From: Candidatus Latescibacterota bacterium
GTDB taxonomy: Bacteria > Latescibacterota > UBA2968 > SICM01
Length of the DNA stretch: 64,000 bases
Direction: 5' to 3'
NCBI GenBank assembly: GCA_965217865.1
Contig: CBDCJO010000002.1
Location: forward strand, 1,504,001-1,568,000
Below are positions 1 to 64,000 of this stretch, piece by piece. The notes beneath the pieces are model-generated. The model did not search any database and had not been told where the DNA came from. It saw only the letters and a list, made by a program, of their open reading frames with translations. Within the stretch, counting starts at the first letter, position 1. Each line of letters starts with the position of its first letter. Made by a program: the position numbers and the translations under genes.

Positions 1-786
1 GGCCCGATCGGCCCAGTCGTAGGGGAACACCGCGGCGCCGTAATAGTCTATGGGCGGCGTGGGAGGAGATCCCTGATAAGAGGCCAGGTCCGTTTCGTCC
101 GCCTGAAGGACGGTGGTTTGATTTTCCCATTGGACCAGGTCGTCCGACTCGAGGCGCCTGACCGTCCGATATCTTCCCTCAGGATCCTCAGGGGGCTCAA
201 TCCAGGCACGGGTGTACATCACGTATCGCTCTTCGGCCGGATCCCAGAACACGATGGTCTGCGTATCCCAGCCGCCCGGACCGATGTCGAGCTTGGTAAA
301 CAATTTCCAATCGTACCCGTCCGGTGAGCTGAACATCTGGAACCCTCCGGAGGGATAAACTTTGGTCTGCGACTTGTAGCGGTGTTCCGCAGGCGCGTTC
401 GGATCGATCCAGACCGAGCAGCCTCCTAATTTTCCGGGCATCACGATGTTGTTCGCCTTCGACCCGTCGATCTCGTGGAGCCCCAACGCCGGCTTCGTGA
501 AGCGCAGGCCGTCATCGGACTCGGCGTAAGCGACTCGACGGTAATCCGCGTCGTATTCGCTGCTCTGTGAGGTGTCGTACCACACCCGGATGCGGCCCGA
601 GTCCTTCAGGACGCTCGAGTAATGGCAGAGCCCGGCCTCGGGCCCGTCGTCCTCCCAGGGCTGATCCCCGGTGATGAGGGCCTGGCCCGTCTGCGCGGGC
701 GGGTTCATCGTCAGCCGAACCCCGTGACTGGATTCCACAAACAACTCATCGATGAAAAGCTGTTTGCGTGCCCCGACATCAAGCAT
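1..786 (-). CDS. GH32/GH43-like five-bladed beta-propeller protein, partial (runs off left edge)
   Basis: Not in ORF track; manual translation from ATG at 786: MLDVGARKQLFIDELFVESSHGVRLTMNPP...PWEDDG...VAYAESDDGLRFTKPALGLHEIDGSKANNIV...DPNAPAEHRYK...SSPDGYDW. Same motifs as 14325..15815 and 38782..40227. Confidence 0.8.
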   Translation of the reverse strand, partial: MLDVGARKQLFIDELFVESSHGVRLTMNPPAQTGQALITGDQPWEDDGPEAGLCHYSSVLKDSGRIRVWYDTSQSSEYDADYRRVAYAESDDGLRFTKPALGLHEIDGSKANNIVMPGKLGGCSVWIDPNAPAEHRYKSQTKVYPSGGFQMFSSPDGYDWKLFTKLDIGPGGWDTQTIVFWDPAEERYVMYTRAWIEPPEDPEGRYRTVRRLESDDLVQWENQTTVLQADETDLASYQGSPPTPPIDYYGAAVFPYDWADRA

Positions 787-855
787 GGCCAACCCCCGGG
801 TAGATCAAAAAACTCTTAGCGATCACGGCACAAGAGACTATCTAGCTGATACGCA

Positions 856-1818
856 TCAAAATGATATTTCTTTCAGGCGACGTCCCACCTCGGCAAGCAC
901 GTGCGCATCCTTATCCTGGATCAACCCGCGGTCGGTCGGGGGGACGTTCAGCAGCAGATTACCTCCTCGACCCCACGAGATCTTGAGCCAGTCGATGATC
1001 GTGTCCGGAGGGTGGGGGGTGTCTTCGGGCGAATAGAACCAGCGGGGGTGGATGCTGTCGCAGGTCTCGATCGGCAAATAACGGAAGTCGTTCCCGTGCA
1101 CCATCCTTCGGATCGGTCGGGTGTCGGGGATGTAGAGCTGGTCACCCACCATCTTGTGCACACGTTCGATGCAATTCAGGTCGACGGGGGAGAGGGCCAG
1201 CTCGCCTCCGTTCATCTTGCCCGGATTGCAGAGCACAAGGCACTCCGGCTGCAGAGATTTGACGAGGTCGTAGAGCTCACGCCAGTGCCACCGGGTCGCA
1301 TCGTGCCACCCCCACCAGCCCTTCTCCCAGCCCGCATCGAACCATAATTCGATTACGGGGCCGTAATCGGTCAGGAGCTCGGTCAACTGGCGCTTCATAA
1401 ATTCCGCGTATGCCGCGTCATCCTCGTAGCAAGGCTCGTGCGTGTCCCACAGGGAATAGTACAACCCGATCTTGATCCCCCTGCGCTCGAAGGCCTCGCA
1501 GATCTCCTTCAAGAAATCGCGACGCATTGGAGTGGCCAGGACGTTATAATCGGTCTGCTTGCTCGGCCAAAGGCTGAATCCCTCGTGGTGCCTGGTCGTA
1601 ATCACGGCGTATCTCATTCCAGCCGAATCGGCGACTTCGGCCCACTGATGCGGATCGAAGTCAACCGGGTCGAACCTGGCGGGATCTTCCTCCCCGGTTC
1701 CCGCTTCGATGTGATAGAAGGTGTTGATATTGAAGTGAACAAACATCCCAAACCGCAACGCCATCCAGGCTTCCTGGACGGGGGTAGGACCGATGCGTTC
1801 CGACTCACCTGTAGCCAT
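856..1818 (-). CDS. alpha-L-fucosidase (GH29), catalytic domain only
   Basis: FGMFVHF, AGMRYAVITTRHHEGFSLW, GLYYSLWD, ELWFD (nucleophile Asp), GGNLLLNVPP. Start moved to MATGES because the upstream extension is translated 7-mer repeat. Confidence 0.92.
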   Translation of the reverse strand: MATGESERIGPTPVQEAWMALRFGMFVHFNINTFYHIEAGTGEEDPARFDPVDFDPHQWAEVADSAGMRYAVITTRHHEGFSLWPSKQTDYNVLATPMRRDFLKEICEAFERRGIKIGLYYSLWDTHEPCYEDDAAYAEFMKRQLTELLTDYGPVIELWFDAGWEKGWWGWHDATRWHWRELYDLVKSLQPECLVLCNPGKMNGGELALSPVDLNCIERVHKMVGDQLYIPDTRPIRRMVHGNDFRYLPIETCDSIHPRWFYSPEDTPHPPDTIIDWLKISWGRGGNLLLNVPPTDRGLIQDKDAHVLAEVGRRLKEISF

Positions 1819-1836
1819 AGGTTTGTGACCTCCGGG

Positions 1837-1882
1837 GAAAAAGGGAAATGGAAAATGGAAAATGAAAAGTGGAAAATGCAAA
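1837..1882. repeat. degenerate 7-mer tandem array (GAAAATG type)
   Basis: GGAAATG GAAAATG GAAAATG AAAAGTG GAAAATG CAAATAG on + strand in an intergenic spacer. Confidence 0.8.
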
Positions 1883-1920
1883 TAGCCTTATTCAGGCAAT
1901 CCGCGCCACGAAAGTCCCTC

Positions 1921-2937
1921 TCATCTCTCCCGTACCACCCCGGCGAGGAGGGCGGCGCGGAAATCGTCAAGGGACAAACTTTCGTCTGCCATGACCAGGG
2001 TGGCGTTGTAGGGCGTACTTCCGCCACAGCCCACACCCATCGCCCAACTTGCGCGGCTATCCCCGCCGATGCCTCGAGCGCGGCCGATTCCCCAGCCGAA
2101 TATATCGATCTCGGTGACCGAGCCTGGAGGGAACTCGACTTCCACAACGTGGGGGCGATCCATTGGACCGTAGATGCCTTCCCAGAACTGGGCAACGTAG
2201 TTTCCCCAGGCCGGCCCTTCGTTCGGGGCCTTGAGGATGAACAGGCGGATGTTCTCGGGCATCCGGAGGTTCTGGTCGACGAGCGTGGCCTTCATGAGCA
2301 AGGGGCTGGCCGACGGCTCGATCAGATCAAAGCGACGCTCGATGGGCGTGGTCAGACCGAATGCACGGCTCATATGAATGCAAAAGGTGGCCGTGCAGTA
2401 ACACCAGTCGCCGCCAAAGCCGACGAATTCTACGTTCGCAGGGTCGTAGGCATAACCCTGCCCTTCCAACTGCCGATTGAGGTCGATGGCCCAGGCCTTG
2501 GTCTTTATCCAGGTCTCGAACTCCGCCCCGGGGGGGAGGGAGGGGTCCTCCCAGTCCGGGCCCCGATTCTCATCCGCCTTCCGCCGATCTTCTTCTAAAC
2601 CTTTTACAAATTCAGGTCCCAACTCCTGTCGATAATGATCGATGTCGCCGATCAGCTTGAGGACCACGCAACGCGGCCCGAAAACCCTCCGGGCTAAATC
2701 GATCAGCTCGTCGGTGGCCTTTGCCCCAGAGGGGATGAAAAAGATGCCCTCATCCTCCCGGGCATTCCGGATGAGCTCCTCGTATCTGGGTTTCTTCTGA
2801 AGCCCAACCGAGTAGCCGAGGTTACATCTTCCCGGCCACTGTTCCCACCATTTCTCCCGTCGCTGGGGATCACCTGGTGGCACATCGAGCCAGGTCAAGG
2901 GATGCACGCCGAAGTAGATTTTTTTAAGTCTGTTCAT
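1921..2937 (-). CDS. hypothetical protein (338 aa)
   Basis: Long ORF co-oriented with the gene cluster, protein-like composition; no family recognised. Confidence 0.75.
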   Translation of the reverse strand: MNRLKKIYFGVHPLTWLDVPPGDPQRREKWWEQWPGRCNLGYSVGLQKKPRYEELIRNAREDEGIFFIPSGAKATDELIDLARRVFGPRCVVLKLIGDIDHYRQELGPEFVKGLEEDRRKADENRGPDWEDPSLPPGAEFETWIKTKAWAIDLNRQLEGQGYAYDPANVEFVGFGGDWCYCTATFCIHMSRAFGLTTPIERRFDLIEPSASPLLMKATLVDQNLRMPENIRLFILKAPNEGPAWGNYVAQFWEGIYGPMDRPHVVEVEFPPGSVTEIDIFGWGIGRARGIGGDSRASWAMGVGCGGSTPYNATLVMADESLSLDDFRAALLAGVVRER

Positions 2938-2954
2938 ATTTTGACAGATTTAAT

Positions 2955-3150
2955 GGGAGGGACGCCGGCCTCGGCGTCCGCTAACATCCCGGTCTTTAAG
3001 GTCCGGGTTTTTCAGATCCCGTGGGATCAAAGGTTTGGCGGTTTTCAGACTAATCGGATGACTATTAATGACAAACCGATTTGATTTAGGAGAAGCAATT
3101 TCGGCATCGGTTAATCGATTACGGCCCGCGAGGCCGCGGCCCTCCCGGAA
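2955..3150. repeat. REP doublet / dispersed intergenic repeat (copy 1)
   Basis: Hairpins GGACGCCG-GCCT-CGGCGTCC and CGGCCCGCGAGGCCGCGGCCCTCCC; 3032..3150 aligns by eye with 57194..57314. Confidence 0.65.
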
Positions 3151-3204
3151 CAGGTCGTGACTACAGTCCAGATTTGTAACCGAACTTGCCACCATGTGTA
3201 CTTG

Positions 3205-4479
3205 TCAGGCCTTTTCGACAGTCATTCGCACCGAGAAGACCGTATTGCCGAGCGGCTCCCCGTCACGAGGTTCGTAGTTGGCGATGTCGTAGACAACGAC
3301 CAGCTCGTTCTCCCCCACAGCGGCAACGCTGGCCATGTGCGAGCTGTCGCAGTTGATGCCGAACAGCGAGGGCTCCGGCACGATCGGGATGCGATCGCGC
3401 CACTCGTCGCCTGTGCCGTCTTCGTTGAACGTGATGTGCTCTCCCGGCCGGCCGTAGACCATGGCGACGACGCCATTGGGCAGAGTCGCGAGCCAGGGCG
3501 ACACCTCGGCGTTGCTCATGTGGGTCTTACCTTCGTTGTGGATTGGAGGGAGCATTCGGACCGGATAGTGCCGCGTCACGCCCGGGCACAGGATCAGTTC
3601 GCTCCATGTCTTGCCGCTGTCGAATGATTTGCTCTGGAGCATCGCGCGATCCGGCTGATGATATCCCGTGCGGAACACGGCGAGCAGGTCGCCGTTGGGC
3701 AGTTCCGTCAGGGCGGGCTCCGCGAACGCCCATATACCCCGGGTAACCTCTGTCTCCTCGTGTGGCGGCATGCCCGCGGGGAGGCCGACGAAGTCGAAGT
3801 TGTAGCCGCCATCCGTGCTGCGGAACATCAACGGGAAGACCCATCGCTCTTGCTCCCCTCCCGGCCGCTGGCAATCCTTCCAGATCGTTACGAACGTCAC
3901 CAGACTGCCGTCTGAGAGGGTTTTGAACGTCGCGCAGTTTTCGAAATGGCCAATAATTGTCGCCCCCGTGATCCACTGGTTCGGGTTGACGCGCAAATCG
4001 AACTCAGGTGGATAGTGGAAAAACACATCGGGCCGATCCCGCCACGTCCGCCCGTTGTCGTCGGACTCGCTCATATGCGTCACACCCAGACCGGGTTCGA
4101 CGTGAAACATCATCTCATTGGGGCACAGCGTCTTGTCGCCGACCGGTGTGGCGCCGCTGCACCCGACGCCCGGCGTCGGCTCGGACCACGTGCGTCCGCT
4201 GTCTTCGGAGCGACAGTAAGCCGTCATGAACGGCCATCGATAGTCGGGATGGGCCTCGAGCGGACGGAACCTGTAAACCGGATACTTCGCGCCCGGCACG
4301 TCCACCCGCACGTAGACGTCGGCAGGGCGGACAAGGTCCGGATGCAATCCGTAGGTGGCCAGAATCGTTCCGTCCGGGGTGTACCCCGCGCGGCAGTAGT
4401 GGTGGGTGGACTCGAGCGTGTCGAGGTAGCCGATGGTGCGGTCGATAATCACCGGGTCTTCATGATGGATCTTGAGCAT
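3205..4479 (-). CDS. BNR/Asp-box sialidase-like beta-propeller protein
   Basis: Asp boxes SEDSGRTWS, SDDNGRTW, STDGGYNF, SFDSGKTWS; EPALTELPNGDLLAVFR; YGRPG; RBS GAGGGG upstream. Confidence 0.85.
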   Translation of the reverse strand: MLKIHHEDPVIIDRTIGYLDTLESTHHYCRAGYTPDGTILATYGLHPDLVRPADVYVRVDVPGAKYPVYRFRPLEAHPDYRWPFMTAYCRSEDSGRTWSEPTPGVGCSGATPVGDKTLCPNEMMFHVEPGLGVTHMSESDDNGRTWRDRPDVFFHYPPEFDLRVNPNQWITGATIIGHFENCATFKTLSDGSLVTFVTIWKDCQRPGGEQERWVFPLMFRSTDGGYNFDFVGLPAGMPPHEETEVTRGIWAFAEPALTELPNGDLLAVFRTGYHQPDRAMLQSKSFDSGKTWSELILCPGVTRHYPVRMLPPIHNEGKTHMSNAEVSPWLATLPNGVVAMVYGRPGEHITFNEDGTGDEWRDRIPIVPEPSLFGINCDSSHMASVAAVGENELVVVYDIANYEPRDGEPLGNTVFSVRMTVEKA

Positions 4480-4490
4480 TTTCCCCTCGA

Positions 4491-5579
4491 CTAGTGTCGT
4501 GTCCCGCCAATAAGTTCAAATAGTCGCTTAATCTTTTCGAGGATGGATTCTGCGGTGGCAGTCCACACAAAGGGTTTTGAATTTGAGTTGTAGTGATCGG
4601 CGAATTTCTTGATGTTATTGACCAGATCTTTCACGCTACGAAAGGAACCCCGGCGGATTGCCTTTTGTGTAATGATGTTGAACCAGATCTCGACTTGGTT
4701 TAGCCAGGACGCGTAAGTGGGTGTATAGTGGACCTGATATCTTGGCCGGGCTGCAAGCCATTGTTTGGTTTTAGGGTGCTTGTGCGTGCCATAGTTGTCC
4801 AAGACCAGGTGAATATCGAGATCCTCCGGGACGTTTGCCTCGATGTGCTTTAGGAATTGAAGGAATTCCTGATGACGGTGTCTCGGTTTACATTGTGTTA
4901 ACACTTTTCCCGAGGCGATCTCTAGAGCAGCAAACAGCGTCGTTGTCCCGTGTCTGATGTAGTTGTGAGTTACGCCTTCGACGTAACCCAAACCCAGTGG
5001 CAGAATCGGTTGCGTTCGATCTAATGCTTGGACCTGGCTTTTCTCGTCCACACAGAGCACCATAGCATTGTCTGGCGGGTTGAGGTAGAGCCCGACAACG
5101 TCCCTGACCTTCTCTACAAAGAAGGGATCGTTTGAGAGTCTGAAGTGTTTCTGTCGATGAGGTTGAAGTCCGAAGGCTTTCCAGACTCGCTGAACGGTGG
5201 ACTTGGAGAGCCCAGTCTCAGCTCCGATGGACCGACAGGTCCAGTGAGTTGCATGCCTTGGCTTTGTCTTCAAGGTTTTGCCAATGAGCCTGGCAATCTT
5301 CTGGTCGGAGATTGAACGTGGACCTCCAGGACGCATCTCGTCGTAAAGCCCCATCAGCCCTTGAGCACAATAACGATTACGCCATTTCCCAATCGTGGCA
5401 TAGGACAGTCCCAGCTTCTGGCCTATCTGTAGATTCGTGAGTCCGATATCACTCATCAGTATGATCTTCGCACGGCGCACCAAAGAATGCGGTAAGATCC
5501 GCGAACCAGATATCGCCTTCAATTCACTTCGGACTTCATCACTAAGGTTCAATGGCTGCAATGGACGTCCCATTTTCAT
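4491..5579 (-). CDS. IS630 family transposase
   Basis: N-terminal HTH, VLCVDEKSQVQAL, YIRHGTTTLFAAL, LVLDNYGTHK, TPTYASWLNQVEIWF (DDE); RBS AGGAGG before MKMGRP; the stop TAG coincides with the terminal CTAG. Confidence 0.95.
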   Translation of the reverse strand: MKMGRPLQPLNLSDEVRSELKAISGSRILPHSLVRRAKIILMSDIGLTNLQIGQKLGLSYATIGKWRNRYCAQGLMGLYDEMRPGGPRSISDQKIARLIGKTLKTKPRHATHWTCRSIGAETGLSKSTVQRVWKAFGLQPHRQKHFRLSNDPFFVEKVRDVVGLYLNPPDNAMVLCVDEKSQVQALDRTQPILPLGLGYVEGVTHNYIRHGTTTLFAALEIASGKVLTQCKPRHRHQEFLQFLKHIEANVPEDLDIHLVLDNYGTHKHPKTKQWLAARPRYQVHYTPTYASWLNQVEIWFNIITQKAIRRGSFRSVKDLVNNIKKFADHYNSNSKPFVWTATAESILEKIKRLFELIGGTRH

Positions 5580-5660
5580 CGGTTCCTCCTTGGATAAGGG
5601 CATAAGGAACCATAAGACGAATCCATTACTTTGTCAAGTTATTCCTGGGTCATAACACTA
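4492..5660 (-). mobile_element. IS630-family insertion sequence
   Basis: TA within CTAG at both ends (4491-4494, 5658-5661); imperfect TIRs GTGTCGTGTCCCGCCAATAA / GTGTTATGACCCAGGAATAA; encodes an IS630 transposase. Confidence 0.9.
5609..5637 (-). promoter_or_regulatory. putative sigma70 promoter of the IS630 transposase
   Basis: Minus strand TTGACA-17 nt-TATGGT just inside the IS end. Confidence 0.5.
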
Positions 5661-5661
5661 G

Positions 5662-7495
5662 TCCTAAAATAAGCGAATAGGCTTGTTGAGCGGTGTGTTA
5701 TACAAGATTTCGGAGCATTTCAGACTTGTGACTTGGTGGAGATGATGTCTGGGCTGTTTTTGTGATTGTTTCGGCATGCGATTGTCTAATTAACTGAGTT
5801 TGCGGACGTGTTTTAGCCGGGGTGGACGGACTTGTCCCTGTGATGTTACGACGACAGGTGCTGACATGGCAGTCAGGCCGGTTTGAGCCATCTGATTCTG
5901 TTCCAGGCCGGGAAGAAGTCAGTCATCCACCGGTTGTAGCCCAAGACACGATAGATGATCTGTCTTCCCCGGGTCACGATCTGGCAAGGGATCCAGATCA
6001 GATTCTGGAGGAAGGCGCGAAACTCCATTCTCAGAAGTTGATCGCGACGCTCACGCTTTCGGATCATCAACGCGAACCAGGCTTTGAGGTTCCACGCCAG
6101 GGCGGTCATGACCATGTAAGCCCAGTTGCTCATCAGGTTGTCGACGGGCATCCGCATGGCGTTGACCCCGTTCTTGAGTTGTTCAATCACGTTTTCCTGA
6201 TCGCACCGTCGATTGGCCAGCCTCACGATTTCCGCGGCCGTAAGATCTTTTCGGGTGGTAATGTAGAAGAAATAGCGCTTGTCATCGAACAGGGCGTTTT
6301 CGCCGCGTTCGACGCTCAGGTTCTTTTCGAGGATCACGAGTCGACAGGTCTTCCTGCATCGAGCAGGACGATACGAAACCCCGGCAACACGTTCACTGGC
6401 AAGTCGGATGTTTTTGAAGCCGCGCTCCCGGATGATCCGGGCTTTCACGTTCTCGCGTTTCTGTCTCTGGGAGGTTTTGACCTGGTATTTGGGTTGTCGT
6501 TCAAAGGGCTCCCAATCGCTCTGTGACAGGGATTTGGCGATCTTGACCAATCCCCGGTAAGCATCCATGCCGAAGACGAAGTCGACCTTTTCCGACCAAC
6601 GATCGAAGTGCCGGGTGAGTGAGAAGCCGGTGTCTCCGCGCAGGCAGATGCGTTTGGCGAAAGGGGCGACCAGCGCGATGGCGCGATCGATCCACTTTAC
6701 GGCACCGTCGTGGCTGGGCACATGGCCGGGTCGATTCACAAGAAACAACACCTCCCTGGTGTTCGCCAGAGAGACCACGAGAGGATGGTATCCCCAGATA
6801 CCGTTGTATGACAGGGCCATGCCCTGCTTGCGTTCTCCGAGGGTGGTGGCCAGGGTGCCGTCGATGTCGATGAGGGCTTCTTTGAGTTCGCCCCTGGCGC
6901 GCTTTTTCCAGATCCGGGTGCGCACCCGGTTGATGCAATCCATCAACGTCTCGATATCCGATGGCCGGAAACGACGTGTAAAGTCGCCTGCTGTGGTCGG
7001 ATCCGGGAGACGCTGAGCGCCCAAAGCGTTCAGGAACGTGGCATCCTGCCGGCGCAGCTCAATGTCTTCAAGGCGTTGACCACCAACCAGCGCATTGTAG
7101 GCGATGTTCAGAACGTGGTCTGATTCGTGACAGGGCAAATGCACTTTCAAAAGATGAAGATGACGGTCAATCTCTTTCACCAGCCCAACCCTGCGGACCA
7201 TGTGGTGAAACGCGCCGATCCCCCCACACGTGATCGCCTCGGCCTTCCCACTTATCTCGTAGTGGATGTTTCCCCCAGACATCATAGGCTTGACCTGACT
7301 GCACCACTGCTTCCGACGCAAACGACGGACAATTCGTGCTTCCCTGTTCCGAAGAATCTTCCTGTATTCTCTCATCTGAAATGCCCCTTTTTGATGGCCT
7401 CTTTTTGTCTTTCATACTACAACTATAGGCCTGAAAACTGGGGCATTTCAACTTTTTTCTACTAAAACCAAGAAAAATTCACGCTTGTATAGGGA
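5662..7495 (-). mobile_element. IS1380-family insertion sequence
   Basis: Flanked by CTAG direct repeats (5658-5661, 7496-7499); imperfect TIRs TCCTAAAATAAGCG / TCCCTATACAAGCG. Confidence 0.8.
5873..7375 (-). CDS. IS1380 family transposase
   Basis: PDPTTAGDFTRRF, IDIDGT, GYHPL, LRGDTGF, RCDQENVIEQLKNG, NWAYMVM; 500 aa. Confidence 0.92.
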   Translation of the reverse strand: MREYRKILRNREARIVRRLRRKQWCSQVKPMMSGGNIHYEISGKAEAITCGGIGAFHHMVRRVGLVKEIDRHLHLLKVHLPCHESDHVLNIAYNALVGGQRLEDIELRRQDATFLNALGAQRLPDPTTAGDFTRRFRPSDIETLMDCINRVRTRIWKKRARGELKEALIDIDGTLATTLGERKQGMALSYNGIWGYHPLVVSLANTREVLFLVNRPGHVPSHDGAVKWIDRAIALVAPFAKRICLRGDTGFSLTRHFDRWSEKVDFVFGMDAYRGLVKIAKSLSQSDWEPFERQPKYQVKTSQRQKRENVKARIIRERGFKNIRLASERVAGVSYRPARCRKTCRLVILEKNLSVERGENALFDDKRYFFYITTRKDLTAAEIVRLANRRCDQENVIEQLKNGVNAMRMPVDNLMSNWAYMVMTALAWNLKAWFALMIRKRERRDQLLRMEFRAFLQNLIWIPCQIVTRGRQIIYRVLGYNRWMTDFFPAWNRIRWLKPA

Positions 7496-7690
7496 CTAGT
7501 GGCGTGTTACAGAATTAACACCTGAATTTGGGACCGCTTTCAGGCGAAGAATGTCCGTTCTAACGCCCTCATCCCCTGTATCCCCTTCTCCCGTCCTTCG
7601 ACGAGCTCAGGACAGGCTCCGCAGGAGAAGGGGACGACGACATTCCTTTTCTTAGGTATTCAGGATCTCGCCTTCCCTTCATGAAAGTAT

Positions 7691-8287
7691 TTGGACTTGG
7701 ATACCCCTTCCTTTGGAAGGGGAGGAAAAGTTTAGCTTGCCGAAGGCAAGCTAAAAGGCTGTCTTATCGTGTGCAGACCACTGAGACTCATATCGACTCA
7801 GGAGGCATACGATGGGACTCCGACGGACCAGTCACGCAGTCTATGATAGCCAGTATCCTCTGGTATGGGCACCGAAGTATCGGAAATGGATTCTGCGAGG
7901 TGACCTTCGAGAGTATGTGGGCAAGCTGTTTCATCGGATAGCAGAGGATTTTGGTTTTGACATCCAAGAGATGGAAGTGGCCGAAGATCATGTGCATATT
8001 TTCTTGTCGTTTCCTCCCCGGTATTCGATTTCTAAGGTAGTGGGCATTTTGAAGAGTATTTCGGGCAGCGGGGTCTTCCGAGAACATCCAGAGGTGAAAC
8101 GGGAGTTATGGGGTGGAGAATTCTGGGAAGATGGTTATTTTGCCCGCACCGTAGGCGACAAGGTGACTTCTGAAGTGATTGAGCAATATATTCGGTATCA
8201 TCGTCAAGAGCAGAAAGGGCCCCTACAGTTGGATCTGTTTGGGGATGGGAGTGGTTAATGCCCCGCCCTTTGGGCGGGGTGGTTTAC
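7691..8287 (+). mobile_element. IS200/IS605-family element (tnpA only, no tnpB); ends approximate
   Basis: Left hairpins CCCCTTCC-TTT-GGAAGGGG and TAGCTTGCC-GAA-GGCAAGCTA; right hairpin CCCCGCCC-TTT-GGGCGGGG then TGGTTTAC; absent from the 62391 REP copy. Confidence 0.75.
7812..8258 (+). CDS. tnpA: IS200/IS605 family HUH (Y1) transposase
   Basis: LVWAPKYRK, EDHVHIF (HUH), LWGGEFWEDGYF, IEQYI (catalytic Tyr); RBS AGGAGG. Confidence 0.95.
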   Translation: MGLRRTSHAVYDSQYPLVWAPKYRKWILRGDLREYVGKLFHRIAEDFGFDIQEMEVAEDHVHIFLSFPPRYSISKVVGILKSISGSGVFREHPEVKRELWGGEFWEDGYFARTVGDKVTSEVIEQYIRYHRQEQKGPLQLDLFGDGSG

Positions 8288-8470
8288 TAGACCATTAGAT
8301 CATTTTCGATCTTCCCCTCTCCCGGCACCCGGGAGAGGGGTGCCGAGCTTGCGAGGCGGGGTGAGGGAGCACGACGGCGTTCCAAAAAGTGTGCAATGCA
8401 AAAGAAAGTCTTGCACGGAAAGGCAATAATTCAAGACCTGAGAATGCAGTGTGATTTTCGGAACACACCG

Positions 8471-10702
8471 CTATAGTCCCGATTTGTAGCCCGACTTGCC
8501 GATGTTCACCCCCTGGATGCACTCCACACGGGTCTGGACCGTCACCTCGCCCGGGGCTGGCGTCCGGTCCATCGGCGGCCTGGGGGCCTCCAGATCGAGA
8601 CGGCCCTCGTTCTTCGTTGGATGGACCTCCTCGAAAGGTTTGAGCGGTGGCGAATCTTCCAGGGAAAAATCATCGAAGTCACCCAGGACTTCCTGGCCGT
8701 TGATGAGCAGTTCCACTTTTCCCCGGCACATCGAATAGATCTCCTTCCAGAACGGGTCCACCTCGTCACGGACTCCCACGTTTATGACATCGACGAGATC
8801 GCGTTCGATCCAGTCGCGAACGTCCCGCCCCCATTTGATGTTGAACGCCTCGTCCCCCCCGGCATCCGCAACGATCTTGATCTCGCTTCCCTGTTCGGCC
8901 GATTCCTCCGCGACCATCTCCCTCAGCTCGACGAACAGCTCCGACAGGTAGCCCGCCCGGAATTTCACCCAACGCGGCTCGTTACGGGGAAGCTGGCGCG
9001 GGTCCTCGCCGAATTTCTCCTTGAATGCCTCGCACACGTGGGGCTCGTAAAGCAGGAAGGGTACACCCCGGGAGAAGCCCACGACGATTCCCTCGCACAG
9101 GCCGCCTTGGGATCGGCTGATCTGAATGACCTCTCTGTACAGGCTCGTGATGTAGGTTCGCACTTCGGGGAAGGCGTAGCTCATCGTGTGGGACTTGGTG
9201 CCGTCCTGTTCCACCGCGAGGCACTCGGGATGGTCGCGGTAGAAAGGACCTGAGAAGAATTGAAACGGTTGGGCGTAGCCCCAGGCGCCCACGCGGAAGA
9301 ATATCCAGAAATCCATCCCCATCCGCTTCGCCTCGTCCGCCCAGACGGCCAGGCAGTTGATCCCTTTTCGGATCATTGCGGCATTCGACTCGATCACGGC
9401 CGAATCGTAATGGGCCTGCTCCACTTCGTAGCGGTCCATGACCTCGCCGATGGCGGTGGGGTAGCGCGTTTTGTCGGCGGGGCCGTTGACGTCGATCATG
9501 ATGGTGTTATAAGGTGAGTAGCGCAACCAGTCGAGAACGGCCCGGACCTCACCCTCTGTGTGCGTCGTATCTCCCCCGACGTCAACGCGTGTCGCCATCC
9601 GCGGCTTCATCGTGAGGACGGGAGCCGCGGCCTGAACAGGGGCCTCTGCCGGGACCATACGGAACCACGCGATTCCACACCGGACATTGAACGGGGCCAT
9701 GTCGGAGCGGAACGGATGTTCGTGGGGGATCGTGTCCCGTCCCGCCTTTTGTCTCAGATGGAGGTTCTGTCCACTCAGCCGTGCGCGCTTCCACAGCCTT
9801 TCCCGAAGCAAACCGCGCTCGGGCGGATATCGTTTGTATGAGGTGATGTATTGGGGGCGCTGAGGATGCAGCGACAGGTAGGAAAAACTCCGGTCATCGG
9901 TGAGCCTGAGATCGACTCCGCTGTAGAAGAAGCGGTCGTAGGGTGAGCCGGGATCGTAGAGGCCCACGTAGATATCGTACCAGCCTTCCAGCGACGCGTC
10001 GCCCAGAGGAAGGACGACCTCCCGGCCGTGGGAGTTTTCATCCACTTCCATGGCCACGCCACGATCCACGCCTAATTTCGATGCCCGGTAGTCGGCCAAC
10101 CGCCAGGTGTCCGAATGCGTGTTCACACACTCCGGGGTCTCGATCGGGATCAGCTTGATCCCGGCGAGGGCGCAGCGTAGCGTCAGGTCCTTCCACCACG
10201 GTACCTGTGCCAGGTGCAGATCCTGATCGGTCAGATCGGCGATCTTCCAGACGTGTTCGATAAAGATCTCGGCCTTTCCGTAGCCATCAATTTTTTTGAA
10301 CTGCTCAGCGTGCCAGACGGACCAGTTCGCATCGTCGGTCAGCCTGGCGTGAATCCCCTCGCCCGGGGAGCGATCGGAAGGCCCGAAGGGGTCCCACATC
10401 GCATAGCGGATCTCGTACCACCCGTCGAGTCCCAGGTTCGTCAGGGGAACCTTTACGGGCTGGGCGTGGGTGACCTGGGTGCCATAGAGCGCGACGCCCT
10501 TCACGTCTCCGGCCTTGTAATCCAGCAACTGCCACACGCCGGGGTGCTGCGGCTGGGGGGAGACGAAGGCCGACGGCTCGCAGGTGCTGAAGTCGGTGAT
10601 GGTGACGGTTTCTCTGGCTGCGTCGGCATGGTCCTCGAGTACGCACCGGCTCATATCCGAGATCAGCCGTTCGTCTCGACCGTTGTTGTGGGGCATCGCC
10701 AT
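8471..10702 (-). CDS. ~745-aa GHL10/DUF187-like TIM-barrel protein with duplicated N-terminal domain (paralog A)
   Basis: Internal repeat GWYEIRY..EHVWKIADL / GWYDIYV..ERLWKRA; C-terminal FYRDHPE, MSYAFPEVR, EGIVVGFSRG, DVRDWIERDLVD; RBS AAGGAG. Confidence 0.8.
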   Translation of the reverse strand: MAMPHNNGRDERLISDMSRCVLEDHADAARETVTITDFSTCEPSAFVSPQPQHPGVWQLLDYKAGDVKGVALYGTQVTHAQPVKVPLTNLGLDGWYEIRYAMWDPFGPSDRSPGEGIHARLTDDANWSVWHAEQFKKIDGYGKAEIFIEHVWKIADLTDQDLHLAQVPWWKDLTLRCALAGIKLIPIETPECVNTHSDTWRLADYRASKLGVDRGVAMEVDENSHGREVVLPLGDASLEGWYDIYVGLYDPGSPYDRFFYSGVDLRLTDDRSFSYLSLHPQRPQYITSYKRYPPERGLLRERLWKRARLSGQNLHLRQKAGRDTIPHEHPFRSDMAPFNVRCGIAWFRMVPAEAPVQAAAPVLTMKPRMATRVDVGGDTTHTEGEVRAVLDWLRYSPYNTIMIDVNGPADKTRYPTAIGEVMDRYEVEQAHYDSAVIESNAAMIRKGINCLAVWADEAKRMGMDFWIFFRVGAWGYAQPFQFFSGPFYRDHPECLAVEQDGTKSHTMSYAFPEVRTYITSLYREVIQISRSQGGLCEGIVVGFSRGVPFLLYEPHVCEAFKEKFGEDPRQLPRNEPRWVKFRAGYLSELFVELREMVAEESAEQGSEIKIVADAGGDEAFNIKWGRDVRDWIERDLVDVINVGVRDEVDPFWKEIYSMCRGKVELLINGQEVLGDFDDFSLEDSPPLKPFEEVHPTKNEGRLDLEAPRPPMDRTPAPGEVTVQTRVECIQGVNIGKSGYKSGL

Positions 10703-10760
10703 GTCTCCTTTCAGGTTTCACTTCCAAACGGACCCGGAACCGCTCTCTCCGGAATTCCTT

Positions 10761-12737
10761 TCACAAAAAATGAAGCAACTCCCTGATGCTTGAGATGACC
10801 GCTTCCCCCAGGATCATCCCCAGGAAGAAAGGCCGGATGTAGCCGTAGAGCGACGGCCCTCCATATTTCAGCACGTTCAGCTTGACCAACCACCCCACGA
10901 AGATATTGATCCAAAACGCTGTATGGATCGTGCCCGCTGCGTAGCCGATCGGGTGGATGGGCCACCAGTAGAACCGCTTCCGCGCAAAGATCAGTACGGA
11001 CATTGCGGCAGCGCCAACCCCGGACCAGAGGAGGCGGATGGGCTGCCCATCAGAAGAGTCGCTGATTGCGGAGCCGTAGTAGTTCAGATGGCGGTTCAGG
11101 AGCTCAGTCACGTATTGCTGCATCGAGAACCCATATGCTCCCAGACTGTAAGCATGATGCAGCATCGTAACCGTCGTCGTCACCCCTCCCACCAGAAGTG
11201 TCAGAAGCAGCAAGTAGATAAGGAGCCGGGATCGCTGCCGTGTCCCGTGCGTCAATTTAAGGGTCGTTGACGCGCCGGCCATGACGTGCGTCCTCGCGGG
11301 AAAGGCCCAGGGTTGGGCCAGGAAAAAACCCGCCGTTGTGGATGGACTAAGTATCCGGGTGCCGGCCGAGTGCAGGAATATCTGCATCGAACTCATAGGG
11401 GCGCCCAACACGACCCCGGTCTCTGCCAGGACGCGGGTGACGCCCACGAAGGTTACCAGCATCACGGCCACGAAGATCGGCAAGATCCACGAGGAGATCC
11501 CGGTCATCCAGAGCCAGCAGCAGATGAATACGACCCCACCGACGGAGCCGAAGACCGCCGTACGGTAGGAGAGCAGTTCGTCCCTGTCGTCCACCCCTGG
11601 AGCGTACCCGAAGGCCTTCCCGAACACATCTCTCAGGTGGTCCCGGGCCTCATACAACCCGACGCAGACCAGCACGGCCAGCGCGCCGATCACCTCCTGG
11701 TGCAGATGGGTATAGTGCACAGAAGGCCGGTTGGGCGGACTTCCCAGGATGGCGCTGCCGGACACTATGATCAGGTAGATCTGGACGTAACTGATCAGGG
11801 TGAAAAGCAGAATGCTGGCCAGGATCTCGAGCGAGACCAGGTAGCTGATCCCCAGGACAAGGAAATTCGTGTAGATGGGCACCCCGATCGAGTTTCTGTA
11901 GAAACGGGTATAGAAGCTGAGATTGATTGCAGGGATAACGGGAAGCAGCATTTTCAGTATGGCCGTGAAACCGACGAAAGCGGGCAGTGTGAAGCCGGAC
12001 CAGAAGATCCCGTTCCCAAGCAGCGGTCGCACCCCCGGCTCTCCGCCCGTCAGCGTCAGAGGAAGCTGCGCAAGGGGGAAAGAAAGTCGTTCATGGTCGA
12101 TCCACGGCTTGCGCAGGATTACCATCAACGAAATCATGACGAAATAAAGCGCCCCCAGGAGGATGGACCATGCGGCCATGGGCCAAATCCATACCCCGTA
12201 CGGCACGCCGCCTCCGGAGGAGAGGCCTTCGAAGAAACCCTTGGCCACGGCGTGATCTTTGATGACCAGCCCATCCGGCAGAACAGGTAAAACCAGGCTG
12301 TCCCATTGATTTTCCCGGGTGGCGTAGAAGGAAAACCCGGCCATGTGAGGAATCAGATAGAAAACGGTGATGAGGACGGCCGAGGCCAGTGTCAGCATCG
12401 AGAAGATGATGAGCAACTCTCTCGGCTCCAACCCTGAACGCATGATCCCGACCCGTTTCAGGAGGCCGATACTCAGGATCAGGACAAAAAGGAGAAACAG
12501 CGCTCCTGACCCGAGTCCGTTTGACGTCAAACCCGAAAGGCCCCTTCCACCGACGGCCTGGGCCGATGCCTCCAGAAAGGCCAGCATGCCGCTCAGGGCG
12601 AGACCGATGAGGGCCGCCCGCCAAGTCAAGCCCTGCGCGATGGGGGAGGCCTCCGCCGACGTCACCCCGGGTAGCTCACGTCCGGTTTCGATCGTTCCGG
12701 ACCACGGGTCCGGCTGATTTCCTGATTTCCGTTCCAT
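10761..12737 (-). CDS. DUF6785/DUF6784-type polytopic membrane protein, putative transporter (copy A)
   Basis: Many hydrophobic segments; LRKPWIDHERLSFPLAQLP, RDELLSYRTAV, RFYWWPIHPIG, LKYGGPSLY, RPFFLGMILG. Confidence 0.8.
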   Translation of the reverse strand: MERKSGNQPDPWSGTIETGRELPGVTSAEASPIAQGLTWRAALIGLALSGMLAFLEASAQAVGGRGLSGLTSNGLGSGALFLLFVLILSIGLLKRVGIMRSGLEPRELLIIFSMLTLASAVLITVFYLIPHMAGFSFYATRENQWDSLVLPVLPDGLVIKDHAVAKGFFEGLSSGGGVPYGVWIWPMAAWSILLGALYFVMISLMVILRKPWIDHERLSFPLAQLPLTLTGGEPGVRPLLGNGIFWSGFTLPAFVGFTAILKMLLPVIPAINLSFYTRFYRNSIGVPIYTNFLVLGISYLVSLEILASILLFTLISYVQIYLIIVSGSAILGSPPNRPSVHYTHLHQEVIGALAVLVCVGLYEARDHLRDVFGKAFGYAPGVDDRDELLSYRTAVFGSVGGVVFICCWLWMTGISSWILPIFVAVMLVTFVGVTRVLAETGVVLGAPMSSMQIFLHSAGTRILSPSTTAGFFLAQPWAFPARTHVMAGASTTLKLTHGTRQRSRLLIYLLLLTLLVGGVTTTVTMLHHAYSLGAYGFSMQQYVTELLNRHLNYYGSAISDSSDGQPIRLLWSGVGAAAMSVLIFARKRFYWWPIHPIGYAAGTIHTAFWINIFVGWLVKLNVLKYGGPSLYGYIRPFFLGMILGEAVISSIRELLHFL

Positions 12738-12798
12738 TTTAGACTGAGTCGATATCTAAGCCCCGACGGCCGATTGAAAAAGCACGACATCGTGCCCG

Positions 12799-14328
12799 TT
12801 ACTTCGGGGTAACACGGACTTCGACTTCCTGAATTGTCACATTCTCTGTGACAGCGGGATCATCGCGCAGGGTGAAGCCGATCTCATTGGCTCCGTCTCG
12901 GAGCATCCCGTCTTCGAGCGGGAACTGCGCGTAGAGAAACCCTTCGCTTTTGTGGGGGATCAGTGACAGCTTATCGGTGGGAATCTCCTGATCATTGACA
13001 TCCACACACAGAGAACGGATGTCGGTAAGCCTGCGCGCTTTGAACCGGACCGAGGCCTCCGCATGCTTGAGGTCTTCGTGCAGGCGACAGGGAACGGTCT
13101 TCCGCCCTGAAGCGCCAGGGGTCAGCTCGACATGGAGGAAATAGGACTCGGAGAAGAGCGCGCCTTTCATGTAGATGTAACGCCGTTCCTTTCCCTCGAT
13201 CCCTTCAGGAAGACAGATGTCTGGGAGAGGGTCGTACCCGGAAGGGGAGAAGTTGAAGAACGACAGGCCGTCGGCCCCCTCGGCGTAGAACCCGTGGGCC
13301 AGGGCACGAATGTTCTCTCGCGTCACCTGGGAGGTGCCTTGTTCAGTTTCTTTCAACCCATACTCCTCCGGGAGGCAGAGGTCGCTCTGGTAGGAGGTGA
13401 GTCCGATGATTCCAGGGTATACGGCACAGCTCGTGGAGGAGGCCAGCTCGACCCAGGGTTCGATGACCATGTTGAAATCGGTCACATAGGTTTCCGTGGG
13501 GCTCACGTAGTCCAGCAGCCCGTCCTGAATCCACGCGTCGACGTCCATGCCTCCGACGCGGCAGAAATCGATATCCCAGGGTACGATCGCGCCGACGACG
13601 GGCGAGGTCTTCCCCCGTTTGGTGACGGCCTCGACGACGATCCTGCGACATTCGGCGACGAAGGTCGTCAAGTGGTGCGCGTTCTTTGACGGAAAGCTGA
13701 CGCAGTGCGGGCCTCTGAGGAAGTTGAGGGTCAGGCCGGCCACATCGTATCGCTCGATGAACTCCCTGACCAGCGACAGGCGGTTTTCGCGCACCTCGGG
13801 AACGGAATAGTCGAGCAGATGCGGTCGAAGCTCCGAGTCGATGCACGAATGCTGGACAGGGCCCACGCAGGGGTAGTCGAACGAGGGGGGACCGCCGGCC
13901 GCATTTTCGATGACACCGATTCGCCACTCGGGATGCTTGAGCCAGAACCAGCCTGCAAATTCCGGATGGTAGGTCACGTGGTGGCCGTCGTTGGGCCGCA
14001 GCTTGGCGAGCATGGTAAGGCCGTGACCGTTGACCTCATCGACCAACAGCTTGAAGGGATCCACATCGGCCGCCATCAATCCGCGCATCGCGACGGCCAT
14101 GGGCGTCCGAACCGACGGGATGTTTCCCAGGACCTGCCCGACACGGGTTGGGAAATACCAGCAGATCCCCTCCTGGGTGGCCGCACACACGCTGATGATG
14201 TCCGCCCCGCTCTCCAGGAACAATCGGATGGCCTTTGCCAGTCTCGCGGGGCCGTCCTCTCCGGCGGCCTCTGCCACATAGCCGTGGTCGTCGTGGATGA
14301 CGATCTTTTTCCCATTGGAATTTTTCAC
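12799..14328 (-). CDS. GHL10/DUF187-like glycoside hydrolase family protein (509 aa)
   Basis: LRPNDGHH, WLKHPEW, LDYSVPEVRE, DVAGLTLNFLR, GMDVDAWIQDGLLDY, GADGLSFFNF; GTG start. Confidence 0.78.
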   Translation of the reverse strand: MKNSNGKKIVIHDDHGYVAEAAGEDGPARLAKAIRLFLESGADIISVCAATQEGICWYFPTRVGQVLGNIPSVRTPMAVAMRGLMAADVDPFKLLVDEVNGHGLTMLAKLRPNDGHHVTYHPEFAGWFWLKHPEWRIGVIENAAGGPPSFDYPCVGPVQHSCIDSELRPHLLDYSVPEVRENRLSLVREFIERYDVAGLTLNFLRGPHCVSFPSKNAHHLTTFVAECRRIVVEAVTKRGKTSPVVGAIVPWDIDFCRVGGMDVDAWIQDGLLDYVSPTETYVTDFNMVIEPWVELASSTSCAVYPGIIGLTSYQSDLCLPEEYGLKETEQGTSQVTRENIRALAHGFYAEGADGLSFFNFSPSGYDPLPDICLPEGIEGKERRYIYMKGALFSESYFLHVELTPGASGRKTVPCRLHEDLKHAEASVRFKARRLTDIRSLCVDVNDQEIPTDKLSLIPHKSEGFLYAQFPLEDGMLRDGANEIGFTLRDDPAVTENVTIQEVEVRVTPK

Positions 14329-15815
14329 GCTACGCTCCTTTGCTTATCATAAAACTGGAGAGCGAAAAGGTCGGCGTCCTTCATGACGAACCGAAGCCGA
14401 ACGGGCATGCCGGCAAGCGAGCTTAAGTCGCCGGACTCCTTCCAGGCGACCCCCCGCACTATGTGGTCGCCGTATATCTCCGGACAGTCCTCAAGTTTGA
14501 AGCCAGTCAAAGGTTCGCCCGAGGCGTCCTGGATCTCCACCCTCACGGAGCCGGCCGCGGACGTCGCGTAGTTGATCACGAGCCCTCCACCCGAAAAGAC
14601 CAGAGGCCTGGTGATCAGCTCACCCCCGGGATAGCCCGCGTGCATTGAGACGAATCCGTCAAGCCTCAGGGTGGAACGACGCAAATGGATGTCATCGTGC
14701 TGCCAGTGCGAGACGTAGTAGAGGGACATCTCATCCGGCCCGGTCTGCAGTATGCCGGGCGAGCAGGTGAAGTTTCCGTGATTTACCCAGTTGCGCTCGT
14801 CCAACCCCGGCCGGAGGAACGCCTCCTTGAAACGCCGATCCCAGTGCAGTCCGTCCCGGCTGCTCATGAACAGCGCATCGGCGAGTCCCGCGGTTCGGGC
14901 GATGGCGCTGCCCGCCCAACCTCTGATCGTTTCACGATCGGGGATGAAACGCATCGGAAAGCCCACGAACATATGCGGGGCGCGAAAATACTTTGTCACG
15001 GCGTTCGTATAGAGGTGCTCCAGAGGGGGATCCCCATCATAGATAAGCCACTCCTGCGGGGACCAGTTTATGTAGTCCTTAGACGTGCTCCGCGTAATCG
15101 CGCGCACCCGGTCCGGGACGCCCGCCCAGCGGTGGTATTCTTCCGGAGGCGCGTCCAGGTCGGGAGGCACCGTGAACCCCTTTTTCCGGGATACCCAGTT
15201 CCGCAAAAAGGCCATATACAGCTTGCTTTCGGGATCCCATAGAGACGTGTTGTGCGTGTCCAGGGGCCCCCCCACGATGACCGGCTCCTTGCGCCACCAT
15301 TCCCAGTGCAGGCCATCCGATGAGGACATGGTCCCCTTGGGGCCACCGTAGCCGAGGGTTATTCCACAGATGGCCTTGTAACGCCTCTCGGGGGGTGCCT
15401 CCGGATTTTCGTCCTTGAAACCGTGCCATTGGGGCGTTCCATCCCCTATATAGGTGATGTTGTTTTCTCTGCTCCCGTTGAACTCGTAAAGCCCAAGGTT
15501 CGGTTTGGTCCAGTTGATCCCGTCAATGCTTTCAGCGTAGCACGTGCAGGAGGATCCGGGCCTTCCCTTCTGCATTTCCCGGCGGCCCCCCCGGTAGTAC
15601 ATTCTGAATCTGTCGCCGTCCTTGAAGACGGTCGGGGTGCCGCTCATGTGCCCTTCCCAGGGCATGGTCAGGTCGAATATCATCCCCGCGTCCGTCGGCT
15701 TCTGCAGATCGAAACGCAGACCCTTCATCTCGTCGACGAGCCAGTCATCCACGAACAGCTCCAGGCGGGAGCCGATCTGGAGAGGCGCTGTCCCGTTCGA
15801 TATTCCCTTCGTCAA
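14325..15815 (-). CDS. GH32/GH43-like beta-propeller protein
   Basis: ELFVDDWLV, PWEG, CYAESIDGINWTKPNLG, SSDGLHW, SRDGLHWDR, LRLDGFVSM, LVINYATSAAGSVRVE, VRLRFVMKDADLF. Confidence 0.82.
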   Translation of the reverse strand: MTKGISNGTAPLQIGSRLELFVDDWLVDEMKGLRFDLQKPTDAGMIFDLTMPWEGHMSGTPTVFKDGDRFRMYYRGGRREMQKGRPGSSCTCYAESIDGINWTKPNLGLYEFNGSRENNITYIGDGTPQWHGFKDENPEAPPERRYKAICGITLGYGGPKGTMSSSDGLHWEWWRKEPVIVGGPLDTHNTSLWDPESKLYMAFLRNWVSRKKGFTVPPDLDAPPEEYHRWAGVPDRVRAITRSTSKDYINWSPQEWLIYDGDPPLEHLYTNAVTKYFRAPHMFVGFPMRFIPDRETIRGWAGSAIARTAGLADALFMSSRDGLHWDRRFKEAFLRPGLDERNWVNHGNFTCSPGILQTGPDEMSLYYVSHWQHDDIHLRRSTLRLDGFVSMHAGYPGGELITRPLVFSGGGLVINYATSAAGSVRVEIQDASGEPLTGFKLEDCPEIYGDHIVRGVAWKESGDLSSLAGMPVRLRFVMKDADLFALQFYDKQRSVA

Positions 15816-15900
15816 AGAAGATCCTCCTGTCTTGGCGATTTGGTTTCCGTTTTCACGTCTTTTTGTCCATCCGAGATTTCGGATCAGGAACCAGACTCGC

Positions 15901-18156
15901 CTACATGCCCGATTTGTAACCCGGCTTACCGATGTTCAATCCCTGTATACTCCCCACGCGGGTCTGGACCGTCACCTCGCCGGGGGCAGGCGTCCGGTCC
16001 ATTGGCGGTCTGGGGGCCTCCAGAACAAGACGGCCCTCATTCTTCGATGGATGGATCTCCTCGAAGGGTTTGAGCGGGGGCGGATCTTCAAGGGAAAAAT
16101 CATCGATGTCACCCAGGACCTCCTTGCCGTCGATGAGGATCTCGACTTTTCCCCTGCACATCGAATAGATCTTTTTCCAGAACGGGTCCACCTCGTTGCG
16201 GGCCCCGACGGTTATGACGTCGACGAGACCGCGGTCGACCCAGTCTCGAACGTCCCGCCCCCATTTGATGTTGAACGCCTCGTCCCCCCAGGCATCCGCA
16301 ACGATCTTGATCTCGCTCCCCTGTACTGCGGATTCCTCTGCGAGCATCCCCCGCAGCTCGACGAACAGCTCCGACAGGTAGCCCGCACGGAACTTCACCC
16401 AGCGCGGCTCATCGTCGGGAAGCTGGCGCGGGTCCTCGCCGAATTTCTCCTTGAACGCCTCGCACACGTGGGGCTCGTAAACCAGGAAGGGTACGCCCCG
16501 GGAGAAGCCCACGACGATTCCCTCGCACCGGCCACCTTCGGATCGGCTGATCTGAATGACCTCTCTGTACAGGCTCGTGATATAGCTTCGCACTTCGGGG
16601 AAGGCGTAGCTCATCGTGTGCCACGGCGTGCCGTCCTTGGCGACCGCGAGACATTCGGGATGGTCGCGGAAGAACGGCCCGCAGTAGGCCTGATACGGTT
16701 GGGCATAGCCCCAGGCGCCCACGCGGAAAAATATCCAGAAGTCCATCCCAATCCGTTTCACCTCGTCAGCCCAGACGGCCAGGCAGTTGACGCCGTTACG
16801 AATCATCGAAGCGTTGGACTCGATTATGCGTCGGTCTATGATTCGCAGCTCCACTTCGTAACGGTCCATCACCTCTCCGATGTCCGTGGGGTAGCGGGTT
16901 TTGTCCGGGGGGCCGTTGGGGTCAAGCATGATGGTGTTATAGGGGGAGTGGCTCAGCCAGTCGAGTGCAGCCCGGACATCACCCTCCGTACGAGTCAAAT
17001 CCCCCCCAACGTCAACACGCGTCGCGAGCCGGGGCTTCATCTTGGGGACGAGCGCCGTGGCTTGAACCGGCGCATCTGCAGGGACCAGCCGGAACCACGC
17101 GATACCGCACCGGACGTTGAACGGCGCGAAATCGGGACGGGGGTGCTCATGGGGGATTGTATCGAGATCCCGCTTCTGCCTCAGATGAATGCTCTGGCTG
17201 TCCAGCTTCGCGCGCTTCCACAGCCTTTCGGTGAACACACCGCGCTCTGCCGTCGGCCGAGCGGACTCGCCTGCAACCCGCCCCCCCAGATTGGGTTCGA
17301 CCCTCACGGGCCTCGGCGAATGGAGCTCCAAGTGGGAGAAACCCGGATCATCGCTGAGCTTCAGATCGACGCCGGGGTAGAAGAAGCGGTCGTAGGTTGA
17401 GCCGGGATCGTAGAGGCCCACGTAGATGTCGTACCAACCCTGAAGCGATGGGTCGTCCAGGGGAAGGAGGATCTCCCTTCCGCGGCAGTCCTCGTCCACC
17501 TCCAGGGCCACGCCTCGATCCACGCCGAAATCCGATCCCCGGTAATCGGCCAGTCGCCAGGTGTCCGAATGCGTGTTCACGCGCTCCGGCGTCTCGATCG
17601 GAATGAACTTGATCCTGGCAAGGGCGCAGCGCAGCGTCAGGTCCTGCCACCACGTGACCTGCGCCAGGTGCAGATCCTGATCGGTCAGATCGGCGATCTT
17701 CCAGACGTGTTCGATGAAGGTTTCGGCCTTTCCGTAGCCATCAATTTCTGTGAACTGCTCAGCGTGCCATACGGACCACTTCGCGTCGTCACTGAGCCTG
17801 GCGCGAATCCCCTCGCCCGGGGAGCGATCGGAAGGCCCGAAGGGGTCCCACATCGCATAGCGGATCTCGTACCAACCGTTGAGTCCAAGGTTCGTCAGGG
17901 GAACGTGAACCGGTTGGGCGTGGGTGTTCTCCGTGCCGTAGAGCGCGATTCCCTGAACTTCACTGGCCTCGTAATCCAGCAACTGCCACACGCCGGGGTG
18001 CTGGGGCTGGGGGGAGACGAAGGCCGACGGCTCGCACGCGCTGAAGTCGGTGATGGTGACGGTCTCCCTGGCTGCGGCGGCATGGTCCTCGAGTACGCAC
18101 CGGCTCATATCCGAGATCAGCCGTTCGTCTCGACCGTTGTTGTGGGGCATCGCCAT
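15901..18156 (-). CDS. ~745-aa GHL10-like TIM-barrel protein (paralog B)
   Basis: Highly similar to 8471..10702 over its full length; identical 5' end and RBS. Confidence 0.8.
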   Translation of the reverse strand: MAMPHNNGRDERLISDMSRCVLEDHAAAARETVTITDFSACEPSAFVSPQPQHPGVWQLLDYEASEVQGIALYGTENTHAQPVHVPLTNLGLNGWYEIRYAMWDPFGPSDRSPGEGIRARLSDDAKWSVWHAEQFTEIDGYGKAETFIEHVWKIADLTDQDLHLAQVTWWQDLTLRCALARIKFIPIETPERVNTHSDTWRLADYRGSDFGVDRGVALEVDEDCRGREILLPLDDPSLQGWYDIYVGLYDPGSTYDRFFYPGVDLKLSDDPGFSHLELHSPRPVRVEPNLGGRVAGESARPTAERGVFTERLWKRAKLDSQSIHLRQKRDLDTIPHEHPRPDFAPFNVRCGIAWFRLVPADAPVQATALVPKMKPRLATRVDVGGDLTRTEGDVRAALDWLSHSPYNTIMLDPNGPPDKTRYPTDIGEVMDRYEVELRIIDRRIIESNASMIRNGVNCLAVWADEVKRIGMDFWIFFRVGAWGYAQPYQAYCGPFFRDHPECLAVAKDGTPWHTMSYAFPEVRSYITSLYREVIQISRSEGGRCEGIVVGFSRGVPFLVYEPHVCEAFKEKFGEDPRQLPDDEPRWVKFRAGYLSELFVELRGMLAEESAVQGSEIKIVADAWGDEAFNIKWGRDVRDWVDRGLVDVITVGARNEVDPFWKKIYSMCRGKVEILIDGKEVLGDIDDFSLEDPPPLKPFEEIHPSKNEGRLVLEAPRPPMDRTPAPGEVTVQTRVGSIQGLNIGKPGYKSGM

Positions 18157-18214
18157 GTCTCCTTTCAGGTTTCACTTCCAAACGGACCCGGAACCGCTCT
18201 CTCCGGAATTCCTT

Positions 18215-20082
18215 TCACAAAAAATGAAGCAACTCCCTGATGCTTGAGATGACCGCTTCCCCCAGGATCATCCCCAGGAAGAAAGGCCGGATGTAGCCGT
18301 AGAGCGACGGCCCTCCATATTTCAGCACGTTCAGCTTGACCAACCACCCCACGAAGATATTGATCCAAAACGCTGTATGGATCGTGCCCGCTGCGTAGCC
18401 GATCGGGTGGATGGGCCACCAGTAGAACCGCTTCCGCGCAAAGATCAGTACGGACATTGCGGCAGCGCCAACCCCGGACCAGAGGAGGCGGATGGGCTGC
18501 CCATCAGAAGAGTCGCTGATTGCGGAGCCGTAGTAGTTCAGATGGCGGTTCAGGAGCTCAGTCACGTATTGCTGCATCGAGAACCCATATGCTCCCAGAC
18601 TGTAAGCATGATGCAGCATCGTAACCGTCGTCGTCACCCCTCCCACCAGAAGTGTCAGAAGCAGCAAGTAGATAAGGAGCCGGGATCGCTGCCGTGTCCC
18701 GTGCGTCAATTTAAGGGTCGTTGACGCGCCGGCCATGACGTGCGTCCTCGCGGGAAAGGCCCAGGGTTGGGCCAGGAAAAAACCCGCCGTTGTGGATGGA
18801 CTAAGTATCCGGGTGCCGGCCGAGTGCAGGAATATCTGCATCGGACTCAAAGGGGCGGCCAACACGACCCCGGTCTCCGCCAGGGCGCGCGTGACACCCA
18901 CGAAGGTTACCAGCATCACGGCCACGAAGATCGGCAAGATCCACGAGGAGATCCCGGTCATCCAGAGCCAGCAGCAGATGAATACGACCCCACCGACGGA
19001 GCCGAAGACCGCCGTACGGTAGGAGAGCAGTTCGTCCCTGTCGTCCACCCCTGGAGCGTACCCGAAGGCCTTCCCGAACACATCTCTCAGGTGGTCCCGG
19101 GCCTCATACAACCCGACGCAGACCAGCACGGCCAGCGCGCCGATCACCTCCTGATGAAGATGGGTATATTGCCCGCCAGGGTAGTAAGGCGGACTTCCCA
19201 GGATGGCGCTGCCGGACACTATGATCAGGTAGATCTGGACGTAACTGATCAGGGTGAAAAGCAGAATGCTGGCCAGGATCTCGAGCGAGACCAGGTAGCT
19301 GATCCCCAGGACAAAGAAATTCGTGTAGATGGGCAGCCCGATCGAGTTGCGGTAAAATCGGGTATAAAAGCTGAGGTTGATTGCAGGGATAACGGGAAGC
19401 AGCCTTCTCAGGATGGCCGTGAAACCGACGAAGGCGGGTAGTGTGAAGCCGGACCAGAAAATCCCATTCCCAAGCAGGGGTCGCACCCCCGGCTCGCCGC
19501 CCGTCAGCGTCAGGGGAAGCTGCGCAAGGGGGAAAGAAAGTCGTTCATGGTCGATCCATGGCTTGCGCAGGATTACCATCAACGAGATCATGAGGAAGTA
19601 AAGCGCCCCCAGGAGGATGGCCCAGGCGGCCAGGGGCCAAACCCACGCCCCATACGGCACGCCCCCCCCCCGGCTATGCCTTCGAAGAAGCCTTTGGCCA
19701 CGGCGTGATCTTTGATGACCAGCCCATCGGGCAGAACAGGTAAAACCAGGCTGTCCCATTGATTTTCCCGGGTGGCGTAGTAGGAAAACCCGGCCATGTG
19801 GGGAATCAGGAAGAAAAGGGTGATAAGGACGGCCGAAGTCAGCGTCAGCATCGAGAAGATGATGAGCAACTCTCTCGGCTCCAGCCCTGAGCGAATGATC
19901 CCCACCCGTTTCAGGAGGCCGATACCCAGGATCAGGACAAAGAGGAGAAACAACGCTCCTGACCCGAATCCGTTTGATGTCAAACCCGAAAGGCCGCTTC
20001 CACCGACGGCCTGGGCCGAAGCCTCCAGAAAGGCCAGCAGGCCGCTCAGGGCGAGGCCGATGATGGCTGCCCGCCACGTCAA
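18215..20082 (-). CDS. DUF6785/DUF6784-type membrane protein (copy B), frameshifted at a G10 run
   Basis: N-part in ORF 19588..20082, C-part in ORF 18215..20077; switch at 10 C (19662-19671, + strand); 11 or 8 G would restore the frame. Confidence 0.78.
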
Positions 20083-20140
20083 GCCCTGTGCGATGGGGGA
20101 TTCCTCCGTTCTTTCAATGGGACCTTACCGACAGACCGCT

Positions 20141-22369
20141 CTACAGACCCGATTTGTAGCCCTCCTTGCCGATGTTCAATCCCTGTATGCGCTCCACACT
20201 TGCCTGGGCCGTCACCTCGCCCGGGGCGGGCGTCCGGTCCATCGGCGGCAGGGATCCCCCCACCGCGAGACGGCCCTTCTGTCTCGTCGGATGGATCTCC
20301 TCGAAGGTCTTGTCCCGCGGCCCGTCGTCCGCGGCCCGGGGGCTCTCGGAGTCGTTGAGACAATCCTCGTATCCGATAAGCACCTCGACCTTGCCCTCGG
20401 CCAGCGCGCGGATCTCTTTGTAGAACTCCCTGCTGTCATACCCCTCGCGCTCCTCACCCGAGAGGATATCGACGAGGCCGCGTTCGACCCAGTCGCGCAC
20501 ATCGAGGCCGTACCGCATGCAGATCGCCTCGCAGTAGTATGACTGAGCGATCAGCTTGATCTCGCTTCCCTGCACGGCCGACTCCTCGGCCAGCATCTCC
20601 TTCAACTCGACCATCAGCTCTGAGAGATAACCTGCGCGGAACTTCAGCCAGCGCGGATCATCGTCGGGCAGTTGACGGGGGTCCTCGCCAACCTCTTTCT
20701 CAAACGCCTCGCAGACGTGCGGCTCGTAGGCGAAGAAGATCGGCCCGCGCGAGAATCCCACGACGATTCCGTCGCATTGTCCGCCCTGCGACCGGCTGAT
20801 CTGTATGGCCTCCCGGAAGAGGCTCGTCATGTAGCGGCGCACCTCTGGGAAGGCGTAGCTCATCGTGTGCCACGGCGTGCCGTCCTTGTCGACTGCGAGG
20901 AATTCGGGATGGTCGCGGAAGAACGGCCCGCCGAAGATCTGAAATGGCTGGGCGTATCCCCAGGCACCCACGCGGAAGTATATCCAGAAGTCCATCTCCA
21001 TCCGCTTCACCTCGTCCGCCCAGACGGCCAGGCAGTTGACGCCGTTTCGAATCATCGCCGCGTTGGATTCGACCATGAGCCGATCCATGATGCGCAGTTC
21101 CACCTCATATCGGTCCATGACCTCGCCTAGGGCCGTCGGGTAGCGCGGTTTATCGCCGGCAGCGTTGATGTCGAGCACGATGGTATTGCAGGCCTCGTGG
21201 CGAAACCCATCGAGCACGGCGCGCACTTCGCCCTCGGTCCTCATCAAATGATGCCCCAGGTCATTGCCTGACACACGTCGAGGCGTCTTCTCGAGGACAG
21301 GCGCCTCGCTTTCTTCCGGCTCTTGGGCTGGAACGAGCCGGAACCATGCGATGCCGCACCGGACGTTGAAAGGCGCGAAATCGGGGCGGAACGAATGCAC
21401 GTGGGGGACCGTATCGAGTTCCATCCTCTGCCTCAGATGGATGTTCCGGCCGTCCAGTTTCGCGCGTTGCCACAGCCTTTCGCGAGTCATGCCGCGTTCG
21501 GCCCGCGGCCGTTCGGACTCACGAGCGGGCCTGGGCGAATGGAGCGCCAGGTGAGTGAAGCTCCTCTCATTGCTGAGCTTCAGATCGACGCCGGTGTAGA
21601 AGAAGCGGTCGTATGGCGAACCGGGATCGTAAAGCCCCACGTAGATGTCGTACCAGCCTTCGAGCGACGCGTCGCCCAGGGGCAGCACGATCTCGCCGCC
21701 GCGGCAGTTCTCGTCCACCTCGATGGCGACGCCCCGATCGACGCCGCAGTCGGGTGCCTCGTACTCGGCCAGTCGCCAGGTGTCCGAATGCGTGTTCACG
21801 CGCTCCGGGATCTCGATCGGGATCAGCTTGATCCCTGCGAGGGCACAGCGCAGCGTCAGGCCCTTCCACCACGTGAGCTGGGCCAGGTGCAGATCCTGAT
21901 CGGTCAGATCGGCGATCTTCCAGACGTGTTCGATGAAGATCTCGGCCTTTCCGTAGCCATCAATTTTTTTGAACTGCTCAGCGTGCCAGACGGACCAGTT
22001 CGGGTCGTCGGTCAGCATGGCGCGAATCCCCTCGCCGGGGGGGCGGTCGGAAGGTCCGAAGGGATCCCACATCGCATAGCGGATCTCGTACCAACCGTCG
22101 AGTCTCAGGTTCGCCAAGGGGATCTTTATGGGTTGGGCGTGGGTGTTCTCCGTGCCGTAAAGCGCGACGCCCTCAACTTCACCGGCCTGGTAATCCAGCA
22201 ACTGCCACACGCCGGGGTGCTGGGGCTGGGGGGAGACGAAGGCCGACGGTTCGCAGGTGCTGAAGTCGGTGATGGTGACGGTCTCCCTGGAAGCGTCCGC
22301 ACGGCCGGCCAGTGCGCACCCGCTCATATCCGAGATCAGCCGTTCGTTTCTACCGTTGTCGTCAGGCAA
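20141..22369 (-). CDS. ~745-aa GHL10-like TIM-barrel protein (paralog C)
   Basis: Paralog of A/B with a divergent C-terminal part; TTG start after RBS AAGGAG. Confidence 0.8.
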   Translation of the reverse strand: MPDDNGRNERLISDMSGCALAGRADASRETVTITDFSTCEPSAFVSPQPQHPGVWQLLDYQAGEVEGVALYGTENTHAQPIKIPLANLRLDGWYEIRYAMWDPFGPSDRPPGEGIRAMLTDDPNWSVWHAEQFKKIDGYGKAEIFIEHVWKIADLTDQDLHLAQLTWWKGLTLRCALAGIKLIPIEIPERVNTHSDTWRLAEYEAPDCGVDRGVAIEVDENCRGGEIVLPLGDASLEGWYDIYVGLYDPGSPYDRFFYTGVDLKLSNERSFTHLALHSPRPARESERPRAERGMTRERLWQRAKLDGRNIHLRQRMELDTVPHVHSFRPDFAPFNVRCGIAWFRLVPAQEPEESEAPVLEKTPRRVSGNDLGHHLMRTEGEVRAVLDGFRHEACNTIVLDINAAGDKPRYPTALGEVMDRYEVELRIMDRLMVESNAAMIRNGVNCLAVWADEVKRMEMDFWIYFRVGAWGYAQPFQIFGGPFFRDHPEFLAVDKDGTPWHTMSYAFPEVRRYMTSLFREAIQISRSQGGQCDGIVVGFSRGPIFFAYEPHVCEAFEKEVGEDPRQLPDDDPRWLKFRAGYLSELMVELKEMLAEESAVQGSEIKLIAQSYYCEAICMRYGLDVRDWVERGLVDILSGEEREGYDSREFYKEIRALAEGKVEVLIGYEDCLNDSESPRAADDGPRDKTFEEIHPTRQKGRLAVGGSLPPMDRTPAPGEVTAQASVERIQGLNIGKEGYKSGL

Positions 22370-22433
22370 AGCACTATCTCCTTTCAGGTCTTAATTCCAA
22401 CCCATTCCTGAACCGCGCTTTCCGGAATTCCTT

Positions 22434-24299
22434 TCAGAGGAAATGGAACAACTCATAGATGCTTGAGATGACCGCTTCCCCCAGGATCATCCCCAGGAAG
22501 AAAGGCCGTGTGTAACCGTATAGCGACGGCCCTCCGTATTTCAGCACGTTCCGCTTGACCAACCAGGCCACAAAGACATTGATCCAATACCATGTATGAA
22601 TCGTGCCGGCTGCGTAGCCGATCGGATGGATGGGCCACCAGTAGAACCGCTTCCGTGCAAGGATCAGCAGGGCCATTGCGGCAGCCCCAACGCCGGACCA
22701 GAGGAGGCGGATGGGCTGCCCCTCAGAAGGTTCGCTGATGACGGAGCCGTAGTAGTTCAGATGGTAGTTCAGGACCTTAATCACATAAACCTGTGTCGAG
22801 AACCCATATGCCCCCAGACTGTAGGCATAATGCAGCATCGTAGATGTCGTAGTCACCCCTCCCACCAGAAGTGTCAGAAGCAGCACGTAGATAAGGGGCC
22901 TGGATCGCTGCCGTCTCCCGTGCGTCAGTTTAAGGGACGTTGACGCACCTGCCATGACCTGTGACCTCGCGGGAAAGGCCCAAGGCTGGGCCAGGAAGAA
23001 ACCCGCTGTGGTGGATGCCCCAAGCGTCCGGGTGCCGGCCGAGTGCAGGAATATCTGCATCGGACTCAAAGGGGCGGCCAACACGACCCCGGTCTCCGCC
23101 AGGGCGCGCGTGACACCCACGAACGTCACCAGCATCACGGCCACGAAGATCGGTACGACCCACGAGGAGATCCCGGTCATCCAGAGCCAGCAGCAGATGA
23201 ATACGACCCCACCGACGGAGCCGAAGACCGCCGTACGGTAGGAGAGCAGCTCGTCGCTGTCGTCGACCCCTGGGGCGCAAGACCCGAAGGCCTTCCCGAA
23301 CACATCTCTCAGGTGGTCCCGGGCCTCATACAACCCGACGCAGACCAGCACGGCCAGCGCGCCGATCACCTCCTGATGAAGATGGGTATATTGCCCGCCA
23401 GGGTAGTAAGGCGGACTTCCCAGGATGGCGCTGCCGGACACTATGATCAGGTAGATCTGGATGTAACTGATCAGGGTGAAGAGCAGAATCCCCGCCAGGA
23501 TCTCGAGCGAGACCAGGTAGCTGATCCCGAGGACAAAAAAATTTGTGGAGAAGTGCAGCCCGATCGAGTTGCGGTAAAAACGGGTATAGAAGCTGAGGTT
23601 GATTGCAAGGATAACGGGAATTAGCCTGTTCAGGATGGCCGTGAAACCGACGAAAGCGGGTAGTGTGAAGCCGGACCAGAAAATCCCGTTCCCAAGCAGC
23701 GGTCGAACCCCCGGCTCGCCGCCCGTCAGCGTGAGGGGGAGCTGTGCGAAGGGGAAAGAAAGCCGTTCCTGATCGATCCATGGCTTGCGCAGGATTACCA
23801 TCAACGAGATCATGAGGAAGTAAAGCGCCCCCAGGAGGAGGGCCCAGGCGGCCAGGGGCCAAATCCAAGCCCCATAAGGCACGCCGGAGGCCCCGCCTTC
23901 GAAGAAGCCCTTGGCCACGGCGTGATCTTTGATGACCAGTCCATCGGGCAGAACAGGTAAAACCAGGCTTTCCCACTGATTTTCCCGGGTGGCATAGTAG
24001 GAAAACCCGGCCATGTGGGGAATCAGAAAGTAAAGGGTGACGAGGACGGCAGATGTCAGCGTCAGCATCGAGAAGATGATGAGCAACTCCCTTGGCTCCA
24101 ACCCTGAACGAATGATTCCGACCCGTTTCAGGAGGCCGATACCCAGGATCAGGACAAAAAGGAGAAACAGCACTCCTGCCCCGAATCCGTTTGACGTCGA
24201 ACCCGAAAGGCCGCTTCCACCGACGGCCTGGGCCGAGGCGTCCAAAAAGGCCAGCAGGCCGCTCAACGAAAGGCCGATGAGGGCCGCCCGCCACGTCAA
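22434..24299 (-). CDS. DUF6785/DUF6784-type membrane protein (copy C)
   Basis: Intact 621-aa paralog of 10761..12737; TTG is the first standard start after an upstream in-frame stop. Confidence 0.8.
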   Translation of the reverse strand: MTWRAALIGLSLSGLLAFLDASAQAVGGSGLSGSTSNGFGAGVLFLLFVLILGIGLLKRVGIIRSGLEPRELLIIFSMLTLTSAVLVTLYFLIPHMAGFSYYATRENQWESLVLPVLPDGLVIKDHAVAKGFFEGGASGVPYGAWIWPLAAWALLLGALYFLMISLMVILRKPWIDQERLSFPFAQLPLTLTGGEPGVRPLLGNGIFWSGFTLPAFVGFTAILNRLIPVILAINLSFYTRFYRNSIGLHFSTNFFVLGISYLVSLEILAGILLFTLISYIQIYLIIVSGSAILGSPPYYPGGQYTHLHQEVIGALAVLVCVGLYEARDHLRDVFGKAFGSCAPGVDDSDELLSYRTAVFGSVGGVVFICCWLWMTGISSWVVPIFVAVMLVTFVGVTRALAETGVVLAAPLSPMQIFLHSAGTRTLGASTTAGFFLAQPWAFPARSQVMAGASTSLKLTHGRRQRSRPLIYVLLLTLLVGGVTTTSTMLHYAYSLGAYGFSTQVYVIKVLNYHLNYYGSVISEPSEGQPIRLLWSGVGAAAMALLILARKRFYWWPIHPIGYAAGTIHTWYWINVFVAWLVKRNVLKYGGPSLYGYTRPFFLGMILGEAVISSIYELFHFL

Positions 24300-24393
24300 G
24301 CCATGTGCGATGGGGGATTCCTCCGTTCCGTCGATATATACTTACCGACTGAGATCGATAGAGCCCACCTTGCGACCCTTGTCTCTACCGCCG

Positions 24394-25179
24394 TCACTTC
24401 GCGGTGTAGCCTCCATCCACCGGAATATTGGCGCCGGTCACATACACCGACGCATCGGAGGCGAGGAAAACAATCACACCCTTCAGGTCTGTTTCGTTGG
24501 CCATGCGTCCCACAAACGTCCGCGCGTTGTAGCGTTCGATGAAGGTATTCACGAGGTACGGGCTGAAGCCTCCGGGACTGATCGTGTTCACACGGACCCC
24601 TTTTACCCCCAAGGCGCTGGCGGCAAAGCGGGAAAGCTGGATCATCCCGCCTTTGTGATAGAAGTAATCGGGCGGCGGGACGCCCATGTCCAGGCCCTCG
24701 TACAAAGTCAAGTCGGGCCCCACCATTCCCTGAATGGAGCCGATATTGATGATGCTGCCACCCCCTTGTTCCGCCATCTGGTCGCCGAAGATGTGTGTCA
24801 TGTGGAACACCCCAACGGCATTGACCTTCATGCTCTTCTCAAACTCGGTCGGGATCATGTCCCAGCCGCCGCCTTTGCCGAATCGCGCGACCGAGTTGTT
24901 CACCAGTACGTCCACTTGTCCGGCCGTGTCGATGACCTGTTTGGCCAGCGCTTCTATCGAGGCGCCTTCGCTTTGATCGTATTGAAGAGCGGTGACATCC
25001 AGACCGGCGTCACAGAATTCTCTTGCCTGAGCCTCCAGCGTCTGGAGATTGCGGCTGGCAATAATTGTTTTGGCGCCGGCCTCGGCCACCGCTTCGGTGA
25101 TTTGTTTGCCGTAGATTCCTGCCCCGCCGGTCACCACCGCGACCTTGCCGTCTAGACGAAAGCTGTCTATGACATTCAT
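24394..25179 (-). CDS. SDR family oxidoreductase
   Basis: VVTGGAGIYG, VLVNNS, GSIINIGSIQG, YFYHK (YxxxK), VRVNTISPGG, GANIPVDGG. Confidence 0.93.
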   Translation of the reverse strand: MNVIDSFRLDGKVAVVTGGAGIYGKQITEAVAEAGAKTIIASRNLQTLEAQAREFCDAGLDVTALQYDQSEGASIEALAKQVIDTAGQVDVLVNNSVARFGKGGGWDMIPTEFEKSMKVNAVGVFHMTHIFGDQMAEQGGGSIINIGSIQGMVGPDLTLYEGLDMGVPPPDYFYHKGGMIQLSRFAASALGVKGVRVNTISPGGFSPYLVNTFIERYNARTFVGRMANETDLKGVIVFLASDASVYVTGANIPVDGGYTAK

Positions 25180-25190
25180 GGGGAATCTTC

Positions 25191-25270
25191 ATGAAAATGT
25201 GGAAAATGGAAAGTGCAAAAGGAGACGATGGACCGTAGACGATGGACGGTGGTTAGAGTCGGAGGCCAGG
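25191..25270. repeat. degenerate 7-mer arrays (GAAAATG, GACGATG, GGTCAGA types)
   Basis: GAAAATG GAAAGTG CAAAAGG; GACGATG GACCGTA GACGATG GACGGTG; related array at 25658..25730. Confidence 0.7.
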
Positions 25271-25277
25271 GCCTTCT

Positions 25278-25650
25278 TTCAGCGCCAACGGCGCGTTGTC
25301 CCTTAACCCAGGGCAGCGCCCTGGGTTGCGAAATACATTAGCGTTGTGCGGCCTGAAGGGCCGCGATAATTTCACATCGCCATCCCCCAATCCCTGTCCC
25401 GCATCCTGATTCATCCACGGTATGTGTGGGATGGATCCGGATCGCGGACCTATGGCCCGCTCGATTCGTCTACATTCGAACCCAGCCCGTTGGACTGGGC
25501 CAAGGAATCGCGGGCCGTTGGCCCGCTCGGTTCGCCGACATTCGAACCCAGCCCGTTGGACTGGGCCAAGGAATCACGGGCCGTTGGCCCGCTGATTCGT
25601 CTCCTCACAGAACCTCGCTTTCCATCAAAAACCAGGAAGATCCCAAATTT
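25278..25650 (+). mobile_element. non-autonomous REP element with an internally deleted RAYT/IS200-like transposase remnant (copy 1)
   Basis: REP hairpins (GCGCCAACGGCGC, AACCCAGGGC-A-GCGCCCTGGGTT, GCGGCC-TGAAG-GGCCGC); 25382..25432 reads IPQSLSRILIH-P-RYVWD; two 66-bp tandem REP units; inverted copy at 53220..53380. Confidence 0.65.
25453..25593. repeat. 66-bp tandem repeat of REP hairpins (2 units)
   Basis: ACATTCGAACCCAGCCCGTTGGACTGGGCCAAGGAATC.CGGGCCGTTGGCCCGCT at 25472 and 25538; TGGCCCGCT at 25453, 25519 and 25585. Confidence 0.85.
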
Positions 25651-25957
25651 AACGGCGGACCACAGACCATGGACGATGGTCAGGGTCAGGGCCAGGGGCC
25701 ATGGAAAAGCAGTAGCAGGTGGCAGTGGCATTAAAAAGCAATCCGGTATAGGCATCGCGCCTTCCGGATCGAGGTGGTTTCGACTGAGCGCAGCGAAGGC
25801 CACGATAGGCTAAGTAAAGAGATCCTTCGCGCACAAAGTCCGGGGGCAGTTCTGAACTTGGTTAGTATCGCGCTCAGGATGACATTTTTACTCAGGAAAC
25901 GTCTCGCCCAAAAGCAATGGTTCAGTACCTGAGAATACAGTTTGACATCCACTAGAA

Positions 25958-28207
25958 CTAGAATCCGGAACCATATCCGGGCGTGAGTGCCATTCGCCCC
26001 ACCTGAATGACGGTTACCTGGGCGGTTTGCGTGCCGGGCGGACGCGTACCTGTGTTTGGAGGCGTTGGCTCATCGATGGTAAGCTCACCTTCTTCGGCGA
26101 TTGGATGATCCCTATCCAGCCCATCTCGATCGAGCGCGGAATCGGGCGCGGTCGCAGCGCCATCCAAACCATCAAACTGGGCTTTGAGCTCGTCCATTCC
26201 CCACTTCGCTCCATAGAGGATGATCTGGACATTCCCCTTGGATCTCATCTCCTTATAAAAATCGGGATCCAGTGTGTCCCAGCCGCCAATGTGCGGATCG
26301 GCAATCAGCACGTCGACAAGCCCTTTCTCGACCCACTCCCGCACATCCAGGGCATACCGGAGGTTCACCTGTTCATTCGAAAACGCGTAGGGTATCAGCT
26401 TGATCGGGGTTTTCTGTTTTTTTGACTCCTCGTCGAGCATTTTTCGAAGATCCTCCATCAGTTTGGTGACGTGCCGGGCGCGGAATTTCAGCCAGCGGCC
26501 GTCGTCATCGGGAAGCTCCAGCGGATCCTCTCCGTATTCCTTTTCGAAGGCCTCACACACGTGCGGCTCGTAACCGACAAATTCCGGACCCCTGAGAAAA
26601 CCCAGTGCAATCCCGTCAATCCTGCCGCCTCCGACCTGGCAGTGCCCGATGATTTCCCGGTAGAGGGCCACAACGTAGTCGCGGACTTCGGGATACGCGT
26701 AGCTCATCTTGGCCGTGGCATGAACGCCGTCCTTATTGATAATGCAGTACTCCGGATGATTGCGGAAGAACGGCCCCGAGTTCCCTTCCGAATCAGAGCC
26801 CCACGCCCCCATGCGGAGCATCACCCAGAAGTCCAGGCCCATCCGGTGCGCTTCATCGGTCGATACGGTCAGGACGTTCACGCCATTTTCGATGAGCGAC
26901 CTCCGGCCATGGATGCTGAACTCATCCCACTGCCGCTTCGTGACGCACGATTGAATACCCGGTTCTCCAACCTTTGTCGGGTATGTGGTCTTGTCGATTG
27001 ACAGCGTAGGGCCCAACACCAAGATGTTGCAGTCCTCAGCCCGTCTGACATAAGTCCGAACGATTTGTCTTACGTCGCCTTCGGTGGTCGCGTCGTACTC
27101 GACCAGTGCATCCGTGTCCCATCCGACAGTAATCATCGGCTTTTTCGCCTTCACGGGTTCTGAGACCGATGGGACGGCTTCAGCCGGAACGAACCTCAGC
27201 CACGCAACGCCACAGCGGACGTTGAAATGTATGTAGTCCGGCTTATAGATCCCCGGGCCGCACCAGGTGGCGAACCGGCTCTTTTGGCGGAGGCGGATGT
27301 CCTGGCCGTCCATCTTGACACGCTTCCAGATTCGCTCCCGAAAAAACCCACGTTTCACCGAAAAATACGGTTCGTTCCATCCCGGCGTCGGATGGAGCGG
27401 CAAATGTGTAAAGCCCGATTCGCTGGTTGTCCTGATATCGATCCCGGCGAAGTTGTATTTCTCATCGTGAGGGGAGACCGGATCGTAGAGCCCCACGTAA
27501 ACGTCATACCAGCCCGCCAACTTTTCCTCACCCAGAGGTAAAACGATCTCCTCTCCGAAGCAATCTTCATCGACTTCCAGCCCAACGCCTTCCTCAACGC
27601 CACGCTCGGGGGCCGCGTATTTCGACAGTTTCCACGTGCCATGGCTCGTGTTGACATGCTTCGGTGTCGGGATGGGAATCAGCTTCAACGATGCCAAAGT
27701 GCATGGCAAAGTCCGATGTCTCCACACCGGGATCTGGGCAAGGTGCAGGTCCTGGCCTGCCAGGTCCGCGATCTTCCAGACTCGTTCATTGACCTTTAAG
27801 CTCTTGGTTTCGGCGTGCGCCTCCCAGGTTGACCAATCCGGGTCTTTGCTTAGCCTTGCGTGTATCCCCTCCCCTGGAGGCCGATAGTGAGGGGGATTGT
27901 GATCCCACATGCCGTAGCGGACCTCATACCAGCCCTTGAGCTTCAATGCGCTCAGCCTGTAAACGACCGGTGTCGCTAGCGTGGTCTCTGTACCGAACAG
28001 CGCAAAACCTTCGACATCTCCTGCCTTGTATGGCTTCAGCTGCCATATGCCGGGGGTCTCCGGATGCCTGGACACGAAGGTCTGCGGCTCGCACGCGCTG
28101 AAGTCGGTGATGGTGATCGTTTCCCTCGATGTGTTCGTACGGCTTGCAGGGGCACATCGGCTCAAGTCCGAGATCAGCCGTTCGTCTCGACCATTGTTGT
28201 CTGGCAC
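25958..28207 (-). CDS. ~745-aa GHL10-like TIM-barrel protein (paralog D)
   Basis: Same architecture; body closest to 33485..35719, N-terminus like A/B/C; GTG start after AAGGAG. Confidence 0.8.
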   Translation of the reverse strand: MPDNNGRDERLISDLSRCAPASRTNTSRETITITDFSACEPQTFVSRHPETPGIWQLKPYKAGDVEGFALFGTETTLATPVVYRLSALKLKGWYEVRYGMWDHNPPHYRPPGEGIHARLSKDPDWSTWEAHAETKSLKVNERVWKIADLAGQDLHLAQIPVWRHRTLPCTLASLKLIPIPTPKHVNTSHGTWKLSKYAAPERGVEEGVGLEVDEDCFGEEIVLPLGEEKLAGWYDVYVGLYDPVSPHDEKYNFAGIDIRTTSESGFTHLPLHPTPGWNEPYFSVKRGFFRERIWKRVKMDGQDIRLRQKSRFATWCGPGIYKPDYIHFNVRCGVAWLRFVPAEAVPSVSEPVKAKKPMITVGWDTDALVEYDATTEGDVRQIVRTYVRRAEDCNILVLGPTLSIDKTTYPTKVGEPGIQSCVTKRQWDEFSIHGRRSLIENGVNVLTVSTDEAHRMGLDFWVMLRMGAWGSDSEGNSGPFFRNHPEYCIINKDGVHATAKMSYAYPEVRDYVVALYREIIGHCQVGGGRIDGIALGFLRGPEFVGYEPHVCEAFEKEYGEDPLELPDDDGRWLKFRARHVTKLMEDLRKMLDEESKKQKTPIKLIPYAFSNEQVNLRYALDVREWVEKGLVDVLIADPHIGGWDTLDPDFYKEMRSKGNVQIILYGAKWGMDELKAQFDGLDGAATAPDSALDRDGLDRDHPIAEEGELTIDEPTPPNTGTRPPGTQTAQVTVIQVGRMALTPGYGSGF

Positions 28208-28279
28208 AGCAAACTCCTTTCAGTCCCAACCTTCCTTAGATGTGTCCGGGCACTCAATCGCTCGTCAACGGCTCGCGCT

Positions 28280-29584
28280 CTACATGTCTGTCTCGCGGTA
28301 TATCTCTTCCTGGTCCGGTGCCGTTTCTTTCCGGACCGGAGGCAGAATGGTCACATCCCCCGGCTCCAGCCCCACCGGGCGCACGTAGCCCTCGGTGAAC
28401 CGGGCGAGCCCGATGTAGGCCACGCTGCAAGAGGCGTACTCCATATCCGGCTTCGGCTGCCAACCCTTGGCCACGTATTCCCCTTCTACCTCGGTTGGCT
28501 TCTGGTTGTAATACGCCGTCACAATGCTGCCGTCGGATAGTTGGGCAGAGATGGGGTACCCGAGACCGCCCGCGCCCCGGTATCGCTCCGTACCGTTATC
28601 CTCGAGGACGATTTCGTTCTCCACGTCCCATGTCTCGCCCCCGTCCTGGGAAAGGCAGGCACGAATACCGAAGGGGCGGAAACGGCGGCCGTAGGTGCAG
28701 AGTACCTTACCGCTCTTGAGTTCGAGCAGATGCGGCGGGTAGCCGCGCATCGGGGTCGGGTGGAAGGGTTCCCAGGTCTTCCCGTTGTCGTCGGACCATG
28801 CCACTTGAATGTTGACGCCGTCGACCATGTTCCGGGCGGCCAGGAGGATACGGCCGCTCCCACGTAGCCGAATCATGCCGCACTCGGCGTGCCGATACGG
28901 CCCCGTGTACGGCACGGGCGTGATATTCCATCTCCTCCCGCCGTCGCGCGACGAAAGGATATAGACGTGATTCTTCTCCTCGTCCGATGATTGTTTTCCC
29001 ACCATCGTTCCCATCACCGTCCCATCCTCGAGCACGAACCAGCCCGATCCGGTGCCCCCGCCCCAGCATCCAAGCGTGTAGTAGGGTCCGATCTCCTCCG
29101 GTTCGCGCGTTTCCCACGTTTTTCCGCCGTCCGTCGACCGGTGGCAATACAGGCGCGATATGTAGCCTACGATCCCGGGCCCCGCATTCAGGAGGATCGG
29201 TGTTTCTTTCTCGATCTGCTCGGCCCGACCCGCCGGTGCCGTCATCCAGTGCGATTCCAGATACACCAGCGTTCCGTCGGGAAGCCGGACGGCGTCGTCA
29301 CGAAACGTTTCAGCGGAGGGGTCCTGCGTCATATCGCGAATCACGGGTTCCTTCGATACCAATTCCCACGTCAGTCCCATGTCGCCCGATCTCATGCGCA
29401 ATGCGAAGCACTCTTCCCCTTCTACCATGTGCATGTTCCAACCGGGCAGTATGCGCCGCGAAAGGAACCGAACCTCAATCGCATTGTTTTCGCCAATCGA
29501 CATCTTCGGGAAATCGCTCAACCAGCCTTCTCGTTGATACACAATCGTGTTATACTTCCATCCCTTCATATCTTTGATCAACAT
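28280..29584 (-). CDS. BNR/Asp-box sialidase-like protein
   Basis: STDGGKTWE, SRDGGRRW, SDDNGKTWE, GYPPHLLELKSGKVLCTYGRR, SQDGGETWD, LGYPISAQLSDGSIVTAYY. Confidence 0.85.
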   Translation of the reverse strand: MLIKDMKGWKYNTIVYQREGWLSDFPKMSIGENNAIEVRFLSRRILPGWNMHMVEGEECFALRMRSGDMGLTWELVSKEPVIRDMTQDPSAETFRDDAVRLPDGTLVYLESHWMTAPAGRAEQIEKETPILLNAGPGIVGYISRLYCHRSTDGGKTWETREPEEIGPYYTLGCWGGGTGSGWFVLEDGTVMGTMVGKQSSDEEKNHVYILSSRDGGRRWNITPVPYTGPYRHAECGMIRLRGSGRILLAARNMVDGVNIQVAWSDDNGKTWEPFHPTPMRGYPPHLLELKSGKVLCTYGRRFRPFGIRACLSQDGGETWDVENEIVLEDNGTERYRGAGGLGYPISAQLSDGSIVTAYYNQKPTEVEGEYVAKGWQPKPDMEYASCSVAYIGLARFTEGYVRPVGLEPGDVTILPPVRKETAPDQEEIYRETDM

Positions 29585-29650
29585 CTGGCCTGACCTCTCT
29601 ATTAGGACGTATCAATGAATTCTTAACACACTTCGTGTCCACCATCGTCT

Positions 29651-30517
29651 CTACGGGCTGCTATCTTCCAATCCCGCGGGAACCCCGTACGGTCGGTCAG
29701 GGTAAGTGTTGACTAACGGCCATCCCTGTCCGCCGATAAAGCGAAACTTCTCGGATTTGCCGCACAGCCAGCAGAACATCTCGGCGTTGTTGATGACGTC
29801 TCGATACTGTTGCCGGTAGGTCAGGATACCGGACCCATAGTCGGCTGTGGCCAGATCGAAGTCCGCTTCGGTGATCCAGTCGCGCTTGGGCGGCGTTGTG
29901 CGGAAGTAGCAATATTTGAGGTTGTGGCGCACGCCTGTGGCCGTCGAGGCCGCACGGCGGTGCCAGATCGAATAGACCGTGAGGACAACTGTGCCGGCGG
30001 ACGCGACCAGTTCGTGCGAGCCCCGGATCCTGCCGTAGTGTCCCATGTAGTTCTGTCTCGTCTGACCGATGGAATAGAGGAAATGGGATCCGGGCACCAC
30101 CTCGGTCGGTCCCAGTTCCCTTGGGACATCCTGCGGAAAATAGAAAACCTGCAAGTATTTAAGCTCGGGTCCGTACTGCGACCCCCCGTCTCTGTGCCAA
30201 AACTGACTCCCGCTCGGGGGGGTGGCTCGATGGTTGGTCATGTGAATCGGTAGACCAAATTCCTTTCCCAGCAGTGACCGGACCGCACCCGCGACCTCGG
30301 GTAATACGATCACGTTCTTGACAAACCAATCTTCGTGAAGCAGTTCGTTTGGATCTCCAGGGGATGGTGGCGGCCCGCCACTTTCAACCTCCAAGAATTC
30401 GATGGTTTTTCGGTTGATTTCCTCGGGGACCACGCCTTCGAATACATGGAAGCCCTTTTTACAAAACTCCAGCACTTCGGAATCCTTTAATGTGGCCCGA
30501 CAATCGTGCGTCTTCAT
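29651..30517 (-). CDS. phytanoyl-CoA dioxygenase (PhyH) family protein
   Basis: WHRDG (HxD), GPTEVVPGSH, IWHRR. Confidence 0.88.
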   Translation of the reverse strand: MKTHDCRATLKDSEVLEFCKKGFHVFEGVVPEEINRKTIEFLEVESGGPPPSPGDPNELLHEDWFVKNVIVLPEVAGAVRSLLGKEFGLPIHMTNHRATPPSGSQFWHRDGGSQYGPELKYLQVFYFPQDVPRELGPTEVVPGSHFLYSIGQTRQNYMGHYGRIRGSHELVASAGTVVLTVYSIWHRRAASTATGVRHNLKYCYFRTTPPKRDWITEADFDLATADYGSGILTYRQQYRDVINNAEMFCWLCGKSEKFRFIGGQGWPLVNTYPDRPYGVPAGLEDSSP

Positions 30518-30523
30518 CGTTGA

Positions 30524-30595
30524 TTATCTCCACCGGCAGAGAATGAACTCGCAGCCCAGCCCATCGGTACGCTTATCGTCGACGAGAAGGGCCAT
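30524..30595 (-). pseudogene. duplicated 3' remnant of the 121-aa gene 31497..31862
   Basis: Reads MALLVDDKRTDGLGCEFILCRWR* versus MALLVDDKRTYGLGCEFILERWR* in the intact gene. Confidence 0.8.
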
Positions 30596-31490
30596 CGCCC
30601 GAAACAGGCGTTCGCTGGCGTTTTAACAGGCTGTTATCTTCCAATCCCACGGGAACCCCGTACGGTCGGTCAGGGTACGAGAGGACCAACGGCCATCCCT
30701 GTCCGCCGATAGAGCTAAACTTCCCGGATTTGCCGCACAACCAGCAGAACATCTCGGCATTGTCGGTGATGTCCCGCATCTGCTGCCGGTAGGTCAGGAC
30801 CCCGGACCCATAGTTGGCTGTAGCCAGGTCGAAGGCCGCTTCGGTGATCCAGTCCCGCCTGGGCGGCGTTGTGCGGAAGTAGCAGTATTTGAGGTTGTGG
30901 CGCACGCCTGTGGATGGCGCGACCGCACGGCGGTGCCAGATCGAATAAACCGTGAGGACAACTGTGCCGGCGGGCACGACCAATTCGTGCGAGCCCCGGA
31001 TCCTGCCGTAGTGTCCCATGTAGTTCTGTACCTTCTGACCGATGGAATAGAGGAAGTGGGATCCGGGCACCACCTCGGTCGGTCCCATTTCCCTTGAGAC
31101 ATCCTGCGGAAGATAGAAAACCTGAAGGTAATTCAACTCGGGACCGTACTGCGACCCCCCATCTCTGTGCCAAAACTGACTCTCCTTCGAGTGCGTGCCT
31201 CGATGGTTGGTCATCTGAATCGGTTGGCCAAAGTCCTTTCCCAACAGTGACCGGACCGCACCCGCGACTTCGGGCGATATGATCACGTTGTCGACAAACC
31301 AATCTTCTAGAAGCAGTTCGTTTGGATCTCCTGGGGACGGTGGCGGACCGCCACTTTCGGTGTCTAAGAATTCGATGGTTTTTCGGTTGATTTCCTCGGG
31401 GACCACGCCTTCTAGTACATGGAAGCCCTTTCTGCAAAATTCCAGTACTTCGGAATCCGTTAATGTGGCCGGACAATCGTGCAGCTTCAT
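30573..31490 (-). CDS. PhyH family protein (tandem paralog of 29651..30517)
   Basis: WHRDG, GPTEVVPGSH, IWHRR; C-terminal extension runs across the duplication junction. Confidence 0.88.
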   Translation of the reverse strand: MKLHDCPATLTDSEVLEFCRKGFHVLEGVVPEEINRKTIEFLDTESGGPPPSPGDPNELLLEDWFVDNVIISPEVAGAVRSLLGKDFGQPIQMTNHRGTHSKESQFWHRDGGSQYGPELNYLQVFYLPQDVSREMGPTEVVPGSHFLYSIGQKVQNYMGHYGRIRGSHELVVPAGTVVLTVYSIWHRRAVAPSTGVRHNLKYCYFRTTPPRRDWITEAAFDLATANYGSGVLTYRQQMRDITDNAEMFCWLCGKSGKFSSIGGQGWPLVLSYPDRPYGVPVGLEDNSLLKRQRTPVSGDGPSRRR

Positions 31491-31496
31491 CGTTGA

Positions 31497-31862
31497 TTAC
31501 CTCCACCGCTCGAGAATGAACTCGCAGCCCAGTCCATAGGTGCGCTTATCGTCGACGAGAAGGGCCATTTCGGGGAATTTTATGATCCTCCAGCCATCTT
31601 GCATCGCCTGGCTCACCGTCTGGTACGGCCAGTCGTCCGGGTCTCGGGGGCCGTCGGAAAACTTCCCGTTTTCAAAGATGCTCATCCCAATGACCGGAGT
31701 GGTCACGCGCGTTTGTTCGGCTTGGAGATAGAGCAGCTCCTGGCGTTCCGGTTTCGCGTCGTCGGCCAATTCCGCGATTCGGCTCAAATCCCCCTCAGTT
31801 AGATCTCCCTTTCGAAGTTTCTCAATGCATGCTTCAACCTCATGCTGAATCTTACGCTGCAT
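31497..31862 (-). CDS. hypothetical protein (121 aa), directly upstream of a PhyH gene
   Basis: RBS GAGAGGAGG; motif PYQTVSQAMQDGWRIIKFP...EFILE; 6-nt gap to the PhyH start. Confidence 0.75.
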   Translation of the reverse strand: MQRKIQHEVEACIEKLRKGDLTEGDLSRIAELADDAKPERQELLYLQAEQTRVTTPVIGMSIFENGKFSDGPRDPDDWPYQTVSQAMQDGWRIIKFPEMALLVDDKRTYGLGCEFILERWR

Positions 31863-31896
31863 TCAGGCCTCCTCTCTCAGACGTGCAACATCCGGG

Positions 31897-33420
31897 CTAA
31901 GAGACATAACCCGGATAGCTCAAAACTCTTGAACCATAGGTCACTTCGAGATCTATTTTCATGACCTGGACCGACGCGTGGAGATTCGGATATCTCGGTG
32001 ACAGGACGAATCTCAACTCATTCATGCCTCTCCTCATCCTTCCAGGATCGACGGCAAGCTCCAGGTGCCACCAGGGACAATCCTCGGGGTGCTCAAAGCC
32101 GCGGAATGGCATCCTCTGCACGGACTCCCTCACGGGCGAGCCCAGGGACTCGCCATTCAGAAACACCGCCACATCCTCTAGATTCGGGACATTCTGGATG
32201 TTCAGGAGGAGGCGGATACGGGGATGACATCCATATCTCGCAGCGGCCTCGAGGTCATCACTGAAGCGGAGCTCTGTCTTCGCTTCACCGCCGGTCGCGG
32301 AATTTCCAAGTTCCAATGGAAGGTCGACCTGAGCAACATACACCTTGTCCTTGAATCGGATCTCATCCGGACCGCCAAGATCCTTAACAAGGTGGCGGAC
32401 ATCGAAGCCCTGCTCCTCGCGCATCATATAATCGTAGAATGAGACGCCATCGGCACCTTGATCATAAAGGTGTGCGGCGATTGCGCGGTGCTCTTCCAGC
32501 GTGTGCCACCTTGCATTCCCCGGGGCGGACACATACCTCCTGATCGGTTTTCCCGGACCGGCATACAGCCTGCAATTCGTGCCCTCTACAACCTCCTTCC
32601 ACTCGGTGATATCGGGTTCGAAGCAGGCCTTGCTGCGGTAATGGCCGATAAGAATGTCTATCAACCCCTCACTTGCCCATTGGCGTAGATCGAGACCATA
32701 ACCATATGCGTCCTGAACGGAACGCCGTTCAGGATCGTGTGCATAAACCTGTGCAGAGAGTCCGAGCCGGTTGCCTTTTTTTTCACCCACTTCATCCAGC
32801 ATGGAGCGCATATCACGCACGAATTCGGTCATCAGGGGCCGACCCTCATCCACATCGTCGGGGGCGAAGAAGCCCGGGGATCGTGTGTAATCCAGGTCTA
32901 TTCCATCCACGTCATATCGCTCTGCGACGTCGCGCATGAAGGCCAGACTCAGCTCCCTTACCTCGGACCTTGCCCAGTTGTAGGATCCATCCGGCAGGCG
33001 CAATTCCGGATTGTCACGATAATAGTCCGATTGGGGAGGATCGATATGTTTGTATGTGTGGTGCCGATCGTTCATGCGTCGGGAGCCCCAAACCTGCATC
33101 CCTCCGCTGTGTCCCTCCTCACATACGATCCTGAGGGGATCATTCCCGCTTTCGATCAGGTGATGAAGGTTCTTGGCCAGCTGCCAGTTCGAGAATCTCT
33201 TGTGTTGATGCTCGCTCGAGCCCCAGATCTCAAGCACCCTGGAATCGAAGAAGGCGGTCGTACTGCCGATACACCACTGGAAGATACCCACGTGAGAACC
33301 GGCCAGTGCCCTGACTTCGGCCAGGACTGCTTCTGGTGTGATTGGATACTCGTACTGGTCTTTCCAGCCGCCTAAGAAGCTAAGTCCATCACACGTCATG
33401 AGCAGCGGCTTGTCAGTCAT
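31897..33420 (-). CDS. GHL10/DUF187-like glycoside hydrolase family protein
   Basis: SRRMNDRHH, YNWARSEVRE, YDVDGIDLDYTR (canonical Asp), GLDLRQWASEGLID, GADGVSFY; start moved to MTDKP after RBS GGGAG. Confidence 0.8.
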   Translation of the reverse strand: MTDKPLLMTCDGLSFLGGWKDQYEYPITPEAVLAEVRALAGSHVGIFQWCIGSTTAFFDSRVLEIWGSSEHQHKRFSNWQLAKNLHHLIESGNDPLRIVCEEGHSGGMQVWGSRRMNDRHHTYKHIDPPQSDYYRDNPELRLPDGSYNWARSEVRELSLAFMRDVAERYDVDGIDLDYTRSPGFFAPDDVDEGRPLMTEFVRDMRSMLDEVGEKKGNRLGLSAQVYAHDPERRSVQDAYGYGLDLRQWASEGLIDILIGHYRSKACFEPDITEWKEVVEGTNCRLYAGPGKPIRRYVSAPGNARWHTLEEHRAIAAHLYDQGADGVSFYDYMMREEQGFDVRHLVKDLGGPDEIRFKDKVYVAQVDLPLELGNSATGGEAKTELRFSDDLEAAARYGCHPRIRLLLNIQNVPNLEDVAVFLNGESLGSPVRESVQRMPFRGFEHPEDCPWWHLELAVDPGRMRRGMNELRFVLSPRYPNLHASVQVMKIDLEVTYGSRVLSYPGYVS

Positions 33421-33432
33421 GGTGGTCTCCCT

Positions 33433-33464
33433 GGAAATGGAAAATACAAAATGGAAAATGAAAA
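33433..33464. repeat. degenerate 7-mer array (GAAAATG type)
   Basis: GGAAATG GAAAATA CAAAATG GAAAATG AAAA in a 64-bp intra-operon spacer. Confidence 0.75.
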
Positions 33465-33484
33465 CGTCTCGCCCGAACAATCGA

Positions 33485-35719
33485 TTAGAATCCCGAACCC
33501 GCGCCCGGGGTGAAGACCATGAGCCCCGCCTGAATGACATCCACCTGGTCGGTTTGCGTGCCGGGTGGACGCGTACCTGTGTTTGGAGGCGTTGGCTCAT
33601 CGATGGTAAGCTCACCTTCTTCGGCGATTGGATGATCCCTATCCAGCCCATCCCGATCGAGAGCGGAATCTGGCGCGGTAGCAGGGCCATCCAAACCATC
33701 AAACTGGGCTTTGAGGTCGTCCATTCCCCACCGCGCTCCGTAGAGGATGATCCGGATATTCCCTTTGGATCTCATCTCCTTGTAAAATTCGGGATCCAGT
33801 GTGTCCCAGCCGCCGTGGCTCGGGTCAACGATCACGGCATCGACCAGCCCTTTTTCGACCCATTCGCGCACATCCAGGGCATTTAGAAGGTTCACCTGTT
33901 CATTCGAAAACGTGTAGGGTACCAGCTTGATCGGGCTTCCCTGCTTTTTTGTCTCCTCCTCCAGCATTTCACGAAGATCCTCCATGAGTTTGGTGACGTG
34001 CCGGGCGCGGAACTTCAGCCAGCGGCTGTCCTCATCGGGAAGCTCCAAGGGATCCTCGCCGTATTCCCTTTGGAAGGCATCACACACGTGCGGTTCGTAA
34101 CCGACGAATGGCGGACCCCTGAAAAACCCCGGTGCAATTCCGTCGATCCTTCCGTCTCCGACCTGGCAGTGCCCGATGATTTCCCTGTAGAGCGCCACCA
34201 CGTAGTCGCGGACTTGGGGATACGCGTAGCTCATCTTGACCTTGGCGTGAACGCCGTCCTTGTTGACGATGCAGTACTCCGGATGCTTTTGGAAGAACGG
34301 CCCCGCGGCCCATTCCGAATCAGTGCCCCACGCCCCCATGCGGAGCATCACCCAGAAGTCCATTCCCATCCGGTGCGCCTCATCGGCCCCCACGTTCGGT
34401 AGGTTCACGCCATTTTCGATGAGCGACCTCCGTCCCTGGATGCTCAGCTCATCCCACTGCCTCTTCGTTACGCAGGATTGTGTTCCGGTCTCGCCAATCT
34501 TTGTCGGGTATGTGGTCTTGTCGATTGCGCAGTTCGGGTCCATCAAGAAGATATTGCAGCCCTCAGACCGTCTGACAGCAGTCCGAATGACTTGTCTTAC
34601 GTCGCCTTCGGTGGTCGCGTTGTACTCGGTCAGTGCGTCCCAGGTGTCCAATCCCGCAATCAGAATCGGCTCTTTTGCCTTCACGGGCTCTGAGACCGAT
34701 GGGGGGGCTTCAGCCGGAACAAACCTCAGCCACGCGACGCCACAGCGGACATTGAAATGTATGTAGTCCGGCTTATAGACCCCCGGGCCGCACCAGGTGG
34801 TGAACCGGCTCTTCTGGCGGAGGTGGATGTCCTGGCCGTCCATCTTTACACGCTTCCAGAGTCGCTCCCGGAAAAATCCCCGTTTCACCGAAAAATAGGG
34901 CTCGTTCCATCCTGGCGTCGGATGGAGCGGCAGATGCGTGAAGCCCGATTCCCCGGTTGTCCGGATGTCGATGCCGGCGAAGTTGAACTTCTCATCGTGG
35001 GGAGAGACCGGATCGTAGAGCCCCACGTAAACGTCGTACCAACCTGAAAGGTTTTCCTCACCCAGGTGTAAAACGATCTCCTCTCCGAAGCAATCTTCAT
35101 CGACCTCCAGCCCAACACCTTCCTCAACACCACTCTCTTGAGCCGAGTATTTCGACAGTTTCCACGTGTCGTGGCCCGTGTTGACATGTCTGGGTGTCGG
35201 GATCGGAATCAGCTTCAACCAGGCCAAAGCGCACGGCAAAGTCCGATGTCTCCAGAGCGGGATCTGGGCCAGATGCAGGTCCTGGCCTGACAGGTTCGCG
35301 ATCTTCCAGACACGCTCATTGACTTCGCGGTTCTTGGTTTCGGCGTGCGCCTTCCACAGCGACCAATCCGGATCTTTGCTGAGCCTCGCGTGCATCCCCT
35401 CCCCTGGAGGGCGGTGGTGAGGGGGATTTTGAGCCCACATCCCGTAGCGGACCTCATACCAGCCCCTGAGCTTCAATGCGCTCAGCTTATAGACGACCGG
35501 CTGCGCTCGCGTGGTCTGTGTGCCGATCAGCGAAAAGCCTTCGACATCTCCGGCCTTGTAAGGCTTCAGCTGCCATAGGCCGGGTGTCTCCGGATGCCTG
35601 GATACGAAGGTTTGCGGCTCGCACGCGCTGAAATCGCTGATCAGCAGGGTCTCCCGCGAGTCGCTTTCAGCGTCAATCCCCACGACGGGTTCGAAACGGC
35701 TCAGATCTGTGATGATCAT
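33485..35719 (-). CDS. ~745-aa GHL10-like TIM-barrel protein (paralog E)
   Basis: Close paralog of 25958..28207 with a different N-terminus (MIITDLSRFEP); RBS GAGGA. Confidence 0.8.
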   Translation of the reverse strand: MIITDLSRFEPVVGIDAESDSRETLLISDFSACEPQTFVSRHPETPGLWQLKPYKAGDVEGFSLIGTQTTRAQPVVYKLSALKLRGWYEVRYGMWAQNPPHHRPPGEGMHARLSKDPDWSLWKAHAETKNREVNERVWKIANLSGQDLHLAQIPLWRHRTLPCALAWLKLIPIPTPRHVNTGHDTWKLSKYSAQESGVEEGVGLEVDEDCFGEEIVLHLGEENLSGWYDVYVGLYDPVSPHDEKFNFAGIDIRTTGESGFTHLPLHPTPGWNEPYFSVKRGFFRERLWKRVKMDGQDIHLRQKSRFTTWCGPGVYKPDYIHFNVRCGVAWLRFVPAEAPPSVSEPVKAKEPILIAGLDTWDALTEYNATTEGDVRQVIRTAVRRSEGCNIFLMDPNCAIDKTTYPTKIGETGTQSCVTKRQWDELSIQGRRSLIENGVNLPNVGADEAHRMGMDFWVMLRMGAWGTDSEWAAGPFFQKHPEYCIVNKDGVHAKVKMSYAYPQVRDYVVALYREIIGHCQVGDGRIDGIAPGFFRGPPFVGYEPHVCDAFQREYGEDPLELPDEDSRWLKFRARHVTKLMEDLREMLEEETKKQGSPIKLVPYTFSNEQVNLLNALDVREWVEKGLVDAVIVDPSHGGWDTLDPEFYKEMRSKGNIRIILYGARWGMDDLKAQFDGLDGPATAPDSALDRDGLDRDHPIAEEGELTIDEPTPPNTGTRPPGTQTDQVDVIQAGLMVFTPGAGSGF

Positions 35720-35888
35720 CTCAATCGGTCCTCATTTTGTGGTCTCGATTCAGCCATCCTTTTCTTCACTGAAACGGTTCCTGACAGGCGTTTTCTCTTT
35801 CGTTGCCTGGAACAGCATAAAGAATTGGTCTGCAATAAGTTAACCAATAAGCGAGAAATAGACTTAAGAGCTGGTAGAACAACCGCGC

Positions 35889-35916
35889 AATATAGCCCGC
35901 GGGGAGGAAATTGCAA
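35889..35916 (-). promoter_or_regulatory. possible sigma70 promoter upstream of paralog E
   Basis: Minus strand TTGCAA-16 nt-TATATT; the -35 box lies in the terminal 7-mer repeat unit. Confidence 0.3.
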
Positions 35917-36112
35917 AGTGAAAAATGTGAATGGAGACGATGGACCATAGACCATAGACGATGGACGATGGACAAAGGTTGGAGGCCAGAGGCCAGGGGT
36001 CGGGAAGAGCAGTAGCAGTGGCAGGTGGCAGTGGCAGGAAGAGCAGAGGCGGGGCCCAGGGGTCGGAGGTCAGGGGACAGGGAAAAGCTGTAGCAGTAAC
36101 TGTGGCAGGAAA
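35908..36112. repeat. composite 7-mer/6-mer arrays
   Basis: GAAATTG CAAAGTG AAAAATG; GACGATG GACCATA GACCATA GACGATG GACGATG; GGCCAGA GGCCAGG GGTCGGG; GCAGTA GCAGTG GCAGGTG GCAGTG. Confidence 0.8.
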
Positions 36113-36404
36113 AACCAAGCCCGGTATAGGCAATGGGGTAACCCCTTAGATTTGTGGGACCCGACCCAGTCGGGGAATAAGGGAATTAGCCAAAGGGAAA
36201 CCCCTGTTTAAGGGATCCTGGCCCTCCAGAGCCAGTTCCCGGTCTGGAGACCGGTCCCACAACTTTTGGCCATACAAGGCCAGGGGGGTTGGTTGCGACT
36301 GAGCGAAGCGGAGCCAGTAGGGGCGACCCGATGCGGTCGCCCGTCGATGGGACCGGGCGAGGCTTTGCTTCGCCCAATTGGGAGTCGGGTGGCCGATAAA
36401 ATTG

Positions 36405-36436
36405 TTGTAGGGGCACGATGCATCGTGCCCCTACAA
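36405..36436. repeat. GTAG-family REP palindrome
   Basis: Perfect palindrome TTGTAGGGGCACGATGCATCGTGCCCCTACAA; related GTAGGGGCGACC..GGTCGCCC at ~36317 and a second copy at 59174. Confidence 0.85.
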
Positions 36437-36528
36437 GGGGAATCCGGCGTATAGGTGAGGGAATAAATCCCCGGCGGATTAGTACGTGGATAGCAACACG
36501 ATGGGGTCTTCGATCCCCGAATCACGAA

Positions 36529-37494
36529 TCACGATCCACGGGTTTTGGGGATCTTCACCTGTGTATGTCGGAAGTCGGGTCCTATCGATTGACTTGACCC
36601 CAGGCCCAGTCCCCAGTCATACGGGCCGGGATGGGCTCGTTCCTCAGCCCACGCCTTGAGCGGAACATCATCCCAGTCGTCGGAAAACCAAAATTGCGAT
36701 GACGGATTGCCGATCGGGTCTTTGCCCAGCGGATTTCCGCCCTGGCCCATGGCCCCCAGCAACTGCCGCCGGATTGGGGAGCTACGGGCGATCAGGTCCG
36801 GATCCTGTTCTACGTATCCGCTCGGCCGTACCCACCTTGGCGTGTAGCCGAAATAAATTACCTTGCGGACGCTCTTTGAAAGATTGGGAGTCACACCGTG
36901 CAAAAGCGTGGGCCGCCACAGCATGGCGCTACCGGCCGGAACCCGCAATTCAAAGATGTCCTCAGGTTTCAACCACGAATTCCAGGTGGCTCGTTGCTCT
37001 CGGGTCCACTTGTAGCTCCCGGGCAAAAGAAGGATCGTGCTGTGACCGGTTTCGGTGTGATCCGAAACGTACCAGCCGACCTTGAAGTCCAGCAGCGGCA
37101 ATGGCCCGTCAATAGTGGTTCCTGAAAAGTGGGGTTCATAATCGAAATGCAATCCAAGGGACAATATGTCTGGATCTGTGCCGTCAGGAGCCGGCGGGGC
37201 ATAGCCAAACGTACTATCGCGATTCTGAATGTTCCACCCGATGGCATCCACGACTAACGGAAGAATCCTGGGATGATCGATCAAGTTCAGTATGGCCTCG
37301 TGGTGTGCCAGAGCATTGCGGAGGCCCACCTCGTCTTCGGTACTTAAGCCCTGCGCTCTGCGTATCATGTCTGCCACTTCGTCCATGGCCGTGGATAAGG
37401 AATCCAGCTCTGGCCCGGTCAGCACACGCTCTAATATTGTGAATCCCTTTTCGTTGAGTTCATCTCTCTGCTGGTCGGTAATGGCTATTGGCAT
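36529..37494 (-). CDS. PhyH family protein
   Basis: LNEKGFTILERVL, LHFDY (HxD), LLPGSY, VPAGSAMLW, LLHGV. Confidence 0.87.
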   Translation of the reverse strand: MPIAITDQQRDELNEKGFTILERVLTGPELDSLSTAMDEVADMIRRAQGLSTEDEVGLRNALAHHEAILNLIDHPRILPLVVDAIGWNIQNRDSTFGYAPPAPDGTDPDILSLGLHFDYEPHFSGTTIDGPLPLLDFKVGWYVSDHTETGHSTILLLPGSYKWTREQRATWNSWLKPEDIFELRVPAGSAMLWRPTLLHGVTPNLSKSVRKVIYFGYTPRWVRPSGYVEQDPDLIARSSPIRRQLLGAMGQGGNPLGKDPIGNPSSQFWFSDDWDDVPLKAWAEERAHPGPYDWGLGLGSSQSIGPDFRHTQVKIPKTRGS

Positions 37495-37510
37495 CTGGTT
37501 CCTCGGTGAA

Positions 37511-38731
37511 TCACCTGTCCCAACTCACGATAAAGTCCTCGACATTGAAATCAGCCGGCATTTGGTTGAAATGATAACGATTGGGCATGCCCTGGAACCC
37601 CGGAGATAAGTGCTCTTCGTCCGCCTGGAGTAGCGCATCGAGCTTCTCGAACCGTTCCCACAGGACATCCGCCTCTTTCATTGAGAAGCGATTCGCGAAC
37701 TCCGGACCCCAATTCATGGTGAGCGGATGTGGTTTCTGCGCCCTTCTGCGAAATTCATCGGGCACCCCTTCGAGGCCGGGATGCTTTTTTAGCTTGATCA
37801 TAAGGGCCGCCTTGCAGAGGTATACGGTTGAGAGCATCCTGCCCTTTTCTCCTCTACCCGGATGGAGGTTTTCCAGGCTCGCGAGGTAGGCTGCGGTGTC
37901 CTTTTCAATGCACGCTCTGAGCGCAAATTCGGTTTCGTTCTGCATCACTGTGCTCCGCTTTGCCCACCGTTCAAATTCTCCCCGAGCGTGGGGGGACAGG
38001 TGGTTTGAAAACTGCGGATCTTCGTAGAAAGTGAAATTTGAAAATCCTCCATGAATGATTCGCCGCATCTTGTTGCTATAGTTGCTGGCCCAGTGGAGGA
38101 TGGGCAGGATGTAAGCGACCCCGTCGCCGGCCTCAAGGTGCGTCTGGACGCCCCCTGGCAGCGGAACTCGTGGGTCGGCCTGCAACCGATCATTCTCATC
38201 GGGGGTGTTGAGCCTAAGGTGGCTGCCGGGCATCACCCAGAGTACGTCGTCAGCGTATAGGGATAGATTCCACTGTACGTATCGAGGGCCCGCCTCGATG
38301 ATGTCGTCCACGTAGCCCTGGAGGGGGGCAGTGTCTAAAGGATGGACGTCGCGGTGCCATCGGGCAGGGCCGTGGTTGCGAACCGGACTGCACATGAACA
38401 TCATAACCGTGACCCCCGCATCCTCGACTTCCATAAGCCGGTTGCTGACTCCCTGGGTGTTTTCGTGCAACCAGATTTCCACAGTGTTGGCCGTTTGCTC
38501 GTCGATTCGATCCGCCAGGGGGCTTTTGCTCAGGAATAATCGCGGCTGGGGAGAGGTCTCCCATACTCCGCCCGGGGGATCGTCCGGATTGCGATTTTTT
38601 GCCCAGATCGCTTTCTCATGTTCGACCAGGATTTCGTAACCGGCGCGCAGATCATCAAGTTGATCTTGAGGGATGACGCGGCGCAGGATGGCGTAACCCT
38701 CTTCGAGGAACCGGTCACTGTTTATCTCCAT
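37511..38731 (-). CDS. PhyH family protein with C-terminal helical extension
   Basis: FLEEGYAILRRVI, WHRDV, WVMPGSH, LEAGDGV, ILHWA; start set at MEINSD. Confidence 0.83.
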   Translation of the reverse strand: MEINSDRFLEEGYAILRRVIPQDQLDDLRAGYEILVEHEKAIWAKNRNPDDPPGGVWETSPQPRLFLSKSPLADRIDEQTANTVEIWLHENTQGVSNRLMEVEDAGVTVMMFMCSPVRNHGPARWHRDVHPLDTAPLQGYVDDIIEAGPRYVQWNLSLYADDVLWVMPGSHLRLNTPDENDRLQADPRVPLPGGVQTHLEAGDGVAYILPILHWASNYSNKMRRIIHGGFSNFTFYEDPQFSNHLSPHARGEFERWAKRSTVMQNETEFALRACIEKDTAAYLASLENLHPGRGEKGRMLSTVYLCKAALMIKLKKHPGLEGVPDEFRRRAQKPHPLTMNWGPEFANRFSMKEADVLWERFEKLDALLQADEEHLSPGFQGMPNRYHFNQMPADFNVEDFIVSWDR

Positions 38732-38781
38732 CGAGTTGTATCTCTTTGCTATGAGACTATGAACAATACGGGACGGATGTG

Positions 38782-40227
38782 TCAGCTGACCCAGAAGGAG
38801 AAAAGCTGTGTGTTCCTGAGCTTGAAGCGCAGGCGCAGGGGACGACCGGCGAGCGGAGATCTCCCCTCCGGCCAAGCCACTTTCGTGTCAACCGTGTCCC
38901 GGGAAAGCGGAAGACTGGTTTCCAGGATTCGTCCCCCTTCCGGCTCCAGAATCTCCACCACAAGCGTTCCCCATCGGGATTGGACGTTTACACGGATCGG
39001 ACCGTCCGGCAGGATCAAGGGAACGGTCGTGACCTCACCCCCGTCGAAGCTCGCGCCGAGAGACGCGAATCCGTCCAGGCGGAGCCTGGCGATACCCAGC
39101 CCGGACCAGAGGCCCTTTCCGAGGCCCTCACGGTCCTTTCCCCTCAGCGCGGCCCAGTCTCCCCGCATCTGCTTGTCGCTGACCAGGTCCTTGTATTTCC
39201 CCGATCGCTCTCTGTACTCGGTGTCCGGGAGACCTGTCTGTCGATATTCGGCGTGACGCCAGGTGCGGCCGCCGTAGTAGATCCACAGCTCGTCTCCGAC
39301 GGGAATCGGAACCGATGCCACGGTGTTGTTGAAACGGTCCCAGGTTCCGGCTTCTCCCAGCGGGATAAGGGGTTCGCCCCGGTGCCGCACCCATGTGATC
39401 CCGTCCCGGCTGTAGGCCAGGCGCACGTCGATCGTACCGACGTGTGGCCAGGATGTATGACGGCGCCAGAGACCGAGCCAGTGGGAGCCATAAGGAAAGG
39501 CGACCAGATGGTAGACCTCTGTGCCCGGAGGATCCTTCGTATCCACGTGCATCACGAGCTCAGGCTCGGACCAGTGGTTCAGGTCGTTAGAGACCGTGCG
39601 AGCGATCGCTCGGGCCAGATATCGATCGGGCAGGTCTTGCTCGACCACTTCCGGCGGCACGTGATAGCAGCGACAGTAGAAGACATAGCACGCTCGCTTC
39701 GAATCGAAGGTCAGGAAGGATGCATCGGGCGTGCGCCATTTCAGCCCGCCTTCGTCCGTGAAGCGGAACCGCTCCAGCCGCTCCCAGTGAAGCGCGTCCG
39801 GGGAAACGGCCGCCCGCCAGTACTTCTCCGTTGTTTTCCAGTCCTGAGCCATGTAGGTCATCTTGTAACGGCGGGCCGGGTCGGGATCGTGCTCGTCCCG
39901 GAACGGGAAGTCCGTCAAGGCCCGTTCGACTGCCGGATCGAAGAGCATGTTCGTCTTCTGGCCCTCCGGCGTCCTGACGATGTCCATCAACGGCCACTCC
40001 CAGTGGACGCCGTCAGCACTCTCACCGTATGAACCGGAGGAGATCATCCTGAACTTTTCCATGGCCTCGTCGAAGATGACCGGACAGGTATCCACATCCG
40101 TGACCGGGTTGCCTTCGAACTTGGCGGCCGTCAGGAAGGTGCGTGCCGCGTTGCGTTTGTCAGCGATCAAAAGATCGTCGACGAGCAGCTGCTTTTCGCC
40201 CTTTTCAAGCGTGAGACCTTCACTCAT
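38782..40227 (-). CDS. GH32/GH43-like beta-propeller protein
   Basis: KQLLVDD, ESADGVHWE, SPDALHW, YSRDGITW, GDELWIYYGG, LRLDGFAS, LRLRFKL. Confidence 0.82.
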   Translation of the reverse strand: MSEGLTLEKGEKQLLVDDLLIADKRNAARTFLTAAKFEGNPVTDVDTCPVIFDEAMEKFRMISSGSYGESADGVHWEWPLMDIVRTPEGQKTNMLFDPAVERALTDFPFRDEHDPDPARRYKMTYMAQDWKTTEKYWRAAVSPDALHWERLERFRFTDEGGLKWRTPDASFLTFDSKRACYVFYCRCYHVPPEVVEQDLPDRYLARAIARTVSNDLNHWSEPELVMHVDTKDPPGTEVYHLVAFPYGSHWLGLWRRHTSWPHVGTIDVRLAYSRDGITWVRHRGEPLIPLGEAGTWDRFNNTVASVPIPVGDELWIYYGGRTWRHAEYRQTGLPDTEYRERSGKYKDLVSDKQMRGDWAALRGKDREGLGKGLWSGLGIARLRLDGFASLGASFDGGEVTTVPLILPDGPIRVNVQSRWGTLVVEILEPEGGRILETSLPLSRDTVDTKVAWPEGRSPLAGRPLRLRFKLRNTQLFSFWVS

Positions 40228-40311
40228 GACCGGATTTCCATTAGATTCACAACCTCTGTCCCTCCTGTGGCGGATAGCCCATGGACTCGGATACGAACGG
40301 CACAGAAGGTT

Positions 40312-41112
40312 TCAGCCACGGGAGGTAAACGCAGAGGCAGTTTGGAGAAAATCATCCGCCGTCCCCTCCATGATCCCGATCAAACCCTCCTGGGATTCTG
40401 AGCCTCCACGGGGTATGGATCCGTAGTCCATGATCAGATCCAGACAAGGCCAGTGGTAGTTGCTCAACACGGCTATTATGCTTTCGCACACCATGCCCGC
40501 CACGATCGGCCGAGTTTCACACCAGCACGCGTGCGGCGTGGGCTCGTTACCGCCCCCAATTCGAAAGACCATTGGCGCCGTCACCTCGACAGGCACTTTC
40601 ACCCAGTTCTTGCCAGGGACAATATCCTTGCCTTTGAACGGGTAATAACCCTGCCTCGCGTCGACCCCATCGGGCCACAGCTCCCGAAGCTCGTGGATCT
40701 CTCCGTCCGCCTCTATGAAGGTCCTGTCACCCCGGAAAAGGCGGGGGGAGGGAAAATTGTGCACGCTGACAAAGGCCTCTTCCCAATCATCTTCTGACTC
40801 GTTGGAAAGGGTGAGGTCGAACCTCAACAGGCCTTCATCCCCCTCGCGGAACGTCCAGACGAGCGTCCCTGCACCGGGGTTGACGATCGTGGTCCTCACC
40901 GCACCCTCCTCCTCCTCCCATTCACAGGGTCGCTTCCGGCCCAGATCCGTTCCTTGATCCCTGGTTCCCGTGCCCTCCACCATGGCGTGCAGCTCCCACT
41001 GCATAAACGAGCCTTCCGGTTGACGGATGATTTCGAACTCGCAGTTCCCGCGGTGGACGAACTGCGTGTCCCCGAGGTGAAGCATATCAAAGGGCTGCTT
41101 ATAGGATTCCAT
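40312..41112 (-). CDS. hypothetical protein (266 aa)
   Basis: Co-oriented ORF with RBS GGAGG; beta-rich sequence; no family recognised. Confidence 0.72.
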   Translation of the reverse strand: MESYKQPFDMLHLGDTQFVHRGNCEFEIIRQPEGSFMQWELHAMVEGTGTRDQGTDLGRKRPCEWEEEEGAVRTTIVNPGAGTLVWTFREGDEGLLRFDLTLSNESEDDWEEAFVSVHNFPSPRLFRGDRTFIEADGEIHELRELWPDGVDARQGYYPFKGKDIVPGKNWVKVPVEVTAPMVFRIGGGNEPTPHACWCETRPIVAGMVCESIIAVLSNYHWPCLDLIMDYGSIPRGGSESQEGLIGIMEGTADDFLQTASAFTSRG

Positions 41113-41176
41113 TTATATGGCCTCCGAGAGAAGAAAGAAATGGGTCCAGGCTTCGGGGGTGACTTTCCGGGCAGGT

Positions 41177-43039
41177 TCATCCAATCCCGGAAGGGCGCCC
41201 GCTCCGAAGCGGGTTCTTTACCGAGAACGGTGTGGATGAGACGCCCTTGACATCCATCCACGTCCGGTAGGGATTGCCCGCTGCTCCGGCACTGCCGAAG
41301 TCACACATCCGGACCTTCCGACCGTCATTGGCGGTATACTCCCACATCATCCACGGGGGCAGCCAGCCCTTTTTCCGGCTTACGCGGCCTTTCATCCGTC
41401 GGGCGTCCAGGGCCGGAAGTTCCTCCGGATCCATTTCGTTGAATCGCGGATCGAAGGCGAGCAGGATCGGCCCCCTGAAAATCGAGCACTTACCTTCGAA
41501 ATCCGCTTCACCCTTCCAGAAGTGAAGGGACATGTCCAGCCGCAGGCTCACAAGGTCCCCCCGCACCCACCTGCGGTCGATCTCCAGATATCGACCCGGA
41601 TCGGGTTTTGCATAGGATTTCCCGTTCAGAGAAACTTTCGTCCTGGCAGACCAGTGGGGAATTCGCAACTTCAGGCGGAAGCGCTCGCCTCTCCTGGGCG
41701 ACACGTGAACAAGAATCCTCCCGCTCCCGGGGTAGTCCGTCATCTGTTCCAACAGCACCCGATTCCCCGAACTGAGAGATGCCGTTGCCCGTCCAGGGCC
41801 GTAGTAGTTCAGAATCAGACCTTCTCCGTCTGACATGACCGCCCAGTCACCGATCGTTCCCAGGGCGCGCGGGCCATTGACCGAGCAGCAGTTCAGCTCC
41901 GGCTGTCCCGCACGCGCCTGGAACACGATGTCGTGGGCGCTCGCCTTGCGGCACCCCTCCATCGGCGTGTTGTACGTTACCCACCGGCCCGAAGGGGACA
42001 TCATGCCGATTCCGGAGTTCAGGGTGCTCAGCTCAAGCTCGTCCGCCACAACAGAGTTCCCGGTCATCCTCAACATGTCCACCGACAGGGCCATCCACGC
42101 GATCGTACAGCAGCTCTCGATGGCCCCCTGGTGATACGGGTCCCCCTGGGCCTTTTCGCCCGAACTGAAGCCGCCCGTGTTGTGCCTGTCCGTCCTGAGG
42201 ATGCTCCACCAGATTTGCTCAAAGGCCCGCCGGTAACGCTCATCACCTGTAATAAAGTAGAGCTCGGCTATACCCTGTATGGGATGCAGGCTTTCCCATC
42301 GCGGCTTTGGAGTCTGGTAGAAGTCGACGCCCTTCAGGGCGGTGCGAATATAATCCCCCGCGAGTGGGCTCTCGAAGTCCTTTTCGATTTCGCGCGCCAT
42401 CTTCAGATAGCGAGGCTCCCCGACCTGTTCATAGAGCAGGCAGAGAGAGTGAATGGGGGCAAGGTTCATCTCCTCGCTGCCGATCTCCACCAGTCTCCTC
42501 CCGGTTTTCAGGAAAGTGGAGCAGATCAAATCCCCTATTCGCTTGACGCACAAAAGCGCCTTTCGGTCGCGCGTCAACCGGTGCCAGAGCAGCAACCCCA
42601 GCATAATATGATAATGGCCCCACGCGTCCCATGTCGGATGGAGCTCACCATCGGCCTTGCCGGTATTCGGAGCTCTGCCCGTCAGACGGCAGTCCTTTGG
42701 CCAGGGGCCGAGGTACCCGTCCCCATCCTGCAGGGATACCAGCTCATTTACAAACCATCGTAGATGATCCTCGAGCGCTGAATCGCCTGTCAGCCGACAG
42801 ATCTGCACAGCGTGAGTCAGGTATTTGCCCGCAAATTCACCCGCCCAGGGAACCATGTTCCTCGGGGGCTTGCGATTTCTGTCGCGAAACATCTCCAGCA
42901 TTGCAGGATTTGAACCGGGGACGACCAGCAGCCACTGTTGTGTCAACGCCTTCAGGCGTTCCCGGACTAGACCCCCAAGCTCGTACTTGACGACCGGAGC
43001 CGGTTCGAGCGCGGGCTCGGCCTTTCTATCCACCGTCAT
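41177..43039 (-). CDS. GH127 beta-L-arabinofuranosidase-like protein
   Basis: GEFAGKYL, DGYLGP, WESLH, TGGFSSGE, ESCCTIAW, NCCSVNG (Glu/Cys Zn site), LRIPHWS, RGPILLA. Confidence 0.88.
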   Translation of the reverse strand: MTVDRKAEPALEPAPVVKYELGGLVRERLKALTQQWLLVVPGSNPAMLEMFRDRNRKPPRNMVPWAGEFAGKYLTHAVQICRLTGDSALEDHLRWFVNELVSLQDGDGYLGPWPKDCRLTGRAPNTGKADGELHPTWDAWGHYHIMLGLLLWHRLTRDRKALLCVKRIGDLICSTFLKTGRRLVEIGSEEMNLAPIHSLCLLYEQVGEPRYLKMAREIEKDFESPLAGDYIRTALKGVDFYQTPKPRWESLHPIQGIAELYFITGDERYRRAFEQIWWSILRTDRHNTGGFSSGEKAQGDPYHQGAIESCCTIAWMALSVDMLRMTGNSVVADELELSTLNSGIGMMSPSGRWVTYNTPMEGCRKASAHDIVFQARAGQPELNCCSVNGPRALGTIGDWAVMSDGEGLILNYYGPGRATASLSSGNRVLLEQMTDYPGSGRILVHVSPRRGERFRLKLRIPHWSARTKVSLNGKSYAKPDPGRYLEIDRRWVRGDLVSLRLDMSLHFWKGEADFEGKCSIFRGPILLAFDPRFNEMDPEELPALDARRMKGRVSRKKGWLPPWMMWEYTANDGRKVRMCDFGSAGAAGNPYRTWMDVKGVSSTPFSVKNPLRSGRPSGIG

Positions 43040-43070
43040 AGCATTACCTTAAGCCATATGGGTCACCGAA

Positions 43071-46043
43071 TCAAAGTGCTCTGCCCAGGTACAGGCAACG
43101 ACAGTCATCGCCCGCGGGATAGACCACCTCCATCCCTCCGGGGACAGACGTGGTCTGGACCTTTATCGGACTGCTCTCCGAATCCAGGCCTTGCCATCCC
43201 GGCGTTTCCGCACCAGATGCTCCAATTCGATTCAGCAACTCGCTGCTGAGGAAAATCCTCAGTGGTTCCGTAAGCGATTTCCGGTCCGCTTCAACGGCTT
43301 GAAGATAAGCGGCTCCGCCCCCGCTTCGCCACAAGCCCAGGGCGGCCGGGCGCTCCAGCCGGATATAGTCGCTTCCCTCCCACTGCACCAGGTCCGTTTC
43401 TCCCAGCAGGTTGCCGAACGAATCGGCAAGGACCGCATTTCCACGGGTCACTCGTGCACTGAATCCGTCTTTCTCCATGACGAGATCCTCTTTGGAGAGA
43501 TTGGCAAAGTGCACGCTGAGCGCCTCGTCGCTTCTCAGGGTCAGGGTCAGGGTCGTCGGGGGAGGGGATTGAGGGCGGACCGCATCCAGGGGAAACTCCG
43601 TCCTGCCGTTCCTGTAGTGGTCCGGGAACGCCCGCTTGACCCCGGCGGCAAAGTAGGTTGCCACCTGATGCCTGATGCCGGTGAAAGGCGCGAGGGAGAA
43701 TCTGGGGAAGGCCAGGCCCAGTACGTGGCCAAAAACATTGTCTCTTTTTTTATCGGCGCTGAGCTGGCTCGACAGGACATAGTTGAAATAGATCCGGCTG
43801 CCCGGGAAATCATAGGCGTGCTGGCCCAGGATCATGCGTTTGATATCTTCGAACTGGTTGTCCTTCCTGCCAGGGTTGACGCCATCGAAGTTGTGGCCCT
43901 GCGCGAAGGTGTGCTGCAGGAGGTTGCCGACCTCCGTGCCCACATACATCTCCGGATATCCGGCCTTCCGGGCGACGTCCCGCATTCGCTCCCCCCTTTG
44001 GTGCGCGAGCCGGAGGTGCTGGGAGAGGCCGTGCCCGTGTTCCCTCCCGAAGCATGATCCCGGACCCCCGCACAACTCGTCGTAGTAAACGCCGAAGGGA
44101 CCCCAAGCGAGCAGCTTCTGGAGACACGCGTCCAGCATCTGGTTGTGCGGCTCACAGACGGGGCAAAGTTCATCCGCGCGGTGCATCCCCGTGTACCATC
44201 GGGGCCGGGGTTTTCGGTCCTGGTTCTGGGCCAGGACATCGGGAATCAGGTGATTGGCGTTTCGGGAATAGTCGTAGTTTCGAATCCCGTATGCAGCCAC
44301 ATAGACCGTCAGCGCGACATCGTATCGCCGCATCAGTTCACCGAGCCTGCGAGCCAGGGCCTCCTCCTCTATCCGCACCGGGGAACCGTTCTTCACCTCA
44401 AAGAAGATATTGGGCTTGTTGTAGGCTTGCATGCGGGGGATGTAGGAGGTGGGAAGCAGACCCATCCTCACCTGCAGGGGATAGTGCTCCGGATCAAAAA
44501 CGTGTTCGCCCCGCTTCTCGGGTCGGTCACTCACAAGCGACAGGCGTTCGTAGGATTCCCCTCCCTTTTCCCTGTAAAGAAAGAACGCCTCTACCCGGCC
44601 CTCATCCGGAGGGATTTCCCTCGTTACGCGGAACCGTACCTCGAATATCGGATAATGATCCTCCAGACCCCCCAGGTCCGCCTGAAGGGAATCTGCGGAA
44701 ACCCCTAGGGTCACGCGGATTTCCCCGTCGGACTGATCCACCTGGACGGATTCCAGGGGCACCTCCGGGGCGGGCGCGGACAACCGTTTGAAGGGAACGA
44801 GGGCCACTCCCTCGAACCGAAAGGCGCGGCTCGTCACGCTTGCCTCGAAACCCAGGTCGTGAGGCGCATCCCCCGGACGTACCGAACAGCTGATCGTGAA
44901 CCGGTCGCCTGTCCGGTGAAGCAGGGGGACATTCAATTGTACGGATCCGGCCGGCGTTTCCACAGAGTGGAAGTACTGGTTCTTGTTGGTGACGATCGCA
45001 CTGAAACCCGGCCGTTCGTGGACCAGAATCGGATGGATCTGGTTGTCCAGGGGATCCCGTCGAAGGGCGGCGTAGTGCGCTTCCAGATCGGTCAGGTTCC
45101 CGTCCCAACCCTTTGCGTAGGCCTCGACCAGGTTCGGTCCGTAGAGATTCTCCGTGGCGAACCAGGGCTCCAGCTCTTCGGCGGGCTGTGTGTATTCGTT
45201 GAGTCGGGGCGCGTAGCGTTCCCGCCAGATGCGTGCAGAGGTGACGAGGGGATCGTCTTCTTCCTCGAGGAAATAGTAATCCTGCCAGGGCGTTTCGTAT
45301 GTCGCTCCACGATCGGTGGGTTCAAACCAGCCCAGGACGGCGACCTGTGCGGGGCCCATCTGATCCGTGTCGGGATTGATGTTGCGCTCGATGTAGTCCA
45401 CGGGATCCTCAGCCGCCATCACGGCCCGCCGCTCATCGGGCCAGGAAAGGACCGTGTACTCGGCCATCCCCATCGTGTGAACGCTGCTGGGCCTGTAGTT
45501 CTCTTCCGTTCCGGGCCCGTCTGCGTCGAACATGCAGGGCGTGACCCAGGCACGGTAATCCCCTCTCCCGGCAGTTCCGCAGTGCCAACCCATGTGGGTG
45601 CTGAGTTCGTAGCTCCGGCCCTCTTCGAGGTCGCCCCACCGGGTAAGGGCCAGAAGACGGACGAATTCCGGTGCCGTGAATTCCACTGATTCGATTCCGA
45701 GCAGGACCCGCCGTGACACCATCAGACACGAGCCCACCTCCGGGACCTCCGCCTCTTCCCACTTCACCTCCTGGGTCAGGGACAGGCCTTGACAGCGCCC
45801 GGTAAGCCTGATCAGCCTATCGGCTTCGCTCACCGTCGGCTCTTCGGCCTCGAAGTCCTCCTCGAAAAGATCGTTTTGCTTCCGCTTCTCCCCGCGGCCG
45901 GTCATCACCTGAACCCGAACGGGAAGCCCACCCTCGCCTCTGTCCTTTCGAAAGTAACGGTGCGCCGCTCCCGGTTTTTCGAGATTCAGATGAAGCCCGT
46001 CCGCTTGCAATTCGAAACCGCATGGGAGATCGATGGTCAGCAT
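43071..46043 (-). CDS. large (~990 aa) hypothetical protein with DUF6259-like TIM-barrel motifs
   Basis: LCPVCEPH, GVYYDELCGG..CFGREHGH, YVGTE; start moved to MLTID because the upstream extension is 7-mer repeat. Confidence 0.65.
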   Translation of the reverse strand: MLTIDLPCGFELQADGLHLNLEKPGAAHRYFRKDRGEGGLPVRVQVMTGRGEKRKQNDLFEEDFEAEEPTVSEADRLIRLTGRCQGLSLTQEVKWEEAEVPEVGSCLMVSRRVLLGIESVEFTAPEFVRLLALTRWGDLEEGRSYELSTHMGWHCGTAGRGDYRAWVTPCMFDADGPGTEENYRPSSVHTMGMAEYTVLSWPDERRAVMAAEDPVDYIERNINPDTDQMGPAQVAVLGWFEPTDRGATYETPWQDYYFLEEEDDPLVTSARIWRERYAPRLNEYTQPAEELEPWFATENLYGPNLVEAYAKGWDGNLTDLEAHYAALRRDPLDNQIHPILVHERPGFSAIVTNKNQYFHSVETPAGSVQLNVPLLHRTGDRFTISCSVRPGDAPHDLGFEASVTSRAFRFEGVALVPFKRLSAPAPEVPLESVQVDQSDGEIRVTLGVSADSLQADLGGLEDHYPIFEVRFRVTREIPPDEGRVEAFFLYREKGGESYERLSLVSDRPEKRGEHVFDPEHYPLQVRMGLLPTSYIPRMQAYNKPNIFFEVKNGSPVRIEEEALARRLGELMRRYDVALTVYVAAYGIRNYDYSRNANHLIPDVLAQNQDRKPRPRWYTGMHRADELCPVCEPHNQMLDACLQKLLAWGPFGVYYDELCGGPGSCFGREHGHGLSQHLRLAHQRGERMRDVARKAGYPEMYVGTEVGNLLQHTFAQGHNFDGVNPGRKDNQFEDIKRMILGQHAYDFPGSRIYFNYVLSSQLSADKKRDNVFGHVLGLAFPRFSLAPFTGIRHQVATYFAAGVKRAFPDHYRNGRTEFPLDAVRPQSPPPTTLTLTLRSDEALSVHFANLSKEDLVMEKDGFSARVTRGNAVLADSFGNLLGETDLVQWEGSDYIRLERPAALGLWRSGGGAAYLQAVEADRKSLTEPLRIFLSSELLNRIGASGAETPGWQGLDSESSPIKVQTTSVPGGMEVVYPAGDDCRCLYLGRAL

Positions 46044-46058
46044 GATCAAATCCTCATG

Positions 46059-46099
46059 GAAGTGAAAAATGCAAAATGAAAAATGGAAAGTGCAAAATG
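46059..46099. repeat. degenerate 7-mer array (GAAAATG type)
   Basis: GAAGTG AAAAATG CAAAATG AAAAATG GAAAGTG CAAAATG. Confidence 0.8.
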
Positions 46100-46118
46100 A
46101 GACGGTCACAAGACCCGC

Positions 46119-46886
46119 TTAACCAGCCGTCCTTCGGACTCTTCGCAGCAGGTGCTTCTCCCGCGGTGACAGTGTGCTGTAGAACGACTCTTTCAGCGTT
46201 GGGGTATCTTCGTTGGCCTCAAGGGGTTGCTCGTCACCTTCGGTGAAGTACCAGTGGCGGTTGTGCACGATAACCGCAAAGGGGCGGGGCGCATCCGTAT
46301 GGTTGGGGGTGCCGCGGTGGACAGCACGCGCGTCGGAGATCAAGACGTCTCCGGCCTCGAGCAGCAACGGCTCGAAAGGGAGCCGCCCCGACTCGGCTTT
46401 CTCCAGGGTATCCGCCCGGGGCAAGTGCTGGGAGCGCTCGGCCACCTCGAAGGGGCCGTTCTCCATCGTCATATCGCCAAACGTGAATCGCACAGACAAC
46501 GTTGTCGGTGGGTGATGATGGTCCGGGTCCTCGGGGAATATCAGGGGGATGTCGGCGTGAACCTTCTGATACTGCGAGCCCTTAATCGGTGTGTCCGTGC
46601 CGTAGTAGCAGACGTGCATGTCCTCTCCGAGGATGCGGCCGGTGACCTGTATCACGGTGTCGTCGTTGAAGAAAGCAGAGCGATAGAAAGGGGGTGCGAA
46701 CGGAAGACCGATGGCCCAGCGCTTCGGGCCGCGGTTGCCTTCGGGGATGCGGGCGGAGACCTTCTCCAGCAACGGCAGAAATGCCTTTCGGCATTCCTCA
46801 ATTTCTCGCAGCGGGAAGTGGCCCCGCAGGATGCAGTGTCCGACGTCCAGGATTTCCTCCACGCATTTGTCAACATCGATTTTCAT
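46119..46886 (-). CDS. PhyH family protein (tandem copy 1)
   Basis: QKVHADI (HxD), ENGPFE, LEAGDVLI, AVHRGTPN; RBS GGAGG. Confidence 0.88.
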   Translation of the reverse strand: MKIDVDKCVEEILDVGHCILRGHFPLREIEECRKAFLPLLEKVSARIPEGNRGPKRWAIGLPFAPPFYRSAFFNDDTVIQVTGRILGEDMHVCYYGTDTPIKGSQYQKVHADIPLIFPEDPDHHHPPTTLSVRFTFGDMTMENGPFEVAERSQHLPRADTLEKAESGRLPFEPLLLEAGDVLISDARAVHRGTPNHTDAPRPFAVIVHNRHWYFTEGDEQPLEANEDTPTLKESFYSTLSPREKHLLRRVRRTAG

Positions 46887-46904
46887 CGTGTTCCTCCGTC
46901 GGAA

Positions 46905-47104
46905 AGCCAGGGATCGGAAGGCCCGGGGATCGTGGTTCGTGACTCGTGGATCGGAAAACCCGGGGATCGTGGTTCGTGACTCGGGGATCGAAAAACCCGT
47001 GGATCGTGATTCGAGACTCGGAGATCGGAAAGGCTATAGAGGTCGGAGGTCAAGAAAATGCAAGGTGAAAAGTGCAAAATGGAACAAAATGGAAAAGCAA
47101 AATG
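46905..47104. repeat. composite 7-mer arrays (TCGTGAT, GGTCAGA, CAAAATG types)
   Basis: TCGTGGT TCGTGAC TCGTGGA TCGGAAA repeated; GCAAGGT GAAAAGT GCAAAAT; related arrays at 47918..47960 and 61421..61477. Confidence 0.8.
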
Positions 47105-47126
47105 AACGTCGCTCCACAAGACCCGC

Positions 47127-47894
47127 TTAACCAGCCGTCCTTCGAACTCTTCGCAGCAGGTGCTTCTCCCGCGGGGAGAGTGTCTGGTAAAACGACTCTT
47201 TCAGCGTCGGAGTATCTTCGTTGGCCTCCAGGGGTTGCTCGTCTCCTTCGGTGAAGAACCAGTGGCGATTGTGCACAATAACCGCAAAGGGGCGGGGCGC
47301 ATCCGTGTGGTTTGGGGTCCCGCGGTGGACAGCACGCGCATCGGAGATGATGACGTCTCCGGCCTCGAGCAGCAACGGCGTGAACGGGATCCGCCCTGAT
47401 TCGGCTTTCTCCAGGGTATCCACCCGGGGCAAGTGCTGGGAGCGCTCGGCCACCTCGAAGGGGCCGTTCTCCATCGTCATATCGCCAAACGTGAATCGGA
47501 CGGACAACGTTGTCGGTGGGTGATGGTGGTCCGGGTCCTCGGGGAATAACAAAGGAATGTCTGCGTGAACCTTCTGATACTGCGAGCCCTTAATCGGTGT
47601 GTCCGAGCCGTAGTAGCAGATATGCATGTCCTCTCCCAGGATGCGGCCGGTGATCTGAATCACGGTGTCGTCGTTGAAGAAAGCAGAGCGATAGAAAGGG
47701 GGTGCGAACGGAAGACCGATGGCCCAGCGCTTCGGGCCGCGGTTGCCTTCGGGGATGCGGGCGGAGACCTCCTCCAGCAAGGGCAGAAATGCCTGGCGGC
47801 ATTCATCAATTTCCGCCCGGGGGAAGTGGCCCCGCAGGATGCAGTGTCCGATGTCCAGGATTTCCTCCACGCATTTTTCGATATCGATTTTCAT
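47127..47894 (-). CDS. PhyH family protein (tandem copy 2)
   Basis: 255 aa, about 18 substitutions versus 46119..46886 by manual count; offset 1008 bp. Confidence 0.88.
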   Translation of the reverse strand: MKIDIEKCVEEILDIGHCILRGHFPRAEIDECRQAFLPLLEEVSARIPEGNRGPKRWAIGLPFAPPFYRSAFFNDDTVIQITGRILGEDMHICYYGSDTPIKGSQYQKVHADIPLLFPEDPDHHHPPTTLSVRFTFGDMTMENGPFEVAERSQHLPRVDTLEKAESGRIPFTPLLLEAGDVIISDARAVHRGTPNHTDAPRPFAVIVHNRHWFFTEGDEQPLEANEDTPTLKESFYQTLSPREKHLLRRVRRTAG

Positions 47895-47967
47895 CGCGTT
47901 CCTCCGTCGGAAAAGCCGTCGATCGTGGATCGTGATTCGGGGATCGGAAAGGCCGTGGATCTGAAAG

Positions 47968-48058
47968 CAGAATACAGAAGTCAGGAGTTAGAATTCAGAA
48001 TGAAAGGCAAATGGTTTTGATCTTCTTCTGAATCCTGACTCCTATATTCTGTATTCCG
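47968..48058. repeat. inverted pair of 7-mer arrays (CAGAATA/CAGGAGT type)
   Basis: CAGAATA CAGAAGT CAGGAGT TAGAATT CAGAA ... TTCTG AATCCTG ACTCCTA TATTCTG TATTC; more arrays at 48157..48243. Confidence 0.7.
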
Positions 48059-48249
48059 AGTGAAAGGGCGGATGGGTGGTCTGTCGAATCACGAACAAGG
48101 TACTGGAATATCCCTTAAACCAAAAGAAAAAATCCCTGTTTAAGGGATAATTGGCAGAGGTCAGGGGTCGGGGGAGGAAAATGCAAAGTGAAAATTGCAA
48201 AATGCAAAATGCAAATTGAACGGCAGACGGTGACAATGGACCACAGATG

Positions 48250-50210
48250 CTACGGCCAAGCCCTCCCCGCCAGCATGGCGATAATCGATCCCGCACTGGA
48301 GATCACGGCCTGGCCAAAAATCAACCCGAAAAAAAAGGGACGGGACCGTCCATAAAGGGACGGCCCACCGTACTTCAACACATTCCGCTTGATCAGCCAA
48401 GCAATGAAGACATTAAACCAGTACGACAGGTAGATCGTGCCGATGGGGTATCCGACCGGGTGAATGGGCCACCAGAAGAACCGCTTCCTGGCAAGGATCA
48501 GCAATCCCATCGACAATATCCCTATGCTCGTCCAGATGAGGCGAACCGGCTTTCCCTCGGACGGGTCCGTGATGGCGCCTCCGTAATAGCTGAGATGGGA
48601 GAACACTGTCTTGGTAACAAAACCGCTGTTGGCAAACCCATAGCCCCCAAGGGAGTAGGCATAATGGAGAAACGAGGCGGCAGCCGTTACACCGCCCACC
48701 AGAAGGGCGAGGAAACAGGCGTAGAAAAAAGGCCGGCTTCCCACCCCCTTTTGATAGGTCAGCTTCAATGCCGTGGAAGCGCTTGCCATGGCGTGCGGCC
48801 CATTGGGAAGCCCATAGTGGGCGCCGTCGGGAAAGGCCCAAGATTGCGCGAGGAAGAATCCCGCTTTCGTGGAATTGCCCAGCGCCTGTGTGCCCACAAG
48901 GTGAAGAATCACCTGCATCGGGCTCATCGGGGCCTGCATCACGGCACCGGACTCGGCCAGGATTCGCGTCACGCCCAGAAAGATCGCAAGCATCAACACC
49001 AGAAAGGGGGGTATCACCCAGATCGAGATTCCCGTCATCCAGAGCCAGAAGCCGATGAATACGATGCACACGATCGACCCGATCACCGCAGTCCGGTAGG
49101 AGAGCATCTCGTCCCCGTCGTCCACGTCCGGGTCCAGCCCGAACGCCTTTCGGAACACATCCCTCAGATGATGACGGGCTTCGTAGAGCATGACCCCCAC
49201 CAGGACGGCCAGAGCCCCCAATGCCTCCTGATGCAGATTACCGTAGATGACGCGAGGTCGTTTGGGCGGCGTGACGAGACGAGGGACGCTGTAGAGCGTC
49301 AGCAGATACATCTGGACGTAAGTGAGGAGGGTGAAGAGGAGAATGCTGCCCAGGACCTCCAGAGATACCAGATAACTGATACCGATAGCGATAAAATTAG
49401 TGAAGCCGAACACCTGGATCGTGCGGGTATATGAGTAAAACCTGAGATTGATCGGGCGGATCGCGGGGATAAACAGGTGAACGATACTGGAAAGCCGCTC
49501 CACCCCGGAAAGGAAAAATCCCGTCCAGAAGGCCGTGTTGCGTAGAAGCGGACGCCCGCCCGTCTCGCCTTCCACCAGCGCAGGGGAACCTGCGCCATTG
49601 GAAACGGCAGCCGCTCCTCCTCGATCCACCGCTTTCGAAAGATCACCATGAGCGAAATCATGGTGAAGTAAAAGGCCCCTAAAAGCACCGCCCAGGCGAA
49701 GAACGGCCAGATCCAGGCCCCGTAGGGCGGCTTCCCATCGGGTCCCAGCCCTTCAAAGAACCCTTTCGCCACTGCGGGGTCCTTGATGCTCAGGCCTTCG
49801 GGGAGCAGAGGCAACACCTGGCTCCCCCAATCGTTCTCCGGCGTGGCGTAGTGCGCAAACCCGACCATGTTGGGGATCAGGTACATCAGCGTCCCGTTGA
49901 TCGGGATTGCCGAGACCATCAGCAGCATCGAGAACACGACCAGCAGCTCCTGCGCGCTCGGTCCCGATTGGACGGCCTTGATCCGCTTGAGCAGCCCGAC
50001 GCAGAGAATCAGCGCAAACAGCAGGAACAGCGCCCCGCTCCCATACCCATCCGCCGAAAGCCCGCCACCCAGCGCTTCCTGGCAGATGGACAGAAACGCA
50101 AGCAGAACGCTCAGGGCGGTGCCGATCAGCAAAGCCCTCGGCGTCACCCCCGACGACAAGATGGCCTTCTCGACCGGGGACGCAACAGCCTTACGCTCTG
50201 ACTCGATCAT
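48250..50210 (-). CDS. DUF6785/DUF6784-type membrane protein (copy D, divergent), frameshifted
   Basis: N-part in ORF 49299..50210 (GVTPRA..FRKRWIEEERLPFPMAQVP), C-part in ORF 48250..49629 (..RFFWWPIHPVG..LKYGGPSLY); one base missing near 49580. Confidence 0.78.
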
Positions 50211-50306
50211 TCGGTTCCTATCCTTCCGCGCCCTGTTTCAACCGTCGCTTTTCCCCATTCCCCGTTTGCGCGGAATCCTGAGCAGGCGTCCCGGGTCTCA
50301 GGTCTC

Positions 50307-51679
50307 TCAATGAGATCTCCGAACCCGCACCCGTTGCAGGTACTGCTCTTCTTTGAGGTGAGTGTATTGCGTTATCCGGATCCTGTGGGCGAGCAACTCC
50401 TGCAGCAGGTCCAGAGTCACTTTTTCGTAACCCGCCACCCCCGCGAGGTTCTGCCCCTCTCGAGGGTCCACAGCCAGGTTGTAGAGATGCTGCACACCCC
50501 CCTGCTCGGGGTCGAAGACCAGCTTCCAGTTCCCGGTCCGAACCATCGCGCACGTCGCCAGCTCGGCGAACACCGCATCCCGGCCTGTTCCCGGCTCGCC
50601 CCGCACTATGGGGGGGAGATCCAACCCCGGCCGCCGGCGGTCAAATTCGGGTTCGACCCCTGCAAGCCTGAGAATCGTCGGATACAGGTCCAGGTGAGAC
50701 ACCAACGTTTTGCTCAGCCGGGGACCGATCGGCTTCTCCCTCCTCGGAATCCCGGGTCCGCAAAAAAAGAAGGGACCCCCACACTGCTTTCGTAGAAATA
50801 CCGCTTGTCCCAGATTTCATAGTCGCCCAGGCAATCGCCGTGATCCGATGTAAAGATGATCACGGTATTCTCGAAAAGGCCCCGCTCTTTGAGCGCGTTG
50901 ACCAGGCGTCCCACATAGCCGTCGATCAACGCACACTTGTCCATGTAGTGCGCCCGCTTCAGCCGGGCCGAGGGCTCGTCCGGGGCTCCCAGGGGCGGCG
51001 GCATGTCCTCCGGATCGTGCCCCAACTCGCCGGGGTGCCACAGGGGCGGGTGCGGTCCTATGAACGAGAGGTTGAGGTAGAAGGGCCGGTCCTCGCCGTA
51101 TTCTTCGACAAAACGGATCCCGTTCACTCCGATAAACCCATCCGCCGTATCATCCGGGTCGTCAAACGGATGGCGGACCCCCCCTTTCTTGAGCGCGGAC
51201 CGAAACGCTTCTAGCTTTCCCCTCCGTTTCAGGTCGTGCGTGTACTCGTCATCGTTGTGCCCATTCTCCCCGTCGTCGTGCACCTGGAACACGGTGTCGA
51301 ACCCGTAGCGTCTCAACTCTTCGTCGTTCTTCGTCACATCGACGCCCAGACCGTAGCTGTCGATATAGTGGTGCTTGCCGATCATCGCGGTATAATAGCC
51401 CGTTTCCTGTAAATGGCCCATAAACGTATCATCGCGCAGATCGGGGTGGATGGGGTCGGCCTGGTTCCCGCATACCCCGGTGGCCGAAGGATACATGCCC
51501 GTGATGATCGATATCCGGGATGGCCCGCAAAGCGGGGTCGCACAATACGCGTTCTCAAACCGGGTGCCCGTTCCAGCTAGGGCCATCAGGTTCGGTGTGC
51601 TCTTTCCCAGGGCATCCCGGCGGAAATGGTCTGTCATGATCAGGATGATATTGGGTCCCTTATGATCGGACATCGGCAT
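50307..51679 (-). CDS. sulfatase (formylglycine-dependent), frameshifted
   Basis: PNIILIMTDH, LCGPSR (CxPxR), IGKHH, GPHPP, FTSDHGD; C-part VSHLDLYPT..HLYNLAVDP in another frame; one base missing near 50770. Confidence 0.85.
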
Positions 51680-51839
51680 TCCTCAAGGGGTTGGGTACTA
51701 CGCGGATAGCGGCGCGTAACGGTCGTGGATCTCTGAACGACAGTGTCTTTCGGCCGGATTGCTCACGCCTCTTCGCTGCGACGGGCATTGGAGCGATTTT
51801 TTCCGGGTTCTGAGGTCACGTCTGGCGCAGTGGACCGTT

Positions 51840-52933
51840 TCAGTCCCAGTCCGAAAAGTCGGTGTCCGGCCTGTAGTTCCTGCCGCTCGACTCGAGTGTG
51901 GCCACCTGAATCATCTTCATGGTGGCCAGGGAGATCTCTTCCGGTCGGCGCAAATTCCCCGTTTCGAACGATTCCCTGGTCGAGGGGATCCAACGCTGCC
52001 CGGCCGCGGTATTCGCCTGCAGTTCGGTCATCTCGGTACGCACCAGTCCCGGCCCCGCGGAGAAGACCAGGACCGAACTTTTCTGCATCCTGAGCTCTTC
52101 GGTTGTGCGGTCGCTGTCGTCGAAACGCTTCGTGCTCCGCGCGCGCTCGACAACCCCCAGGTCGAAGGGAAAACTCATGCCGATGGAAGCCAGCTCGACT
52201 GTGTTCGGGTCCTGATCGTAGATGAACGTGTGATGTATCCGGAGCTCGCTCTTGCCGCCGAAGAGGTGGATGCGAAGGATGAACGGACAGAATCGCGAAC
52301 CGTCTTGCGCGGTGTGGTATCCCTTCACGCACACGCAGGTCCGCAGCGGACCTGCCTCCTCGACAACTATCCGGCCGGGCGGGCCAGGCCGAGCGTATCG
52401 TAGAACTTTCCGTGCTGATCCTCGACGTAAAGGAACGGACTGCTCTCCCCGGGGAACACGTCGCGCCACTCGCCGTTAGCCCTGATCCGGGATTGCATGA
52501 ACAGGCGACCGGCAGGAACCGGGGCGAGTGAAGACCCGCCCCGCCTCTCTCCGCGCGGGCCAAGGTCGAGCTGCATCGGACCGGTGTGGAACCTCAGCCG
52601 ATCGGCCTCCTCTTCGACCCGAACCGGGGTCTCACAGTCGGGAGGGCGTACGTCGGGCCCATACTCGAGAAAGAGCTCCTCGTGGTTGCCCGGCTCCAGA
52701 TCCGCCTGAAAATCGAGGAGCAGCCACCGGACATACTTCAGATCTCTGTTCCACGTGGCCAGGGGCGCGACCTGGGTCGGTCTTGGTCGACCGCTCCGAT
52801 CGACCACGCAGGCCCCGAACGACGAATCGAACTCCCCGTCGGCGAAGGTAACGCCCTGCGTGACCGGATATCCGCGATATCGTACCCCGTCGCCGCCCGA
52901 AAGGCCCAATTTGATCTTTTTTGGTTTTGCCAT
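51840..52933 (-). pseudogene. chimeric remnant: PcRGLX/YetA-like (exo-rhamnogalacturonan lyase) N-terminus fused to an SDR C-terminus
   Basis: PVTQGVTFADG..ATW..VRWLLLDFQ, VEEAGPLR..LRIHHTFIY, then EELR..VFSAGPGLVRTEMTE..RPEE..SGR; frameshift near 52388; lyase catalytic C-domain absent. Confidence 0.65.
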
Positions 52934-52949
52934 GCATCCTCCTGTACTA

Positions 52950-53060
52950 GGAAATTGCAAAGTGAAAAATGCAAAATGGGAAGTGCAAAATTATAGACGA
53001 TGGACCATAGACGATAGACGATAAAAAAAGTCAGACGTGAGATGTGAGACGTGAGACGAA
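52950..53060. repeat. composite 7-mer arrays (CAAAATG, GACGATA, GTGAGAC types)
   Basis: GAAATTG CAAAGTG AAAAATG CAAAATG GGAAGTG CAAAATT; GACGATG GACCATA GACGATA GACGATA; GTGAGAT GTGAGAC GTGAGAC. Confidence 0.8.
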
Positions 53061-53219
53061 AACCGAGATCGATTTGGAAAAACCAGTGACGGACATTTTA
53101 AATTCACTCAAGTGTCAGACCTAACCTCTAGCCCCTTCCCTAAAGGGAAGGGGAATGACGCCTATATTTTAGCAAAATTTCTGAGCGAAGCGAAGGCCGC
53201 GAGAAAAGGGTAGGACAAC

Positions 53220-53380
53220 GGAATTTGTTGATCTTCCTAGTTTTTGGTGGAAAGCGAGTTCTGTGAGACGACGCATCAGCGGGCCATAGGTCCGCGATCC
53301 GGATCCATCCCACACATACCGTAAATGAATCCGGATGCGGGACAGGGATTGGGGGATGGCGAGGTAAAATTATCGCGGCC
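53220..53380 (-). mobile_element. RAYT-remnant mini-element (copy 2, inverted, lacking the 66-bp units)
   Basis: Reverse complement matches 25359..25461 and then jumps to ~25594..25650; reads IPQSLSRIRIH-L-RYVWD from 53357. Confidence 0.7.
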
Positions 53381-53424
53381 AGTGCGTGAAGCCGTTAGTT
53401 CACGACTTGAGTATTCGTCCCGGG

Positions 53425-54810
53425 TCAACGAGGGTCTCGTGCTGTCCGGTCCGCCTCCACGGCCTCGAACCAGGCTTCCAGCTCCCCTTTCATCCGGTCC
53501 ACCCGGTCGGGATGTCGAGCCGCCAGATCGGTATTCTCATACGGATCCTCGTCGATATTGTAGAGCTCCGGCTCGCCAGGCGGGGGCAGTTCCCGTTCCA
53601 CCGGGGGATTGGAGACGTCCATCGTAAAATGCGGCACTTCGAAATTCTTCCGGTAAGGCGGATCGTCCGATGCCAGCTTCTTCATCGCCTCCTCGATCCG
53701 CGGCCAGTAGAGTTTCCATTCCTTGTCCCGCATTGCCGCGTTGCAATTCCGGATCGGATCGTAGCGGTTGAACTGCCAGAACCGCCTGGTCGGGATCTTC
53801 CCATCTTCGCCCCGCAGCGCCCCCAACACGTCCGCCCCGTCCAGGGGCAATCCCGGCCGGTCGTCGATCCCGCACGCCTGCAGCAGGGTGGGCATCCAGT
53901 CCGTAAAATGCAGCATCCCGTCGAATGCCCTGCCTCGAGGCAGGCCGGCAGGCCACCGGATCAGGCCCGGCACCCGGATCCCGCCTTCCAGGACATCGGT
54001 TTTCCTCCCCCGGAACGGACCGTTGTAGCGTTTCTGGCACGCCTCCCCCTCCCCGTGGAACAAGGGACCGTTATCGCTCGTAAAAAGCACAATGGTATTT
54101 TCTTCCAGCCCGTGCTTTTCCAGGAACTCCAGGACTCGCCCAACGCAGATATCCATCCGCCGGATCATTCCGTATAACTGACACACGGCTCTTGTGAATT
54201 TACCCATCTCTTGAAACGGCCGGATGTCCTCTTCGGGCGCCTCCAGCGGGAGGTGGGGTGCATTGTAGGCCACATAGAGAAAGAACGGCTCCGCCCTGTG
54301 CCGTTCGATAAATCCGATCGCCTCATCCGTAAACACGTCCGTCAGGTAGCGTCCGTCCGATTGTTCCGGCTGTCCGTTGTACTCGATTATCCAGTTCCAG
54401 TAATGCATCCCGCCGTTCAAAAACCCGACGAACTCGTCGAACCCCCGGTTGTTGGGATGATACTGCATATCGTGCAGGCCGTTGTGCCACTTCCCGATCA
54501 TCCCCGTCGTATACCCGCCCCCTTTAAACACGTCTGCGATCGTGGATTCTCTCAGCGCAATCCGGTCCAGCCCCCGGTTCGACTCGACGGACAGGGCGCC
54601 CGTCCGGTGGTTGTAGCGCCCCGTCAAGAACGACGCCCGTGCGGGCGCGCAGATCGGCGATCCCGTGTAATGCTGGTTCAGACATACCCCTTCCTGTCCG
54701 ATCCGGTCGATATGGGGCGTCTCGAGGTCCGGGTTTCCGTAGATCCCGAGGTCCCCGTAACCCTGGTCGTCCGTCAGAAATACGATCACGTTTGGGGTTT
54801 TGAGGGGCAT
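53425..54810 (-). CDS. arylsulfatase-like sulfatase
   Basis: PNVIVFLTDDQGYGD, ICAPARASFLTGR, IGKWH, NAPHLP, FTSDNG, EGGIRVP, ELYNIDEDPYE. Confidence 0.94.
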   Translation of the reverse strand: MPLKTPNVIVFLTDDQGYGDLGIYGNPDLETPHIDRIGQEGVCLNQHYTGSPICAPARASFLTGRYNHRTGALSVESNRGLDRIALRESTIADVFKGGGYTTGMIGKWHNGLHDMQYHPNNRGFDEFVGFLNGGMHYWNWIIEYNGQPEQSDGRYLTDVFTDEAIGFIERHRAEPFFLYVAYNAPHLPLEAPEEDIRPFQEMGKFTRAVCQLYGMIRRMDICVGRVLEFLEKHGLEENTIVLFTSDNGPLFHGEGEACQKRYNGPFRGRKTDVLEGGIRVPGLIRWPAGLPRGRAFDGMLHFTDWMPTLLQACGIDDRPGLPLDGADVLGALRGEDGKIPTRRFWQFNRYDPIRNCNAAMRDKEWKLYWPRIEEAMKKLASDDPPYRKNFEVPHFTMDVSNPPVERELPPPGEPELYNIDEDPYENTDLAARHPDRVDRMKGELEAWFEAVEADRTARDPR

Positions 54811-54849
54811 GTTCTTCTTTTGGGTTTCTCAGTATAATTTACAAGACAC

Positions 54850-55856
54850 TTGGACGGGAGGAGCGGACTGTATCCGTGTCCTTCCACGGTAACCCTTCAC
54901 AAAAAGATTGAGGAGAACGGTGGCGCCCTGTTCATGTGTGGGTACGGACAGTTAACGAGAGGAGGAGGATCGAGAAACTTTCTGATCAAAAGCGATGACT
55001 CCGGAAAGAGCTGGCGGTTTTACGCGGACATCGGCCGGGATTATGAACCTGACTTCTGCCGACTTCCCAACGGGGACATGATCGCGGTTGCCCGCTGCGG
55101 GGGGGATGAGCCCAGGGTGCTGCTCCAGACTCGTTCCACCGACGATGGAATCACGTGGTCCGATCCGACCCCCGCACCGGGGGTGGAGACGGTCAGCCGG
55201 GAAGACCGCACGTGGAAGGATCCGCAGGGGGACTTGTTCAGGGAGGCCAGCGGAGGAAACGTGGACCCCTGTCTTCAGCCTCTTGAGAGCGGTATCATCG
55301 CCCTGTCCTACGGGAGGCCTGCGCTCTGTCTTCGCTTCAGCGAGGACGGCCTGGGAAACTCATGGGACTACAGGACTGAACTGATTCCCAAATACGCGAT
55401 GAAGGACGGGCGGGCATGGGCCTTTCCAGAGCAGTCGGTCATCTCTCACTATTACAGCGGAATGGTTGCCTTGTCGCCCAGAACGGTGCTCGTGGCGTCC
55501 AACATCTATGGGTACAGTCCGAGCGGTGATCCCCGAAAGGGGCGGGATGTGATCTTGTGGTGCCCGTGTCGGTCCGGAGGGATGGAGAGGGGAACAGGCC
55601 CCCTGCTATCAGCGGTCCGGGCGAGGCCGTTTGCGCCCCCGGGCGTGAGGTCGAGGTGCGGTTCACGCTTTCAGACCCGGACGGTGACTGGGTGCGATTG
55701 AAATGCGACGGCCCTCCGGGAACCGAAGTCAGGGGAAACGCCGTCGCGCTTAAAGCACCATGGGAGTTCTCCGGAGAGACGAGCCTGACTGTGAGCGCAG
55801 AGGACGCGTGGGGGGCACGGGCCGAAGAACATGGCCTGATGATAAGAAAAGGTTGA
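54850..55856 (+). CDS. BNR/sialidase-like protein with short C-terminal beta domain; probably 5'-truncated, frameshift near 55556
   Basis: SDDSGKSW, YEPDFCRLPNGDMIAVAR, STDDGITWS, VDPCL..ALSYGRP; continues in ORF 55557..55856 (VSVRR..NRPPAI..DPDGD); no clear ATG or RBS. Confidence 0.6.
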
Positions 55857-55958
55857 GGGCCATGGAAATGGAAAATGCAAAATGGAAAATGGAAAAGGCA
55901 AAAGGGAGAAGTCACAGGTCAAATCAAACCGGTATGGGGCCCTGTTCAGATTCCGGAC

Positions 55959-56960
55959 CTATTCCCGGATCTCAAAGACGATCCCTTCGATATCGCAGTT
56001 CCTCTCCTCGAATGCCGTGTAATAAGCGCATAATACCCGACCGTTCTCAAGGAGGATCATGCTGGGATAGGAACAGTCCCAAATTACTTTCGGGGCCACG
56101 TAGATATCGGCGAGGAACTCCCAGGTCTCCCCGCCGTCCCTTGTGGCCGAAAGCGAGCAGCCCGGCAACCTGCTTTCATCAACCTGACGATAGCCCAGCA
56201 GAATCATACCGGAGGGCAGCCGCAGGAGACTCGGACACTGGCCCATGACCTCAGTTTTTTCAGGGGCGGACCAGGTCAAACCCTCGTCCTCTGAATAGGC
56301 GCGGTGAAGAAACCGGGGTTTCTCCCTAACCTGCCGGACCAACGCCATAAGCCTCCCATCCGGGACCCGGACGATGTCCAACTCGTCGCTCAGTCCGCGC
56401 GCTACATCCACACGTCCAGGAAACGTGTGGCCCCCGTCGTTTGAGACAAAATATCCGCTGTAGACCGGCTCTTCTCCCACCTTCTGCCCGCCTCCGAGGA
56501 CAAAGATCCTTCCGCCGGGCAATACCTGGACACGACCGTACTGGTTCTGCCAGGTCCATCCTTCCATCGGGCCAAGAAAAAGAGGATCGGACCAGGATTT
56601 TCCCTCGTCGTCGGAGCTGAGGAGATATGTCTTGAACTCTCGTACCCCCTCTACGTGCCTCAAGGACATGACGGGCAAGAGGATCCGGCCATCCGACAGT
56701 TGAGCGGGTCCGTGGTGGGCGGCGCAGCCCCAACCCGGTTCCGAAAAGAACAACTCCGGTTCGGACCAGCTCGCTCCTCCATCATCGGACCTTACCATCT
56801 TTTCGACGGAGTCATCCGTCTTCCAGTGATCCGAGCCTTCTCGATATGACAGGAGTAACGTACCTGAGGAAAGCCTGAGCAGCCCCGGAAAAGCCTTGTG
56901 ACGCGGGCTTTCGCCTGCGATGGTAAAACGTTCGAGGTGGTGGAATTGGAGTGATGGCAT
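55959..56960 (-). CDS. BNR/Asp-box sialidase-like protein
   Basis: AFPGLLRL, YREG, SDDGGASWS, SDDEGKSWS, SEDEGLTWS, TRDGGETW, DCSYPS; RBS AAGGAG before MPSLQ. Confidence 0.87.
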   Translation of the reverse strand: MPSLQFHHLERFTIAGESPRHKAFPGLLRLSSGTLLLSYREGSDHWKTDDSVEKMVRSDDGGASWSEPELFFSEPGWGCAAHHGPAQLSDGRILLPVMSLRHVEGVREFKTYLLSSDDEGKSWSDPLFLGPMEGWTWQNQYGRVQVLPGGRIFVLGGGQKVGEEPVYSGYFVSNDGGHTFPGRVDVARGLSDELDIVRVPDGRLMALVRQVREKPRFLHRAYSEDEGLTWSAPEKTEVMGQCPSLLRLPSGMILLGYRQVDESRLPGCSLSATRDGGETWEFLADIYVAPKVIWDCSYPSMILLENGRVLCAYYTAFEERNCDIEGIVFEIRE

Positions 56961-56978
56961 GTTGGCTCCTTTCAAGAG

Positions 56979-57195
56979 GAAATTGAAGATTGAATATTGA
57001 AAGACCGTCAAACGTGAGACGTGAAACGTGAAACGGGAAAAGCAGTGGCAGGTGGCAGTTGCAGGAAAAGCCAAAGCCGGGACAGGCAATATGACCTTCA
57101 ACCGCACTTCCCCTCTCCCAGATGGACCGCGGACGATAGACCATAGACGATGGACGATGGTCAGAGGTCGGGTGTCGGAGGTCAGGGGGCAAGGG
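56979..57195. repeat. composite 7-mer/6-mer arrays
   Basis: AAATTGA AGATTGA ATATTGA; GTCAAAC GTGAGAC GTGAAAC GTGAAAC; GCAGTG GCAGGTG GCAGTT; GACGATA GACCATA GACGATG GACGATG; GGTCAGA GGTCGGG TGTCGGA GGTCAGG. Confidence 0.8.
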
Positions 57196-57314
57196 GTTGG
57201 CGGTTTTCAGAGCGAATTGGATGAATTTTAATGATGAACTGATTTGATTAGGGGGAAGCCTTATCGGCATTGATTGACCGATTACGGCCCGCGAGGCCGC
57301 GGGCCCTCCCGGAA
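57194..57314. repeat. dispersed intergenic repeat (copy 2 of 3032..3150)
   Basis: Shared TTGGCGGTTTTCAGA..GATTTGATT..TCGGCAT..CGATTACGGCCCGCGAGGCCGCGG.CCCTCCCGGAA. Confidence 0.7.
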
Positions 57315-57329
57315 ACGGCGCGCGGCATC

Positions 57330-58055
57330 CTACCCATTAGAAGCAAGTTCCGTTTCACGTGGCCTGATTAACATCAGATAACAGGCGGATGAAATTCCTC
57401 CGGAGCCGAATACCATACACATAACCATAATCTGGTATCGCACGGCCACAAGGGGGGACACGCCTGACAGGATCTGTCCGGTCATCATGCCAGGTAAGCT
57501 TACGAGGCCGACGGCAAGCAGTGAATTGATCTGGGGAATCAGGGACGTTCTGAGCGCGATGCGCCTCGCTTCTTCATATTGAAGGTTGTTTGCGGACTCG
57601 GATTCGAATCGCTCCGCCGCGAGGCTAACGGCATTCATGGCGTTCGCGAAGATCATGCCCGCGAGGGGAATCATGATGCGAGGCGAAAACCATGGTTGGA
57701 GATCCAGGACTTCCTGGGAAACAAGGGCCAGTGTCAAGACTCCGCCGAGAGAGATGGAACCCAGGGCCTTTGCATACAGCATGGGTTGTTTCCGCTTAAG
57801 GGGACGGAGGGCGATCCAGCTTGAGGCGAAGAGCATGACCGCAAGAACTGCTATGACGATCGAGGGATAATCGGATTCAAAAATGTAGGCCAATACGTAA
57901 CCGATTAGAAGGAGCTGGATCCCCATGCGGGCAACGGCGTAGAGCGCGATATGGCTGCCCAAAGACCATCGATAGAGAATCACGATGACGATCAATACAG
58001 GAATAAAGGTCAGGGCCAGGTTTTCCAATGGAATTGTCTGTACGGAGTTGTTCAT
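57330..58055 (-). CDS. UPF0014 / FetB(YbbM)-like ABC transporter permease
   Basis: RMGIQLLLIGYVL, IPLAGMIFANAMNA, IPQINSLLAVGLVSLPGMMTGQILSGVSPLVAVRYQI; start MNNSVQ. Confidence 0.9.
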   Translation of the reverse strand: MNNSVQTIPLENLALTFIPVLIVIVILYRWSLGSHIALYAVARMGIQLLLIGYVLAYIFESDYPSIVIAVLAVMLFASSWIALRPLKRKQPMLYAKALGSISLGGVLTLALVSQEVLDLQPWFSPRIMIPLAGMIFANAMNAVSLAAERFESESANNLQYEEARRIALRTSLIPQINSLLAVGLVSLPGMMTGQILSGVSPLVAVRYQIMVMCMVFGSGGISSACYLMLIRPRETELASNG

Positions 58056-58093
58056 AATCTCTGTGGTCTCCTTGAGGTGTGTGAGGAATCCAT

Positions 58094-59140
58094 CTATTGA
58101 TCTATTGACGCTATTGGAGGGGGGGAGTCCGGATGGACCAGAGACAGATCCTTGAGCTCCTCCCAGAAACCCGCGGGAATCTCCTGCTTGAAGTAGCCGA
58201 TGTTGGCTTCGAATTCCGAAACGGTACGGGCGCCGGGGATGATCGCGGCGACGGTCGGGTGTCCGAAGGGGAATTGCAGGGCCGCGGCCTGGAGGGGAAC
58301 GTCGTGCCGCGCGCAGACTTCCTCTATTCGGCGAGTGCGTTCGAGGATATCGGGAGGGGCCGGGCCGTAGTTGTAGTATGCCCCTTCGACGGCACCGGTG
58401 GCGAGGATCCCCGAGTTGTAAGGCCCCCCGATGACGATCCGGATGTTTTTCTCGAGGCAGAGGGGAAGGAGCTTGTGAAGGGATTCCTGTTCGAGGAGGG
58501 TGTAGCGCCCGGCCAGGAGAAAGCAGTCGAAGTCGCCTTCCACTGCGAAGTCGCAGAGCATCTGCCACTGGTTCATTCCCATTCCAATGGCCCGGACGAC
58601 TTTCTGTTCGCGAAGCTCGTGAAGGGCGGGAAACGCCCCGTCCATAACCTCGGAGAAGTGACCTTTATCCCGGGGGTCAAAGTCCGGCAGGATGCTTGCA
58701 CCCTCGTCCGGATCGTGGATCAGGAGGATGTCGATCCTGTCTGTCTGAAGGCGGCGAAGGCTCTCTTCGATGGAGCGAAGGACCGCGTCCCGTGAGTAGT
58801 CGAGAACGGGGTCAAAAGACGGGATATCCACAAAGACCCCGTCGGGAGGCTCAACCGAGGTGCGAGGAACAAGCGAGTAGCCGACCTTCGTGGAGATGAC
58901 CAGTTCCTCACGGTTGTAAGGGGATAGCCCGTGGCCAACCCGCGTTTCGCTAAGCCCGGAGCCGTAAAGAGGGGCGGTGTCGAAATAACGGATCCCCGCA
59001 TCATAGGCCGCCGCGATCGTCGCTTCGGCTGATCGTTCCGCCAGGGTGGTGAAGAGGTTGCCAAAAGGCGCTCCGCCAAGGCCCATCCGGGTGACTTTCA
59101 GACCGGAATGTCCGATCTCCTGTTTTTGATCTGGCTTCAT
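58094..59140 (-). CDS. aldo/keto reductase, D-threo-aldose (L-fucose) 1-dehydrogenase-like
   Basis: GLGGAPFGNLF, FDTAPLYGSGLSE, ISTKVG, LIHDPD, LLAGRYTLLEQ, GGPYNSGILA. Confidence 0.9.
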   Translation of the reverse strand: MKPDQKQEIGHSGLKVTRMGLGGAPFGNLFTTLAERSAEATIAAAYDAGIRYFDTAPLYGSGLSETRVGHGLSPYNREELVISTKVGYSLVPRTSVEPPDGVFVDIPSFDPVLDYSRDAVLRSIEESLRRLQTDRIDILLIHDPDEGASILPDFDPRDKGHFSEVMDGAFPALHELREQKVVRAIGMGMNQWQMLCDFAVEGDFDCFLLAGRYTLLEQESLHKLLPLCLEKNIRIVIGGPYNSGILATGAVEGAYYNYGPAPPDILERTRRIEEVCARHDVPLQAAALQFPFGHPTVAAIIPGARTVSEFEANIGYFKQEIPAGFWEELKDLSLVHPDSPPPIASIDQ

Positions 59141-59173
59141 CTTTTATCTTTCTGATGATCGGGATCCTTTGGT

Positions 59174-59201
59174 GTAGGGGCACGATGTATCGTGCCCCTA
59201 C
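59174..59201. repeat. GTAG-family REP palindrome (copy 2)
   Basis: GTAGGGGCACGATGTATCGTGCCCCTAC; one mismatch to the 36407 copy. Confidence 0.85.
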
Positions 59202-59310
59202 GATGGCTTCAACGCAAGATGCGTACATATTTTTTTGTAGCGGCAGAGCGAAGCGAAGACCACTATAGGGAAAGGGTTAACCGCGTTCACGATCGACGAA
59301 CGCCGATCCG

Positions 59311-59706
59311 TTATGATGCAAACCAATTCTCAATGGCCTCGAGAGAATCGAAATAGCCTGTTGGGTAGGTTGCCGGGGCCTCCACGGCAGGTTCCTTGGC
59401 CGGACCCACGCCTTCAGGGAAAAGAAAGGCCATCTTTTTAACCCCCGCGGCATTATATCTCGGGATGATTTTTTCACTTCTCCATGTGTCCAGGTTCTTG
59501 TTCCACCCGTGCATGAATTGCCTGGCATCGATGAGCATGAACGGAGGAAGCTGTTGTTCTCCAGATTCCGTGAACCGTTCGAGCCAATGTTTCACATCGT
59601 CGTCGGACATATCGGATGTGCCTTCCAGCCATTTCAACTCAAGAATCCCTTTGCTGTCATCGTACGTTATAGTGCCGAACGTATCTCGATAGAATTCGGT
59701 TGACAT
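59311..59706 (-). CDS. hypothetical protein, possibly SpoIIAA/STAS-like fold
   Basis: LELKW..MLIDARQF..IIPRYNAAGVKKMAFL..YFDSLEAIENWF; RBS AAGGAG. Confidence 0.65.
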   Translation of the reverse strand: MSTEFYRDTFGTITYDDSKGILELKWLEGTSDMSDDDVKHWLERFTESGEQQLPPFMLIDARQFMHGWNKNLDTWRSEKIIPRYNAAGVKKMAFLFPEGVGPAKEPAVEAPATYPTGYFDSLEAIENWFAS

Positions 59707-59759
59707 TCTGGACTCCTTCCCATTCTTCGCGTTAAAACCGCATACTGTCAGGCTTCAAC

Positions 59760-60302
59760 TTAACCCTTCGTTTTCTCAAAATCCTCCCGACCGATGCCAT
59801 ATACCAGCATCTCGTGTTCCCTGAACTCGATTCGCTCTTCAAGCCGTTGTCCCAGGCGTTCGGCCACCCGAATCGAGGCGACATTCTCCGGGTCAATCAG
59901 GCTAATGATGTGAGGGATCTTCAGGTCCGTGAAGGTGTGGGCCAGGGCCGCTCGCCCCCCCTCTGTCGCAAAGCCAAAGCCCCAGGATTCCCGACGAAGC
60001 ATCCAGGAGAGCTCTATCCCGGGCCAGCCTTCGGGATTGAAAAGACCGACCCTGCCGATCAACTCTCCGCTTGCGCGTTCCTCCACGGCCCACATCCCGT
60101 ATCCACGGAGTGACCAGTGGCCGAGCAGCATGGCCAGGCTGCGCCAAACCTCCGGCCGGGTCGAGTTTCCCCCCCCGATGAAGCGTGTGACCTCCGGATT
60201 GGCACATATCCGGGCATAGGCGTCCACGTCCTTATCACAGAACATCCGTAACACCAGGCGTTCCGTTTCGAGTTCTTTCCATCCTTTCTCACTGGATGAC
60301 AT
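59760..60302 (-). CDS. GNAT family N-acetyltransferase (RimJ/RimL type)
   Basis: LETERLVLR, GYGMWAVE, LIGRVGL, WGFGFATE, ENVASIRVAERLG. Confidence 0.92.
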   Translation of the reverse strand: MSSSEKGWKELETERLVLRMFCDKDVDAYARICANPEVTRFIGGGNSTRPEVWRSLAMLLGHWSLRGYGMWAVEERASGELIGRVGLFNPEGWPGIELSWMLRRESWGFGFATEGGRAALAHTFTDLKIPHIISLIDPENVASIRVAERLGQRLEERIEFREHEMLVYGIGREDFEKTKG

Positions 60303-61410
60303 AAAGATCCTCCGTGTCCATGACGGTCGTCAAGATTTTAGGGTCATCCTCGGTCACCACAAAGAGGTCCTCTTTGTGATAGACGAATCCTTTCGAATCT
60401 ACGACCGCGGGCTCGACATTGAGGACCATGCCGGGTTTGAGCTCGGCTTTTTCGTCGGCTTGAAGTACCGGGAACTCGTGCAGTCCGATGCCCAGCCCGT
60501 GCCCGATGGCCTGGCTGGTCACGGGCAGGCCTCTCTTCTCGACCCCGCGTTTATAGGTATTGTATATATCACACGCCCTGACTCCAGGACGCGCGGCTGC
60601 GATCGTCTCTTTCTGAACTTCCAACAAGCGTTTGTAGATCGACCTTTGCTCGTCGTTGGGAGGTCCGATCACTGCCGTTCGGGCAACGTCAGACTGATAT
60701 CCCCCGAAAACGGCCCCAAAGTCGACCCGTAGAATCTCGCCTCGGACAAGCGTTTTGGACCCGGGAAACGGGTGATTGACGGCCGTGTTTTCGCCTGCGG
60801 CGAAAACGATCCAGCGGGAGGTTGCGCCTGCATTCAGAACTCGTGCGGTCATGTCATCCGCCACCTTTTTCTCGGTGTCACCCGGCTTCGCTGCCTGAAA
60901 AGACGCGAGGATGACTTTTTCCGTGGATATCGCCGCCTTGGTCAAGATCTCGATTTCGGCAGGTGTCTTGACGGCGCGCGCGGCATCGAAGACCGGGTCC
61001 GCCCCGACCAGCGTGGCTTCGGGCAGAGAGGCTGCCAATTCCTCAACATAGCAGGCTGCCAGGAACTTTTTTTCGATTCCGATACGCGCGCTGCCCAGCC
61101 CTCGATCCTTCAGGAGTTCGGCCAGGGCCCGCATAGGCGTTTCCCGGAATTCAACGTAGGTGTTAATATCGGTGATCCAGGTATCGTTCCGGGTCTGTCG
61201 TTCCTCATTGTGACAAATAAAGGCCCAGGGATCACCTTCCCGGGGCACCAGGGCCATACAGATTCTTTCGGGGATGATCAGGTGCGACAGCAGGTAGGTA
61301 TCCGTAATGTAGGTAAAATTTTCAAGAGATGCCGCCAGCAAAAGATCCAGACTTTCGGCATCCATCCCCTGTTTCAAACCGTCCATGTTAATTCGAGAAG
61401 GGTCTCCCAT
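60289..61410 (-). CDS. M24 Xaa-Pro peptidase family protein
   Basis: RAVKTPAEI, VDFGAVFGGYQSDVART, GHGLGIGLHE, VLNVEP, HKED. Confidence 0.92.
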   Translation of the reverse strand: MGDPSRINMDGLKQGMDAESLDLLLAASLENFTYITDTYLLSHLIIPERICMALVPREGDPWAFICHNEERQTRNDTWITDINTYVEFRETPMRALAELLKDRGLGSARIGIEKKFLAACYVEELAASLPEATLVGADPVFDAARAVKTPAEIEILTKAAISTEKVILASFQAAKPGDTEKKVADDMTARVLNAGATSRWIVFAAGENTAVNHPFPGSKTLVRGEILRVDFGAVFGGYQSDVARTAVIGPPNDEQRSIYKRLLEVQKETIAAARPGVRACDIYNTYKRGVEKRGLPVTSQAIGHGLGIGLHEFPVLQADEKAELKPGMVLNVEPAVVDSKGFVYHKEDLFVVTEDDPKILTTVMDTEDLYVIQ

Positions 61411-61553
61411 CGATTGGTCTCCGTGAAAGGCCGTGATTCGGAAAGGCCGTGGATCGTGATTCGTGGTTCGTGATTCGAAAAGGTCCTAACCTTGACCGGA
61501 GTCGGAAAATGAGTTTGGATCCCGGTGTTTTTATTCTTCCTTCAAAGTTCCCT

Positions 61554-62285
61554 CTAATTTTGGGGGTCCCCGGCGTGGGCAATCACGAAATCCACGAGTT
61601 CCCGGCACTGGAAAAATCCGGGCCACCTGCTGTGGCCTTGCCCCTCCGGAACCAGGACTGTCACTTCCCCTCCGAACCGCCTGTACCGCCTGGCCAGTTC
61701 GGCCGTGTTCTTTTCGAGGGGAACCAACTCGTCAATATCACCGTGGATATGAAAGATCGGAACGCCTTGGTCAGCAAGGGGCTTTAGGCGGTCGATCGGA
61801 TTATGTTGGCCAAGCGCCTCGGAGAGCTGCGCTTCCGTCATGCCGTAGGCGGGCCCGGCTTTCTCGAGACCCGGATAGCTTCTGAGGTCGCAGACGGGGT
61901 AGATCCCGGCGATACACGCCACGCGATCCGGATGCTCAACGGCCCAGTTGTATTGCATCAGGGCCCCGCGGCTTCGGGCAAGAAGACATGCTTTCTCCCG
62001 GAGTCCGCGGTTTTTTTCAAGTTCCCCGTGAAGTGCGGTATAGAGGGCCCGGCCTTCCGGATTCCCGAACGATTCCCCCACGTCCAGGCCCGCAACGGCG
62101 AACCCGGCCTCCGAAAATCTTTTAAACATCCACTCTTCTTCGATACCAGGAAGACCGGGCAGCGTGGGCGCATACCAGACCCAGGGGGTTTTGGCTCCGC
62201 CCGTTCGGCATTCGGGAGGAATCAGGAAGGCTTCGTGATCTTCAACCGTGAAGGTTTCGCTGTCGATCGTGAGTTTCTTGGCCAT
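61554..62285 (-). CDS. alpha/beta hydrolase (S9-like)
   Basis: PWVWYAPT, ARSRGA nucleophile elbow, IHGDIDELVP, QGHS. Confidence 0.85.
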   Translation of the reverse strand: MAKKLTIDSETFTVEDHEAFLIPPECRTGGAKTPWVWYAPTLPGLPGIEEEWMFKRFSEAGFAVAGLDVGESFGNPEGRALYTALHGELEKNRGLREKACLLARSRGALMQYNWAVEHPDRVACIAGIYPVCDLRSYPGLEKAGPAYGMTEAQLSEALGQHNPIDRLKPLADQGVPIFHIHGDIDELVPLEKNTAELARRYRRFGGEVTVLVPEGQGHSRWPGFFQCRELVDFVIAHAGDPQN

Positions 62286-62390
62286 GAGACCACAGAAAGA
62301 CTGTCAAACGTGAGACGCAAGATCGTGGTCAGAGGCCAGAATAAATCCAGGGCTTAGAGGTCGGAGGTCAGTGGTCAAAGGTTGGGTTCG

Positions 62391-62597
62391 ACGCCCTCAT
62401 CCCCTGTATCCCCTTCTCCCGTCCTTCGACGAGCTCAGGACAGGCGCCGCAGGAGAAGGGGACGATGACAATCATTTCTATATATAAAGGATCCGCCTTT
62501 CCCTTCAAAAATCAATAAGATCATTTTCGAACTTCCCCTCTCCCGGCACCCGGGAGAGGGGTGCCGGGCTTGCGAGGCGGGGTGAGGGAGCACGAAG
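62391..62597. repeat. composite REP element, uninterrupted copy
   Basis: Two long hairpins matching 7563..7690 and 8296..8375; preceded by 7-mer arrays at 62304..62385. Confidence 0.8.
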
Positions 62598-62661
62598 GTT
62601 TATTAAATATTATAACGCAATTAGAAGATTAAGGCTTGACTTTACAAACCAAACTGAGTAA

Positions 62662-62802
62662 CTTCACACCGCACCTGACGTCAAAGGAGGAACCGACCAC
62701 CAGGACAACCTGCAACTGCTTTGCGGAGCCTGCAACAGCCTGAAAGGCGATAGGCCGCAAGCCTATCTGGTGGTGAGGCTGAAGGCGGATGGTATCCTGT
62801 AA
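62662..62802 (+). pseudogene. HNH endonuclease C-terminal remnant
   Basis: Manual translation after a TAA: LHTAPDVKGGTDHQDNLQLLCGACNSLKGDRPQAYLVVRLKADGIL*; no clear start codon or RBS, N-terminal half absent. Confidence 0.75.
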
Positions 62803-62821
62803 ATCGAAAGGAGGTGATAAT

Positions 62822-62992
62822 ATGGCCAGAATAAGTCCGTGGCATTCTGACGACGATGATGCGATTGTTTACCACGAGTGCACAAACTGCAATACGGGCA
62901 ATAACATCGAGACAGAAAACAGACGCTCGGGCACTGGAGGCAAAGAACAGTGCTTAGAATGTGCACGCCTGATCAGAAACAACAATTGCTAG
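62822..62992 (+). CDS. small Cys/His-rich hypothetical protein (56 aa)
   Basis: Strong RBS AAGGAGGTG; MARISPWHS..VYHECTNCNTGNNIE..GTGG..CLEC. Confidence 0.7.
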   Translation: MARISPWHSDDDDAIVYHECTNCNTGNNIETENRRSGTGGKEQCLECARLIRNNNC

Positions 62993-63315
62993 TAGCCCTC
63001 AGGAATTGACGGGACCGGAAGAAAGCGCGGATTAAATTCCATTGCCCAATGCGGTCCCGTCAATTCGTTATCCTGCACACCCCATTCCCTCGACAACTTT
63101 GTAACGGGCAATCCGTGAATCACCGCAACCCCGTAAGCACGAGGACCTTCCCCAACTCCACCACGAAACTCTACCGTTGGCTGGTCGTAAGCATGTCCTT
63201 CTCCACCCTGGCATGACTGGCAAGTTTCTACTCCATTTTTCTGTAGAATCTTAACCACATTTTCAATCTTTGGGTCTAAAATACTATCATGTGGCTTCCT
63301 TGATAAGCTATTCAT
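62989..63315 (-). CDS. hypothetical protein (108 aa), probable IS passenger
   Basis: LDPKIENVVKIL..GVETCQSCQGGEGH; RBS AGGGG; lower GC than the island. Confidence 0.65.
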   Translation of the reverse strand: MNSLSRKPHDSILDPKIENVVKILQKNGVETCQSCQGGEGHAYDQPTVEFRGGVGEGPRAYGVAVIHGLPVTKLSREWGVQDNELTGPHWAMEFNPRFLPVPSIPEGY

Positions 63316-63437
63316 AAACCCCTTTCCGTGTGAGATATGACAATGCGTCTTTTTCAGTTGTATAGAAATTGATGAGGGTATTGACTACTTGATAAAACAA
63401 CTAGAGAAGGTCCGAAAAAATGCAAAGCGTGCAAAGG

Positions 63438-64000
63438 TCATGCAAAGCATCCCTTCATGAACGTATCAAACGTCCGCTTGTTCTTCCGGTTATTGTATTT
63501 GTAGCACGCTTCGGCCACGTAGAACGGCGTGTAACGCTTCGTGTAGTGATGATGTGAACCGTACCAGGCTCGCTTGAGCAGGGACCATACGCCATCAATC
63601 GTGTTGGTGTGGATATCTCCGTCCGCGTATTGCCTGGCGTGGTGAATCACAGCATGGCTCATGATTTGCCTTACGGTGTTGTAGGCGCTAAATTCGTCCG
63701 TGACAAGCACCGACTCCGAAGGGTCTATCGCCTGTTTGATGAAGGCCAGAACTCCCCTGCCTGACAGATCGTCCGCCACACGGGCAACTACCTTCCCGCC
63801 ACGCTCCACGGCTCCTATAACCGGAGTCTTGCTAGTCCCGCGTCCTCTGGGAGCGTTGCCACCGCCACCTGACTGCCTGTTGCGTTTCCGTGGCTTGCCT
63901 CCTACGTAGGTCTCGTCGGCTTCGACGATCCCGCGCAACAATACCTTCCCCTGCCTTGTTGCCATCTCGGCACGAATCCGCTGTTGCACGTACCATGCGG
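63438..64000 (-). mobile_element. IS1595 family (ISXO2-like) transposase, 5' end outside window
   Basis: GIVEADETYVGG, RGRG, VIGAVERGG, VTDEFSAY, HTNTIDGVWSLLKR, YVAEACYKYN. Confidence 0.93.

Follow-up and report, generated by a model that had tools for sequence, protein, structure and literature searches.

A recombining array of DUF6785 membrane genes and GH156-related enzyme genes in a Latescibacterota bacterium

The stretch of Candidatus Latescibacterota DNA analysed here (64,000 nucleotides of contig CBDCJO010000002.1; hereafter the window) raises the question of whether a gene for a DUF6785/DUF6784-type membrane protein and a gene for a protein of about 745 amino acids, found next to each other three times, form a dedicated system. 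A first-pass annotation, made from the sequence alone, read them as an import-plus-processing unit that had been amplified and was as yet uncharacterised. Neither family is characterised in the literature searched, as that annotation had supposed, and neither is mentioned in the available part of PMC12993501. Our best reading of the array, however, is that it is a lineage-specific expansion in a sugar-catabolism island and not a dedicated conserved module.

Layout of the array

Open reading frames for the three membrane genes (M1–M3) and for the enzyme genes behind them (E1–E3) lie where they had been annotated, on the minus strand (Table 1), with 58, 58 and 64 bp between the membrane-gene stop and the enzyme start and a strong ribosome-binding site at each junction. 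The two additional enzyme paralogs (E4 and E5) and the fourth membrane gene (M4) are likewise present, although M4 is frameshifted near 49580, beside a PhyH gene and a sulfatase fragment, and M2, also correctly placed, is a frameshifted gene whose real extent is that given in Table 1. Pairs 1 and 2 are parted by a two-gene insert that encodes a 496-aa protein, which we take from its sequence to be beta-propeller glycosidase-like, and a 509-aa GH156-type protein in which the beta1 Asp, RxNDxH, the beta4 Arg and the beta8 Asn are all found on alignment. The surrounding island is rich in genes for BNR sialidase-like, GH156, GH29, GH127 and sulfatase proteins that lack signal peptides. An NCBIfam search gave useful matches for none of 10 window proteins, and a scan for promoter-like sites (11, against 5.5 in shuffles) and terminator-like sites (25, against 15.9) yielded nothing usable because the promoter-like sites were all on the plus strand.

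Table 1 Genes of the array and its neighbours in the window
Feature	Position	Strand	Description
E1	8471..10702	-	743 aa; nested N-terminal beta domain pair, GH156-related (beta/alpha)8 barrel (about 366-686), C-terminal tail
M1	10761..12737	-	658 aa; DUF6785+DUF6784, predicted OPT/YSL fold
GH156-type protein	12799..14328	-	509 aa, canonical; 61 bp upstream of M1
496-aa protein	14325..15815	-	without Pfam or NCBIfam match; 13 paralogs in genome
E2	15901..18156	-	751 aa; 81% identity to E1
M2	18215..20082	-	DUF6785/6784; frameshift at run of ten G near 19661
E3	20141..22369	-	742 aa; 70% identity to E1 and to E2
M3	22434..24299	-	DUF6785/6784; 621 aa from TTG
Short-chain dehydrogenase (SDR)	24394..25179	-	opens gene run
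E4	25958..28207	-	749 aa; 45-47% identity to E1-E3; no DUF6785 gene adjoining
GH156-type protein	31897..33480	-	about 527 aa; RMNDRH; E 7e-31 to 6RZD; directly downstream of E5
E5	33485..35719	-	744 aa; 82% identity to E4; no DUF6785 gene adjoining
M4	48250..50210	-	DUF6785/6784; about 56% identity to M1; two frames, 49299-50210 and 48250-49629

Predicted folds and active site

Both the DUF6785 and the DUF6784 profile score above the Pfam cut-off at all four membrane loci (319.9 and 85.5 bits for M1), in line with the family assignment made earlier. M1 is the sole array copy with an ATG and a full N-terminus; M2 and M3 lack about 36 N-terminal residues and the ATG of M1, leaving a TTG at the first helix as the only start candidate, and the intact form of M2, present in four other cluster members, has 623 aa. 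The predicted model of M1 (pLDDT 82.8) matches barley YS1 with a Foldseek E of 1.1e-8 and TM scores of 0.62/0.67, and aligns to it over 544 residues (Z 23.9, rmsd 4.0; runner-up match, Z 5.9). As judged from this model, the membrane protein is predicted to have the OPT/YSL transporter fold over its whole chain. At the level of sequence, M1–M4 gave no match to the OPT profile PF03169 at E<=0.01 and a 30-row profile found no significant match in the PDB; PF03169 is carried by 11% of the members of one DUF6785 Atlas cluster. Kinship of DUF6785 to a 795-aa membrane protein of another locus (L077) was considered and set aside, the profile comparison being weak (probability 3.3%, E 0.013).

Each of the five enzymes has the two N-terminal domain copies described by the first-pass annotation, and these prove to be nested, with copy 1 (residues 29–195) enclosed by copy 2, which takes its first strand from residues 7–21. 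Pfam has no match for the domain, and the best PDB sequence hit, at E 0.14, is not significant. A crude Kyte-Doolittle test found no hydrophobic leader in E1–E5 (best 11-residue mean 0.64–1.33), which agrees with the reported lack of an evident signal peptide, and the conserved terminal G[YA]xSG[LMF] holds for all five but not for their closest outside relatives, P0006 and P0007, which end in YAAGL. The barrel, described as GHL10-like, is of the glycoside-hydrolase type. GHL10 (PF02638) scores 54.1 bits for E4, 46.4 for E5, 24.1 for E3 and 19.0 for E1 and does not match E2, so that two of the five pass the curated cut-off of 27.9 bits; at E<=0.01 the match is a weak one, seen in four of the five and in 57 of 80 relatives. 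The lists from a fold search with E1 are filled by barrel matches, with GH156 at the top (Foldseek E 1.5e-12). The predicted E1 model superposes on EnvSia156 with Z 24.0 (rmsd 3.2, 283 residues aligned), and the enzyme family profile matches 6RZD at E 1.9e-37 with D14, R129, R202 and N346 aligned, which is why we rejected GHL10 as the best label in favour of GH156, the closest characterised family.

On this modelling the ~745-aa enzyme is a GH156-sialidase-related barrel without the catalytic His134. D374, the equivalent of the beta1 base Asp14, is invariant in the five window enzymes, and R470 and R545 are the equivalents of the carboxylate-binding Arg129 and Arg202. The RxNDxH motif that holds His134 is absent, RVGAWG or RMGAWG standing in its place with Gly at the His134 position. 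Among 113 relatives with a single N-terminal domain (single-N), D374 is conserved in 94%, R470 and R545 in 100% each and E553 in 98%, and His occupies the GH156 catalytic position in seven. The beta8 Trp-Asp motif, conserved at 93%/91% in these relatives, is scattered among 13 rows of the long type and lost in the window enzymes; the Asn346 position is Asp in 91% of the single-N relatives and falls in a remodelled, poorly aligned region in E1–E5, and the beta7–beta8 region is shortened in the long type. Because the family's beta8 motif is lost, the window enzymes may be inactive or may act differently. They are probably members of a large, unstudied His-less family, which comprises 215 clusters at E<=1e-30, of which we found no description in the literature searched and which may cut acidic sugars. 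Since 19 of the 51 CAZy GH156 entries were pruned as being without the dyad or triad (10.1101/2022.06.28.497753), such His-less relatives may already sit in GH156.

One alternative is that the ~745-aa proteins arose from GH156 as non-catalytic binders of carboxylate sugars, serving as receptors, chaperones or sensors. It would account for the replacement of His134 by Gly, the shortened beta7–beta8 region and the lost Trp-Asp motif as consequences of having become binders; the extra beta domain gained through nested duplication is consistent with such a role, and the true GH156 genes that adjoin could do the cutting. Yet no full-length long-type row has lost the base Asp, either Arg or E553, and the lack of the His extends over the entire large family, which retains a beta8 Asp. 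Moreover, His134 variants of EnvSia156 keep substantial activity on an activated substrate and Asp14 mutants are dead (PMC6811678). We therefore consider binding without catalysis unlikely.

Copy ages, strain variation and gene neighbourhood

The synonymous divergence (dS) of the E1–E3 pairs is 0.44, 0.68 and 0.61 and that of the M1–M3 pairs, over their 3′ parts, is 0.075, 0.24 and 0.19, making the membrane copies far younger than the enzymes. A tract of ~180 codons at the end of the gene shows zero difference between M1 and M2 and is 82–83% identical in the M2 of four other cluster members; membrane copies are mosaic between strains, and the enzymes behind them are unchanged. Simple co-duplication of a fixed transporter-enzyme unit can be rejected, since the dS of the membrane genes and that of the enzyme genes are several-fold apart. 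Copy ages and mosaic membrane copies also argue against three independent pairs: the three pairs are one recombining tandem array. Contigs from 4 of 22 sequencing runs could be compared with the locus, which gives no strain frequencies. In one (X8) the SDR stop (24394) is joined to the ribosome-binding site of E3 (22381) and in another (X14) to an E2-like start, so that M3 is skipped in both, a difference that may reflect either gain or loss of M3. The claim of a dedicated, amplified transporter-enzyme unit is thus not supported, given membrane copies that are homogenised and shuffled by recombination, enzymes that remain distinct and one membrane copy that is absent in contigs of two runs.

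A dedicated pairing, in which each transporter is matched to the enzyme encoded behind it and may dock with it, and the unit is amplified for related substrates, would fit the three tight junctions with their ribosome-binding sites. It would also fit the purifying selection under which both genes stand (dN/dS about 0.24–0.31), the peaks of enzyme divergence at codons 226–450 and 526–675, which include barrel loops, and the presence of the array in several assemblies of the species. Against it, membrane copies vary by strain in front of a constant enzyme, M3 can be missing, and 13 of the 16 DUF6785 genes and four of the seven long enzymes in the source genome are unpaired. In two other genera a related enzyme adjoins, or lies one gene from, a DUF6785 gene, but there the order is opposite, the enzymes are of the single-N type and one of the DUF6785 proteins is only 29–31% identical to M1. 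As far as gene neighbourhood goes, co-occurrence in other genomes, on which the annotation had staked its reading, was largely missing: this membrane gene and the long enzyme were not found side by side in independent genomes, and their adjacency is limited to one array in one species. The long enzyme was found in one of 168 genomes of the phylum, and searching genome and metagenome contigs by pattern gave two loci from each, all truncated at contig ends. The nearest outside enzyme paralog (57%, G000:C2:422807-425053) lies in a run made up of a single-N enzyme, a propeller-like gene, GH156, another gene and an enzyme, with no DUF6785 gene. We regard dedicated pairs as improbable.

DUF6785 occurs in 31 of 31 genomes of the class, with 4 to 62 matches each, beside very mixed and, in relatives, mostly non-glycosidase neighbours. 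Two of the loci in the source genome stand directly before genes for M28+FtsX proteins of 1510 and 1516 aa, a context also found in genome G002. Both observations would suit a scheme in which a common machine encoded elsewhere, the giant M28-peptidase/FtsX-like membrane protein, uses the various DUF6785 proteins interchangeably as its substrate-binding subunits; the cargo of the DUF6785 proteins would then be peptide-like or otherwise unrelated to the enzymes, and their place in the array incidental. Eight of 14 DUF6785 loci in the source genome, however, lie within 10 genes of BNR genes (1.5 expected), and five of 14 lie near members of the window enzyme family (0.9 expected), fewer than near BNR genes. 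With the window loci left out, the enrichment persists near BNR genes (6/12, p 0.0002) and near GH156-related genes (3/12, p 0.044), and three other DUF6785 loci head same-strand runs of glycosidase-like genes. A common energising partner would also be compatible with sugar cargo, and we hold the incidental scheme to be possible but doubtful.

Proposed function and comparison with known systems

The reading that we favour, with a probability of roughly 0.55, is that of a species-limited recombining array in which a carrier with a predicted OPT/YSL fold likely imports small acidic oligosaccharides and cytoplasmic His-less GH156-related enzymes likely cleave them, the two sharing an operon and not forming fixed cognate pairs. 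The earlier idea of import plus processing thereby survives in the predicted transporter fold and in a glycoside-hydrolase-type barrel without signal peptide, but not as a dedicated unit. By likeness to YS1, whose proton-coupling aspartates are D446, D490 and D494, import would use an elevator-type carrier, with protons or a shared ATP-driven partner supplying the energy. The invariance of two carboxylate-binding arginines, together with an island full of sialidase-like, glycosidase and sulfatase genes lacking signal peptides, suggests a cargo with a carboxylate at or beside the anomeric carbon, either a sialic-acid-like ulosonic acid or a uronic acid. Hydrolysis would be inverting, with D374 as the base; the acid replacing His134 would most likely be the family-specific invariant E553, which lies in an insertion absent from GH156. 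PgaB has a similar Tyr-Glu ahead of a helical insert, so the role of E553 may be structural rather than catalytic. The enzymes would have duplicated first, after which the transporter gene was probably recruited, unequal recombination and gene conversion then spreading it ahead of them.

The module itself, as a local expansion, carries little weight; its parts carry more. We tentatively raise a wider, rather speculative reading. In it the enzymes form a glycoside hydrolase family of their own, not yet classified, which is a sister of GH156, spans hundreds of clusters and cleaves ulosonic acids of bacteria or invertebrates (pseudaminic, legionaminic, Kdo, Kdn or substituted sialic acids) with an Asp/Glu pair where GH156 uses Asp/His; DUF6785 proteins are the first OPT-fold oligosaccharide carriers; and together they serve SusC/D-free harvesting of acidic glycans in this marine phylum. 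Such a His-less sister family, with its invariant carboxylate-binding arginines, would be a new enzyme source for acidic sugars with few known hydrolases and would show a new catalytic arrangement on the GH156 barrel. If an OPT-fold carrier took sugar, the range of a superfamily known for peptides and metal chelates would be broader, and the dozens of DUF6785 copies kept by these uncultured bacteria would have an explanation. The array contains three natural variants of the carrier and five to seven of the enzyme.

To our knowledge, characterised OPT/YSL carriers take peptides, glutathione or metal chelates, and none takes sugars. Cwp19 and PgaB are secreted and act on peptidoglycan or PNAG. 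Of the known systems, the inverting GH156 exo-sialidase EnvSia156 (PDB 6RZD/6S00/6S04; PMC6811678) shares with the window enzymes the barrel and the equivalents of Asp14, Arg129 and Arg202, at 17–19% identity; they differ from it in lacking His134 and NDxH, in the Asn346 position (Asp in the His-less family, degenerate in the window enzymes), in an insertion of ~35 residues with an invariant Glu after beta4 that the family carries, and in accessory beta domains that are N-terminal and doubled where EnvSia156 has a single C-terminal one. The barrels of GHL10 Cwp19 (5OQ2) and of the PgaB GH153 domain are related (Z 22.0 and 18.5), but the window enzymes lack a signal peptide and possess the GH156-type arginine pair. 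M1 matches the fold of barley YS1 (7WSR; PMC9691689) over its whole length at just 12–14% identity, the known cargo of OPT/YSL transporters being metal chelates or peptides. As in polysaccharide-utilisation-type loci, a carrier gene heads or lies within runs of glycosidase, sulfatase and oxidoreductase genes; in contrast to such loci, the array is free of SusC/SusD and ABC solute-binding genes, its enzymes are predicted to be cytoplasmic and its carrier to have an OPT fold.

Gene order, state and history of the array

Read along the minus strand, the genes run E4, an SDR gene, M3, E3, M2, E2, a 496-aa unknown, a 509-aa GH156-type gene, M1 and E1 (E, long-type enzyme with a doubled N-domain; M, DUF6785+DUF6784 carrier), with successive gaps of 778, 94, 64, 58, 58, 85, -4, 61 and 58 bp. 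Comparison of the window DNA with itself revealed a unit of ~4.2 kb in three copies, as well as further tandem pairs in the same island, including pairs among the window's six genes for PhyH-type dioxygenases. Transposase genes of the IS630, IS1380, IS200 and IS1595 types lie on the array flanks, and a sixth long enzyme, whose stop is overlapped by an IS630-type gene, lies 7 kb past the window end. Three ORFs of the glycosidase island have no Pfam or NCBIfam match; nor does a ~490-aa family of 13 paralogs, which is often close to GH156-related genes (7/26 within three genes).

Features of the array and its surroundings (window positions unless a locus or contig is named)
Feature	Coordinates	Strand	Remark
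338-aa ORF	1921-2937		no Pfam/NCBIfam match
Transposase genes	4491-8258		array flank
E1	8471-10702	minus
M1	10761-12737	minus
GH156-type gene	12799-14328		canonical, RxNDxH
~490-aa family member	14325-15815
E4	25958-28207	minus
PhyH tandem pair	29651-31490		84% identical
GH156-type gene	31897-33480		canonical, RxNDxH
E5	33485-35719	minus
~490-aa family member	38782-40227
266-aa ORF	40312-41112		no Pfam/NCBIfam match
1012-aa ORF	43071-46109		no Pfam/NCBIfam match
PhyH tandem pair	46119-47894		93% identical
M4	48250-50210	minus	split over two frames
Transposase genes	63438-64000		array flank
Sixth long enzyme and IS630-type gene	G000:C2:1574190-1577410		past the window end
DUF6785 and M28/FtsX genes	L077:8531-17770		G000
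DUF6785 and M28/FtsX genes	L078:8717-15696		G000
DUF6785 and M28/FtsX genes	L093:7768-16927		G002

The frameshift in M2 falls near 19661, in a G10 run. One extra base is present there in a contig from sequencing run X8, and four other cluster members encode an intact 623-aa M2, whereas contigs from run X1 match the window almost exactly and lack the extra base; the lesion is therefore strain- or assembly-specific.

Enzymes and carriers of the array differ in their divergence. Synonymous divergence (dS) is 0.44, 0.68 and 0.61 among the E1-E3 pairs, and among M1-M3 it is 0.075, 0.24 and 0.19 in the 3′ parts and 0.19-0.25 in the 5′ parts, with dN/dS of ~0.24-0.31 both in the enzymes and in the carriers' 3′ parts. 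M1 and M2 do not differ over their final ~180 codons, and this identity runs on through the spacer into the start of the enzyme gene. In four other cluster members the M2 sequence is only 82-84% identical to that of the window over those ~180 codons, and one protein compared (P0205) has an M1-type start and an M3-type end. The SDR gene is joined straight to an enzyme start in contigs of two of the four runs compared, one contig each (X8, 24394 to 22381, where the SDR stop comes right before the ribosome-binding site; X14, 24394 to 18162). Two assemblies with SDR, M1, M2 and E3 members contribute none to the M3 cluster, such cluster absence being weak evidence, and the nearest outside paralog cassette is without a carrier. 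We infer that the enzymes had already diversified when carrier copies joined the array and became homogenised. Identities are 86-96% among M1-M3 and 70-81% among E1-E3 (E4 and E5 share 82%, and the two enzyme groups 44-47%). We consider a reading of the array as dedicated cognate carrier-enzyme pairs very unlikely.

Carrier-enzyme association in the source genome and its relatives

Gene calls of the source genome (G000) comprise 16 DUF6785 genes and 26 ORFs with N-domain and barrel, seven of them long type, and direct carrier-enzyme adjacency occurs only in the array (3/16 and 3/7, respectively). Counting the array once leaves 14 DUF6785 loci, of which one has the enzyme family directly beside it (expected 0.19, p 0.17) and five have it no more than 10 genes away (expected 0.96, p 0.002). 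Within the same distance, BNR genes occur at eight loci (expected 1.5), PhyH genes at six, SDR genes at four and sulfatase genes at three, such that loose proximity to DUF6785 is not peculiar to the enzyme family. Leaving out the window's two loci gives 3/12 for the enzyme family (p 0.044) and 6/12 for BNR (p 0.0002); within catabolic islands only, the DUF6785-enzyme link is 5/9 versus 19% (p 0.016).

Among relatives, for which the locus sets partly overlap, DUF6785 is present in 2 of 20 enzyme loci, both from one genus, in the order enzyme, PhyH, carrier. No DUF6785 locus out of 14 in two same-family genomes has an enzyme-family gene within three genes, and co-location within 1.5 kb, with many flanks incomplete, is seen in 2/30 loci from the phylum (the 30 include one from G000) and 0/30 of another phylum. 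When 20 loci were widened to ~9 kb each side, co-location was seen in the same two as at 1.5 kb; these come from one genus, the enzyme gene precedes the carrier gene, the carrier shares 29-31% identity with M1, and the genomes hold as many as 62 carriers. With six candidates scored per genome, the full-length long type was found in 1 of 168 genomes of the phylum, namely G000; the long-type gene of a further genome, G031 (incomplete), lies between a GH39/GH10-like gene and one for a zinc dehydrogenase. The array is real but lineage-specific, so the first-pass annotation's import-plus-processing unit is not supported as a conserved module.

A carrier with a predicted OPT/YSL fold

Both DUF6785 and DUF6784 profiles match M1. 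A model of M1 built from 30 sequences (pLDDT 82.8, pTM 0.85) found barley YS1 with Foldseek (E 1.1e-8; two matches at E<=0.001, both YS1) and superimposed on it with Z 23.9 and rmsd 4.0 over 544 residues, the next-best Z being 5.9. M1 is thus predicted to have an OPT/YSL fold without a sequence match to OPT/YSL proteins; YS1 is described as a proton-coupled, elevator-type OPT-family carrier (PMC9691689). The DUF6785 family is present in 31/31 genomes (G000 and 30 of its class; from 4 to at least 34 matches each), reaches 24-62 matches in five further, fully scored genomes and is absent from 14/14 control genomes. Our literature search found no paper on DUF6785 or DUF6784.

At three loci, two of them in G000, a DUF6785 gene is directly followed by one for a protein of 1510-1536 aa that carries M28-peptidase-like and FtsX domains; L077 and L093 also encode, after it, a membrane protein of ~800 aa that has no Pfam match. 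This giant gene is likely the core context of the DUF6785 family. In a rival reading, which we think unlikely, the carriers would be interchangeable subunits serving one common ATP-driven machine, and their cargo would be unrelated to the enzymes.

Enzymes related to GH156 that lack the catalytic histidine

A five-enzyme profile has a single match among PDB sequences, the GH156 sialidase 6RZD (E 5e-6), and a 126-row family profile finds it at E 1.9e-37 and Cwp19 at 1.1e-12. For the E1 model (pLDDT 80.4, pTM 0.77), GH156 ranks top in Foldseek and in VIA-align (Z 24.0; Cwp19 22.0, PgaB 18.5). Searching 1.84 billion representatives with a profile, we obtained 1778 proteins at E<=1e-3, 753 at 1e-10 and 215 at 1e-30, the looser-cutoff counts taking in GH156 proper. 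The 148 new proteins among the matches listed comprise 133 with one N-domain and barrel, 13 with barrel only and two with a split N-domain match. In 113 relatives of 500-670 aa among these matches, D374 (94%), R470 and R545 (both 100%), E553 (98%) and a beta8 Trp-Asp (93%/91%) are retained, and His occupies the GH156 position in 7/113. Gly is among the last two residues in 80/113; in alignment A4, 83/126 rows stop 13-14 residues past the E1 G731 column, and this near-fixed end point suggests a free C-terminus that may be buried or functional. Proteins of ~590-780 aa in the phylum of G031 (L137, L138, L139, L141, L143, L147) have another architecture and match the N-domain and first barrel half only.

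In the window enzymes, a rare derivative of this His-less family, one N-domain encloses a second, and the beta7-beta8 region is shortened and lacks Trp-Asp. They lack a signal-peptide-like leader, which two outside long-type relatives (P0007 and P0008, 46%) carry. G000 has an unusually large sialidase-like repertoire, with 26 His-less-family ORFs and 10 bearing the GH156 RxNDxH motif, eight of the latter elsewhere in the genome; where inspected, these apparently lack signal peptides. At title level, our literature search found no paper on the His-less family. A GH156 survey reports that 19 of 51 CAZy entries were pruned because the dyad or triad is missing (10.1101/2022.06.28.497753); some His-less relatives may therefore already be in CAZy, though unstudied.

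We favor, at roughly 55%, a reading in which the carrier imports small acidic oligosaccharides that cytoplasmic enzymes then break down together with the products of neighbouring GH156, BNR, GH29, GH127 and sulfatase genes. An arginine pair would hold the carboxylate, D374 would activate water, with E553 as the candidate acid. The folds, residues and gene order are shown or predicted here; the cargo, the substrate, the catalytic role of E553 and the energy source are what we infer. That the enzymes act instead as non-catalytic binding proteins seems to us quite unlikely. Of interest are the His-less family, which is unstudied, and the possibility that an OPT-fold carrier takes sugars as its cargo.

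In EnvSia156, Asp14 is the base and His134 the acid, and Arg129, Arg202 and Asn346 hold the carboxylate (PMC6811678). E1 has RVGAWG where EnvSia156 has RMNDVH, and because the His134 criterion fails we do not file the enzyme as a GH156 member; E1 nevertheless retains the equivalents of Asp14, Arg129 and Arg202 (D374, R470 and R545), and is predicted to be GH156-like in fold and carboxylate recognition.
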